Shown here one piece after another: positions 1 to 64,000 of a DNA stretch of 64,000 nt. The stretch's first letter is position 1. Each line of letters begins with the position of its first letter. Position numbers and translations under genes: made by a program. Under the pieces are notes generated by a model. The model was given only the letters and a program-made list of their open reading frames with translations, searched no databases and was not told the DNA's origin. Origin of the DNA: Podarcis liolepis (taxonomy: Eukaryota); NCBI GenBank assembly GCA_965112155.1, contig OZ218105.1. One strand, given 5' to 3'.

Positions 1-1104
1 GTTTAGTAGAGCAACCACAGTTCCTGGAGAGCTTCCTTCACTGATTGAACTGAAGAAGGTAGTAATAGTTATCTTGGGAACATTGTCATTAACGTCAATA
101 AGGATGATCAAGACTTTAGCCCTGTCAGAGAGACCTCCATTGTCCTTTGCTTGAACTTCCATTTCATGTAATGCATCTTCTTCATAGTCCAACTTCCCTG
201 TTGTTGATATCTCCCCATTTCTAGAATTTATTTGAAAGAGTTTTGATGTTTTCTCCTTTATTTTTAGGAATGAATAAATCACCTCAGAATTTGTTTCTTC
301 ATCGGCATCTGTAGCATTTACAGTAAGCAGCAGGGAGCCTATGGAAACACTTTCCAAAACGCTCACTTTATAGAGAGGTTGGTTGAAAATGGGTGCATTA
401 TCATTTGCATCAAGAACCGTTACATAGATCTGCAGAGTGCCAGACCTCACAGGGTGCCCACCATCAGTGGCCGTTAGGATGAGTGAGTAAAATGCTTCCG
501 CTTCTCTGTCCAAAGATTTCTCTAGCACCAGTTCAGGAAATTTGTCCTTATCAGATCTGCTCTGTAGTTTCAGGGAGAAATACCTGCTGCTGCTCAGATG
601 GTAGTTCTGAAGGGAATAATCTCCAATGTCAGAATCCTGAGCTTCTTGCAAGGCAATATGAGTCCCTACAATGGCCGTTTCACTTATTTTAAGATCTAAG
701 CGTTCCTGGGTGAAAGTTGGAGCATTGTCATTTATATCTGTGATTTCAATTTCTACGGTGAACAGTTTCATTTTATCCTCAACAAGGACTTCAAGACTTA
801 AAACACACTTCTCTTCCCACCCGCATATTTCTTCTCTGTCTATCCTTTCGGAGACATATAACTGGCCATTCTTAGAATTCAAAGTAAAATATTGAAGCAT
901 ACCTTCAGAGATGATGCGAACTCTGTTGTCTGACAACTTCTTGGAACCCAGTCCCAGGTCCTCTGCTATATTCCCAATGAAAGAGCCTTTGGGGACTTCC
1001 TCAGGAACCGAGTAGTGGAGCTGCCCATAATTTGTCTGCCAGATGGCAATAAAAGCAAACCAGAAGGAGCCACTGTCTTGTCGTAGTCTCAGCGCAGCTG
1101 CCAT
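1..1104 (-). CDS. PCDHG: Protocadherin gamma-type variable exon, 5' part (signal peptide, EC1-EC3, start of EC4); runs off the left edge
   Basis: Manual translation from the ATG at 1104: MAAALRLRQDSGSFWFAFIAIWQTNYGQLHYSVPEEVPKGSFIGNIAEDLGL...IDREEICG...DINDNAP...LDRE...DANDNAP. No stop seen in the stretches translated. The N-terminus resembles the neighbouring gamma exons. Not in the ORF track because its stop is outside the window. Confidence 0.9.
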   Translation of the reverse strand, partial: MAAALRLRQDSGSFWFAFIAIWQTNYGQLHYSVPEEVPKGSFIGNIAEDLGLGSKKLSDNRVRIISEGMLQYFTLNSKNGQLYVSERIDREEICGWEEKCVLSLEVLVEDKMKLFTVEIEITDINDNAPTFTQERLDLKISETAIVGTHIALQEAQDSDIGDYSLQNYHLSSSRYFSLKLQSRSDKDKFPELVLEKSLDREAEAFYSLILTATDGGHPVRSGTLQIYVTVLDANDNAPIFNQPLYKVSVLESVSIGSLLLTVNATDADEETNSEVIYSFLKIKEKTSKLFQINSRNGEISTTGKLDYEEDALHEMEVQAKDNGGLSDRAKVLIILIDVNDNVPKITITTFFSSISEGSSPGTVVALLN

Positions 1105-1290
1105 TTCAAAGAATTACCTTTGGAGCATCTACCTATTTCTCTTTCTCGTGGCAAAGGATCTTGTAGCAAAGAACCAGAAAATCCTTTTGTTAATCTATAC
1201 TGTTTCACTGAGAGGACGTGTGCCAATTTAGCTGCCTTTCTAGCAATGTGCAAGAACTTACCCTGCATCTTTCATTTCAGTTTGCTTTCT

Positions 1291-1335
1291 CATTGGTAAA
1301 CAGCGGCGCCCAGAGTCTCAACCAAAAACTGCAAT
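1291..1335 (-). promoter_or_regulatory. Pcdh promoter conserved sequence element (CSE, CTCF-type) with CGCT box and CCAAT
   Basis: Minus strand reads attgcag...gactctgggcgcCGCTgtttaCCAATg, ~200 bp upstream of the ATG. Similar layout occurs upstream of the other two gamma exons. Confidence 0.75.
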
Positions 1336-1697
1336 GGCTAAAGTCATACAAAAGGCAAAGACAGTCTAGTTGACACGATTACGCAGTTTACTTCCTGCAT
1401 GTGTGGATAACTATCTATAAACAAAGCATAAACAAACCAACTATAGAACAAAGCATATTAAAAAGTATAAACCAGAAAAGTCTTTAATAAACCTGTAACT
1501 TCTATTCTATGAGAAATAGTTGGTTTTTAGAAAATACCTATTTCACAGAATTCTTTGTTTTCAAAATTAGTAAGTAAATGTATCCTTTGTCTTTATTTGG
1601 AGAAATAATATTACCAACACATATTCAATGTTGCATTTAATGAGATTTTCTTTGCTTTGTTTCTTTGCTTCGCTCCAGTAAAGGATCACTGTAGCTA

Positions 1698-1782
1698 ACA
1701 GTGCAATCCTACACAAACTTACCTGGGAATAAATCACATTGGAAATTTACTCGTGAATAACCATATATAGGATTGTACTGTA
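1698..1782. repeat. Short imperfect palindromic interspersed element
   Basis: Inverted ends acagtgcaatcct ... aggattgtactgt. A related copy lies at ~61340-61430. Confidence 0.5.
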
Positions 1783-2285
1783 AATTAAAGTAACATTCCA
1801 AATATCACCATTTCATTGTGTATAACTTATAACATTATTTCAGTAAAACCAGGCACCCTTCCTGATCATTTCATTCCTGGCCTATTCACTACTTTAGTTT
1901 AGACATTTTAGAAGCCCCATATATTTATATATTTTTTCATTTCTTACCACAAATAACTTCTAGAAATTAGAAATATATCTGATTTTATTGCCATCTTGTC
2001 CTTAAAACCTCTACCCAGTTTGACTAAAGGACTTGAAATTAAAAGATAATAAGCATTTTGCTTCCATATCTAGAATGAGCATACCAGGAGGACAACAATT
2101 TTGGCAACAATTTCACTAAGTAAAAGAGTTTATATGCAACATGGTTAACTACTTAACTGACAGCCTCCCTTACGGTCTGCAACTGTAGGAGCTGGAAAAG
2201 AATTTTCTGCTACCCAGCTTGGTTGGACAACCTTACCTTGACTCTGGTCATAGGAGCCAACTCCTACAGGCCTTTGGCCCCAACA

Positions 2286-2286
<1 letters not shown>

Positions 2287-2331
<45 letters not shown>

Positions 2332-2332
2332 T
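2287..2332. repeat. (TAA)n microsatellite, probably the tail of a minus-strand L2-type 3' end
   Basis: Direct reading. It is followed by atttataccccgc, which continues after the LTR at 3272 as cccgcccatatggctgggtttctccagccactctggg. Confidence 0.85.
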
Positions 2333-2343
2333 TTATACCCCGC

Positions 2344-3271
2344 TGTGGCAATCACACAGGGTCCCCGGACGTTTGACGGTCTATTGATCCAAGTGCCACC
2401 ACTGTGCTCACTTCCCCGCTTCCACCAACCCGTTACTCTCAGGTACACACTGAGTCCAGACAGTTGTTAAAATTAAATCAAATAAACAAGTTTATTTTGT
2501 AAGCATTAACAAGTATGGTTTCTTAGTTAATTTTCTTGTCAGTTTCTTATCCTTAGTTTCTTTACCGGCCTATACCTTCCTAATAACGTCTGACTGATTA
2601 TCTCAACTTAACAGTTTCTCTCACTCTCTCACATCAGACTAGCCCAACCCACAGACTTATCCTCCCTCTCTCTTCTCTGACTCCAGACTGACTTCTTAAC
2701 AACTCTAACTCTAACTCCTCCCCTTAGGTTCCTATAAGTTAGTCTTTTTTAAAAATATATATATTTTATTCAGGATTTTCTTGTTTTACAGAAGTGTAGT
2801 GCCTCGTATTTTTTTTTTACATGTAGCATTTTTACAAATCCATTTCATTTGTTGAGGCATTAGGGGGAGAGGAAAAGAAAAAAGAAAAAAGAAGGGGGGT
2901 GGAGAGAGGGAAGATGGATAGGGGTGGGGTCGGGTGGCAGTGTTTCTACTATGTTTAATGTATGTAGAGTATGTAGAGTCAGCGTTGCTTGTGGTGTTCA
3001 CTTGTGTTCCTTTGGTGGTGAGAGGTTGGGGTTGGCCTAGGGTGTGATTGTTTGCTTGTGATTGGCTGTGGTGATCTTTGTTTTTGTGTGTGAGTGGGGT
3101 GGGTGGGTGTTTTGGATCAGGTTAGCCATATTGATTTGTATGCTGTTGGTGGGTTATTGTCACTGTCCTGTTGGGCTGTGTATGTGATAAAGGTTAGTCA
3201 TTTTACAATTAGCTAACCCTTTCCTTATGAACCCAGTATGATGTCACACACCTAGGAGGGCAAATGCCACA
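2344..3271. mobile_element. Solo LTR carrying a nested LINE 3' fragment
   Basis: Termini TGTGGCA...TGCCACA. 5-bp target site duplication (TSD) CCCGC at 2339-2343 and 3272-3276. Confidence 0.75.
2745..3191 (-). mobile_element. Non-LTR retroelement 3' UTR fragment (L1-like) inside the solo LTR
   Basis: Minus-strand AATAAA and poly(A) tail (plus strand tttttttaaaaatatat...tttatt). Flanking direct repeat gttagtc. Confidence 0.55.
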
Positions 3272-3713
3272 CCCGCCCATATGGCTGGGTTTCTCCAGCC
3301 ACTCTGGGGGAAATGCTGGAGGGGGCTGGACCCCTACAAAATTGATGGGCATTCCCATTCAAATATGGGTGTTCTGCATCATGTGATCAATTATGCGGGG
3401 CAGGGCCTACACGAACCTTCACAGTATTTTATTCAAGTTGGCACACCTGATCAACTGAATAAGTTTGCTGTTTCTTGCCTATGCACATTCAAGGTGTGCT
3501 GGGAAGATTCTGCCAGGGCCATCTGCCTGTAAGGGGTTTGTTTGTTTTTGAGGGTGTGTGTGTGAATAAGCCCAAGCATTGTCCAAGAGTGCCACTCATC
3601 TGAGGTCCCCACAAGTCACTGGAAGGCTGGGTTAGATAAGCAATTCTTAATGCTTTGGGTGTTTTTGATTTCCACCTTCACTGAATCTGCTGGTCATATC
3701 TAATTATCTAGAC

Positions 3714-3899
3714 CAGGGATAGTCAACCTGGTCCCTACCGCCCACTAGTGGGCGTTTCAGGATTCTAGGTGGGCCATAGGGTGTTCTACGACACAAGCTG
3801 AATCCTCCTTCCATCGAGTACTGTTGGGAGGTAAGGAAAATTTACCATCAAGAAAGATACATTAGTGGGTGGTAGGTATAAAAAGGTTGACTATCCCTG
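3714..3899. mobile_element. hAT (Charlie-type) MITE
   Basis: Perfect 16-bp terminal inverted repeats (TIRs) CAGGGATAGTCAACCT / AGGTTGACTATCCCTG, flanked by NTCTAGAN target sites. Confidence 0.85.
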
Positions 3900-4316
3900 G
3901 TCTAGATGCTTAAGAAAATGACTTGTTTAATTTGGAACAAATACACACTCAATAGTGCAGAGTTGACAAAAATAACTCCCTTTAAGGCTGATCAGGGAAC
4001 GAGAGTCAAAAGATTCCCACTTCACCTGCAAACAGCTAACATTGTACTGCCTGAGATACTGTGGGTTTCTCCAGGGTTTCTTCGGAGAGGAGACTTTCCA
4101 AGCTTTTCTGGAGATTATATGGATTGTACCTGAGATCTTTTGCACACAAAGCATATGCTGGGCTACAGTCTTTTAGTTTATTTCAGTTTAAATCCAAATA
4201 CCTTGGTTTTATTAAGTTATGCATCAGAAACAATTATCTGATTATGTCATTTCCTTCTTACTAGCTGCTTATAGTTAAACTCATGTTTACCTTCTTAGTT
4301 TAACTCCTTACAGTTA

Positions 4317-4597
4317 AAATAAAAAAATTCCTTCCTGTAGCACCTTAAAGACCAACTAAGTTAGTTCTTGGTATAAGCTTTCGTGTGCATGCACACTTCT
4401 TCACGGCTACCTATCTGTAACTGGAACCATGGAACTGGAACCATGGAAGGCACCACATTGAGCCGCATGAAATGGAAGTCCATCAACCTCACGCATGCAC
4501 ACGAAAGCTTATACCAAGAACTAACTTAGTTGGTCTTTAAGGTGCTACAGGAAGGAATTTTTTTATTTTGACTATGGCAGGCCAACACGGCTACCTA
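4317..4597 (+). mobile_element. Penelope-like element remnant with inverted pseudo-LTR arms
   Basis: ~77-bp inverted arms (4316-4392 / 4493-4569) containing gcatgcacacgaaagcttataccaagaactaacttagttggtctttaaggtgctac. 3' end caacacggctacctatc. 17-bp direct repeat tccttacagttaaaata at 4305 and 4598. Confidence 0.8.
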
Positions 4598-5149
4598 TCC
4601 TTACAGTTAAAATATTGCTTTGTTGTGTAACAGAAATAATTTTTACGCTTACTAACCATATGGTTGTGAGCATTTAAAGCACTGCCATTAAAATATGGTT
4701 CTACGCCTCATTCTGACATTCAAAGAAGTAGAAATGCTGGTGTACCTCCATCAACATTTATTAGATAATGCTGATTCATCCATCATTTTTTCAAATTAAA
4801 AGATCACAGGAGTCATGAATGAAATGTCTAGCACACAGGGTGTAGGAGCAGATGTTACTGCACACAGGCTAGAGCCTGTTTTACATGTTCAGTCATGGTA
4901 ATGATTGTGGTGAACAGAGATTCCTTCACATCCACCAGAGTTGTATCTGAGAAATGCCATCCAGAGGAGCTGCTAAGTAGCAATGGAGCTTATTCATCTG
5001 CAGTTTACAAGAATCCTCAATGATCCAGTGTGACTTATTCCCAAAGCATTTCATAGAAAAATGACTTGAGTGATGGATTGATTATAGGACTGGAAGTTCC
5101 TGTGGTCCCATCCAGACTCTTTTGCTGGAATGAATTTTCACTATTGCAA

Positions 5150-5340
5150 CTTAATGTTATTTGCAGCTTGATATTATCGGAGAGGTGTTCCCCCTCTATG
5201 TTCAACTCTTGTTGCCCACCACAGCGTCAACCCAGAAGGGGTAGTAAATTGGGTTCAGGTGGCAATAAGTACTTCCTTAAAGAAGAGAAGATCCCAGCAG
5301 CCTTGAAGGAGGCACCTCTGAGACTACTCCTCAAAAATAT
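5150..5340 (+). mobile_element. Degenerate L2 LINE ORF2 fragment
   Basis: Translates ...LKEEKIPAALKEAPLRLLLK, similar to the L2 pre-RT motif (PxxLKEAVVRPLLKK). Confidence 0.5.
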
Positions 5341-7061
5341 ATGGATGATTCCCCACCACCACCACACCGCAATTGGCCAGTTGCTATTCCCCCTTTCTTG
5401 GGCAAGTGGCTTTACTAGACAGTGGCTTCTCAACCTCAGACATGCCTGGATGAAATGGATTATTTGGATCTATTTCAGTCTGAATTCTGTCATGGTTTGG
5501 GGGCACTTTGGTCACCCCCACAGAAAACGTGCTAGGAGAGGAACACATGGAGTGCAATCTTGTTGATTCTTCTGGATCTCTCAAAGTTTATCAATTTGAT
5601 GTTTTGATATATCAATTATAATATACTTCTGAATCGTCTTCTGGTTTGGGGGCATTGTGTCCCCTTGGTTCTCTTCTTGCCTGTCATGTTAGTCCCAAAC
5701 AGTTATACTGTAGTACTCCTGTTTCACTCCACAACATTTATCCTATTGAGTAACATGTACCCAGCTGTAGGAGGAAATTATCTAGAGATGATAATGAGGC
5801 ATCATCACTATGCTTATGGCACCCAGCTCTATTTCTCCTCTTTGTCTAGTGTAGATGACACAATGAATGTTCTTAAAAGGTGCTTGGGATAGTAATGTGT
5901 TGGATATGGGCTAATAAACCAAAGCTCAGTCCAGACAAGATAGATGTTCTGTAGGAAGGCAATGAAGTTGATTAGTGATTCAGTGTTCATCCTGTTTTGT
6001 ATAAAGTTGCTTTCCCCCCAAAATGTCAACTTTTCATTCTCTCTGCATTAGGATGGGAAAACAACTGGTGGGAGTGGGGTAAGAGTGAGAATACTATCAC
6101 CATTTCATTCATGTGTAGAAAAAAACTAGAATATAGAATATAAATAAAGGAAAACTTCCATGCCTCTGACATTATGAACAACACTACTGATTTTGCTGTT
6201 ACAAAATGATAGTAATAGAGCTCCATAACATGGAAATAACACCTTGATACCAATAAAACTTAACAATGGTAAAATAGAATAAAATTCACTAAATAAATTG
6301 ATGCAAGATGTCTGCCAGTGGAACCCCATGTGCAGCTGCAATGTAGATGAGGTGCAATTTTTGCTATAAAGCAAGGGTTATATTGCCATCCCACAAATGC
6401 TGACCCACTGCCAGTGCCTACCCATCTACAATCTGTAGCATACTGCAACAAAAAAGTAATTTTAATATTTATTCCTGCCCTGCTACTAGGGGTGCTCCCC
6501 GTGGTTGGACTGCTCATCTGTCAGATGATCATTATGATAGGGAGAAATAGGGCAATGAAGTGCCTGGGCATGCCAGTTTAGTCCAACATGGAGTTAAAGA
6601 TTTAAAAAGCTTGGCACTTTTAAAACTCTTGATTAAGATACAGTGGAAATAGTCTTCTTTTACTTTCCCAAAAAAGCATGTGATAGAGTAGAATGTGAGT
6701 TATCATCTACAATCATGAAAAAATGAACTTTAGTGTTGCAGATACACAAAAGCTCAGCTGCATTTTAAGAGGGTCTTATTAGAGAGCCCAGAGATTTTTT
6801 TTAATAGCCAAAGCACATACCAAATTGAGAATTTCACCAACCATTTTGCTGACCACATATGAAGTTGTTGTTTTATTCTTGAGCCCCTACTCCTGTGCTT
6901 CCCATATTCAGTCTATCACTTTCTCCTACAACGGGTTCAGCTATCTATCCCCTTACCTAAAATTCTCTAGGCATCTCCCACCTTGACTACTGCTATGTTT
7001 TACTCTCTGGCTTGGACTTTGAAGCAGATGAAGACCTCCCTGTTTCTTCTTATTTAAATAC

Positions 7062-7536
7062 TGTTATGCCCCCCTTCTAATTCATGAATCCAGCATGGAT
7101 TCAATTCCTGGAATAGTTAGGCTAACTTCCTGATGTGATAATGGCCCTCTAAGTATGGACCTTTAAGGTAACAAAGGAAGTGTCTCTGTGCTGCATGACA
7201 AAAGGTAGACTTCCCTCCCTCAACAAACCTGTAGTTAGAAAGATAAAGGCCAGAATTGAGAGTTTAGTTACATGAGCTGGAAGGTAGAAGAGAGTCTGCA
7301 GGCTGGGAAGCTGGGATACAGAGTTACGCCTGATTTCTGGTTGAATCCAAGGTTTGGCTATGGTGGAAGCAAAACCCCTCCATCATAGGCTCAGGTTGTA
7401 TATATGTGTAAATAAACCATATATCATAAAGATACCACAGTCTCCACTGTCCCTCATTCCAAAAGGAAACACGAACACTGGGTAAGCACCTAGAATTCAT
7501 GGAATCTCACATTGCTTGGAGATTGGGGTGGCAACA
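7062..7536 (+). mobile_element. Solo LTR
   Basis: Termini TGTT...AACA. 4-bp TSD ATAC at 7058-7061 and 7537-7540. Internal AATAAA at ~7411. Confidence 0.65.
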
Positions 7537-7857
7537 ATACATATGAAGATCCACTTTTATTTAACCCAAACATTAAACAAAGGAGAGGTTTCTTAAGAAG
7601 TGAGTTAAACTTAGATTAAATGAGAAACAGCAAATTACAGTGTGAATTAAGTCAAAAAAGGCAAAATTATCTTCAAGATGATCAAGATTTTTAAATGTTT
7701 CAGTTCTTACGGTGATTCTTACAGAAACACTTGTTCAGTTGCAGTGAAGTTATTCTTGAACATCAAATTAAAGGTAAAAATAATTCAACTAGATAAATAC
7801 TATATTGACATAAGGTCTTATAAAACCTTTTCAAAGTTTAGTGAAAGCAAAACATAC

Positions 7858-10275
7858 CTGTTCGCAGCTCTGCCCTTCCTTATTGATATTTGAATCATTT
7901 GCAGTAAACTGAAGTCCAGAGATTTGAGAAGCCTGATGTCCTGCCAGTGTGTTTGTACAGCTTTCAATGGGGAAAAAAATCTGACTTTTCCGAGAGCCCG
8001 AAGTCAGTGAAAACTCATGGCAATAAGTCTGAAGAAATGCCCTGACTCCATCAATGCCGACAAACTGTGAAACAGGAACCCCATTTAAATTTACACTTCC
8101 AGTGTCACACAACTGAGAATGTCTCCACTTGCGAAGCCTTAGTACCAATAATACAAGGAGGAAAGTGAAGAACAAGCAGGAGACAAAAGCCACTGCAGTC
8201 ACCAGGTAGAAAGTGAGGTCAGACTCAAGACTGATAGGAGCTGAGATGGTGCCCAGATCGGTCAGCATGTCAGGGATGTTGTCAGCCAAGACCACAGTGA
8301 TAGTGACTGAAGCCGACATTGGAGGTTGCCCATTGTCCTTGACTAAAACCACCAGGCTTTGCTTGAGGGCATCTTTCTCCAGAAAGAATCGGGCTGTCCT
8401 GATCTCTCCCGTGTGGAGCCCCAGAGTGAAGAGCCCTGGCTCGGTGGCCTTGATCAGCTGGTAGGAGAGCCAGGCATTCTGGCCAGAGTCCGCATCCACG
8501 GCCACCACCTTAGTGACCAGGTAGCCTGGCTCAGAGGAGCGAGGGGCCAGTTCTATCCCTGTGGAGCCATCAGTGGGAGGGGAGGGGTACAGGATTTGGG
8601 GAGCATTGTCATTCTGGTCCAAAATGAAGAGAGTCACTGAGACGTTGGAGCTGAGTGGTGGAGAACCTCCATCCTGGGCCTTGACAAGGAACTTAATCTC
8701 TTTGATCTCTTCATAATCAAAGGACCGTAGGGCATAGATTACTCCAGTCTCAGAGTTTATAGAAAGGCAGGAAGAGAAGTAGGAGTAACTCATCTCACCT
8801 TCAGTGATTGAATAAGTAATTTTGCCATTCATCTCCCAGTCAGGATCAGTTGCTTTTAGTGTTAAAACAGAGGCTCCAGCTGAAGTATTTTCTTTAATTG
8901 AAGTAACATAGGACCTCTTTTCAAAGGTGGGTGGATTATCATTTTTATCTAATATTTTCAGCTGAATAGTGGTGGTTGTGGAGAGAGGAGGATTTCCTTT
9001 ATCTGTTGCAATAACTGTAAGATTGTAATTAGATACATCTTCTCGGTCCAGGGTTCTGCCAGTCACTAAACTGTAATAATTATCAAACGTTTTCTCTAAA
9101 TGAAATGGCGGGTTGCCAAAGATGGAGCATGTAACCAGCCCATTGTCTTCTGAATCCCTGTCTATTACTTTTAACAGTGCAATTACAGTTCCTTCTGGGC
9201 AGTCTTCACTCACAGCATTAGTAAGAGATGTGACTGCAATTTCTGGTGCATTATCATTTACATCAGTAATAGCCAACAAAATATTCGCTCGACCTGATAA
9301 CCCTCTTCCGTCACGGGCTTGAACCTCCATTTCATACAAAGCACATTCTTCAAAATCTATCTCCTGCCTCACCCTTACTTCTCCAGTTCTCGGATCCAAA
9401 TGGAAACTGTTTGAAGCCTTTTCTGATACCTGCCTGAATGCATATGTTATCTCTGAATTAATGCCTTCATCCAGATCAGTAGCATTGACTGTTACAAGCA
9501 GGGAATTGACAGGAATGTTTTCTGCAGTGGTCACTTTATAAACAGATTCTGAAAAAACTGGTGCATTGTCATTTGCATCTTCAACGGAAACTTTGATGTG
9601 TGCAGTTCCGGATTTGACAGGATTTCCCCCATCACTGGCTGTAAGGATTAAGTCATGGAAAGCTTCTGCTTCTCGATCCATAGACTTTTCCAGTACTAAC
9701 TCAGCATATTTGGCTCCACTTGCTGTCATTTGCACATCAAGGAAGAAGTGTCTGTTAGGGCTGATTTGATAGCTCTGTAAAGAGTTCACTCCTAAGTCTG
9801 GGTCCTGTGCATCTGGAAGAAGAAATCGAGATCCCACAGCTGTATTTTCTCGGATATTTAGCTGCAATGTCTCCACTTGGAACGCTGGTGCATTGTCATT
9901 GATATCTTCGATTTCAATTTCTACTGTATAGACTTTTAGCTGCTCCTGAATAAGAATCTCCAGCTTCAAAATACAAGTTAACAGACGTCCACATATTTCT
10001 TCTCTATCTAGTCTTTCATTAATATATAAATGACCATTTTGGAAATTGAGGGCAAAGTATTGTGTCCTACCTTCTGTAATAATCCGGACACCGCCAGGCA
10101 AGAGTTGCTTCATATCCAATCCCAGATCCTGTGAGATATCCCCAACAAAAGAACCTTCCTGCAGTTCCTCAGGAACTGAATAATGGATCTGTCCAGTAAC
10201 TGCCTGAAAAACAGCTAGCAGCACAAGGCAGGATGACTGTCTCCTTCTATCCAAGAATATTTGTATAGAAGCCAT
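7858..10275 (-). CDS. PCDHG: Protocadherin gamma-A-type variable exon (signal, EC1-6, TM, variable cytoplasmic domain); splice donor at 7858
   Basis: 814-aa ORF with six cadherin repeats. Gamma-A signatures [20 protein letters not shown] and [14 protein letters not shown]. Phase-0 donor CAG|GTATGT. The unspliced frame stops at 7831. Confidence 0.95.
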
Positions 10276-10484
10276 TTCAGCCTCTGCCAGGTCCTATCAG
10301 TCCATAGATAACAGGCACCAGTGTTTAAACTAGGCTCTCTTAATAGACTAATGTGCCTATTTAAGTCTTCCTTTTATTTTCCATCAAACAAGATCCTCCT
10401 TTTTCTTTTAGGTCAGAGATTATAATAAACCTTTTGTGTTTTTGCTTCTCGGTGGTCTAGCTGGTTCAATCCAGTTTCTCTCCT

Positions 10485-10530
10485 TATTGGTGAACAGTGA
10501 CACCCAATGGATCAGTTGGTAAATGCAGTG
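10485..10530 (-). promoter_or_regulatory. Pcdh-gamma promoter CSE (CACT variant of the CGCT box) with CCAAT
   Basis: Minus strand ctgcatttaccaactgatCCATTGGGTGTCACTGttcaCCAATaa, ~220 bp upstream of the ATG. Confidence 0.7.
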
Positions 10531-10959
10531 TTTTAAAAAGCTTTGCAAAATAACATTTCATTCCTTTTTATTTAATAATAGGTATAAAAACAAACTTCCA
10601 TTAACATACTGCATCCCGTCTAGAAAGCTCAATGGAGATTGGATAAGCACCACAATGGATGAGTAACACAGTGTACCTCCTCATCAACAGGATTGTGTCA
10701 AAAGTAATCAGTGACTATTGATCTAATGACAATTTCCACCTTATATATATTTTTAATCAACCTAATTCAGAGTACAGTCACATGGGTTTTTTTGAAGTGT
10801 CTTCTTCCAGTGTGGGAGTAGGGTTGCTGGGATGAGGGAGAGAAGGGGGAGGAGCCGTATGTGTCTGTTTGGAGATGTGGGCTCAGATTTTACGCTACAT
10901 AGCCTTGCCTACGCCTTCACTCAGATGTAACCTGCTGGTGAATATTTAGTGTGTGGGGT

Positions 10960-11070
10960 GGACAGATCCTGAAGCTGAGGCTACAATACTTTGGCAACCT
11001 CATGAGAAGAGAAGACCCTGATGTTGGGAAAGATGGAGAAGGGGACAACAGAGGACGAGATGGTTGGACA
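10960..11070 (+). mobile_element. RTE/BovB LINE 3' ORF fragment
   Basis: Translates GQILKLRLQYFGNLMRRED...TLMLGKME...RGRDGW, matching the BovB C-terminal motif with internal deletions. Confidence 0.75.
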
Positions 11071-11074
11071 ACTT

Positions 11075-11520
11075 TGTGGGGTCAGTTTCAGCTTCTGCAG
11101 CCTGAAGACATGGACAGGGTGCTTGCAGGGATACCCTCTCAATCCCTGCCCATCTTGGCTGTTGAAACTGAGCCTGGGGCTTGACTGGATGGGTCCAAGC
11201 GGCGTAGGTCTTTATTTTTATTTTTGCATGAAGGAGTGGCACTTGCTGACTTAAAGAAGTTGGTGTGGGCACTACTGAAAAAGCCAGCCCTGGACAAATT
11301 GGCTTACAGCAACTATTACCAAGTCACAAGTAGTTTCATTCTGGGGAAGGTGATTGAAAGAGTTGTGGTGGAACAACTGCAACATGAGAATGATTTTCTG
11401 GATCCATTCCTGTCTGGTTGATGCCTGGGTTCAGGACTGAATAAGCCTTGGTCTCTCTGATGGATGATAATCCTTGATTCTTTTGCTTGATATCTCAGCA
11501 GCTTTCAGTACCATTGATAA
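11075..11520 (+). mobile_element. Degenerate L2 LINE reverse transcriptase fragment
   Basis: Translates LLKKPALD...ILGKVIERVVVEQLQ...FLDPFLSG...LLDISAAFSTID, which are L2 RT motifs. Confidence 0.75.
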
Positions 11521-11784
11521 AGTGCACCAGTGAAGACATCTTGGACCCTGCCCCCTCTCTGGTGTATGCAGCAATGTGAAAATGTGACTTGAAATGTAGC
11601 TAGGAAAATCTACCTCGCTGTGTTTTAAGCTGCTAGTGTTTACATAGCCTTAGTTTACACCAACAGAAAGACATGGCAGCCAAGGATGGTATAAAATTCA
11701 CTAGCTCCCAGGGGATTAGAAATCTGCCCTTTCCTCCCTCAGTGTCCTTTCTACCCAAGCACAGGCATCTCATCTTAAGAATCA

Positions 11785-12031
11785 TAGCCAGTGTGGTGTA
11801 GTGGTTAAGAGCGGTGGACTCGTAATCTGGTGAACCGGGTTCGCTTTCCCACTCCTCCACATGCATCTACTGGGTGACCTTGGGCCAGTCACACTTCTTT
11901 GAAGTCTCTCAGCCTCACTCACCTCACAGAGTATTTGTTGTGGGGGAGGAAGGGAAAGGAGAATGTTAGCCGCTTTGAGACTCCTTAGGGTAGTGATAAA
12001 GCGGGATATCAAATCCAAACTCTTCTTCTTC
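11785..12031 (+). mobile_element. tRNA-derived SINE with L2-type tail (Squam3-like)
   Basis: A box gtggtgtagtggtt, B box gggttcgctttccc, CORE-like gggtgaccttgggccagtcac, and (TTC)n tail. Confidence 0.8.
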
Positions 12032-13239
12032 ATGGTGGGAAAGAATCCATTTTTATATTGTGTTGCATTGCTTTCAAATGGCTAGTGGAGTGCAAGTAGA
12101 TTCAGGTTTGATGGTCAGTCTCAGCTTCAGGTTTTGGAGGGCCCTTGGGAAGAACCTTGCTCAGTAAGCCATAATCACCAGGTGCCAAGCTGGAAAGGAC
12201 AGGATATCCTTCTGGTCATTGCCTGGTCTGACCTGACCTAAGGTACAACCACCTACTAACTAAACCCAGCTCACTAATATATGGAAACTTCTGTTTTCAA
12301 TTCTGGTGCCTCAACTGTGGTCCAGCAGAGTTTTTGTAATGACAGTAGAAAAGAAGTGTTCCAAAAGTGGGGAAGGCAAGAAGAAATGCCAGCAGAGAAC
12401 TGAAACCAAGGATTGATCAGTTGTAGCCAGAGTTGTTGAACGTTAAGGAAAGTTACTTTGTTTGCAGCAGCAAATATTTCAGTTGTCTGCTCTATATATC
12501 TAAAACCATCTTTCACCAGAGATTTCAAGACAATTTAGAAAAATTAATTAGGGCAAGTAGAACAATAATAAATACACTCAGCTCTTGCCTCCTCCAGCCG
12601 TGTTCAATGACCAGAGGGAGAGGTGAGCAGTGGTAGCTGCACATTTTCCTCCCTCCTATCTCTGCTCATTGACTCAGAGACAGCATCCGAACAAGCAAGG
12701 AGAAGCACCTGGAATCGGAGACCTCAGGGATTGCTCGTAGGCCCCTTGCTGTGGCCCAATAATGCCAGTTCCCAATGCCAGCTTGACTTCGGATTGTTTA
12801 AGCAGCTACTTGCCAAGAGCAACGAACCTCTCCCTGGTGATATAGATAAATCCAACCCAGTAACGAACCCAAATGACATCTATTAAGGAAACACTTTAAT
12901 AGGACCTTTTGTCTGCAAGTGTTTTTTTCCTTTATGCCCATTTCTTTCCCATTGCTTGCCACTAAAAAATTCAGCCATGGTCCCTAGACAGCAAAGAAAG
13001 TGCAAAGAAAGCGGGGGGGGGGGGGGAATGCCACTCACTTTCTGAATTTATGGAGTGCAAATCACCTAATGTTTGGTGGCGTGTTACTGAAAATACATGG
13101 CTAATTTAAATACAAATCCACTTTGCACAATTCTTAGCTCAGTGCCCAATGAGCTCTGCAGACTGTATCACATTCAGCTTGTTTCTGCTTTGTACATTGT
13201 AAAATGTGAGCAATCTTAATTTTAGAAAATGCAACTCAC

Positions 13240-15753
13240 CTGCTCAGAGTTTTGTCGTACTGTATCAGTGCTTGGATCTCCCATAGTTAATAAAGGACCT
13301 AGATTATCAGCAGCTGGATGAGATGAGAGAATATCTGTACAACTTCCAATTGGAAAAGCAATTTTATTGTTTTGGGAGCAGGTAGTTAGTGAGCCATCAG
13401 GGCAGTAAGACTGAAGAAAAGCCCGGACACCATCAATGCCCACAAACTGTGAAACAGGTACTCCATTGAAATTTCCAAATCCTGAGTCACACAATTGTGA
13501 GTTTCTCCACCTATAAAGTCTAAAAGCTAGTAACAAAAGCAGAAAGGTGAAGAACAAGCAGGAGACAGCAGCTACTGCAGTCACCAGGTACGAAGTGAGC
13601 TCACCATCAGATTGTGGGTCTTCAGATGCTGAGATGCTGCTCAGGTCTGAGAGGATTGCAGGGATGGTGTCAGCCAGCACCACAGTCAGAGTGGCTGAAG
13701 CAGAGAGAGGTGGCTGCCCATTGTCCTTGACTAAAACCACCAGGCTTTGCTTGAGGGCATCCTTCTCCAGAAAGAAGCGGGCTGTCCTGATCTCTCCCGT
13801 GTGGAGCCCCAGAGTGAAGAGCCCTGGCTCGGTGGCCTTGATCAGCTGGTAGGAGAGCCAGGCATTCTGGCCAGAGTCCGCATCCACGGCCACCACCTTT
13901 GTGACCAAGTAGCCTGGCTCAGAGGAGCGAGGGGCCAGCTCTATCCCTGTGGAGCCATCAGTGGGAGGGGAAGGGTAAAGGATTTGGGGAGCATTGTCAT
14001 TCTGGTCCAGGATGAAGAGAGTCACTGAGACGTTGGAGCTGAGTGGTGGAGAACCTCCATCCTGAGCCTTGACAAGGAAATTAATCTCCCTGATCTCTTC
14101 ATAGTCAAAGGAGTGTAGGGCATAGATTGCTCCAGTTTCAGAGTTAATTGAGAGGTAGGTAGGAAGGAAGGTATTTTTGACTTTAGTCTCATGCTCACGT
14201 ATTTGAGAGTAAGTCCCATTGAGCTCACTGGAATTCACTTCTGAGTAGACTTTCTTAGCACTGGGCTGCACAATATCTCTTTTGATGATAGAGTAAATTA
14301 TTCTGCCATTTTCCTCACAATCAGAGTCATGTGCCTTCAAAATAGTAATGAATTCACTTCTGTGGTTATTTTCCTCAAGATAAAAAGTGAATGCTGTATT
14401 TTTAAAGGTGGGTGGGTTGTCATTTTCATCTAATATTTCTAGTGGGAAGTAAGCAGTTGTTGAGAGAGAAGGAATCCCTTGGTCACTTGCTATTATTGTG
14501 ATGTTATATTCTGAGACCCTCTCCCTGTCAAGGACACTTGCAATCTCCAAGTTGTAATAGTTGTCAAATGCTTTCTTCAAAAGAAACGGAAGTCCTGCTG
14601 GTATAGAACATGAGACTTCTCCATTTTCCCCATCATCTCTGTCATTTATATTTATAAGACCTATTACAGTTCCTGGAGGAGAACTTTCTTCAACCTTGCT
14701 GAAAAGTGGTGTAATTGCAATCTCCGGTAGATTGTCATTCGCATCCATGACTCTTATGACTACTCTAGCACGAGTAGACAAGCCAGCCCCATCTTGTGCT
14801 TGGACTTCCATTTCATGTGCTATAGATTCTTCAAAGTCAATATTCCCAATGACTGATATCTGCCCTGTTGCGGAATCCAAGTGGAATATTTTGGAAGCTT
14901 TGTCTGAAATTTTTCTGAATGAATACATTACCTTTGAGTTTATTCCCTCATCAAGGTCAGTTGCATTCAGAATTAACACGTGCGACCCTTTAAGCATGTT
15001 TTCCATAACGTCCGCTTCATACAGAGACTTACTGAAAATAGGAGCATTGTCATTTACATCTGCAACAGCAACACGGATTTGCACAGTACCAGACCTGGCA
15101 GGTTCTCCTCTGTCAGCAGCAGTGAGAATTAGTTGGTGCACTTTTTGTTCTTCTCGATCTAACAGCTTTTCAAGGACTAGTTCTGCGTATTTGATCCCAT
15201 CAACTCCAGTTTGTACATCCAAGGAAAAGTGTCTGTTGCTACTGAGATGGTAGCTCTGGAGAGAATTCGTCCCTAGATCTGGATCCTGAGCCCCTGGTAA
15301 AAGAAACCTTGCCCCAAGACCTGAGTTTTCAGCAATTGTTAATTCAAACTCCTCTACAGGGAAGCCGGGTGAGTTGTCATTGATATCAGTTATTTCAACT
15401 TTAGCCATAAAAAACTTCACTTTATCCTTCACAAGAATCTCAAAATTTAACAGACATTTTTCTACCTGGTGGCAAATCTGCTCCCTGTCAATTACTTCCT
15501 TGATAAACAAAAGTCCATTTCTCAAATCAAGTGAAAAATATTGCTTCATACCTCTGGAAATTATCCTGGTGTCTCCACTTGATAACTCCTTCACGCTCAG
15601 TCCAAGATCCTTTGCAATATCTCCTACAAAAGAACCTTTCTCCATTTCCTCAGGAATCAAATAATGTATTTGCCCAGAAGCTACCTCCCAGACCATCGCC
15701 AGCACAAAGCAAAGCACACTATTCCTTTGATAGCACAGAATCCTTCCAGCCAT
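13240..15753 (-). CDS. PCDHG: Protocadherin gamma-A-type variable exon, first gamma gene after the beta cluster; EC5 insertion; splice donor at 13240
   Basis: 843-aa ORF with six cadherin repeats and gamma-A signatures. Phase-0 donor CAG|GTGAGT. The unspliced frame stops at 13222. Confidence 0.95.
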
Positions 15754-15919
15754 TTCCAGGTAGAATGTCAGATTGTTGTGCCCTTATTGTCCAGTTTGGA
15801 CCTTACAAAGGTTCCAAAGGCTCCCTAGATATTTCCTCCTGCAAATCCAGACTCGCTGGATGTGAGCTTTGTGTATTGTTTGCGGAATGAGAGCAGAACA
15901 GGGATTTGTAGTTCTTGGC

Positions 15920-15965
15920 TTATGAGCAAACAGCGACACTTAGAGGTTCAATGAATAATTACACC
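15920..15965 (-). promoter_or_regulatory. Pcdh-gamma promoter CSE with CGCT box
   Basis: Minus strand tgtaattattcattgaaCCTCTAAGTGTCGCTGtttgc, ~180 bp upstream of the ATG. Confidence 0.8.
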
Positions 15966-16695
15966 AGTTTTAGTCCTTCCTCAGTGTTTTTCTGGGCAGG
16001 GGGAAGACTTCAAGCAAAACCCAATTAATTTTTGATAATAGTCTATTATTCCTAAGGAACACCAAATAGCAACTAGTCATGTGTACCAATTTGCTTTACA
16101 ATTTTTAAGTCAACCTATGGAAAGATGCTGTTATGTTAATTGTTCTGATCTATCTCCCAATTTCATGCCTATGGTGCTCAAGGTTTTCTTACATCTGATG
16201 AACTGGTCCAGAAAACTGTTGTTTCTTTCTGCAACAGGCTAAGATGACTAGCCCTCTGAATATGTTTCCCTATTGTTCCTATTTCTCATCAGTAATAATA
16301 ATAATAATTTTATTATTTATACCCCACTGATCTAGCTAGCTTGCCCCAGAATACTGAAAATAAACACCGAGCATGCAATAAATCCATATATAATACTGGG
16401 AGAAAGCAAGTGAGAGGGGACAGATTTTGAACTATGTAAACAATCGTTTTTAATTTTCTATTTTCATTATCAGTGGTAGAAGGGGAGTATGTTTAGTAAA
16501 ACAGTGAATTTTTAAGTGTTGTACAATGCATGACTGCAGTGACTACATTATTACATGAGCACTGCATTATTTATATACATTCATTCGAAATAAGATGGGT
16601 TTATGAAGCATTCTATATCCACCCACCATGCTGATGAAGAATTCTATGAAACAGTAGCCAATATCTGGAATTACTGTTCAGTATTGGACATCATA

Positions 16696-17032
16696 GGGAC
16701 GTGGGTGGCGCTCTGGGTTAAACCACAGAGCCTAGGACTTGCTGATCAGAAGGTTGGCGGTTCAAATCCCCGTGAAGGGGTGAGCTCCCGTTGCTCGGTC
16801 CCTGCTCCTGCCAACCTAGCAGTTCGAAAGCACGCCAAGTGCAAATAGATAAATAGGTACTGCTCCGGTGGGAAGGTAAACCGTGTTTTCATGCGCTGCT
16901 CCTGTTCACCAAAAGCAGCTTAGTCATGCTGGCTGCATGACCCAGAAGCTGTATGCCGGTTCCTTCGGCCAATAAAGCGTGGCCAGAGTGGGCCACGACT
17001 AGACCTAATGGTCAGGGGTCACTTTATCTTTT
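16696..17032 (+). mobile_element. Sauria SINE
   Basis: gggacgtgggtggcgctctgggttaaaccacagagcc...ggttcaaatcccc...taatggtcaggggtcactttatc. Homologous to the copies at 31846 and 39684. Confidence 0.9.
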
Positions 17033-17573
17033 TATTGGAGATCATTGTTGAATACACAAAGCTTCACAGTTTGTCTTCCACCATACAAAGTTTGGTACCT
17101 CGCTTTATTTAAAGATTTTCAGAGACTTTGAGACTAAAGATTTCATTTTGAACTTTTTATGATTTGAAGGAATTCTATAAAGATTGTCTATTATATTTTC
17201 ATTGTTGATGTTCTCTTTGCAACACAGGGGTTTGTTTGGATACCAGCTGGGACCCAGGCAGCTGAGCCAAGCCAGACAGATCTTAAGCTGGTTTAAGTCG
17301 TGGAAAGTGGGTATGGTTGGGGAGGATCCGGGGGAGGACTTAGGCTGGATCCTAAGCTCATTGAGAATGGTCAGATAACCCAGGTTAGCAAAGTAGGTTG
17401 GCAAGGAGGGTGATGTAACCCAAACACCCACTTTCAAGGCTTGTTTTCCCTCCGCCAGGCTTAGACATGCTTCAGAATGGAGTTTGGCTTTGGCATATTT
17501 TACCCCAGCTTAACTTTACACCAGGTTTTTATGTATAGGATTGCCCTAACCCTAACTTTGCCTATGTATTACT

Positions 17574-17919
17574 AAGTGGTGCCCCGCAAGACAAATGCCT
17601 CGCAAGATGAAAAACTCGCTAGATGAAAGGGTTTTGCGGTTTTTGAGCTGCTTCGCAAGACGATTTTCCCTATGGGCTTGCTTCGCAAGACAAAAACGTC
17701 TTGCAAGTTTGTTTCCTTTTTCTTAACACCATTAATACAGTTGTGACTTGACTTCGAGGAGCAACTCATAGAACGCGGTGTGGTAGCCTTTTTGAGGTTT
17801 TTGGTGATTTTTGAAGCTTTTCCAAAACTTTTCCGACACCGTGCTTCGCAATACGAAAAAACCGCAAGACGAAAAAACTCGCGGAACGAATTAATTTCCT
17901 CTTGCAAGGCACCACTGTA
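17574..17919. mobile_element. Tc1/mariner (Tigger-like) MITE
   Basis: Ends agtggtgccccgcaag ... cttgcaaggcaccactgTA, with internal repeats of cgcaagac. Confidence 0.75.
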
Positions 17920-17931
17920 TTTGTTCTTTGA

Positions 17932-18146
17932 GAGCCAGTGTGGTGCAGTGGTTAGAGTGTCAGGCTAGGACCTGGGAGACGCAGGTTCAAATCCCCACTT
18001 GGCCTTGAAGCTCACTATGTGACTTTGGCCATTCACAGTCTGTCAGCCTAAGCTACCTCACAGGGTTCTTGTGAAGGCAAGATATGTATGACCTCCTTGA
18101 GCTCCTTGGAGGAAAGTGGGATACAAATGAAATAAATGAATAATAC
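17932..18146 (+). mobile_element. Older tRNA-derived CORE/L2-tail SINE
   Basis: A box gtggtgcagtggtt, B box ggttcaaatcccc, and an A-rich tail. Confidence 0.75.
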
Positions 18147-19439
18147 ATTCAAATAAAAGAAAGAAAATGAATCTTAGTTCCCCCCCCCCCAAACAAGGGA
18201 AGAATACCGGGTTGATATTTAACCTTCTTGGGGCACAGTTCAAATCCTGATAAAAGTCGGAAATACCCAAACATTTCTTGGCATATCTGGCATATCAGGA
18301 TTTGTGTAGTGCCCAAAAAAGGTGAAATCATATTTAAAGAATACTAGTTAAGCCCCTTGTTGAATCAAATGCAATAGGAGCTCAGGAATTGGACAAAATA
18401 GAATTTATATCGACTTGGACATTGTCAGAATAATGTAATTGTCAAAATTCCTGTTCCTGTTCCAGAACTTGCCAACCTCGATCTCTCCCAAACAATTTAA
18501 GATCTGGCCAAGTAAATATATGCATGGGGGTAAAAAGCCCAGAGTCAACAATCAGATTCTGTAGATTCCAAATTTACAGCCCTTACTTTGATGCAGTTCA
18601 GATTAGACATTTATGTTCCTCAATCAATAATGAAGATGGCAAACCTTGTGTCAGGATAGTGTTATTGCACCCATCTTACAGAGCAATTCCATTTCTCCCA
18701 AGAGAACAAATTTCCTTACAACTTTCTAACCCGTCCCTGCAGGTGGCTCTCAATATCTGGAACTTATTACAGCTAAATCCCTTTGCCTTTACTATTTCTG
18801 TGTAAACAACTTACCTATCAAGGAGAAACGGATCCCAGAAGTGCACTAAAAACTGGTTTCAGTATAATCAATTAATGCACTTCCTGTTAGATCTGGGGAT
18901 AGCAGCCCAGGCAACCTGTGGTTTTGTGGGAAATATGATGTTTTTGTTGGGAACCAAGACTATGTGAACTAGACATTGCAGCCACAGAAGATGAAATTGT
19001 GGGTGAAAAAAAAACTTTTTGCTCCTTGTCAGTCCATATATGAGAAATTCTTTAAAACTGATACCTAAATGGTGTCTTACTCCCATGAAACTTTTCAGAA
19101 TTACTAATACAGCAAGCTCACATTGAAGGAGATTATGTGGTGAACTTGGGACTTACCTTCATATGTGATGGCACTGTCCAGTGGAACAAATCTTTTCGTC
19201 AAGTGTATTTTCAGAGATTATTCTTAGCACAGGTTAACCTTTGAAGATGGCACCAGTTTTAGCTGTGTTAAACTTTTCTGATAGTCCTAATCAAGATGTG
19301 TGGTTTAAAGATCTAATACTCCTACTAGTGGCTACATACCTAGAAGCAGAACACAAATGGTGGACTCTGGAGGGTATATTCCTAAACTCATAGGTGTGTC
19401 TGGAAAATGGCTTTAATCAAAGAATTCACATGTCAAACC

Positions 19440-19715
19440 AGAATCATAGAATCATAGAATCATAGAGTTGGAAGAGACCACAAGGGCCATCGAGTCCAAC
19501 CCCCTGCCAAGCAGGAAACACCATCAGAGCACTCCTGACATATGGTTGTCAAGCCTCTGCTTAAAGACCTCCAAAGAAGGAGACTCCACCACACTCCTTG
19601 GCAGCAAATTCCACTGTCGAACAGCTCTTACTGTCAGGAAGTTCTTCCTAATGTTTAGGTGGAATCTTCTTTCTTGTAGTTTGGATCCATTGCTCCGTGT
19701 ACGCTTGTCTGGAAA
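19440..19715 (-). mobile_element. CR1 LINE 3' end
   Basis: (ATTCTATG)n tail. ORF2 C-terminus [52 protein letters not shown]. Confidence 0.92.
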
Positions 19716-20439
19716 ATGAAATAAACTTTGCTTTCCGAAACTGATTGCATGATCCTTACTTATACGGGCTGCTGCATATTTTATTTGTTTGGGAATGTAT
19801 ATTTTTACCTGTCTCTTCATTGGAGGGGATTATGGAATTAACTTGGAAACCCAGCAAATATCCTAAGGCTTAAATATTAAGGTAGTGAATACCTCATTGT
19901 TTATGTAAGAACTGGCACATCTCTTAACCTGTGGTTAACAAGGGGAGCCATTGTGGAGGTTCTTTAGTTCAATGTGGAATCCAACATAATAAAGGAAAAT
20001 CTTTGTAAGCCTGGGAGATAGGCAAACAGAGGGCTGCTACTTAGGAGTAAGATTCTCCTGAGAGTCTGGTGAGTTGAAGGACTGCTTAGTCCCAGGAAAG
20101 TAGATGGTGCTTTAATTGGCTTTATTTTGCTATTTTGCTCCAAGGGGGGTGGTTTTCAGTAACTTTTGCATTACACATCTTTCTTTTAAAACTCCATATT
20201 TTTTCCCGTCTTTCTAAACACTTTATTTGTTTCATAACCAATGTGGTCTCAGCTTATTTTAACACCCTCACACTTAGAAGCTATGTCACATTACCTCAAA
20301 AGGCATCAGGGAAACCCCAGGAAATTAGAAGACTGATAAGGGAAGGCCTTGTGGGAATAACCTCTTGTCACTACACTTGGTAGCAATCCGGGAAATGTTC
20401 CAAGGACTTAACTGTGACTTTGTTGTTGTCTTCTTATGT

Positions 20440-20552
20440 TTGATTGTTTGAAGACCAAGTTATATGGTGAAAGTTTGAAGGAGGTAGGTATATATAATCT
20501 GGAGAAGAGAAGATTAAGAGGACATGATATCTGTCTTCAAATGTTTGAAGGC
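20440..20552 (+). mobile_element. Degenerate CR1 ORF2 fragment
   Basis: Translates [20 protein letters not shown] (CR1 motif [21 protein letters not shown]). Confidence 0.65.
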
Positions 20553-22160
20553 TTTTCACTTCCTTCTTTTTTGTGTCTTATCTTACTCTGTGCACTTGTA
20601 ATTTTGTGCTTTTTATTTAAAGTGTATGTATGTGTGTATAGGCAGCAGGGTAAGCTATAAAGTATCCCAGCAGTTAGTAATACAAGTAGTGAATAATATA
20701 GTCAAGCTGAGGGAAATTGACAGAATGCCTTCATTCTCCAGGTGTCCTCTAAACTCCCATCCCGATGTTTATTGTAAGGAAATGGCTCTAAATTATTACA
20801 ACTACAATAGGTTGGTAAAGCAGATCAGGGAGAATTTCCTTCCTCTGGTCCATGCCAGGTCTGTAAAGCAAGCTATGGTTTGTGGCCTTGGTAGTTTGCC
20901 TTGCTGATGCTTGCTGCCCCACCCTAGGGATCCTGTTTCACAAAGCATTTCCATCCATAGATTTTAGAAAGTGATTTTATTATTTTATGAACATACAAAA
21001 ATGATATTCAAATCTAGCAAACAATATGTAAAAGTACACAGCATCTTTTTCATCTTCTCATAACAAAAAGATGACCTTGACAGTGCATAAAAAGAAATAT
21101 GTGCATTCTATATCTTAAAACTAGCATGGTTCCCTGCTGATTCCAGTTGTATATAAATTGCACTCTTTCCTATCCTGTTTCACTATAATACTACTTGCCA
21201 CTTCCTTTCATCCACAGACTTCAAAATGCTTCACTATTGTGAATTTTTGTCATTGTAAGAATATAATACCATTCCCAAAACACAAAGGTTTACTGAAAAT
21301 TCTATTCCAAACTGCACAACTACATAACCACATAACTGTGAAACCACACTGTTATAATATAGTCTATAATTCCTGTTTTAGAGTGTTTACAGTAGCAGTT
21401 TATCATAGGCTGACAGCTGGGTTTAACACTAAATTGTCCCTGTCACTGTAGAGAATGAAGATTGGAATCAATTTGGTGTTAAGTCCATCTAGTCACCACC
21501 AGAGTAGTTCCAAACACCATAAATAAACCAACATTAAAGGCCAGCTTTAAATAATGTGATTTAGCATAGTTTACATTGTTCTTTTCAAATACAGTATGCT
21601 TCATTATTCCATTGCTGGAAAGAAGTATTGATTAGCTTGCAAACAATTTCTCAGCATCAGCCGCAGTGTTTGAAACTCCCATTTTTCTAGGCACATTTTG
21701 CGGCAGAGAATTTCATTAGCACGAGCAGTTTCAGAGCTCTGGGCACACTTCTGTGACTAAGATTTCAGATTAAAACTGCAGAGTGGAAGGAAAAGAGGAC
21801 CTTTTTCTGTCTCCCTGCTTCCAGCTACTCTCTGAAAACTGGAGAAGAGACCATCTTAAGAATATCAGGGGGTTGGGCAGGGGAAGGACTAGACCATGTG
21901 AAAAATGAGCATAATATTTTAGATGCAGTTCATTTTCAGTTTTGTATTCTTCCTATAAAAAAGCATGCCTAGACATTTCATTGTTGCGCCCATAACTAGG
22001 TTTAAGGTTCCTTTTAGCTCCTAGCTTTCATATCTCAGTTTTTAACACTGGCCGCAGATTGTGGGTCAATTGCAGGAAAACAGGAATAGTTAAATTTCAG
22101 AGAAAACATGTGCACATGTATGTGTATGCACACATGCAGTGTGTGTATGTGGACTCGACA

Positions 22161-22493
22161 GCCTGGTTTGCACATAACATTAAGCTATGGTTTATTAATT
22201 TATGGTTCATTAAACTGCAGCTGACTGTTATGTGTGAACCCAACTCAACAGTTTAACTATGGTTCATTAACCAAAATTTGTAGCTGGTTTATATATCTTA
22301 GTATTAACCACAATGTAAGCGCTACATGTCAGCCCGGACCTCCTCCAAAAGCTACAGAGCTGCAAGTGATGAGTGGCAAAAATTTTAAACTGTTCTCTAG
22401 GCTTGACTGCTCTCGCTTGTGCTTTTAACTGTTCTGTGATATAATAATCAAGTGAGCATCTAGATTTAGTTCAGTGTTATGTGCAAACTAGGC
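22161..22493. mobile_element. Old MITE-like element with terminal inverted repeats
   Basis: Ends gcctggtttgcacataaca / tgttatgtgcaaactaggc, with internal tatggtt repeats. Confidence 0.5.
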
Positions 22494-25463
22494 CAATGAA
22501 AGAGAAGTTGTTAACACAAATATAGCTACAGGAAACGATAGAATTGAGCATTTAGACAGGAAAGTGCACACACAGTGTAACTATGACTAGAAAATAAAGT
22601 GTAAATTCACTGAGAAATGGAAGTCCTATGTGCAAGCTTCGCTGAAATAAATGGGAGAAATATTCTCTTCCAAAGCTCCCATTCCTTTCAATGTCCCAGT
22701 GGACTATGTCCAGACTTCTCCCCCTTACTGATTATACTCATTCATTTGTCTCGTTAGGTCTTCAAATGAAGCTACTGGATACTACTAACAGCTGCATTAC
22801 AACCAGAAAACAGAATTTCTGAGAAATTGCTATAACCATTGAAAATATTTGAAGGAAAGCAGCAAAGCTAGCATAAAAGTAAACTAAGGAATAATTACAA
22901 CAATGAGCATGCAATAAAGTCACCTACATTTCTTTAACCAGCTAGATCAAAAGAGCAGTGGGCTACTGTAAAATCCTACAAAGCATAAATATAATTGTCT
23001 ACTAGGTCAATGTATGTGGACAATCCAGCTACACATTCTCCTACATAAGCTCCATCGAAATGAATGAGAACAGCACAAGAGCATTTCTGTTCTTTTCTAT
23101 TTGCTTGCACAAGAGAGTTTCCTGGTATCTTTCTCCTTTAGGCAGAGGACCCATATTTTTTCAGGCCAGGGGTCAAGTTTCTTGCATGAGACTTGATCAT
23201 TTGGTTATTTGTCTTCAGAGAAAGAAAGATGGATGGAGTTGGTTGTCCTCATCTATTGATAGGTAAGCCAGTCATTTTGACCACAGTTTATATTTGCCCC
23301 AGTTGCCTGATTAACAGTGCAACCTGGGGCTCCGGATCTGGGAGCAGCATCTTCAGAGAGTGATGCTCTGGCCTGCAAAGGACATAAAAAAGTGCACTGT
23401 AATTTTCTGAAAGCTGATGTGGTTTTCATTAGATAAATGCTGCCAAGGCATTAAGCTGCAGTAAGAAGAGTGTAATGAAATGCCATGCTTACCAGATAGG
23501 AACATAACAAACGTTTTCTGAAAACCCAAAATATGAACTGTGACTGTGCGATACAACAACGTTATACTGCCAAGGATGGTAGTACTATGAGTTTGGTGAC
23601 AATCCCGTTTCTTTTCAGCTTGAATGAACTCAATACAATGCCTGAGATCATAGCAGGGCACTCATTATACCAAAAACAACTATACCTTTTGTCCAGCAGC
23701 AGCTTTGTAGCATTAACGTTTGCTACGAACCTCCATTCCCAAGCCTTCTTTCCTTCATTAGAGTGACACAAATAGTTGTTAGCTTGTTCACACAATCTGT
23801 ACCCTACTTTTCTATGAGGCAGCTCACAACATTTTCAATAAAACAAGAATAAAATCCAAAATCAGGAAAGCAGCCCAGCTCAAACTAAATACACCAGCTA
23901 AGAGACTTTTGCCACAATTACTTACCAACAATCACCCAAAAAATAATCTACAGCTAAGCCAAGGTTTGGCTTAGATGGTGGAGGAAAATGGAGCATAGCA
24001 GCTGATCTAGATGTGCAGGCAAATATGCACGGGAGGACACAACCCTTAAGGCATGCAAGCAATGTTCAACGTATTTTATCAGCCATACTTTGACCGCTAT
24101 GGCAGGGAATGATTCCTTCCTGAAACCCTAAAAAGTGTTTGCAATGCTGGGCTAGAGGGACTAATGGTCTGGCTTGGTATGGGCCAACTGAAGTTTTCAA
24201 GTGCTCTGCAAAGACAGTCCCAGGTTAATTCACATTATAGCAGTCTAATGTGGGTATTACTTTGACGTGGGTCACTGTTGCCAGAAAGGGCATGGCTGGC
24301 ACACTGGTCAGAGTTAATGAAGAGGTTCTCCTGCTCAGACTGCCACCTGGAGATCCAGGAGCCTCCTCCCAAATAGCCCCAGTTCCTAAGAGGGAGGTGC
24401 ACAATGCCATCACAAACAAGTTATGATCTTGGATCCTGACAGTACTTCCTTGTTATCTAGATGAAGTTTCAACTTTTGTTCTATCTCTATACGCCTCTTC
24501 TTTCTCCAGTATCACTCATGGAGTTTAAATGGCTGAATGAAAGATGTGAAGTTACTGCTCTAGTTACTGCGCACCTTAGCACCAAACGAATGACTCCTCA
24601 TAATTGTCTGCATGATTCTTTTGAGTCTTACACCATACTTTAATAATGAGTTTTTATCTTCATAACTCTCACCATTTAAAAAAAAAAATCTTTTGTTTCC
24701 CAAATGGTTCTCTTACCCGGTTTCTGTTCAGCCAGTTTTAGTCTTCCATGGTGCTGTTGGAAATTGGGACTTCCTTCCGGAAGATTTATTGTATTGTTCT
24801 AATCCCCATATTCACACCAAGGAATGACATATCTTCAATAACCTCCCATAATTATCATTCTTCCACTCACCGTATATTCTCCTCCCCTTTAGCAAGAACA
24901 TAATTTACACAGAGCATTCAGAATATATTCATGAAAAGTCTCATTGCCAATAATGTATTCCAGTTTCATTAATTCACAATCTGTCTTACATTTCTCTGAA
25001 ATAATATTTACTATTTAGTGATGAATATATTGGATTCTCAATTTACTACCCTATTTAAGCCCTATATAGCAAAACCCAATTGATTTGCAAATTAAGCCTC
25101 CAACTTAAAGCATTCTCTCATTTCAAAAAGGCTTCCCTTAGGTAAAATACCCTAACTCAGAGTTATTTTCAGAAGTGGAAAGAATGAATTTCTGGGTAAA
25201 TGTGATTAATGAAGTTTGGTACTCAATGGACAGACATTATATTTGAAGAATCTGCAACGAAATACTGAAATCCATTTTCACAAATGACATGTAAACTGGT
25301 TTTTGTCTTTCCCATATATGTAATATTAAATCTGGTCTGAAAGTTTGGGGAATGTGCAGTGCAACAAAAGGAGGGAAGTATATTGTGTGAGTGTTTTGAC
25401 TATTGATCCAAACCCCTAAAATGTATTTTATATAATTGACTTTTCATTTCTATTCTTTGTATA

Positions 25464-25704
25464 CAGTGGTACCTCAGGTTACAAACTAAATTTGTTCTGG
25501 AGGTCCGTTCTTAACCCGAAACAGTTCTTAACCTGAGGTGCGCTTTCGCTAATGGGGCCTCCTGCTGCTGTCATGCCACCGGCACGCGGTTTCCGTTCTC
25601 ATCCAGGGGCAAAGGTCAGAACCTGAGGTACTACTTCTGGGTTAGCGGAGTTTGTAACCCGAGGTGTTTGTAACCTGAAGTGTTTGTAACCCGAGGTACC
25701 ACTG
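25464..25704. mobile_element. Tc1/mariner (Tigger-like) MITE
   Basis: TA|CAGTGGTACCTCAGGTTACAAAC ... GTTTGTAACCCGAGGTACCACTG|TA. TA target duplication. Confidence 0.9.
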
Positions 25705-25875
25705 TATCGTATTGTTTTATTGCTATGGTCGATGGCTGACGCAAATGAAGATTCATTCATTCATTCATTGTGTGAGTGAACCTCATTCAACACAAGCATA
25801 CCTCACTTAGCACTTTGTTGAATCCCATCCTTAAAAATTAAATATTAGAAAACAAATTCCCAACAGTGTTCTCAC

Positions 25876-28299
25876 CTGAACCCCGTGTTGACTTTCACCT
25901 GCATGACTGGGGACTCCATCAGAATCATTGGAACTCCTTGGATTCAGCTGAGTGTTAGGAGGCTCCACAGAGAAAACAGGAAACAGGGGCCTGAGAAACC
26001 TGAACTCGCTGTTCAGAGACCCACCAGCTAAGCACACCTCATAGTTGTAAGCCTGGGATAGAGATCCAGCACCAGAATCCGCAGAGATCTCCTGGGAATC
26101 AGGTCCCACCGGGAAATTGGCTGCAGAGTTGTAGGTTCCTATGAACTTTTCACGTTTCTGCAACTTGATTACAACAAACGCCACCACAGAAATGAGAAAG
26201 ATGCTTGAGATGGCAGCCAAGCAGATGATCAAATACATCGTCAGGCTGGGGTCTTCCTCCTCCGCTGTTTCCTCCTTTGGGAGAGCCACACTTTTCAGAT
26301 AAGGGTCAGAGAAGCCGTCCACTAGGAGGATTCTGAGCGTGGCAGAGGTGGACTGGGGAGGATGGCCGTTGTCTCGGACCACCACAATCAGATTCTGCTT
26401 GAAGCTGTCTCGGTTGCTGACCGGCCTCAGGGTGGTCACTTCTCCATTCTGGGCCCCCACCGTGAACAGACCCGGCTCTGTGGCCTTCAGCAGCTGGTAG
26501 GAAAGCCAAGAGTTCTGCGCAGAATCCCTGTCCACAGCCACCACCTTGGTGACCAGGTAGCCAGTCTCTGCCCCTCGGGGAACCAGGTCATTCGAGGGGG
26601 AAGTGCCATTCTGGAGAGGGTAGAGGATGAAGGGGGCATTGTCATTTTCATCCACGACCTGAACGCGGATGGGAACTTCTGAGCTCAGTGGAGGGGAACC
26701 TGAATCCACAGCCCTCACCGTCACCTGGAAATCTTGTACTTCCTCATAATCCAGAGACCGGATGGCATACAGGTTCCCCGTTTCAGAGTTGATAGAGATG
26801 TAAGAGGATGTGGGGCCATCATTGACCTTCCCAGGCAAAAGCGAGTAGGTCACTTTGGCATTCTGCGCTGTGTCCAGATCAACAGCATGGACCGAATTGA
26901 TCAGAAGACCAGGAATATTGTTTTCTCTTAACTGCATTTCATAGAATGCCTTTTCAAAGACTGGAGGGTTGTCATTGACATCTGAGATTTGCACATGAAG
27001 TATTCTTGTGGAAGTGAGTCTGGGAGAGCCTCTGTCTGTGGCTGTAATGGTGATGTTATACTCAGAGGCTTTTTCTCTGTCCAGTGGTTGTTGGGTTACC
27101 AGCTGGTAATAGTTGTTCTCTGTGGGTTTGAGTACAAATGGCAGGTTGACTTCAGTGGTGCAGGCAGTTCTGCCACTGTCTCCAGAGTCCACATCTGTGA
27201 CACTAAAGAGGGCCACCACTGTCTCTGGGGGAGAGTCCTCAGGTAAGGGACTGGTGATGGATGTGATGGTAATCTCTGGAGCATTGTCGTTCTCATCCTC
27301 AATCTCTACAATGACTTTACAGTAAGCAGAAAGTCCCCCTCCATCTGTAGCTCTGATATTCATCTCATATTTTGGTCTTTCTTCATAATCAATTATACCT
27401 GAGATAGTAAGTTCCCCTGTCTTTTTATTTAACCTGAACAATCTCAGCACATTTTCTGGCACTTGGCTGAATGAGTAAGTGATGTGAGCATTGGAACCAA
27501 TATCCTTGTCTCTGGCTTCAACTCTTGTGACTAATGTTTCCAATGGGCTGTTTTCCATCAGTTTTTCCTGGTACACAGATTGATTAAATAGAGGAGCATT
27601 ATCATTGGTGTCCAGAACATCTATGATGATTTGTGCGGTTCCAGTTTTGCGGGGTATTCCTCCATCAACAGCTGACAGGATTAGGAAAAGCTTTGCTTCC
27701 ACCTCACGGTCTAGCAGTTTCTCTAACACCAGTTCTGCATATTTGCTACCATCACTGTGACTCTGCACATTCAACCTAAAATATTTATTAGGACTAAGTG
27801 TGTAATTCTGAACAGTATTTTCTCCTTTGTCTGAATCTTGAGCTATCTCCAAAGGGAATACTGTATTTATGTGAGTTTGCTCAGGTATTTCAAAAATAAA
27901 TTGATCTTTCGAGAATTTGGGGGAATTATCATTCACATCCTCTATTTGAACTTCAATTCTATATAGCTTCAATGGATCTTCTAGCACAATTTCAGAGAGC
28001 AGAACACAATGGTCATTCTGACCACAGAGAGCCTCTCGATCTATTCTATCCTTTAATACCATGTTGCCAGAATGAGGATCCAGCTGGAAATACTGCTTGC
28101 TGCTCTTAGAAACCAGCCGGGCTCTCCGAGCAGACAGCTCCTTTGCATCCACTTTCAAATCTTTCAGCACATTAGCCACCAAGGACCCTGTTTTCCTTTC
28201 CTCTGGCACTGAATAGTGGATGGAATTGCATATTGCCCCATACATGCAGAGAGACAGAAAGAAAAAAGTCACTTGCCTGTTCCTGTTATTCATTTCCAT
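25876..28299 (-). CDS. PCDHB: Protocadherin beta-type exon, subfamily A, last beta gene before gamma
   Basis: Likely ATG at 28299 (MEMNNRNRQV; the ORF-track start at 28386 is GTG). Beta signatures ILYPLQNGTSPSNDLVPRGAETGYL and YNYEVCLAGGSLNSEFRFLRP. Donor CAG|GTGAGA at 25876. Read-through stop at 25831. Confidence 0.95.
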
Positions 28300-28500
28300 T
28301 GTTCCAGATTCACTCAAGACAGATTGAACCACAGAAAAATATGTTAGCTGTATCCCTTTGCTGTATTTATTCCTGAAAATGCACACCGCTGTCTCCCTCC
28401 TCCTGATTTTTTTTGCAATGAAGACCCGTATCTCTTTTGCTTCCAGATTGTTTTGCCCTTGTCTATGCTTTCCAAAGATTAATCTTTTAAGAATATGTGC

Positions 28501-28545
28501 TGTGCAATGGCACCATCTTGTGTTTGAAATACATATAACTGCAAT
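28501..28545 (-). promoter_or_regulatory. Beta promoter CSE / CTCF-like motif
   Basis: Minus strand attgcagttatatgtatttcaaACACAAGATGGTGCCAttgcaca, ~210 bp upstream of the ATG. Confidence 0.7.
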
Positions 28546-31500
28546 CTTTGTCAGTTAGCTGGTCCCCACCCCTTACTATTAATATCTATACAAAAGTTCC
28601 TTATAGAGAAAGATATGGATGCAGATCTTGGGGTTTGCAGTTAATGTGAGCCTGTTTGTGAAGGTGAATAGATAACATTGACCCCATATTAACTGGAAGG
28701 TACGGAATGTGTATACAAATTCATTATATGAACATGGAATTTTGTACACAGCTCAGGCCATCACTCAACTAAAGCCAGATAATGTAAACTAACCTCTGGA
28801 TACATTTCACACATTAATGAGACAATATCTGAAAGATACAAACAATTGCCAATAAGGCAAATGTTAAGGCAAATGGGGTACTGCCCCATCCACCTCTCTG
28901 CCTTGATTCTTACATACTACCAGTTCTGGAGGTGGCACCGCTCCTCACATTCTTCCCACTTAGTTTCAGTGTTGCTCTTGCAGACCTCAGAATGGAGTTT
29001 GGATCTTGCTATCATTAGTTCTGGCTCCACCTACTGTTGGTCTCCCTGCCTTCTGCCCTACCAGTCCCAATAGATATGGTGGTGTTAGCTGTATATATGG
29101 GTGGCACCGTGCAAGGAGGGTAGAGGTCGCAAGCAGGAAATTTAAGTTAGTCATGCTTTACCTGGCGCTCTGTCAATCCCACATGGTGTCAGAATGGAGA
29201 CTATCTATGTTCCCTGCAGTGTTCTGACAGCCTCACAAAACAGAAAGGTAGTCACAGGTTAACACTCAGAGAATACTAGGAGGCCCAGCTACTGCAGCCA
29301 CAGTGTTTATCTCTCAAAATACAGGCAAAAGAGAGGCCTGGAAACTGAGAGTACCTGCAGGAAGGCTCTCCTGGCGCAGCTACTGACGGGATATCACTCC
29401 AGAAAAGGAGGAAAGAAAACAGAGGGAGCGGCGAGACCTGGAACTAAGAGAGTCTCCAATGACCCATAAAGGTGAGTCCAAGCCATCTATGACCCCTCTG
29501 AACAGGGCTACTCCATCCCTGGCTGATTTCCACATTGCACAAATAATTTGATTTCCAGCACTCTGAAGGCTGCCCACTTTAGATAAGCAGATTCCAAAGG
29601 TTCTTCCAGACATCTGGACACAGGAACAGCAAGTAAACACTCTTTTGTGCACTATGGAGCCAGCAGTAGGGAATATAATCCTCCCAAGGAGACTCACAAA
29701 TGTCGAGATATAACTGTTTTAAAACAGACAAAGAAGAGCTAGAGAAGCACTTTCTACCTCATTGCAAAGTAATTTTTGAGCCGGTCTAATTCCACTCTCG
29801 CAAGCAGGATGGTCAAAGAAAGAAAACTTGGGAGTCAGCAGGAGGTTGCAGACCTAGACACTACAAACTAACTTATGTGATGTTAACCTGGCAAAGGGAA
29901 GGAATACAGCAGGTAACCCAAAGACTGCCCTTAGTGTGGCAAGTCACCCTACAGCAAGAAGACAGTCAGACAGAAAAGGGGGCATTATGCTGCAGTGTGC
30001 TGTTCTAAACACATCATAGCACTGGTTCTCCAAAAAGACCACCTGGGAGCCATTGGCTATGGTCAGAATGAGCCTCCATGGATTACCACCATTGTCTTGG
30101 GAGAGCTTTCGATTGAATTTAAAATTGTCATGGGGCAGGTGTCAAAGTGACCCCAACTTCATTGTATAGGAAGCTAAAGGCTTCTACTTTGTCTTTATTT
30201 TGCTCTCAGAAGGGTTTGGGTCCTTCTGTAAAGTAAAGCATTCTGGGGGAGGTTGCCCAGGAAAATGCCTGTACCACATCTACTTTTCAGAAACAGCTAA
30301 ACATCCTTTAAAAATGTTGGAATCCTAGAAGCCAAGACCCCAGTTTTGGGCAAGGACTCTTTGGTGAGAGAACCTCAGCAGAGATTTAACATCACACAAC
30401 AAGCAGCAGAGAAAAACATGGAAATTTAAGGAAAACCTTAAAATGTGCCCTTCAAGTAAGTCCCCAAATGTCCAGTTTTCAAAGTTCTTTTCACTGTATC
30501 CCATTTCCCTAGCATATCAACCACATGTTTTGCAAGCCATAACATGGTTTACTAGCAAAACTCTTCAGAGGTCAGATTCATGTGTTTTTCCATACAGCAG
30601 CCAGAAAAGATGCACAATCAGTTAAAACATTGCTTAGCTATAAAAGGTAAAAGTTTCTAAATATTGATAGACACAAACACTAGTTTGAGCCTCTGTTCTG
30701 GTATGAAACAAAAAATGCTGGTTAAAACCATGAGGGTAGAATGGCCTCCTTACAACAAAGGCTTCTTCACCCATTTCCTCTCCAGGTGAGCAGTGATGAC
30801 TGCCTGGCAGGACAGCTTACTCTACGGTTTAACCCCTTCATGTGCTATCTAGATTCAAACACCCTAGAGGTATATGTGACTGGAACCCTACCATCAAAAC
30901 AACTACTTAAAAATTTAGAGAGAATGACTAACCACTAGAGCTGTATGTTGACTGTGCATGAAGCACAAATTCCGAGGTGTTCATGGGTAATTTGGGTGAG
31001 ATTTTCACACACTTGATTGTGTCATTAACAAGGTGGCTGGAGTTGGAGCAGAACTGCTTAAAGTCCTGAGTCTTAGTCTGCAACTTTGTTTTTAGTTTTT
31101 TATAAAAGAAGAAGTCAGTAACTTAGTCATCTATAAAGCAAAATGTTGAGAGAATGTTCTAGGGTTTATTAGGCAGATATGGAGGTGCTGCAATTGCTAA
31201 GGTCACTTTGTTACGTTGCTAAGCAATCAGAAGTAAGGCATTCTCTCTATCTTTGCTATCTTTCAACAGGAACAGCCTGCAGTGAGAGGTACAGCAATGG
31301 GAATAAAGCAAATTATGGCTAGCACCTTTAGTATACAGTATGTCTATCTTACAAATATTGATTAAGGCAAGCATTTTCTTTTATGGAAATACAATTATGG
31401 ATAAAGCTTCACCCTTTGACATTCTGTCTGTCAGGCAACTTATTACCTGTGTGATGTACTTTTGAACCTTTTACTTAAGAACAGCAGCTTGTGACATTAT

Positions 31501-31845
31501 GAATGCTGAAAACATGTTGAGACTGAATTGAGACTTGAACTGGACAAATTCATTTTGTAAAGGGACAAACTGGAACTAGAACTAATCCCTTTTTGGACAG
31601 GATAAAGTAAAACTTTCCAAGCACTGCTAGTAACATGCAGAAGCTTAAATCAATTACAGAAACATAGCATTAATTCATAAATTAATTGGTTAAAAAATAA
31701 GTGCAATCTAGAAACTTCCTTTATATCTTAATACCTAAATATAATGTTTTCCTTTTCATATCAGGTTATTAAATGTGGTCAGCTTCTTCATTAACCAGAT
31801 ATAAATTGGATATGTTCTTTGATATCAAGTAGGCAGTGAGGTTAC

Positions 31846-32200
31846 GGGATGCGGGTGGCGCTGTGGTTCAAACCACAGAGCCTAGGGCTTGCCGATCAGA
31901 AGGTCGGCAGTTCGAATCCCCACCACGGGGTGAGCTCCCATTGCTCGGTCCATGCTCCTGCCAACCTAGCAGTCTGAAAGCACGTCAAAGTTCAAGTGGA
32001 TTAATAGGTACCACTCCGGCGGGAAGGTAAACGGCTTTTCCGTGCACTGCTCTGGTTCACCAGAAGCGGCTTAGTCATGCTGGCCACATGACCTGGAAGC
32101 TGTACGCCAGCTCCCTCGGCCAGTAAAGCGAGATGACCGCCGCAACCCCAGAGTCGGCCACGACCGGACCTAATGGTCAGGTGTCCCTTTACCTCCCTTT
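31846..32200 (+). mobile_element. Sauria SINE, full length
   Basis: Typical body. 15-bp TSD taggcagtgaggtta at 31830-31844 and 32201-32215. Confidence 0.92.
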
Positions 32201-32825
32201 TAGGCAGTGAGGTTAACCAATTAAATTTCAGATATTGACAGTATGGAAGAACTGAAACACTTAAAAAAATAATTCTGAATTCCTGGAACAGTTTTAGGAT
32301 TGAGAGAGATGTTTCTGCACTTTCCTGGTAAACAAGGCAAGAGTTTTTAAAGTTTACGAGAAGCTTGTAAGCATTCAGAAAAGGTGGGATCATAAGACTG
32401 ATGTTCAGGAGAGAAATGGAGAAATCATTGGGTTCTACATCACTTGGTCCTACGAATTTGGATATTAGTCCTACCCACTTCGGCCTTGGAGGCTTGGCCA
32501 GAGAAGAATGTGGTCCTTGACTGGAAGGTCCCCAACCCCCTGTTCTACAGAGAAGTAAAAAAAAAATCAATGCCCTGAAAAATAAAAATAACAGAAGATC
32601 AAAGAAAGGTTCAAGGGAACTAAAATGGCTCCAAGTGAAGAGAGTAGGTGGGTTAAAAAAGAAAGGCAAGAACAAATATTATTAAATGGCTATAAAAGAG
32701 GCATTTCAAAATTTACAAACTGCAACATAAAGAATTAACCAAAATAGGATGATGTGAAGAAACAGAGAAGAAAAGTCACTTGTGATGTAATATGCTTTCT
32801 TCGACTATAATTACTAATTGCTCAC

Positions 32826-35246
32826 CTCTTTCCCTGATTCTTCTTTCCCCGCCTGGTCAGGAATATCTTGGGAAGCAGACGGAGGGGTCTGGTTCACACT
32901 GAGGTTTGGGTCCCCCACAGAAAAAACAGGAATGAGGGGCCTGAGGAACCTGAACTCGCTGCTCAAGGACCCACCGGTTAAGCACACATCGTAGTGGTAA
33001 CTCCTGGAAAGAGACCCGCTCTGAGAATCGCCACCGTTCTCTGGGATGTCGGGTCTGGCAGGTGGGAAGTGAGGAGGGGCAGCGATAAAACTTTCCCTGG
33101 GATCCCTCCTGCAGATCTTGATGGCAGCAAAGGAAACAATGCAAACAAGGAACACAAAGGAGACTGCAGCCAGGCAGATCACCAAGTACAAGGTCAAGGT
33201 CCCATCTTCTTCGTGCTCCTCTTTACTGACCTCCACAGCCTTCATATAAGGATCCGAAAAGCCACCCACGGGAAGGACATGGAGCATGGCAGTGCTGCTC
33301 TGGGGAGGGAGCCCGTTGTCCCTGACCACTATCAGGAGTCTCTGCTTGCTGGTGTCTCGCTCGCTCAGGGCTCTCCTGGTTCTCACTTCCCCATTCTGGG
33401 CTCCTATGCTGAAAAGACCAGGGTCTGTGGCCTTCAGCAGCTCATAGGAAAGCCACGAGTTCTGGCCAGAATCTCCATCCACAGCCACCACCTTGGTGAC
33501 CAGGTAGCCAGCCTCCACCGAATTGGGGACCAGCTCATTGCAGGGGGATGTGCTGTTCTGAAGAGGGTAGAGGAAGAAGGGAGCGTTGTCGTTTTCGTCT
33601 AGGATTATGACTCGGACAGTAACTTCTGAGCTGAGGGGAGGAGACCCTCCATCTGTAGCCCTCACCGTCACTTTGAAATCTTTGATCTGCTCGTAATCCA
33701 GAGATCGGAGGGCATACAGATTTCCGCTTTCAGAGTTGACCGAGATGTAAGAGGCCACAAGGCCATCAGTGACCTTCCCAGGCAAAAGGGAGTAGGTGAC
33801 CTTGGCATTCTTCTCAGTGTCCAGATCAGCAGCATGGACTGAGCCAATGAGCAGTCCTGGAATATTGTTTTCCCGTATCTGCATTTCACATGAAGACTTT
33901 TCAAATACTGGAGGGTTGTCATTGACATCTGAGATCTGAACATTAATCATTCTTGTTGAAGTGAGCCTGGGGGAGCCTTGGTCAACGGCTGTGATGGTGA
34001 TATTATATTCCGGGACCTTCTCTCTGTCCAGGTAGCTTTGGACCACAAGCTGGTAATAGTTATTCATAGTGGGTTTTAAAACAAAGGGAAGGTTTACCTC
34101 CACAGAACACACAGTTCTGCCGTTTTCTCCGGAGTCTCGGTCTGCGACACTGAAGAGAGCCACAAGTGTCTCCAGGGGAGAATCCTCTGCCAAAGGACTA
34201 GTGATGGATATGATGGACACTTCAGGGACATTGTCATTCACGTCTTCAATCTCTACCAGAACCTTGCAGTGACCTGAAAGATCCCCTCCATCTGTTGCTC
34301 TGATGCTCATGCTGTAACTGGTTTCTTTTTCATAATCAATTTGTCCCAAAACAGTTATTTCCCCAGTGAGATCATTTAAGTGGAAGCAACGGTGTATTTT
34401 TTCAGGTACCCGATCAAATGAATAGGTGATCTGTGCATTTGAACCAAAATCTGAATCTCTGGCTTCTACTTTGGAGACCAGGGTGTCCCTAGGGCTGTTT
34501 TCCTTTAACCTTACTTTATATTCAGAATGAGTAAACTGAGGAAAATTATCATTGATGTCCAAAACCTTGATATTTATCTGAACTGTGCCTGTTCTCTGTG
34601 GCTCCCCTCCATCCACAGCTGTGAGAGTCAGTCCAAACTCTGCTGCTTCTTCCCTATCTAGAGGTTTCACCAAAATAAGGTCCAAATATTTGTTTCCACT
34701 TTCATCACTTTTTACTTGGAGCCAGAAATGCTCATTGGAACTGAGAGTGTAGTTTTGGACGTTATTTTTATCCAAATCTGTATCTTGTGCAGATTCCAAA
34801 GGGAATTGGGTGTTGATAGGGACATTCTCTGGAATATATAGCTTGAATTCCTTTTTTGAGAATTTGGGAGTATTGTCATTTACATCTTTTATCTCTATCT
34901 CTATACTGTAGATTTTTAAGGGGTTTTGGAGCACAATTTCAGAGAGCAGCAAGCAAGGATCAGTCTCACCACACAAAGCTTCCCTGTCTACTTTATCATT
35001 TATCAGCAGATTCCCAGAGTGGGTATCAAGGTGGAAATATTGCTGTGTGCTTTCGGACACTAGCTGGGCTCTGCGAGCAGACAGCTCCCCTTTTCCCAGT
35101 TTCAAATCCTTCAGCACATTAGCCACCAGAAATCCACTTTTCTTTTCTTCAGGCACAGAATAGCGTATTGAGATACATATCACTCTAGACACAAAGAGGA
35201 AGAGGAAGAGATACAGACCTTGCCTGTTCCTGATGCAGTCTTCCAT
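32826..35246 (-). CDS. PCDHB: Protocadherin beta-type exon, subfamily B
   Basis: ATG at 35246 (ACCATGG; MEDCIRNRQG). Signatures FFLYPLQNSTSPCNELVP and YHYDVCLTGGSLSSEFRFLRP. Donor GAG|GTGAGC at 32826. Read-through stop at 32814. Confidence 0.95.
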
Positions 35247-35500
35247 GGTTTCTCTCCCTTCTTGGTAAGATATATAGGTTCTGGCCAAAAGACCAATTTT
35301 ACGGATTTCTCCTGTGGCTCCCTGTGCTGTTGTGTAAATTGTTTCTTTTTCCTCCTGTCGTGGTCAATGCTTGCTCCCTTGAATTTTGTATTTCCTTTCT
35401 AGAAAAGGAGTCTGCACCTCTCTAGTTCAGTTTTCTCTGTTCACAGCTTCCCCTCAGTGCTGCTACAATGGTATATTGTGAATAAAAAATAATGTGCTTG

Positions 35501-35524
35501 CCAATATTGCCACCTTGTGGTTCA
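35501..35524 (-). promoter_or_regulatory. Beta promoter CSE / CTCF motif
   Basis: Minus strand CCACAAGGTGGCAATattgg, close to the CTCF core consensus. Confidence 0.8.
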
Positions 35525-35823
35525 TCTAAGAAAAATGTGTTACTAGCCTATAAAGTCCATTTAACAGCAGGCCAGTGAAAATTGAGTTTAGATTCATGCT
35601 CATTTAACTGTTAGCTCATGTGTACATGCGATCATAATTTTCTTAATCATGCCAATAAATAGGAAAAGAATAATTTGATAAGTACATTACATTTCAAACC
35701 TTACTTACATTTCCGCGTATCCTGTTCTTTCAGTGAGCATAAGTCATCAACCAAGTATCATTGATTGAATATAATTATTTTTATTCATTCAGAATATAAT
35801 CATATTATACTAATTATCCTCAC

Positions 35824-38247
35824 CTGACATCTCAGACGCGTTTCTTCTTCATTACAAGGCACTTCTTGGGACCCACTGGAACTCCTTGGATTCACCTGAG
35901 TGTTAGGAGGCTCCACAGAGAAAACAGGAAACAGGGGCCTGAGAAACCGGAACTCGCTGTTCAGAGACCCACCAGCTAAGCACACCTCATAGTTGTAAGC
36001 CTGGGATAGAGATCCAGCGCCAGAATCCGCAGAGTTCTCCTGGGAATCAGGTCCCACCGGGAAATTGGCTCCAGAGTTGTAGGTTCCTATGAACTTTTCA
36101 CGTTTCTGCAACTTGATTACAACAAAGGCCACTACAGAAATGAGAAAGATGCTTGAGATGGCAGCCAAGCAGATGATCAAATACATCGTCAGGCTGGGGT
36201 CTTCCTCCTCCACTGTTTCCTCCTTTGGGAGAGCCACACTTTTCAGATAAGGGTCAGAGAAGCCGTCCACTAGGAGGATTCTGAGCGTGGCAGAGGTGGA
36301 CTGGGGAGGATGGCCGTTGTCTCGGACCACCACAATCAGATTCTGCTTGAAGCTGTCTCGGTTGCTGACCGGCCTCAGGGTGGTCACTTCTCCATTCTGG
36401 GCCCCCACCGTGAACAGACCCGGCTCTGTGGCCTTCAGCAGCTGGTAGGAAAGCCAAGAGTTCTGCGCAGAATCCCTGTCCACAGCCACCACCTTGGTGA
36501 CCAGGTAGCCAGTCTCTGCCCCTCGGGGAACCAGGTCATTCGAGGGGGAAGTGCCATTCTGGAGAGGGTAGAGGATGAAGGGGGCATTGTCATTTTCATC
36601 CACGACCTGAACGCGGATGGGAACTTCGGAGCTCAGTGGAGGGGAACCTGAATCCACAGCCCTCACCGTCACCTGGAAATCTTTCACTTCCTCATAATCC
36701 AGAGACCGGATGGCATACAGGTTCCCCGTTTCAGAGTTGATGGAGATGTAAGAGGATGTGGGGCCATCATTGACCTTCCCAGGCAAAAGCGAGTAGGTCA
36801 CTTTGGCATTCTGTGCTGTGTCCGGATCAACAGCATGGACGTAACCAATCAGAAGACCAGGAATATTGTTTTCTCTTAACTGCATTTCATAGAATGGCTT
36901 TTCAAAGACTGGAGGGTTGTCATTGACATCTGAGATTTGAACATGAAGTATTCTTGTGGAAGTGAGTCTGGGAGAGCCCCTGTCAGTGGCTGTGATGGTG
37001 ATGTTATACTCAGAGGCTTGTTCTCTGTCCAGTGGTTGTTGGGTCACCAGCTGGTAATAGTTGTTCTCCGTGGGTTTGAGCACAAATGGCAGGTTGACTT
37101 CAGTGGTGCAGGCAGTTCTGCCACTGTCCCCAGAGTCCACATCTGTGACACTGAAGAGGGCCACCACTGTGTCTGGGGGAGAGTCCTCAGGTAAGGGACT
37201 GGTGATGGATGTGATGGTAATCTCTGGAGCATTGTCGTTCTCATCCTCAATCTCCACAATGACTTTACAGTAAGCAGAAAGTCCCCCTCCATCTGTAGCT
37301 CTGATGTTCATCTCATAATTTGTGTTTTCTTCATAATCAATTGTTGCTGCAGTAGTAAGTTCCCCAGAGTGTTTGTTTAACTTGAACATTCTCAACACAT
37401 TTTCTGAGACTTGCCTGAATGAATAAGTGATATGTGCAAAGGAACCAAGATCCCTGTCAGTGGCTTCAACTTTGGTGACCAGTGTACCTGGTGGAATGTT
37501 TTCCAGTAGTTGCACATTATATACAGATTTATTAAAGTGAGGGGCATTGTCATTGGTGTCCAGAACTTGAACAATAATTTGTGTACTTCCGCTTCTTCTT
37601 GGGATCCCTCCATCAACAGCTGATAGCATTAATGTAATCTGTGGCTTCTCCTCACGGTCCAAAGGCTTTTCTAATACCAGTTCTGCATATTTGCCACCAT
37701 CAGTGTGACTTTCCACCTCCAGTCTAAAATGTTCATTTGGACTAAGAGTATAGTTCTGAATAGTATTTTCACCTTTGTCTGAATCTTCAGCTTTTTCCAA
37801 AAGGAATCGGGTATTCGTGGGTGTCTGCTCAGGTATTTCCAAGACAAATTGTTTTTCAGAGAATATGGGGGAATTATCATTCACGTCCTCTATTTCAATC
37901 TCAATTCTGTGCAGCTGCCATGGCTTTTCCAGCACCATTTCACAAAGCAGAACACAAGGGTCATTCTGACCACACAGGGACTCTCGGTCTATTTTATCTT
38001 TTATTATCACATCCCCAGATTGGGAATCCAGCTCAAAATACTGCTTGGCAGTCTTAGAAAGCAGCTGCGCTCTCCGAGCAGACAGCTCCTTTACTTCCAT
38101 TTTCAAATCTTTCAGCAGATTAGCCACCAGAGACCCACTTTTCTTTTCCTCAGGCACTGAATAGCGGAAGGACTCACACACCACACCACAGGTACACAGA
38201 CAGATAAAGAAGAGACAAACTTGCCTGCTATAATGGAGGATTTTCAT
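35824..38247 (-). CDS. PCDHB: Protocadherin beta-type exon, subfamily A
   Basis: ATG at 38247 (MKILHYSRQV; the upstream ORF extension starts at GTG). Donor CAG|GTGAGG at 35824. Read-through stop at 35800. Confidence 0.95.
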
Positions 38248-38503
38248 TTTCTTTCCCAGCTTTGTTCTCAAGGCAGATTGGAATCCAAGGTGCCTCTTTG
38301 TAAAGCAGTTGCCAGAATTGCCCTTTTCTCTGTTATAAGGTCCCGTTGTTGCCCTTGTTTCATGAAGTAGATGCAGCAGTGCTTGCCTCCTACAGATTCT
38401 GCCGATTTTGTTGCAATCAAGAGCTGCTACCCCTTTTTCAGATTCCTTTCTTCTAATGGTCACAGCTTCCTGACACGGCGCAGCAGCTCTGATTTCTACT
38501 GCC

Positions 38504-38543
38504 TGTGCAATTGCACCACCTTGTGTTAGAAGTTAAATGCAGC
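38504..38543 (-). promoter_or_regulatory. Beta promoter CSE / CTCF-like motif
   Basis: Minus strand ctgcatttaacttctaACACAAGGTGGTGCAAttgcaca. Confidence 0.72.
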
Positions 38544-39524
38544 AGCTGTAAGAGCACTCAGACATTGTTGATAAGCACAGAACGGTACTTCTCAAACTCT
38601 TTCCGCCCCCTGCACCAAGACTGATCACTACCAAATAGCTGAGTATCTTGGTGGACAACCTAATGATTGTTTAGCTTGTTGTAGCAACTGTAATGAGCTG
38701 TTGCTAGACTGTATTTGTATAGTGTTGTATTTTTACTGCTTTTTTATTTCCTATATTGTATTGTATTGTATTAGCATCTGAATTCCATAGACTACAATAT
38801 AAAATACTGTAATAAAAGTAAAAGTAAAATAAGCAATAAAAGTACAATGGGAAGCAAATGTGCTAAACCCACCACTCATAGGAGCTGGTCTCCACGGATG
38901 GCCTGAATAAAGCTTGCAGACCACTGGTGGTCTACAGGCCACAGTTTGGAAACCCCTAGCATAGAATATTCTTTGATATTTAATGCCTGTTACGTTTACA
39001 TTTTATAAACAGTAAATAATTATACTCATACATACACACAAACACATTTCTTCCCCATAAAACTCAGTGAGCTGTTTAGAATATGAAGGGAACAACATTG
39101 GCATGACTATATCCTCATAGCAAAAAGGTGTGCAGGGAGGCCAAGGAAAAAGAAATGAAAGATGGATACTGATCTTTAAGGTCCTTCTTCATCTGATAAT
39201 GTTTAGGATGCCCAGGGGAAACCACAAAGATGCCCAGCCCTCATCTAGACCTATCATCAGAAAGTTCACAGTTCCATTCACAGAGATTCAGGAACTGAGA
39301 TTCCATTAGTAAAATGTCTCCAGCATCCCTTTGTCGAAGTGACCCTGGCAAGGCTCTCTCATTACTTCGTTTAAGATGGCTTTTAACCTTCTCTCTCAAG
39401 CCATGCTGCTTTGCTATGAATCTCTGGTTGAGTTCTAGAAGTGCCTGTTGCTGATGATGCAATGACAAGGAGAAATAGAGCAGCTGGTCCCTGCTAGTGA
39501 GCCCACCACCACTGGGGCCAGGTA

Positions 39525-39526
<2 letters not shown>

Positions 39527-39566
<40 letters not shown>
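39527..39566. repeat. (CA)n microsatellite
   Basis: Direct reading, ~20 units. Confidence 0.95.
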
Positions 39567-39567
<1 letters not shown>

Positions 39568-39683
39568 AATTGGCTCTGGAGAAAAGGCTTTTTATTTCCC
39601 ACCACACCTAGTCTGAATTGCAATGGTGGAAGGCCTTGATGAATGGGACTGGTGTTAATTACATTTGGCTATCTAACTAAAAA

Positions 39684-40032
39684 GGACACGGGTGGCGCTG
39701 TGGGTTAAACCACAGAGCCTAGAGCTTGCTGATCAGAAGGTCGGCAGTTCGAATCCCCGCAACGAGGTGAGCTCCCGTTGCTCGGTCCCTGCTTCTGCCA
39801 ACCTAGCAGTTCGAAAGCACGTCAAAGTGCAAGTAGATAAATAGGTACCGCTCTGGCGGGAAGGTAAACGGTGTTTCCATGCGCTGCTCTGGTTCGCCAG
39901 AAGCAGCTTAGTCATGCTGGCCACATGACCCGGAAGCTGTACACCGGCTCCCTCGGCCAATAAAGCGAGATGAGCACCGCAACCCCAGAGTCGTCCGCGA
40001 CTGGACCTAATGGTCAGGGGTCCCTTTACCTT
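39684..40032 (+). mobile_element. Sauria SINE, full length
   Basis: Typical body ending ccctttaccttt. TSD tatctaactaaaaa at ~39670 and ~40033. Confidence 0.92.
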
Positions 40033-41632
40033 TATCTAACTAAAAAGGGAGTGGCTTGCTAATAATGATGGGAGAGGAAGTAAAGAGATGTAACTTGGTG
40101 AACACCCTGAGCCACCATTTGGGTTATTTAGATGAGTAAGGGGCCTTCTTCTGACAAGCCTTTCAGGGGTCCTGGGCTTGAAAAGTCAGAATCCTCTGCT
40201 CAGTTACACAAAGCTAGTTGAGCTCAGAGAAGGTGACTCTGATCTGGTCTGCCTTGGCAAGTCTTTGGCTCTGTGGGCAGGGAGGAGCAGGATGGGGTCT
40301 TCCTGACTAGTGTCTCCACCATCTCACCCAAGTGTTGTTTTTTTTTAAAAAAAAAATACCTGCCCTGGGCAACTACCATGAAAAGGAATGTATCTCACTG
40401 CAGTCTTACAAAATAATACAGCTCCAGCCCTTATTTAACCCTAAAATCTTGAGTCCTCTTTCCTTATTCTTGGGTTGATGTACTGTATAACTCTGCAATA
40501 CTCACTTTCCATAAATATGTATCTGCACTTTCAGTTGCCCTGCAGACTTCGGAGCTGAATAAAGCATCTAATATTTTGTAATGCTGCCCCTAATATCTGC
40601 AGTTCCCAGCGCCTATACCTAACCCTATGACAGTAGACTTCTTCCCCCGAAAAGGCCCTAAGCACCTGGCTGCCCCACTTCCTGCCTGCCTCAGTCTCAA
40701 CTCCCTCTCCACATCCTGCATCATCTGTCAGCCTTGATCACCATTCTCCCAAACCGAAATAAAAGCATACAAAGAAAGCGTCAGGAAGTCAAGTGAGTGG
40801 CAGCACCTGAGTGCCCACACCCCCCATATTGTTGTCAGCTTTAGTACTGCCCCACACCTGCTGAAGGAGAGTATTGGAGCTGAAAGACAAATGCTAAGTA
40901 TTGGTACACGCAGGCTAAGGTGTAAGAAGCACAAAATTTGAGACTCTACATCGTCTTTACATGGCTTTTGGGAACATGAGTGAACTTACAGGTTGCAACT
41001 GTGACCTGCAGCTGTTTACAAATAACATGCTATGCGCTGAATGGTGTGAGGGGTTGGATTTTGAGTGAAGAAATATACTGTTAGCTAGAGCAAGAAAGAC
41101 CAACTGTGAGACAGATTAATTAATTAAATATGTTTCAACAAAGTTCCAGAAAAGTTGTCAAACAGAGATCAATATCAGGTGGTATATTTTCCCTGTATGA
41201 TTCCTGCATTTGCTCTGTTAGAATTCATATATTTTCAGCGTTTGTTTAAACATGAAAGCTATTCAGCCTGTTCCATATCTTTAAAATATTCCACATTTAC
41301 ACATTAAGCTCTTGTTCTCAGATGTGATGAAGATCACTGAAAATGTTAGATACAACACACTGTTGTCTTGCTTTCTGTTACACCTCTTCTGCATATACCA
41401 TATCAGATTTGGGGGATAAAACATATGATTAGTAATAGAGACAAGCAATTTAAACACACACAAACAAATCACCCTGTTTAATTATTTGAATCAGTACTTG
41501 CAATCTTAACTCAAAACCTCAACTAAAACTCTGAACACATCCTAACCATACATTTAAAGCACAAGGCTTCCTCCAAATAATAATAGGAACTGCAGTTTAT
41601 CTCTCATAAAGCTTTAGATGTGCTATAAATAT

Positions 41633-42251
41633 CTTTATGTGTGCTACAACAGCAGCAAGAATACTTATTGCAAAGTACTGGAAGACACAAGATTTACCCA
41701 CTCTGGAAGAATGGCAGATGAAGGTGATGGACTACATGGAATTGGCAGAAATGACTGGCAAAATCCGAGACCAGGGAGAAGAAATGGTGGAGGAAGATTG
41801 GAAGAAATTTAAAGACTATCTGCAGAAATACTGTAAAATTAATGAATGTTAAAATGATGTTGGACTGAAAAGAAGTGGTTTTGGTAATAAGGTTAATAAG
41901 AATAGGTAAATATAGATAGTTATATGGATGAAAATGTATAGTTATAATAGGTTAAGTATAGAGCAAAGTTAAATGAAAGAGGGTAAGGATTTGCAGAAAA
42001 GACTTGGAAAACGGGAATACAAAAGGGGAGGTGTGAGGAGGTCAAGGAAATAAGTAAATGAGATCAAAGATGCTGAAAAATGGATTTATTCTTTTTTAAA
42101 ATATCTTTTTTTTCTTTTTTCCCCTAGTTCTTTTTTTCCTTCTTTCTAGGTTGCCTTTTTGTCAACTTTCTTGTTAGCTTGTGTTTGTTAGTTTTTGTTT
42201 GTTTTTTCTTTATGTGTAATTTTTTGTATAATCTCAATAAATATTCTTTAA
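41633..42251 (+). mobile_element. 5'-truncated L1-clade LINE (ORF2 C-terminus and 3' UTR)
   Basis: Translates TTAARILIAKYWKTQDLPTLEEWQMKVMDYMELAEMT...WKKFKDYL. AATAAA at ~42236. 18-bp TSD tagatgtgctataaatat at 41615 and 42377. Confidence 0.8.
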
Positions 42252-42363
42252 AGGCTTGACAACCATATGTCAGGAGTGCTCTGATGGTGTTTCCTGCTTG
42301 GCAGGGGGTTGGACTCGATGGCCCTTGTGGTCTCTTCCAACTCTAGGATTCTATGATTCTATG
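42252..42363 (+). mobile_element. CR1 3' end located between the L1 3' UTR and the poly(A) tract
   Basis: Near-identical reverse complement of the CR1 3' end at 19450-19555. Ends attctatgattctatg. Confidence 0.9.
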
Positions 42364-43340
42364 AAAAAAAAAATAATAGATGTGCTATAAATATATGGCG
42401 CGGATGTGGCCTCCATTTCAGCCTGCACTTTTAAGGAATCTGGGTGAGTATAAACTGAAAAGGAAGATATGTGCTGTTGGGAGAAGAGAAGAGAAACCTG
42501 GACCAAGAGTAGACAGAGGCAGTGGGAGAGGGGAGCCAGAGAGGTGATGTGAGAAGGATAAAGGAAGGTGGCCTCATCTAAAACACCTCCATAATGCAAA
42601 GCATTCAGGGAAGGGATATCCGGTGGGCAGAGAAGCAATAGCTTGTTGTGGAGTCAAGTCACCCCATTATCTCTACATTGGGTTACTTTAAAATGTTGCA
42701 GGATCTGAACATGTTGCCAGCGGGGATTTGGGAATCACTCAATATTTGACCAGCTTCCATACATTTATACTTTTGTGCTTATGGTTCCTATCCTCCACCA
42801 TCACCCTTGCAGGTTGTTACATTTTTATTCCTTTTTCCCTCCCGAAAGGTCATAACACAAAATCCTACCACTGGTTTATCTACGCCCGTAATGTCTGATT
42901 AGAAGTCGCTCTCCAAGTTTTCAATGCCTTGATGGACTAAGACTGAGATACAATAGATTTCAGAGGCCACCCAGTGAGTTAATGGCTCAACAGGGATTTG
43001 AAACAAGGTCTCTGAGTGCAACACCCCTAATAAGGGCACAAGGATGCCTGAAAGGAAAGAGAAGGATCCTGAAACAGGTGCAATGGGACAGTTAAGACCT
43101 GGATCAGTGGAATAACTACAGGCAAAGAACCATCACTGATCCACAATGGATGTGTGAGGGTAACTGCAATCAAAACCCCACTCAGCCCTAACCAGCTCTC
43201 ACATATAGTCGTCTCACTTTACCAAATAGTACAGCCAGGTTGTTCAGGTGTTTCACAGAATATCATTGCAGAAATCATATTTGAATCTTTCCCTCCCCAC
43301 CCCTCTATATTCAGCAAAAGGTTCTTTAAAATTATCTCAC

Positions 43341-45761
43341 CTGTTCCACTGGCTTCCTGCTCTCCAAAGCATTGGGAATATCTTGGGAAGCAGACGGAGG
43401 GGTCTGATTCACATTGAGGTTTGGGTCCCCCACAGAAAAAACAGGAATGAGGGGCCTGAGGAACCTGAACTCGCTGCTCAAGGACCCACCGGTTAAGCAA
43501 ACATCGTAGTGGTAACTCCTGGAAAGAGACCCGCTCTGAGAATCGCCACCGTTCTCTGGGATGTCGGGTCTGGCAGGTGGGAAGTGAGGAGGGGCAGCGA
43601 TAAAACTTTCCCTGGGATCCCTCCTGCAGATCTTGATGGCAGCAAAGGAAACAATGCAAACGAGGAACACAAAGGAGACTGCAGCCAGGCAGATCACCAA
43701 GTACAAGGTCAAGGTCCCATCTTCTTCGTGCTCCTCTTTCCTGACCTCCACAGCCTTCATATAAGGATCCGAAAAGCCACCCACGGGAAGGACATGGAGC
43801 ATGGCAGTGCTGCTCTGGGGAGGGAGCCCGTTGTCCCTGACCACTATCAGGAGTCTCTGCTTGCTGGTGTCTCGCTCGCTCAGGGCTCTCCTGGTTCTCA
43901 CTTCCCCATTCTGGGCTCCTATGCTGAAAAGACCAGGGTCTGTGGCCTTCAGCAGCTCATAGGAAAGCCACGAGTTCTGGCCAGAATCTCCATCCACAGC
44001 CACCACCTTGGTGACCAGGTAGCCGGCCTCCACCGACTTGGGCACCAGCTCATTGCAGGGGGATGTGCTGTTCTGAAGAGGGTAGAGGAAGAAGGGAGCG
44101 TTGTCGTTTTCGTCTATGATTACGACTCGGACAGTAACTTCTGAGCTGAGGGGAGGAGACCCTCCATCTGTAGCCCTCACCGTCACTTTGAAATCTTTGA
44201 TCTGCTCATAATCCAGAGATCGGAGGGCATACAGATTTCCGCTTTCAGAGTTGACTGAGATGTAAGAGGCCACAAGGCCATCAGTGACCTTCCCAGGCAA
44301 AAGGGAGTAGGTGACCTTGGCATTCTTCTCAGTGTCCAGATCAGCAGCATGGACTGAGCCAATGAGCAGTCCTGGAATATTGTTTTCCCGTATATGCATT
44401 TCAAATGAAGACTTTTCAAATACTGGAGGGTTGTCATTGATATCTGAAATCTGAACATTAATAACTCTTGTTGAAGTGAGCCTGGGGGAGCCTTGGTCTA
44501 CGGCTGTGATGGTGACATTATACTCTGAGACCTTCTCTCTGTCCAAGGGACTTTGGACCACAAGCTGGTAATAGTTATTCATAGTGGATTTTAACATAAA
44601 AGGAAGGTTTGCCTCCACAGAGCACATGGTTCTGCCATTGTCTCCGGAGTCTCGGTCTGTGACAGTGAAGAGAGCCACAAGTGTCTCCAGGGGAGAATCC
44701 TCTGCCAGAGGACTAGTGATGGATATGATGGACACTTCAGGGACATTGTCATTCACATCCTCAATCTCTACCAGGACCTTGCAGTGACCTGAAAGACCCC
44801 CTCCATCTGTTGCTCTAATGTTCATGTCATACCTGGTTTCTTTTTCATAATCAAGCTGACCAGAAAGAGTGATTTCCCCCGTGATTTCATTTAAATAAAA
44901 GAAACTGTATATTTTTTCTGGTGCCTGGTGGAATGAGTACGTGATCTGTGCATTCGAACCAAAATCCAAATCTGTAGCTTCCACTTTGAAGACCAGAGTG
45001 CCCTGTGGGCTGTTTTCTTTTAACCTAGCTTTGTATTCAGGCTGGGTAAACAGAGGAAAGTTGTCATTATTGTCAAGAACATCAATATTTATTTTAACTG
45101 TGCCTGTTCTCTGTGGGACCCCTCCATCTGCAGCCATGAGGGTCAATCCAAAGTGTGAGTCCTTCTCCCTGTCCAATGGCTTCTCCAGAACAAGATGCAC
45201 ATATTTTCTTCCATCCTTGTTGCTTTCCACATATAGTCGGAAATGCTCATTGGGACTGAGTGTGTAGTTTTGGATACCGTTTTCTCCTAAGTCCTCATCT
45301 TGGGCAGATTCCAAGAGAAACTGTGTGTTTGTAGGAACCATCTCTGGAATTTCCAGATCAAATTTATCTTTAGAGAATTTGGGAGTATTGTCATTCACAT
45401 CTTCTATCTTCATTTCTATACTGTAGATATTTAAGGGGTTTTGAAGCACAATTTCAGAGAGCAGCATGCAAGGATCAGTCTGGCCACATAAAGCTTCTCT
45501 GTCTATTTTATCATTTATCAGCAAATTCCCAGAGTGAGTATCAAGGTGGAAATATTGCTTTGTGCTTTTGGACACTAGCTGGGCTCTGCGAGCAGAGAGC
45601 TCCCCTTTTCCCAGTTTCAAATCCTCCAGCACATTAGCCACCAAAAACCCCTTTTTCTTTTCTTCAGGTACAGAATAGCGAAATGAAATGCAGACTGTTT
45701 TCAACACAAAGAGAAAAAGCAAAAGATACAGACCTTTCATCTTTCTGAAGCTATCGTTCAT
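43341..45761 (-). CDS. PCDHB: Protocadherin beta-type exon, subfamily B
   Basis: ATG at 45761 (MNDSFRKMKG). Beta signatures. Donor CAG|GTGAGA at 43341. Read-through stop at 43332. Confidence 0.95.
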
Positions 45762-45991
45762 GGTTTCCACCTCTTCCAGAGTGTTAAAGCACTGACCAAA
45801 GCTTCTTTCATCCTCTGATCATCTTTGCAGTTTGATGAATAATCTTTGTGTTGCAATTTTTATTATTTTTCATTCTCCTGAGCCTCATATCTTCACACCA
45901 GCATCTACCTCCCGTATCATTGCTATACTGCCTCTTCAAGGTTTCAATAAACGCAACAATACAATATTCTCAGTGTCCATGAAAATGTTGG

Positions 45992-46014
45992 CCAATTCTG
46001 CCACCTTGTGGTTA
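45992..46014 (-). promoter_or_regulatory. Beta promoter CSE / CTCF motif
   Basis: Minus strand CCACAAGGTGGCAGaattgg, a near-consensus CTCF core. Confidence 0.82.
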
Positions 46015-46319
46015 AATAAAAATAAAACTAATATTGCACTTATACAAGAGATACACTTGTGTGGAAATCTCCATTTTATTCCTAATAATCTGTTATGTGG
46101 TTTAATCGTCAGCAGCTAATATATACATAGGATTATTAAGAATTTCCAAAATCAATGGATGAATGAAAAAAAAAAGAGAGAGAGAACAACATTCCCCCCA
46201 TTTACAATTCATTGTGCTCATGCTTAAATGTCTCTGTAATAACTAGATTATAGTACAGAAAGGGAACTAATCATAAACATACCTTGCAATGTTAAAAATA
46301 AAGAAAAGTATATTCTCAC

Positions 46320-48743
46320 CTGAACCCCATGTTGACTTTCACCTGCATGACTGGGGACACCTTCAGAATCATTGGAACTCCTTGGATTCAGCTGAGTGTT
46401 AGGAGGCTCCACAGAGAAAACAGGAAACAGGGGCCTGAGAAACCTGAACTCGCTGTTCAGAGACCCACCAGCTAAGCACACCTCATAGTTGTAAGCCTGG
46501 GATAGAGATCCAGCACCAGAATCCGCAGAGTTCTCCTGGGAATCAGGTCCCACCGGGAAATTGGCTGCAGAGTTGTAGGTTCCTATGAACTTTTCACGTT
46601 TCTGCAACTTGATTACAACAAACGCCACCACAGAAATGAGAAAGATGCTTGAGATGGCAGCCAAGCAGATGATCAAATACATCGTCAGGCTGGGGTCTTC
46701 CTCCTCCGCTGTTTCCTCCTTTGGGAGAGCCACACTTTTCAGATAAGGGTCAGAGAAGCCGTCCACTAGGAGGATTCTGAGTGTGGCAGAGGTGGACTGG
46801 GGAGGATGGCCGTTGTCTCGGACCACCACAATCAGATTCTGCTTGAAGCTGTCTCGGTTGCTGACCGGCCTCAGGGTGGTCACTTCTCCATTCTGGGCCC
46901 CCACCGTGAACAGACCCGGCTCTGTGGCCTTCAGCAGCTGGTAGGAAAGCCAAGAGTTCTGCGCAGAATCCCTGTCCACAGCCACCACCTTGGTGACCAG
47001 GTAGCCAGTCTCTGCCCCTCGGGGAACCAGGTCATTCGAGGGGGAAGTGCCATTCTGGAGAGGGTAGAGGATGAAGGGGGCATTGTCATTTTCATCCACG
47101 ACCTGAACGCGGATGGGAACTTCTGAGCTCAGTGGAGGGGAACCTGAATCCACAGCCCTCACCGTCACCTGGAAATCTTGTACTTCCTCATAATCCAGAG
47201 ACCGGATGGCATACAGGTTCCCCGTTTCAGAGTTGATGGAGATGTAAGAGGATGTGGGGCCATCATTGACCTTCCCAGGCAAAAGCGAGTAGGTCACTTT
47301 GGCATTCTGCGCTGTGTCCAGATCAACAGCATGGACCGAACTGATCAGAAGACCAGGAATATTGTTTTCTCTTAACTGCATTTCATAGACTGGCTTTTCA
47401 AACACTGGAGGGTTGTCATTGACATCTGAGATTTGCACATGAAGTATTCTTGTGGAAGTGAGTCTGGGAGAGCCTTTGTCAGTGGCTGTGATGGTGATGT
47501 TATATTCACTGACTTTTTCTCTGTCCAGTGGTTGTTGGGTCACCAGCTGGTAATAGTTGTTCTCCGTGGGTTTGAGCACAAATGGCAGGTTGACTTCAGT
47601 GGTGCAGGCAGTTCTGCCACTGTCCCCAGAGTCCACATCTGTGACACTGAAAAGGGCCACCACTGTCTCTGGGGGAGAGTCCTCAGGTAAGGGACTGGTG
47701 ATGGAAGTGATTGATATCTCTGGGGCATTGTCGTTCTCATCTTCAATGTCTACAATTACTTTGCAGTAAGCTGAAAGCCCCCCTCCATCTGTGGCTTTGA
47801 TGTGCATCTCATAGCTGGTGATTTCTTCATAGTCAGTCATCCCTACAATAGTAAGTTCCCCAGTGTGTTTGTTTAACTTGAATGATCTCAACACATCTTC
47901 TGGAACTTCACTGAAGGAATAAGTGATGTGAGCATTGGTACCAGAATCCCTGTCAGTGGCTTCCACTTTTGCGACCAATGTATCCAATGGGCTGTTTTCC
48001 ATTAGTTTCACTTTGTACTCAGATTGTGGAAACTGAGGTACATTATCATTAGCATCCAGAATATCGATGAGAAGCTGTGCTGTTCCAGTTCTTTTTGGGA
48101 TCCCCCCATCGATAGCTGACAGAGTAAGATAAATGTGTGGATTCACTTCACGGTCTAGCGGTTTCTCTAACACCAGTTCTGCGTATTTGCTACCATCACT
48201 GTGACTTTTCACATCCAGCCTAAAATGTTCATTAGGACTAAGGGTGTAGTTCTGAACAGCATTTTTTCCTTTGTCTGAGTCTTGAGCTTTCTCCAAAGGA
48301 AATCTGATATCCACAGGAGTCTGCTCAGGTATTTCAAGAAGGAATTGATTTTTAGAGAATTTGGGGGAATTATCATTCACGTCCTCTATCTGAACTTCAA
48401 TTCTGTGTAGCTGCAATGGCTTTTCCAGCACAATTTCAGACAGTAGAACACAAGGTTCATTCTGACCACACAGGGACTCCCGATCTATTTTATCCTTTAC
48501 TGTCACATCCCCAGAATGAGGATCCAGCTGGAAATACTGCTTGGAGCTCTTAGAAACCAGTCGGACTCTCCGAGCAGACAGCTCCTTTGCATCCACTCTC
48601 AAATCTTTTAGCACATTCGCTACCAGAGACCCACTTTTCTTTTCCTCTGGCACTGAATAGCGGAAGGACTCACACATGGCTATGCATGCACAGAGACACA
48701 GGGAAAAAGACCAAACTTGCCTGATCTTGAGATGCAATTCCAT
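46320..48743 (-). CDS. PCDHB: Protocadherin beta-type exon, subfamily A
   Basis: ATG at 48743 (MELHLKIRQV; an in-frame upstream ATG exists at 48776). Donor CAG|GTGAGA at 46320. Read-through stop at 46248. Confidence 0.95.
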
Positions 48744-48981
48744 TCTCCCAGCCTCTCCTCCTGAAATGCAAGGCATTGTCCTCTTCTCTATTCCAAGGCG
48801 TGTCTCTTCTTAACTGTATTTATCTTCTGAAAGTGACACTGTGTCCTGCTTATTCCCACTGAAATTTCTGAAGACTGGCTTGCAATAGGGATCTGCTGTT
48901 TTTCCTGTGCTGATTCCTTTGTCTAATGGCTACAGCTCTTGAGGAGAGCAACTGCTGCTCCCCAATTTCCTTCTTTTATCT

Positions 48982-49008
48982 TGTGCAATACCACCACCTT
49001 GTGTTTGA
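48982..49008 (-). promoter_or_regulatory. Beta promoter CSE / CTCF-like motif
   Basis: Minus strand ttcaaACACAAGGTGGTGGTAttgcaca. Confidence 0.72.
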
Positions 49009-50609
49009 ACTATGTTATGGCGTTACGAAAACCAAAATATTTTCCAGAATAAGAGCTGGTAAACATGAGCATCCGTGTGGAGATGCAAGAGAACAGCCAC
49101 CCCAATGGAACATAAACCCCATATTCCCAGCTTGCTTGCTTTTTAGAACTTATAGAACCTGAGATAGGAAGCAATATGTACAGACCCCGTTTTTGTGAGA
49201 TGTTACCTATTTCCTCCTTTAAGTGTTTTCCTTACCCCTGCCCACTTGAAAAAATCCTGTGCACAACCAACTGATAAAGATTACAATATTTCAGAATGCA
49301 TATCCCCTTCACCTGTGTTATATACCAGGGGTTGTGCTCCTTGCTCATTCTGCTTGCCAATGCCCTTACATTTCCCCAACATTAACCCCCAAGAGCTTCC
49401 CCTTCTCAATGCAACTATTAAGCTTGCCTTTCACCTTCCAACTCCATTTCTGGGGTCACTCCTCTTCTGCAGTCCCAATTTGTAGCCAACTTTGTACTCC
49501 ACTTTTTACCTTCTCCCCATATCCATGCCTCCCCCCTACTTTTGTGCAACACCCCCTTCACACAAACCACTCCCTTGCTAACTTGCTACATCTTCTTCCA
49601 GCTATTGTGCATCTCTTTCACCTTCTCTCCAATCATGAAACCACCAACACAGGGGACAAGACAGAATCTAACAGCCAAAAGCTAACACAACAGAGCCTTC
49701 CCAACTCCCTTCTCACTGTAGTCAAACCCTGGTTTAAACCACCACTTCACCCACCTTCAGGGTCATGCCTGCTCAGGCTACTGAAACCTCTGCCATTGTT
49801 TAAAATCACCACTCCCCCCCTCTCAGTTTTCCCCCATTCCTGCTTTATTCAAATGTCTGCTGTTGCATAAAACCACGATTTTTCAGCGTCCCTCAATCCA
49901 TGCTTTACTCAAACCGTTCTGTTGATTAAAACTGCCCCTGCTCCTCTTTCAGTTTTTATTCCTTCTTGTTCCTGTGTCCTTGGCCATTGCTCTTGTGCAA
50001 CCTGCCTTCTTGCACCCAAAACTGAGGGGGACCACTGCATCATGTGTGTGTGTGACATCATGCACATGACACATGAAGCACATGTAATATCATGCAACGG
50101 GTGCACATTGTTCGTGTGTGACGTCATATGTGCAGCTCGTGCACAACATTACATCATGAGGAGGAGTTGAAGCATGGAACCCAGTGTGGTGCAGCTTCAA
50201 TAGCTGGCAGCTCCACCTCTCCCACACTCAGGAGGAATTTACGCCATGCTCGGCTCCACACTCAACTTCCTCTGCCGCCTAAACATTGAGGGGGTCTAGC
50301 CCCCTGTCAACAGATTTTGAGGGACAGAAGACACCTCGGCCCTATAGAGTTGGCATGCCTGCTCGCTGCTGATCAGAAAAACCTTAAAATGGGAACCATA
50401 TGTGGGTTGTAGGATTTATATGCAGCTAAGTCATACTTGGAGTACACTCATTTAAATCAATGATTCCCACAGGTCTACTCTGAGTATGAAGTAGTTGAAT
50501 ACAAGCATTGGAACTTCAATCCTGCTCTCAGAATTATTATGTTTACATTTTTTCAGGCTGCTGCAACCTTCCCAATGTGTAGTCTCCACCCCATTTATAC
50601 ATCATATCT

Positions 50610-51095
50610 TGGAAACTACAACTAATCCAGGATGTGGCAGCTAGACTGGTGACTGGGGGTGGCTGCCGGAATCATATAACTCTTGTCCTAAAGGATCTTC
50701 ACTGGCTCCCAGTGTGTTTCTGAGCACAAATCAAAGTGTTGGTGCTGACCTTTAAGGCCTTAAATAACCTTGGCCCAGTATACTTGAAGGAGCGTCTCCT
50801 CCCCCATTGCTCAGCCCAGACACAGAGGTCCTCCTGAGGGTCTTCTGCTGGTTCCCTCACTGCAAGAACTGAAGTTACAGGGAACCAGGCAGAGGGCCTT
50901 CTTGGCAGTGGCACCCTGCCTGTGTAATGCCCTCCCTTCAGATGTCAAGGAGATAAAGAACTACACAACTTTTAGAAGACATCTGAAAGCAGCCCTGTTT
51001 TGGGAGGTTTTTAATGTTTGATGTTCTATTATGTCTTAAAATATTCTGTAAGCAGCCCAGAGTGGCTTGGGAAACCCAGACGGATGGACGGGGCA
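50610..51095 (+). mobile_element. L2 LINE 3' fragment
   Basis: Translates KLQLIQDVAARLVTG...LKDLHWLPV...IKVLVLTFKALNNLGPVYLKERL. The 3' end cccagagtggcttgggaaacccagacggatggacgggg matches the L2 tail at 3272. Confidence 0.85.
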
Positions 51096-51702
51096 TCCTA
51101 ACCCTAACCCTTAACATATTAGCAGTTCAAATGGCAAAACAGAACACAATGAGAGTCCAGATTTAGTTTGTTTGAAATGAAAACTGTTTTAAAAGTCTGG
51201 GTCAATAAAAAAGCTCTGAATCCAGCACCAAAAAGGCAATGAAGATAGTTCTGGGAGGGTCTCCCTTGGGAGGCCACTCCGCAAATGGGGTGCAACTACC
51301 AAGAGTCCCTATAAACAATTTATATAACCGGGAAGTCCGTCTCATAAAGGGCCCCTGTGTGCATGTAACTGGGTTTTAAGCTGTCATAGGCACATTAGGG
51401 TACATTCTAGTACCCACAGCTGTATATGCAGCAACTGTGATTAGTACATAGCATTTCGAGCTAAGTTTAATACAGAGAAGACTCAACAATAAGGGAACAA
51501 AGGAACAGAAGAATAGGATGTAGAGTAAGAAGGAAACAATTCTGACATGGATTTGAAATAAAATTAAAAACTGAAGCCCTATCTCTCTAGTCACTGTATA
51601 TTTTATCAACAAAGAGCAATGGAAGAAGAACATCTGATGTTATTAATAACCAAGCAAAAGGCATTATTAATCACAAGTTAACTCACTGGCATAATCCCTC
51701 AC

Positions 51703-54123
51703 CTTTTTCTCTGATTCTGTTTTCCCCGCTTGGTCAGGAATATCTTGGGAAGCAGATGGAGGGGTCTGGTTCACATTGAGGTTTGGGTCCCCCACAGAAA
51801 ATACAGGAATGAGGGGCCTGAGGAATCTGAACTCGCTGCTCAAGGACCCACCGGTTAAGCAAACGTCATAGTGGTAACTCCTGGAAAGAGACCCGCTCTG
51901 AGAATCGCCACCGTTCTCTGGGATGTCGGGTCTGGCAGGTGGGAAGTGAGGAGGGGCAGCGATAAAACTTTCCCTGGGATCCCTCCTGCAGATCTTGATG
52001 GCAGCAAAGGAAACAATGCAAACGAGGAACACAAAGGAGACTGCAGCCAGGCAGATCACCAAGTACAAGGTCAAGGTCCCATCTTCTTCGTGCTCCTCTT
52101 TACTGACCTCCACAGCCTTCATATAAGGATCCGAAAAGCCACCCACGGGAAGGACATGGAGCATGGCAGTGCTGCTCTGGGGAGGGAGCCCGTTGTCCCT
52201 GACCACTATCAGGAGTCTCTGCTTGCTGGTGTCTCGCTCGCTCAGGGCTCTCCTGGTTCTCACTTCCCCATTCTGGGCTCCTATGCTGAAAAGACCAGGG
52301 TCTGTGGCCTTCAGCAGCTCATAGGAAAGCCACGAGTTCTGGCCAGAATCTCCATCCACAGCCACCACCTTGGTGACCAGGTAGCCGGCCTCCACCGACT
52401 TGGGCACCAGCTCATTACAGGGGGATGTGCTGTTCTGAAGAGGGTAGAGGAAGAAGGGAGCGTTGTCGTTTTCGTCTATGATTACGACTCGGACAGTAAC
52501 TTCTGAGCTGAGGGGAGGAGACCCTCCATCTGTAGCCCTCACCGTCACTTTGAAATCTTTGATCTGCTCATAATCCAGAGATCGGAGGGCATACAGATTT
52601 CCGCTTTCAGAGTTGACCGAGATGTAAGAGGCCACAAGGCCATCAGTGACCTTCCCAGGCAAAAGGGAGTAGGTGACCTTGGCATTCTTCTCAGTGTCCA
52701 GATCAGCAGCATGGACTGAGCCAATGAGCAGTCCTGGAATATTGTTTTCCCGTATCTGCATTTCAAATGAAGACTTTTCAAATACTGGAGGGTTGTCATT
52801 GACATCTGAGATCTCAATGTTAATCACTCTTGTTGAACTGAGCCTGGGGGAGCCCTGGTCAACGGCTGTGATGGTGATATTATACTCTGAGACCTTCTCT
52901 CTGTCCAAGGGACTTTGGACCACAAGCTGGTAATAGTTATTCATAGTGGATTTTAACATAAAAGGAAGATTTACCTCCACAGAACACATGGTTCTGCCAT
53001 TGTCTCCGGAGTCTCGATCTGTGACAGTGAAGAGAGCCACAAGTGTCTCCAGGGGAGAATCCTCTGCCAAAGGACTAGTGATGGATATGATGGACACCTC
53101 AGGGACATTGTCATTCACGTCTTCAACATCTACCAGGACCTTGCAGTGACCTGAAAGACCCCCTCCATCTGTTGCTCTGATACTCATGTCATAGCTGGCT
53201 TCTTTTTCATAATCAAGCTGACCAGAAAGGGTGATTTCCCCCGTGATTTCATTGAGGTGAAATAGATCATATATTTCTTCAGGCACTCTGTAGAATGAAT
53301 AGGCAATCTGTGCATTTGAACCAAAATCCAAATCTATAGCTTCCATTTTGAAGACCAGAGTTCCCTGTGGGCTGTTTTCCTTTAGCCTTACTTTATATTC
53401 AGAATGAGTAAACTCTGGGGAATTATCATTATTGTCAAGAACATCAATATTTATTTGAACTGTGCCTGTTCTCTGTGGCTCCCCTCCATCCACAGCTGTG
53501 AGAGTCAGTCCAAAGTATGAGTCCTTCTCCCTGTCCAGTGGCTTCTGCAGAACAAGATCCACATATTTCCTTCCATTTTTGTTGCTCTCCATGCTAAGCA
53601 TGAAATGTTCATTGGGACTGAGAGTGTAGTTTTGGATGTTATTTATCCCCAGGTCCTCATCTCGGGCAGATTCCAAGGGGAAATGTGTATTTGGAGAGAC
53701 ATTTTCAGGAATTTCCAAATCAAATGCCTTTTTAGAGAATTTGGGGACATTATCATTCACATCTTCTATCTTGATTTCAATACTGAAGATCTTTAAGGGG
53801 TCTTGCAACACAATTTCAGTGTTTAATAAGCAAGGATCAGTCTGGCCACATAATGTTTCTCGGTCTATTTTATCATTTATCAACAAATTCCCAGTTTTGC
53901 TATCAAAACGAAAATATTGCTTACTGTTCTTGGAAACCAGCTGGGCTCTGCGAGCAGAGAGCTCCCCTGTTCCCAGTTTCAAATCCTCCAGCACATTAGC
54001 CACTAAAGACCCCCTTTTCTTTTCTTCAGGCACAGAATAATGAAGTGAAATACTCAGTGATCCAGGAAGACAAAGAAAAAGCAAAAAATACAGACCTTGT
54101 TCCTTTCTGTAGCCGTCTCCCAT
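51703..54123 (-). CDS. PCDHB: Protocadherin beta-type exon, subfamily B
   Basis: 818-aa ORF from the ATG at 54123. Donor AAG|GTGAGG at 51703. Read-through stop at 51667. Confidence 0.95.
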
Positions 54124-54350
54124 GACTCAAGAATCTCTGGCCAAAAGATGAAGTTTCTGAGAGTCATCCAATGATAATCTCTGCTGCTGTGGAAATGAAT
54201 TTGATGCTGCCGTGTTGATGGCTTTGCTGTGCTCTATGTTATCTCTTTATTGCATATGAAAGTCACCCGTCCTTTGTTCCAGCCACCTTTTTGCTCATGG
54301 CTTCCTGTGAGTTCCTTCACAAAATTCTGAATTCCAGTTCATGTCTTTGC

Positions 54351-54373
54351 CTGTACTACCACCGTGTGGCTGA
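54351..54373 (-). promoter_or_regulatory. Beta promoter CSE / CTCF-like motif
   Basis: Minus strand cagCCACACGGTGGTAGTAcag, ~235 bp upstream of the ATG. Confidence 0.72.
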
Positions 54374-55208
54374 GCAAAGAAAAGCCATCAAGATTCAGTA
54401 AATAACACTGAATGCAGAGCACATTACACTGAACAGGAAAGGTTCAGATTCACAGTTTCTTTGTTCATAAAAGACTGTTTTATTACTAGGAAGATGCCTC
54501 TTTTCCATATGAATGAATGCAAATATCACAAAACAATGCATTACCTTCTATAGTTCTTCTACACTGTTGTGCATGGGATTCAATCTAACATGCGAAAATT
54601 CAAGTTGCACAGCACATATGGTGCTCTTGTGGAACAATCTCCCTCCCTCCCACCTCAATCAAACATTTTGCAATAAAGAAATTGACAGGAAAACACCTTG
54701 GAAAATGTAGGGTTACTATTGCTTCATTCAAGTGCCATATGGCTTTCACACAGGGAATGTAGCAGGCTATTAATATCTACATAAGTATTAGGATAATAAC
54801 ACCATATCAATTTATATACACAGCTGTGTTCTTTTTTCCTCACTTCTCCCCCCTCCCCCTTTAAAACTTTCTTTCCTTCTTTCTTTTAAGTAGTAAGAAT
54901 GAATGATCAATAAACTGGTCATATGGAAGCAACCTGCATCTCAGCTTTTGCATGACACCCCCCTCCCATGCCAAGAGTTTAAAGAGGTTATGAAGTTATT
55001 CTATAACACATCAAACCACAAAACTATAAATATGAAAGTTTATATCCCTCTATGCAAGGGCAGAAAGAACAATATCATAATACGACACAGGTAAACTGAA
55101 CAGGAAAAATATGGGAAGAATTTCAAATTCACATTCAGATTTCCTGCACTCAGCTGAATTCAGGCTTGCACCTCACAGATATAGGGGGACCAAACTAGAG
55201 GGAGAAAA

Positions 55209-55536
55209 GGTTATTAATTGAAAGATAATTATTTGAAAATCATTAATAGTTGGTACTTAACTCAGAGTAGGTTGGCTAAGATTTATAAAACAGAATCAGA
55301 TAAATGTTGGAAGTGTAAAGAAACGGAGGGAACTTTTTCACATGTGGTGGACATGTAAAAAGGTAAAAGTATATGGGGAAATTGAAAATTGAAAAAAATG
55401 TTTAAAACTACTTTAACACACACACACCAGTGTCATTTTCGTTGGGAAAAACCCAAACTAAAATTCCTGGGTGTGAGAAAAGGTTATTTATGTATGCAAC
55501 AATTGTGGTCCGTGCTTTTTTAGCCCCAAAATGGAA
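55209..55536 (+). mobile_element. L1-clade ORF2 fragment (C-terminal CCHC zinc knuckle) between the duplicated promoter copies
   Basis: Translates WYLTQSRLAKIYKTESDKCWKCKETEGT..HMWWTCKKVK with a frameshift, followed by LFMYATIVVR. Confidence 0.75.
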
Positions 55537-55717
55537 AATGATAATCTCTGCTGCTGTGGAAATGAATTTGATGCTGCCGTGTTGATGGCTTTGCTGTGCT
55601 CTATGTTATCTCTTTATCGCATATGAAAGTCACCCGTCCTTTGTTCCAGCCACCTTTTTGCTCATGGCTTCCTGTGAGTTCCTTCACAAAATTCTGAATT
55701 CCAGTTCATGCCTTTGC

Positions 55718-55740
55718 CTGTACTACCACCGTGTGGCTGA
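55718..55740 (-). promoter_or_regulatory. Duplicated, orphan CSE / CTCF-like motif
   Basis: Identical to 54351-54373. Confidence 0.7.
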
Positions 55741-56607
55741 GCAAAGAAAAGCCACTAAGATTCAGTAAATAACACTGAATGCAGTGCACATTATACTGAA
55801 CAGGAAAGCTTCAGATTCACAGTTTCTCTGTTCATAAAAGACTGTTTTATTACTAGGAAGATGCCTCTTTTCCATATGAATGAATGCAAATATCACAAAA
55901 TTACCTTCTATAGTTCTTCTACATTGTTGTGCATGGGATTCAATCTAATACGCGGAAATTCAAGATGCACAGTACATATGGTGCTCTTGTGAAAACAATC
56001 TCCGCCCCTGGCCCTCAATCAAACAGTTTGCAGTGAGGAAAATGACACGAAAATACCTTGGAAAGTGTATAATAACTTTTGCTTGATGCCATATGGCCTG
56101 CACACAGAGAATGTAGCAGGCTATTAATATGTATATATTGATTACATCATGGGAGTGCATTACATTGATTTTTTGTATTTTTTTCTTATACACAGCATTG
56201 TTCTTCTTTTTCCTCATTCCCCTCTTTTTTTCTTTGTATCACTTTATTTCTTTTTTTAAAAAGTAGTAAACTGGTCATCTGAAAGCAACCTGTATCTCAG
56301 CCTTTGAGTGACACCCCCTCCCATTCAGAGTGTTTAAAGGGGTTATGAAGTTATTCTATAGCACATCAAACCACAAAAATATTAATATGAAAGTGTATAG
56401 TCCTCTATGCAAGGACAGAAACAACAATATCAGAATACAAGGACACAGGTAAACTGAGCAGAATTTTTAAAGTAGAATTTCATACCCGCATTCATATTTT
56501 GTGCACTCAGCTGAATTCAGGCTACCACCTCACAGATACAAGGGGACCAAACTAGAGAGAGAAAATGAAATTAAACCATACTGAAAGGATTCAAATGCTG
56601 AACTCAC

Positions 56608-59031
56608 CTGGATAATGTTTTGACTTTCACCTGCATGACTGGGGACTCCTTCAGAATCATTGGAACTCCTTGGATTCAACTGAGTGTTAGGAGGCTCCAC
56701 AGAGAAAACAGGAAACAGGGGCCTGAGAAACCTGAACTCGCTGTTCAGAGACCCACCAGCTAAGCACACCTCATAGTTGTAAGCCTGGGATAGAGATCCA
56801 GCACCAGAATCCGCAGAGTTCTCCTGGGAATCAGGTCCCACCGGGAAATTGGCTCCAGAGTTGTAGGTTCCTATGAACTTTTCACGTTTCTGCAACTTGA
56901 TTACAACAAACGCCACTACAGAAATGAGAAAGATGCTTGAGATGGCAGCCAAGCAGATGATCAAATACATCGTCAGGCTGGGGTCTTCCTCCTCCGCTGT
57001 TTCCTCCTTTGGGAGAGCCACACTTTTCAGATAAGGGTCAGAGAAGCCGTCCACTAGGAGGATTCTGAGCGTGGCAGAGGTGGACTGGGGAGGATGGCCG
57101 TTGTCTCGGACCACCACAATCAGATTCTGCTTGAAGCTGTCTCGGTTGCTGACCGGCCTCAGGGTGGTCACTTCTCCATTCTGGGCCCCCACCGTGAACA
57201 GACCCGGCTCTGTGGCCTTCAGCAGCTGGTAGGAAAGCCAAGAGTTCTGCGCAGAATCCCTGTCCACAGCCACCACCTTGGTGACCAGGTAGCCAGTCTC
57301 TGCCCCTCGGGGAACCAGGTCATTCAAGGGGGAAGTGCCATTCTGGAGAGGGTAGAGGATGAAGGGGGCATTGTCATTTTCATCCATGACCTGAACGCGG
57401 ATGGGAACTTCGGAGCTCAGTGGAGGGGAACCTGAATCCACAGCCCTCACCGTCACCTGGAAATCTTGTACTTCCTCATAATCCAGAGACCGGATGGCAT
57501 ACAGGTTCCCCGTTTCAGAGTTGATGGAGATGTAAGAGGATGTGGGGCCATCGTTGACCTTCCCAGGCAAAAGCGAGTAGGTCACTTTGGCATTCTGCGC
57601 TGTGTCCAGATCAACAGCATGGACCGAATTGATCAGAAGACCAGGAATATTGTTTTCTCTTAACTGCATTTCATAGAATGGCTTTTCAAACACTGGAGGG
57701 TTGTCATTGACATCTGAGATTTGCACATGAAGTATTCTTCTGGAAGTGAGTCTGGGAGAGCCCCTGTCTGTGGCTGTGATGGTGATGTTATATTCGCTGA
57801 CTTTTTCTCTGTCCAGTGGTTGTTGGGTCACCAGCTGGTAATAATTGTTCTCCGTGGGTTTGAGCACAAATGGCAGGTTGACTTCAGTGGTGCAGGCAGT
57901 TCTGCCACTGTCCTCAGAGTCCACGTCTGTGACACTGAAGAGGGCCACCACTGTGTCTGGGGGAGAGTCCTCAGGTAAGGGACTGGTGATGGAAGTGATT
58001 GATATCTCTGGGGCATTGTCGTTCTCATCTTCAATGTCTACAATTACTTTGCAGTAAGCTGAAAGCCCTCCTCCATCTGTGGCTTTGATGTGCATCTCAT
58101 AACTGGTGATTTCTTCATAGTCAGTCATCCCTACAATAGTAAGTTCCCCAGTGTGTTTGTTTAACTTGAATGATCTCAACACATCTTCTGGAACTTCACT
58201 GAAGGAATAAGTGATGTGAGCATTGGTACCAGAATCCCTGTCAGTGGCTTCCACTTTTGCGACCAATGTATCCAATGGGCTGTTTTCCATTAGTTTCACT
58301 TTGTACTCAGATTGTGGAAAATGAGGTACATTATCATTAGCATCCAGAATATCGATGAGAAGCTGTGCTGTTCCAGTTCTTTTTGGGATCCCCCCATCGA
58401 TAGCTGACAGAGTAAGATAAATCTGTGGATTCACCTCACGGTCTAGCGGTTTCTCTAACACCAATTCTGCATATTTGCTACCATCACTGTGACTTTTCAC
58501 ATCCAGCCTAAAATGTTCATTAGGACTAAGGGTGTAGTTCTGAACAGCATTTTTTCCTTTGTCTGAGTCTTGAGCTTTCTCCAAAGGAAATCTGATATCC
58601 ACAGGAGTCTGCTCAGGTATTTCAAGAAGGAATTGATTTTTAGAGAATTTGGGGGAATTATCATTCACGTCCTCTATCTGAACTTCAATTCTGTGTAGCT
58701 GCAATGGCTTTTCCAGCACAATTTCAGACAGTAGAACACAAGGTTCATTCTGACCACACAGGGACTCCCGATCTATTTTATCCTTTACTGTCAGATCCCC
58801 AGAATGAGGATCCAGCTGGAAATACTGCTTGGAGCTCTTAGAAACCAGCCGGGCTCTCCGAGCAGACAGCTCCTTTGAATCCACTCTCAAATCTTTTAGC
58901 ACATTCGCTACCAGAGACCCACTTTTCTCCTCCTCTGCCACTGAATAGCGGAAAGACTCACACACTGCTATTCATGCACAGAGACACAGGGAAAAAGACC
59001 AAACTTGCCTGATCTTGAGATGCAATTCCAT
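56608..59031 (-). pseudogene. PCDHB: Protocadherin beta subfamily A copy with a nonsense codon in the signal peptide (pseudogene or null allele)
   Basis: The ATG at 59031 gives MELHLKIRQVWSFSLCLCA*. TGA at 58974-58972 corresponds to TGC (Cys) in the 46-48 kb paralog. The rest of the frame is open. Donor CAG|GTGAGT at 56608. Confidence 0.85.
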
Positions 59032-59269
59032 TCTCCCAGCCTCTCCTCCTGAAATGCAAGGCATTGTCCTCTTGTCTGTTCCAAGGCGTGTCTCTTCTTA
59101 ACTGTATTTTTCTTCTGAAAGTGACACTGTGTCCTGCTTATTCCTACTGGAATTTCTGAAGACTGGCTTGCAATAGGGATCTGCTGTTTTTCCTGTGCTG
59201 ATTCCTTTGTCTAATGGCTACAGCTCTTGAGGAGAGCAACTGCTGCTCTTCAATTTCCTTCTTTTATCT

Positions 59270-59296
59270 TGTGCAATACCACCACCTTGTGTTTGA
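59270..59296 (-). promoter_or_regulatory. Beta promoter CSE / CTCF-like motif
   Basis: Identical to 48982-49008. Confidence 0.72.
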
Positions 59297-60097
59297 ACTA
59301 TGTTATGGCGTTATGAAAACCAAAAGTTTTTCCAGAATAAGAGCTGGTAAACATGAGCATCCATGTGGCAAGGCAAACGGCTGTCACCCCAATGGAGCAT
59401 AAACCCCATATTCCCAGCTTTCTTTTTTTTAAGAGTTTTTTTAGAACCTGAGATATGAAATAAAGCTTTTTTTTTCTTTTGATGATGATGATTTGGTGAG
59501 AAATTATAGTATTACCACCATACAGTGTTTTAGTTTCATGAATTGCTAGAGACACAATATGGGCTGTATGATTTGTTTCCATCTAAGGCATTCACAGTAT
59601 ACATTCACTGAAATCTATGGGCATGATTTTATTTTTTTTTAACATGCATTGATCTCTTTCAATTCCACTTAGTTGAATGCAATCCTTGGAACATTGTTCC
59701 TGCTCCCAAAATTATTATGTCATGTTTTATATTTCTTAGGCTGCTGAAACCTCCCAATGTTTGTTCCCCAAATCCCCCCCCCCATTACAGCCTAACCTAC
59801 AGTACCCACAGGGCTGCTGGGAGGGTAAAATGGGGAACAGGAGAATTATGTAGACCACTTTGTACAACTTTTACATTATTAATGTAAAACTAAATAAATA
59901 AAAACAGCCTATCTTCCAAAAAGGGAAGGAGAAGCTTTGAATGAAGGAGAGTTCCCAGCCATGATGACTGATTCATGAATATACACATTTCGATATGAAG
60001 TTTGTAAATGGTCTATACCTCTGCGATTCTTCAAAGGGCAGTTCATGTCATGTCCTTCAGGCAACTGCACCTCTTTCTCTAAAGCATACGCCACACA

Positions 60098-60413
60098 CAG
60101 GACTGGATTTAGGTTTGTTTAGGCCCTAAGCTACTGAAGGTAACGGGCCCTTTATATGTCCAGCTGTCTTTTGTCAACAATAAACTGTAGCTGGTTTTTG
60201 TGTTGAATATATGCTATATGGTAATTCCTGGACCTAATAGGTATCGGAGGAGCGTACACAACACAAAACACTGTTGCTACATGTAGGTGTTTTTTTTATC
60301 TTATATTTTGGAAATGTACATCCAGGGGTTTTTTTCTTTATTTTTTGGGGGGCCCCCAAGAGAGTGGGGCCCTAAGCTATAGCTTGTTTATCTTATATGT
60401 TCATCCAGCACTG
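60098..60413. mobile_element. hAT-type MITE
   Basis: Imperfect TIRs caggactggat / atccagcactg. Perfect 8-bp TSD gccacaca at 60090-60097 and 60414-60421. Confidence 0.8.
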
Positions 60414-62514
60414 GCCACACACACATGCCCTTCCAGACATGCTAGCATTCTGTATTACCAGTATTAAGGTTTCCCTGGCCATTCAGTCCTTTCAGTTCCT
60501 CACAGAGGATGAATATGTGTGGTTCAATATAAAGTTCACATTCATCTGTAAACATGGGCATGTGAGGAAGAGTCCCTGTTACTTACTACTCATTTAACTG
60601 GGTTCCTTCTTCCTAATGTGATATATACAAGTAGGAGCCCAGTACAAAATGTTGCACAGATTAGTAAAACAGTTCAGTGCCCCACACAAACCCTCTATTC
60701 TTTCTCTCTCTTGCTTCCCTTCCCCATGGGACATTCCTTCTCTAGTCCCCTCTTTCCCAGCTGAACGTTCTCTATAGCTGGGGCCCAGAGAGGAACCTCT
60801 GTGTCCGATCTTATCCCCAGTCAGTTGGGTCTCCCACCTTGTGACACCTGGCATATCTGCACACACAGAGTTCAGTCAACACAGGACACTCCGATCAGCC
60901 ATGGGTAGAAATACAGTAGGACACTTGCCATAATGCATATACTTAATACAGATGTTTATATTGATAGTTATACTTTATGTATAAATCTCATAACCTAAGA
61001 TAATACAGATCTTGTAGAACACAATGAGAGACAAGTTTCTAAATACTTCGTGACCCATTATGTGGTGTGGAAGTTGTTTATAGGACATGATATTTGTTCC
61101 AATGAAATATCATTTAAAGAATCATGTAGGAATAGAACAAACTTCAGTTCCATACTGAACATCTCAACATGCACCCGTGGAATTGATTTATGCTGTATGA
61201 CAGCTGATTACCCTCAATGGCATTTTTGCAGGTTTCTGAATACAATGGGAGACAATACTACTTAAGTCTCAGGTGGTTGCTGTGACCAGCAGAATCTTTT
61301 TCTATCTCTTTTAGGCACCAGGTATTTCTGGGGTGTTTTACAACACAATCCTAACCAAGTCTAATCAGAGGAAAGTACTATTCAATTCAATGGTGCTTAT
61401 TCCTAGGTAAGTGGGGTTAGGATTGCAGCCCTAGTCATCATCATATGCTGTGGTCCAAGGATGTTGCCTAGACACCAACCCTCTTCCCCACTTCTGGGTT
61501 CTCAAGCACATGCTTCTTGGCTCAGGGGATAGGACCAAGTTGCTTCTTTAATTTGTGCTGAGGGTGGAGGGAACACAAGAGTCTCTTCCAAGCAATGGTA
61601 AAGACTTCTGATGTGCTTGATCTGACATCAGTCTGGTGGGAACTCAGGTTACAGGGTCTGTGCACGGCTGAGTGTTCTGTTCAGTAGATCTTACAGCACA
61701 ATCTTAACCATGTCTAATCATGTCCTGCACTTGCAGGAAGGCACTATACAAAACATATGTTGCCAAGTTTCAAAGTAAAAGCCATAGAACTTAATGTCTC
61801 CACTCCTCATTTCTCATTATAATGGTGGGATGTGATTCAGCCAAATCAGCCTTGACTAGGTTCCTATAGCTAAGAGCATATAGGACTTTTTCATCTCCTT
61901 CCCCCATCGCTTTATTGTTCCTCACTCAGCCACAATCTCTCAGTGTCTTCAACTGAAACTCACTTGCAAACTGCACAAAAGTCTCTCAATTTGACCATCT
62001 TTTTCAGGGTGAGGACATCCTCTTGGCTAACATTGGCCAAGAAACCCATATTAACTAAGAACTATGAATATGTTTCACTACCATTAAAGCACATACTAGA
62101 TTTTCCCATTTACCTATGTCAGCAAACCATTGGGCAAAAGATACAATCCAAAAGAGAAATCTTTCCAGAAAAAGCCCCCCATTGATGTAGATTTAAGAGA
62201 ATGCACAGCACCTGCCAATTTGCCACCAAAGTCCCTCATTACACAACCAGCTCATTCTATCCTAGGTTTGGTATGGACCATCATCAAAGGTACTTCTTTA
62301 CAATGCCAGGTTTCAATTCAGTCTGTTGCACCATTTTGCAACTATAAACTGCAGAACCTGATTCTTACATCAAAGGGCATGTTGTTCAGTGGTAAAAAAA
62401 CTGCTCTGCATACAAAGCATGCCTGGTTCAAACCCTGGCATCCTCGGGTAGGTCTGAAAAGATACCTGGACCAATGGTTTGACTCATTAAAATACAGACT
62501 TCTATATTCCTGCT

Positions 62515-62587
62515 TTTCCTGCTTGGCAGGGGGTTGTACTCTATGGCCCTTGTGGTCTCTTCCAACTCTATGATTCTATGATTCTAT
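62515..62587 (+). mobile_element. CR1 3' terminal fragment
   Basis: ttcctgcttggcagggggttg...ccaactctatgattctatgattctat. Confidence 0.85.
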
Positions 62588-63358
62588 TGCTTATGTTACC
62601 CTCTCCCACATTGTTTATTATAATGGCAGATTACAAGTCAGCCTACTTGCCCTTAACATATTAACAGTTCAAATTATAAAACAGAAAACTATGAGGGCCC
62701 AGATTTGTTTGCTCAAAATGTCGATGGTTTAAAAGGCCCGGATACATAAAAAGGTCATCTAACCCTGAAAAGGGTACTCAGAGTTCCTCCCCTGGAAGGC
62801 AATTCCACAGGTGGGGTGCCACCAGCAAGAAGACCCTCTAAGTAATGCCATGTATATAACTGGGAAGCCTGCTCTAATCCGGGCTCCTGTGTGCAGGTAC
62901 TTCAGCAGCTGCAGCTACAGGTATGTCGTCCACACCTTGGAGGTATGTATATTCTGGGACACATTGGTGTATCTGCAGTGGCTATGATGTTCTGAGCGAG
63001 TTTTAATATGCAGAAAGTCCAAAGGCAGAGGACCTAAATAGCAGGAGGGCTGAAGGAAAGAATCTGAACTCAACAATGGGCTGGGAAGAGGTGGCCTGCC
63101 TGAGAAATGGAAGGGTGGAAGAAGAGAGGAGGAGAGAGGAAACATCAAATGCAGACGATGGACCAGCGATGAAGACAGAGGGAAATGAGGAAAAAAGTTT
63201 CACATGAACTTGAAATAAACAGATCATTTTAAAATTGAAGCATGCTCCAAAATAACAAAATATATCGTCAATAAATTTCAAAAGAAATACACGAACATCT
63301 TATATGCCTAATTATCAATGTCAAAGTGACTAACTGGTGTACTTGGAAATTATTTCAC

Positions 63359-64000
63359 CTTTTCCTCTGATTCTTCTTTCCCCGCCTGTTCAGGAATATC
63401 TTGGGAAGCAGAAGGAGGGGTCTGGTTCACATTGAGGTTTGGGTCTCCCACAGAAAAAACAGGAATGAGGGGCCTGAGGAATCTGAACTCGCTGCTCAAG
63501 GACCCACCGGTTAAGCAAACGTCGTAGTGGTAACTCCTGGAAAGAGACCCGCTCTGAGAATCGCCACCGTTCTCTGGGATGTCGGGTCTGGCAGGTGGGA
63601 AGTGAGGAGGGGCAGCGATAAAACTTTCCCTGGGATCCCTCCTGCAGATCTTGATGGCAGCAAAGGAAACAATGCAAACGAGGAACACAAAGGAGACTGC
63701 AGCCAGGCAGATCACCAAGTACAAGGTCAAGGTCCCATCTTCTTCTTGCTCCTCTTTACTGACCTCCACAGCCTTCATATATGGATCCGAAAAGCCACCC
63801 ACGGGCACGACATGGAGCATTGCAGTGCTGCTCTGGGGAGGGAGCCCGTTGTCCCTGACCACTATCAGGAGTCTCTGCTTGCTGGTGTCTCGCTCGCTCA
63901 GGGCTCTCCTGGTTCTCACTTCCCCATTCTGGGCTCCTATGCTGAAAAGACCAGGGTCTGTGGCCTTCAGCAGCTCATAGGAAAGCCACGAGTTCTGGCC
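63359..64000 (-). CDS. PCDHB: Protocadherin beta-type exon, subfamily B, 3' part (EC6, TM, cytoplasmic); 5' part beyond the right edge
   Basis: Near-identical to the other B copies. Donor AAG|GTGAAA at 63359. Read-through stop at 63350. Confidence 0.92.

Follow-up and report, generated by a model that had tools for sequence, protein, structure and literature searches.

A probable beta-specific terminal exon joined to the protocadherin-beta variable exons of a lacertid lizard

Clustered protocadherins give neurons surface identity. The alpha and gamma constant domains carry known signalling and trafficking functions and beta isoforms are treated as tail-less. Donor-like sites have been noted at the ends of mammalian Pcdh-beta genes.

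In the Pcdh-alpha and -gamma subclusters, splicing connects each variable exon to a common set of constant exons (Wu and Maniatis 1999, as summarised in PMC2764143 and PMC4978886). Mammalian Pcdh-beta genes are single-exon genes that have no constant region (Vanhalst 2001; Hirano 2012, PMC3431597), and mouse beta mRNAs are reported to be unspliced and locally polyadenylated (PMC3431597). For the Anolis carolinensis cluster, constant exons are listed for delta, alpha and gamma only and beta is said to lack them (Jiang et al. 2009, PMC2764143), a study in which mammalian constant exons served as queries and splicing was tested by RT-PCR for delta, alpha and gamma only. The constant exons of Xenopus tropicalis pcdh-gamma1 are of the gamma type, ~74% identical to those of gamma2 (Etlioglu et al. 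2016, PMC4978886). A constant exon in the beta cluster is contrary to the searched literature, which states that there is none, Anolis included.

We have followed up a prediction that lizard beta exons are spliced variable exons by investigating a window of 64,000 nucleotides from Podarcis liolepis (contig OZ218105.1), the term window referring to this whole stretch. Gene models and conservation together make it likely that the beta exons are variable exons spliced to a beta-specific 39-codon terminal exon, a miniature constant region.

Variable exons and the donors at their ends

The window contains eight beta exons of two subfamilies, A and B, followed downstream by gamma-type exons (slashes mark exon boundaries):

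63359..64000, minus strand: beta exon b1, subfamily B, 3' part, extending past the window end; donor AAG/GTGAAA
56608..59064, minus strand: beta exon b2, subfamily A; donor CAG/GTGAGT at 56608
51703..54123, minus strand: beta exon b3, subfamily B; ATG at 54123, donor AAG/GTGAGG at 51703
46320..48776, minus strand: beta exon b4, subfamily A; ATG at 48776 or 48743, donor CAG/GTGAGA at 46320
43341..45761, minus strand: beta exon b5, subfamily B; donor CAG/GTGAGA at 43341
35824..38247, minus strand: beta exon b6, subfamily A; donor CAG/GTGAGG at 35824
32826..35246, minus strand: beta exon b7, subfamily B; donor GAG/GTGAGC at 32826
25876..28299, minus strand: beta exon b8, subfamily A, last in the cluster; donor CAG/GTGAGA at 25876
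13240..15753, minus strand: first gamma-A-type variable exon; phase-0 donor CAG/GTGAGT at 13240
7858..10275, minus strand: second gamma-A-type variable exon; phase-0 donor CAG/GTATGT at 7858
1..1104, minus strand: third gamma-type variable exon, 5' part, recognised by homology and extending past the window start

The beta open reading frames, 811-887 codons in length, each occupy a single exon of ~2.4 kb, as is characteristic of clustered protocadherin variable exons, and the Pfam domains Cadherin_2, five Cadherin stretches and Cadherin_C_2 are all detected above the curated cut-offs. Compared with solved EC1-4 chains, the ectodomain is nearest to beta rather than to alpha or gamma, b4 scoring 430 bits against beta 6 and 426 against beta 8, compared with 401, 397 and 372 against gamma A1, gamma B3 and alpha 4, respectively. 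Public relatives of the exons carry the name beta-16-like. Gamma-A-type exons follow them downstream, and the alpha side lies beyond the window. The first gamma-type exon has gamma A8 and A1 as its nearest solved EC1-4 chains, while the third is 52-53% identical to the other two over ~365 residues. One beta exon, b2, carries a TGA stop within the signal peptide, just upstream of 58965, and is therefore probably a disabled copy. Among k-mers that might indicate shared promoters, the single one recovered was a CACAAGGTGGTG-type word, common to three A-type exons.

The peptide EFRFLRP occurs eight times in the minus-strand frames and the 38th codon after it begins with GT in every case. All eight donors have the form AG/GTGA, lie exactly 37 codons past EFRFLRP and are in phase 0, the last exon base being the lower coordinate listed above, so that the 5' splice sites closing the variable exons all share one phase, as in an alpha- or gamma-type subcluster. 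Seven of the eight score 9.8-12.2 bits with a simple vertebrate donor matrix, against a backdrop in which <1% of the 3322 minus-strand GTs in the window reach 9 bits; the weakest, at 63359, scores 7.3 bits. When ±15 nt were compared, AG/GTGA was the sole stretch invariant across the eight donors, with G at +5 in seven. Reading on past the donor yields tails of 2-25 codons unrelated to one another, and minus-strand AATAAA elements are located at 35785 and 46080. In these respects the original prediction, which had described the same donor strings, the same range of read-through tails and AATAAA at ~35780 and ~46075, was reproduced, as was its statement that gamma exons use the same phase, borne out at 13240 and 7858.

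It had further been argued that gene conversion alone does not explain the fixed donors. Exons of one subfamily are 92-100% identical over their last 1.5 kb, and identity drops to ~27%, the random level, directly past the donor. Because these ends are nearly identical up to the donor, gene conversion could keep the donors alike inside this genome. The exons ending at 35824 and 43341, however, have kept the donor despite last 7 codons unlike those of their subfamily mates. The comparison across species that had been proposed as a check also upheld the donor position, reptile beta models being either spliced there or reading on into a V (GTN) codon.

A probable terminal exon within a former EC5 segment

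Three further features were located in the 10-kb spacer between the beta and gamma exons:

23253..23372, minus strand: coding part of the beta terminal ('constant') exon; 39 codons (ARASLSED...GQNDWLTYQ) and TAG
23238..23393, minus strand: protocadherin EC5 fossil, still in the ancestral frame
22191..22196, minus strand: candidate poly(A) signal, the first canonical AATAAA past the terminal exon stop, 1057 nt after it

The terminal exon follows b8 and precedes the gamma-A-type exons. Its acceptor, ttttttatgtcctttgcag/G with the first exon base at 23372, is the top-scoring AG in the spacer and ranks within the top 0.2% of the 4665 minus-strand AGs, lying 2503 nt downstream of the b8 donor. The window encodes a single copy of the tail, at 23372-23256, and this peptide matches the C-termini of lacertid beta-16-like isoforms at 90-95% identity. 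For the other short tails found in relatives (LFV, GPVC), no acceptor followed by matching codons was found in the window. The AATAAA at 22191..22196 may serve as the poly(A) signal of a shared 3' UTR.

The exon lies within the only Pcdh-like stretch of the spacer, an EC5 fossil with z = 10-14 whose score was reached by 0 of 2000 shuffles. The former F-L-Y-P-L-Q codons of EC5 form the present polypyrimidine tract and CAG acceptor, and the stop stands in place of the first L in WLSYQ-LLKAT. One observation counts against the terminal-exon model: every intact beta exon has a latent acceptor of equal strength at the homologous EC5 site.

A shared downstream exon with a 3' splice site and a C-terminus common to several isoforms is thus present in the sequence and in gene models. 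The locus does not have three constant exons encoding a domain of ~125-150 residues homologous to the alpha/gamma constant domain, as it has one 39-codon exon with its own stop, homologous to EC5.

The shared tail in reptile gene models

In gene models of 17 squamate species and 11 turtles, as well as a viper variant, beta exons connect to the 39-residue tail precisely at the donor. The squamates are Podarcis muralis, P. raffonei, Lacerta, Zootoca, Rhineura, Elgaria, Euleptes, Heteronotia, Paroedura, Sphaerodactylus, Eublepharis, Pogona, Sceloporus, Anolis sagrei, Hemicordylus, Salvator and Vipera; the turtles are Chrysemys, Trachemys, Malaclemys, Gopherus, Chelonoidis, Mauremys, Pangshura, Caretta, Dermochelys, Pelodiscus and Emydura. 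The models originate from RefSeq ('protocadherin beta-16-like isoform X1...X16'), Ensembl/UniProt and other sources, and the species count overstates their independence because gene models can spread between species by protein homology. Each species has a single tail sequence, common to several isoforms. Orthologues of b4, b6 and b8 in P. muralis, each 96% identical (the latter two being P0018 and P0011), bear it, and in Lacerta agilis isoforms X3 and X4 represent the read-through and spliced versions of the same exon. These P. muralis proteins, at ~96%, are the best matches to the window products, to which none of the fetched proteins is identical.

The splicing partner named in the original prediction was not supported, and the terminal exon described here lies outside the interval 25831-63361 to which that prediction referred. 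It had proposed that the beta ectodomains are joined to a constant tail, most simply that of the gamma constant exons further downstream, giving a fused beta-gamma unit with the gamma cytoplasmic domain, an arrangement compatible with the phase-0 donors of both clusters, with their adjacency on the same strand and with the gamma-type constant exons of the Xenopus cluster at the beta position, gamma1 (PMC4978886). Among the fetched reptile beta-like gene models, however, none joins a beta ectodomain to the gamma constant region, whereas 63 and the viper variant bear the beta tail; the gamma constant motif was found only in two fetched proteins, both non-reptile fused models. Such a transcript must also skip a strong acceptor and in-frame stop that precede the gamma exons and traverse the gamma array, and in mouse no product joining beta to the alpha or gamma constant region has been detected (PMC3431597). 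We therefore regard gamma constant exons as a most improbable general partner, although a minor isoform of this kind may occur. The prediction that the beta exons are spliced variable exons is itself supported by their joining to the shared tail in gene models.

Conservation of the tail bears on a second alternative, in which the donors are unused relics, the tail is an artefact that homology-based annotation has propagated, and lizard betas are single-exon genes polyadenylated locally as in mammals. Many reptile beta paralogues are indeed annotated as single-exon read-through genes, AATAAA or ATTAAA lies 40-520 nt from seven of the eight donors, and gene conversion that extends to the end of the exon could passively preserve the donors within this genome. 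Between lizard and turtle, however, the tail is ~60% identical, close to the ectodomain at ~64%, whereas the juxtamembrane segment is ~45% and the last 37 variable codons only ~21% identical. A scrap of a dead exon should not, if unused, remain this similar beside a coding segment that has diverged so far, nor should it retain frame, stop and acceptor. The position of the tail stop is constant across species, indels are all in frame (-3 residues in Rhineura, +1 in Eublepharis) and the most conserved core, GQN-x-WL-x-YQ, is at the C-terminus; the read-through tails, in contrast, are unconserved. In addition, the junction is agreed upon by RefSeq, by Ensembl-derived UniProt entries (Salvator, Chrysemys) and by submitter annotations (Pangshura, Caretta). 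These observations render unused donors very unlikely.

When 1.84 billion representatives were searched with the tail, the single true match was an ORF of 74 residues from a 2.3-kb Logan contig; this ORF enters the tail from the intron and is thus unspliced. The other matches were weak ones to EC5. Cluster members of ten tail-bearing models all came from genome annotations and 0 from transcriptome contigs; neither the tail search nor these cluster members included a transcriptome-contig protein spanning the donor-tail junction, and no transcript-derived fragments matching the last 130 codons of b8 were found.

A third alternative concerns the extent rather than the existence of splicing, namely that only subfamily A uses the terminal exon, with subfamily B consisting of true single-exon genes or having another partner. 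Every tail-bearing model retrieved is A-type, B-type models (of the 63359, 51703, 43341 and 32826 kind) being read-through, fused or provided with another short tail (GPVC). B-type exons also differ from A in their last codons and read-through tails and include the exon with the weakest donor, 63359. The searches, however, took an A-type exon together with a turtle protein as starting queries, leaving B-type RefSeq isoforms unsampled, while AG/GTGA is found at the same codon in B-type exons of lacertids, geckos and Phrynosoma and the three B donors other than 63359 score 9.8-11 bits. Restriction to subfamily A is accordingly unlikely, though it deserves serious consideration, and donor conservation suggests that the B exons may splice to the same terminal exon.

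Proposed organisation and comparison with known clusters

Combined, these results make it likely that the window contains the 3' end of a lacertid Pcdh-beta subcluster organised like the alpha and gamma subclusters. Each beta variable exon would encode a signal peptide, six cadherin repeats, a transmembrane segment and ~120 cytoplasmic residues, would presumably be transcribed from its own promoter and would end in a phase-0 5' splice site. The pre-mRNA would extend to the single shared terminal exon, 23372-23253 plus 3' UTR, and splicing would take out 2.5 to 40 kb, downstream variable exons included, adding the common 39-residue C-terminus and, by our reading, the same 3' UTR and poly(A) site. 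Short forms with unconserved ends of 2-25 residues would come from transcripts that read through the donor and are polyadenylated locally. Use of the terminal exon in Podarcis liolepis, promoter choice and the poly(A) site are predicted in this scheme, and the tail peptide may act as a short shared cytoplasmic docking or trafficking motif.

The terminal exon probably arose by exonisation, when a latent acceptor in the EC5 of a decayed variable exon, consisting of the pyrimidine-rich F-L-Y-P-L-Q codons with their CAG end, was captured and a stop arose 39 codons past it, an origin that would predate the squamate-turtle divergence. We tentatively extend this to the proposal, for which we would claim a little less than an even chance, that a constant exon derived from the EC5 acceptor of a dying variable exon already belonged to the beta subcluster in the ancestor of reptiles, and possibly of amniotes, and that absence in mammals is derived. 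The textbook statement that there is no beta constant region would then describe a derived mammalian state, and the beta isoforms of reptiles would all end in a conserved cytoplasmic segment of 39 residues and have one 3' UTR in common. If the terminal exon is used as proposed, the accepted view of the evolution of the three subclusters changes, a clean case is provided of a new terminal exon from the interior of a dead paralogous exon, and a short cytoplasmic motif has been conserved as strongly as the ectodomain since before the lizard-turtle split. Annotation is also affected, many reptile beta genes still being modelled as single-exon read-through or fused two-ectodomain proteins.

The lizard beta locus resembles Pcdh-alpha and -gamma in its tandem ~2.4-kb variable exons, each with a phase-0 donor, in the one shared acceptor 3' of the array and in a C-terminus that is the same for all isoforms. 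It differs in having one 39-codon constant exon in place of three exons encoding ~125-150 residues, in a tail homologous to EC5 rather than to the constant domains, and in that its use is known from gene models alone. With mammalian Pcdh-beta it shares variable exons nearest to the beta 6 and beta 8 chains, the same domain order, the FKFL/FRFL cytoplasmic motif and the same place upstream of the gamma cluster. The mammalian definition of single-exon genes with no constant exon does not describe it, given the donors and the terminal exon in reptile gene models; the mammalian beta models fetched stop 18-29 residues past the FKFL/FRFL motif, short of the reptile donor position, whereas reptile beta exons reach a conserved donor after 37 codons (34 in turtles) and have a shared terminal exon. 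The published Anolis carolinensis cluster, from the same taxon group, is ordered delta-alpha-beta-gamma and likewise has tandem beta variable exons; in contrast to that description, a RefSeq model from Anolis sagrei bears the beta tail. Finally, Xenopus tropicalis pcdh-gamma1 is likewise a variable-exon array with its own constant exons, situated between alpha and a distal gamma cluster; its variable exons are gamma-like and its constant exons of gamma type, whereas the reptile beta terminal exon is unrelated to them.

Beta exons and their donors

An ORF scan of the window placed all large ORFs on the minus strand, and one additional exon was recognised by similarity.

Protocadherin-type features of the window
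Between 25831 and 58965, minus strand: seven complete protocadherin-type ORFs (ORF scan)
Past 63359, minus strand: eighth beta ORF, open at the window end (ORF scan)
13222-15753 and 7831-10275, minus strand: two further protocadherin-type ORFs (ORF scan)
Starting near 1104, minus strand: additional protocadherin exon, open at the window start (similarity to the window's two gamma-type exons)

Each exon examined encodes Cadherin_2, five cadherin stretches and Cadherin_C_2 (Pfam). The nearest solved EC1-4 chains are those of beta 6 and beta 8 for the exon at 46320-48776 and of gamma A8 and A1 for that at 13240-15753. With the upstream exon closest to beta and the downstream exon to gamma, the window runs from the 3' end of a beta subcluster into the first part of the gamma one. 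The top public matches are lacertid 'protocadherin beta-16-like' models (Podarcis muralis, ~96%), and none of the proteins fetched is identical to any window product.

The motif EFRFLRP is present in all eight beta exons (b1 to b8, from 63359 down to 25876), and the 38th codon downstream begins with GT in 8/8, in phase 0. The original prediction of eight phase-0 donors at a fixed position is borne out with matching coordinates, as are its unconserved stops, the tails obtained by reading past the donors being 2-25 codons long and mutually unrelated. Seven of the eight donors score 9.8-12.2 bits with a simple donor matrix, a score of at least 9 being reached by <1% of minus-strand GTs; the donor at 63359 scores below the other seven. 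AG|GTGA is the sole invariant string within 15 nt on either side of the donors. Exon b2, the donor of which is the best of the eight, has a TGA in the signal peptide (58966-59064) where its near-twin b4 has Cys (CLCA*IAV vs CLCACIAM); b2 is otherwise intact, and the TGA marks either a copy disabled recently or an error in the assembly.

Within each subfamily, the final 1.5 kb of the exon (approximately EC4 to the cytoplasmic end; e.g. 25876-27400) is 92-100% identical and the 5' part 76-85%. Identity stops exactly at the donor and falls to the random level beyond it. These features are as expected of gene conversion, which could therefore, if it extends to the exon end, account for much of the donor likeness inside this genome. 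A stronger argument is provided by other species.

A candidate terminal exon in the beta/gamma spacer

Querying with one beta exon brought up models of many squamate species in RefSeq and UniProt. A large share of these are 'isoform X1...X16' models of ~845 residues; their variable exon stops precisely at the donor and is followed by a common 39 residues, with ARASLSED at the start and GQNDWL-x-YQ at the end. These models, together with those of turtles, support the reading of the beta exons as spliced variable exons. The gamma constant exons, which had been proposed as the partner, are not supported in that role: the gamma constant region is absent from all fetched reptile beta-like models, 63 of which, plus a viper variant, carry the separate 39-residue tail. 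By local tblastn the peptide maps once in the window, at 23372-23256 (90-95% identity); the last beta donor lies 2.5 kb upstream of it, and the first gamma-type exon 7.5 kb downstream. The candidate acceptor reads ttttttatgtcctttgcag|GCC and is followed by 39 codons and TAG. On a crude acceptor score no other AG of the entire beta/gamma spacer exceeds it, and among the 4665 minus-strand AGs it falls within the top 0.2%. Predicted introns from the donors range from 2503 to 39986 nt, and the first canonical AATAAA, a candidate signal, lies 1057 nt past the stop. The best explanation is a putative constant region of a single exon, specific to beta, at 23372-23253; it would be old within reptiles, would descend from an EC5 fossil and would be maintained by purifying selection.

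Every tail-bearing model retrieved is of an A-type exon (b2, b4, b6 and b8 here), and these models share the caveat that homology can copy gene models from species to species. Splicing of the four B-type exons (b1, b3, b5 and b7) is predicted from donor conservation alone. Neither protein database searches nor cluster members of the tail-bearing models yielded a transcriptome-derived protein spanning the donor-tail junction. Annotations with tail-bearing isoforms contain read-through versions of those exons as well; therefore both forms probably exist, in keeping with the short forms anticipated in the original prediction. Isoforms of a lacertid beta paralogue (fetched public proteins P0260, P0263 and P0264, from Podarcis muralis, P. 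raffonei and Lacerta agilis) end in LFV after the donor, replacing the 39-residue tail; no acceptor matching this ending was found in the window.

Age and origin of the terminal exon

With a turtle beta protein as query, a homologous 39-residue tail was detected in gene models from eleven turtle genera, including one pleurodire. The turtle tail starts GRASVSED, ends GQNGWLSYQ with the stop at an identical position, and its junction falls at the equivalent donor; the tail is likewise present in one model from a viper. Its presence in turtles and squamates argues that the terminal exon is older than the split between them. One tail sequence per species is common to the isoforms, and across the species compared indels are in-frame only and the stop position is fixed. 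Lizard-turtle identity is ~60% in the tail, ~64% in the ectodomain, ~45% in the juxtamembrane segment and ~21% in the last 37 variable codons. Such identity, in-frame indels and a fixed stop are not what an unused scrap would show. Five turtle beta models (P0160, P0186, P0194, P0282 and P0140; sea turtles, Emys, Gopherus) use the same donor with another shared tail, starting LSHKVAILAK, and turtles may therefore possess a second, alternative terminal exon.

The only protocadherin-like sequence in the 10-kb spacer, 23393-23238, aligns ungapped and in frame with the start of EC5. Ancestral F-L-Y-P-L-Q has become F-L-C-P-L-Q in the window, forming the pyrimidine tract and CAG acceptor, and the EC5-conserved GQN-x-WLSYQ is kept. 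The stop takes the place of the next leucine, with EC5 similarity extending a few codons beyond it. Shuffle tests gave z = 10-14 for the window tail and z = 17 for a turtle tail compared with the variable exon from the same turtle, 0/2000 shuffles equalling the observed score. The alignment and shuffle scores point to a terminal exon reused from a fragment of a decayed variable exon. Protein P0122, a 74-residue ORF on a Logan contig of 2258 bases from an agamid-like source, extends over the terminal exon, is entered from the intron (…LFLYSLQ|ARASIAED…), and keeps ancestral FLY-x-LQ better than the window does.

An EC5 origin also fits a strong, pyrimidine-rich latent 3' splice site in every intact beta exon at F-(I/F)-L-Y-P-L-Q|N, the same site as the terminal exon acceptor.

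Latent EC5 acceptors, first base after CAG (acceptor score)
57343, 52435, 47055, 44073, 36559, 33558 and 26611, minus strand

These sites rank in the top 0.1-0.4% of AGs, as high as the terminal exon acceptor, and are in frame with the phase-0 donors. Upstream transcripts reaching the terminal exon would have to avoid them.

Comparison with described clusters

Our literature search found no published work on a beta constant exon in squamates, reptiles or turtles. Thus, the exon is visible in automated annotation and, as far as searched, seemingly undescribed in papers. A separate annotation problem concerns many proteins 1200-1700 residues long that submitters annotated for squamates, birds and mammals (P0001, P0007, P0034, P0107, P0129-P0137 and others), in which gene predictors merged two adjacent protocadherin variable exons, often under Fat 2/3/4-like or cadherin-23-like names; these misannotations contaminate protein databases.

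In the Anolis cluster, constant exons were reported for delta, alpha and gamma and beta was stated to be without any; the queries were mammalian constant exons, and splicing was tested in delta, alpha and gamma only (PMC2764143). Beta genes are described as single-exon in a Xenopus paper (PMC4978886) and in reviews, and in mouse no beta product was seen to be spliced to the constant exons of alpha or gamma (PMC3431597). The mammalian beta models fetched differ from those of reptiles in stopping 18-29 residues past the FKFLKP motif, short of the reptile donor position.
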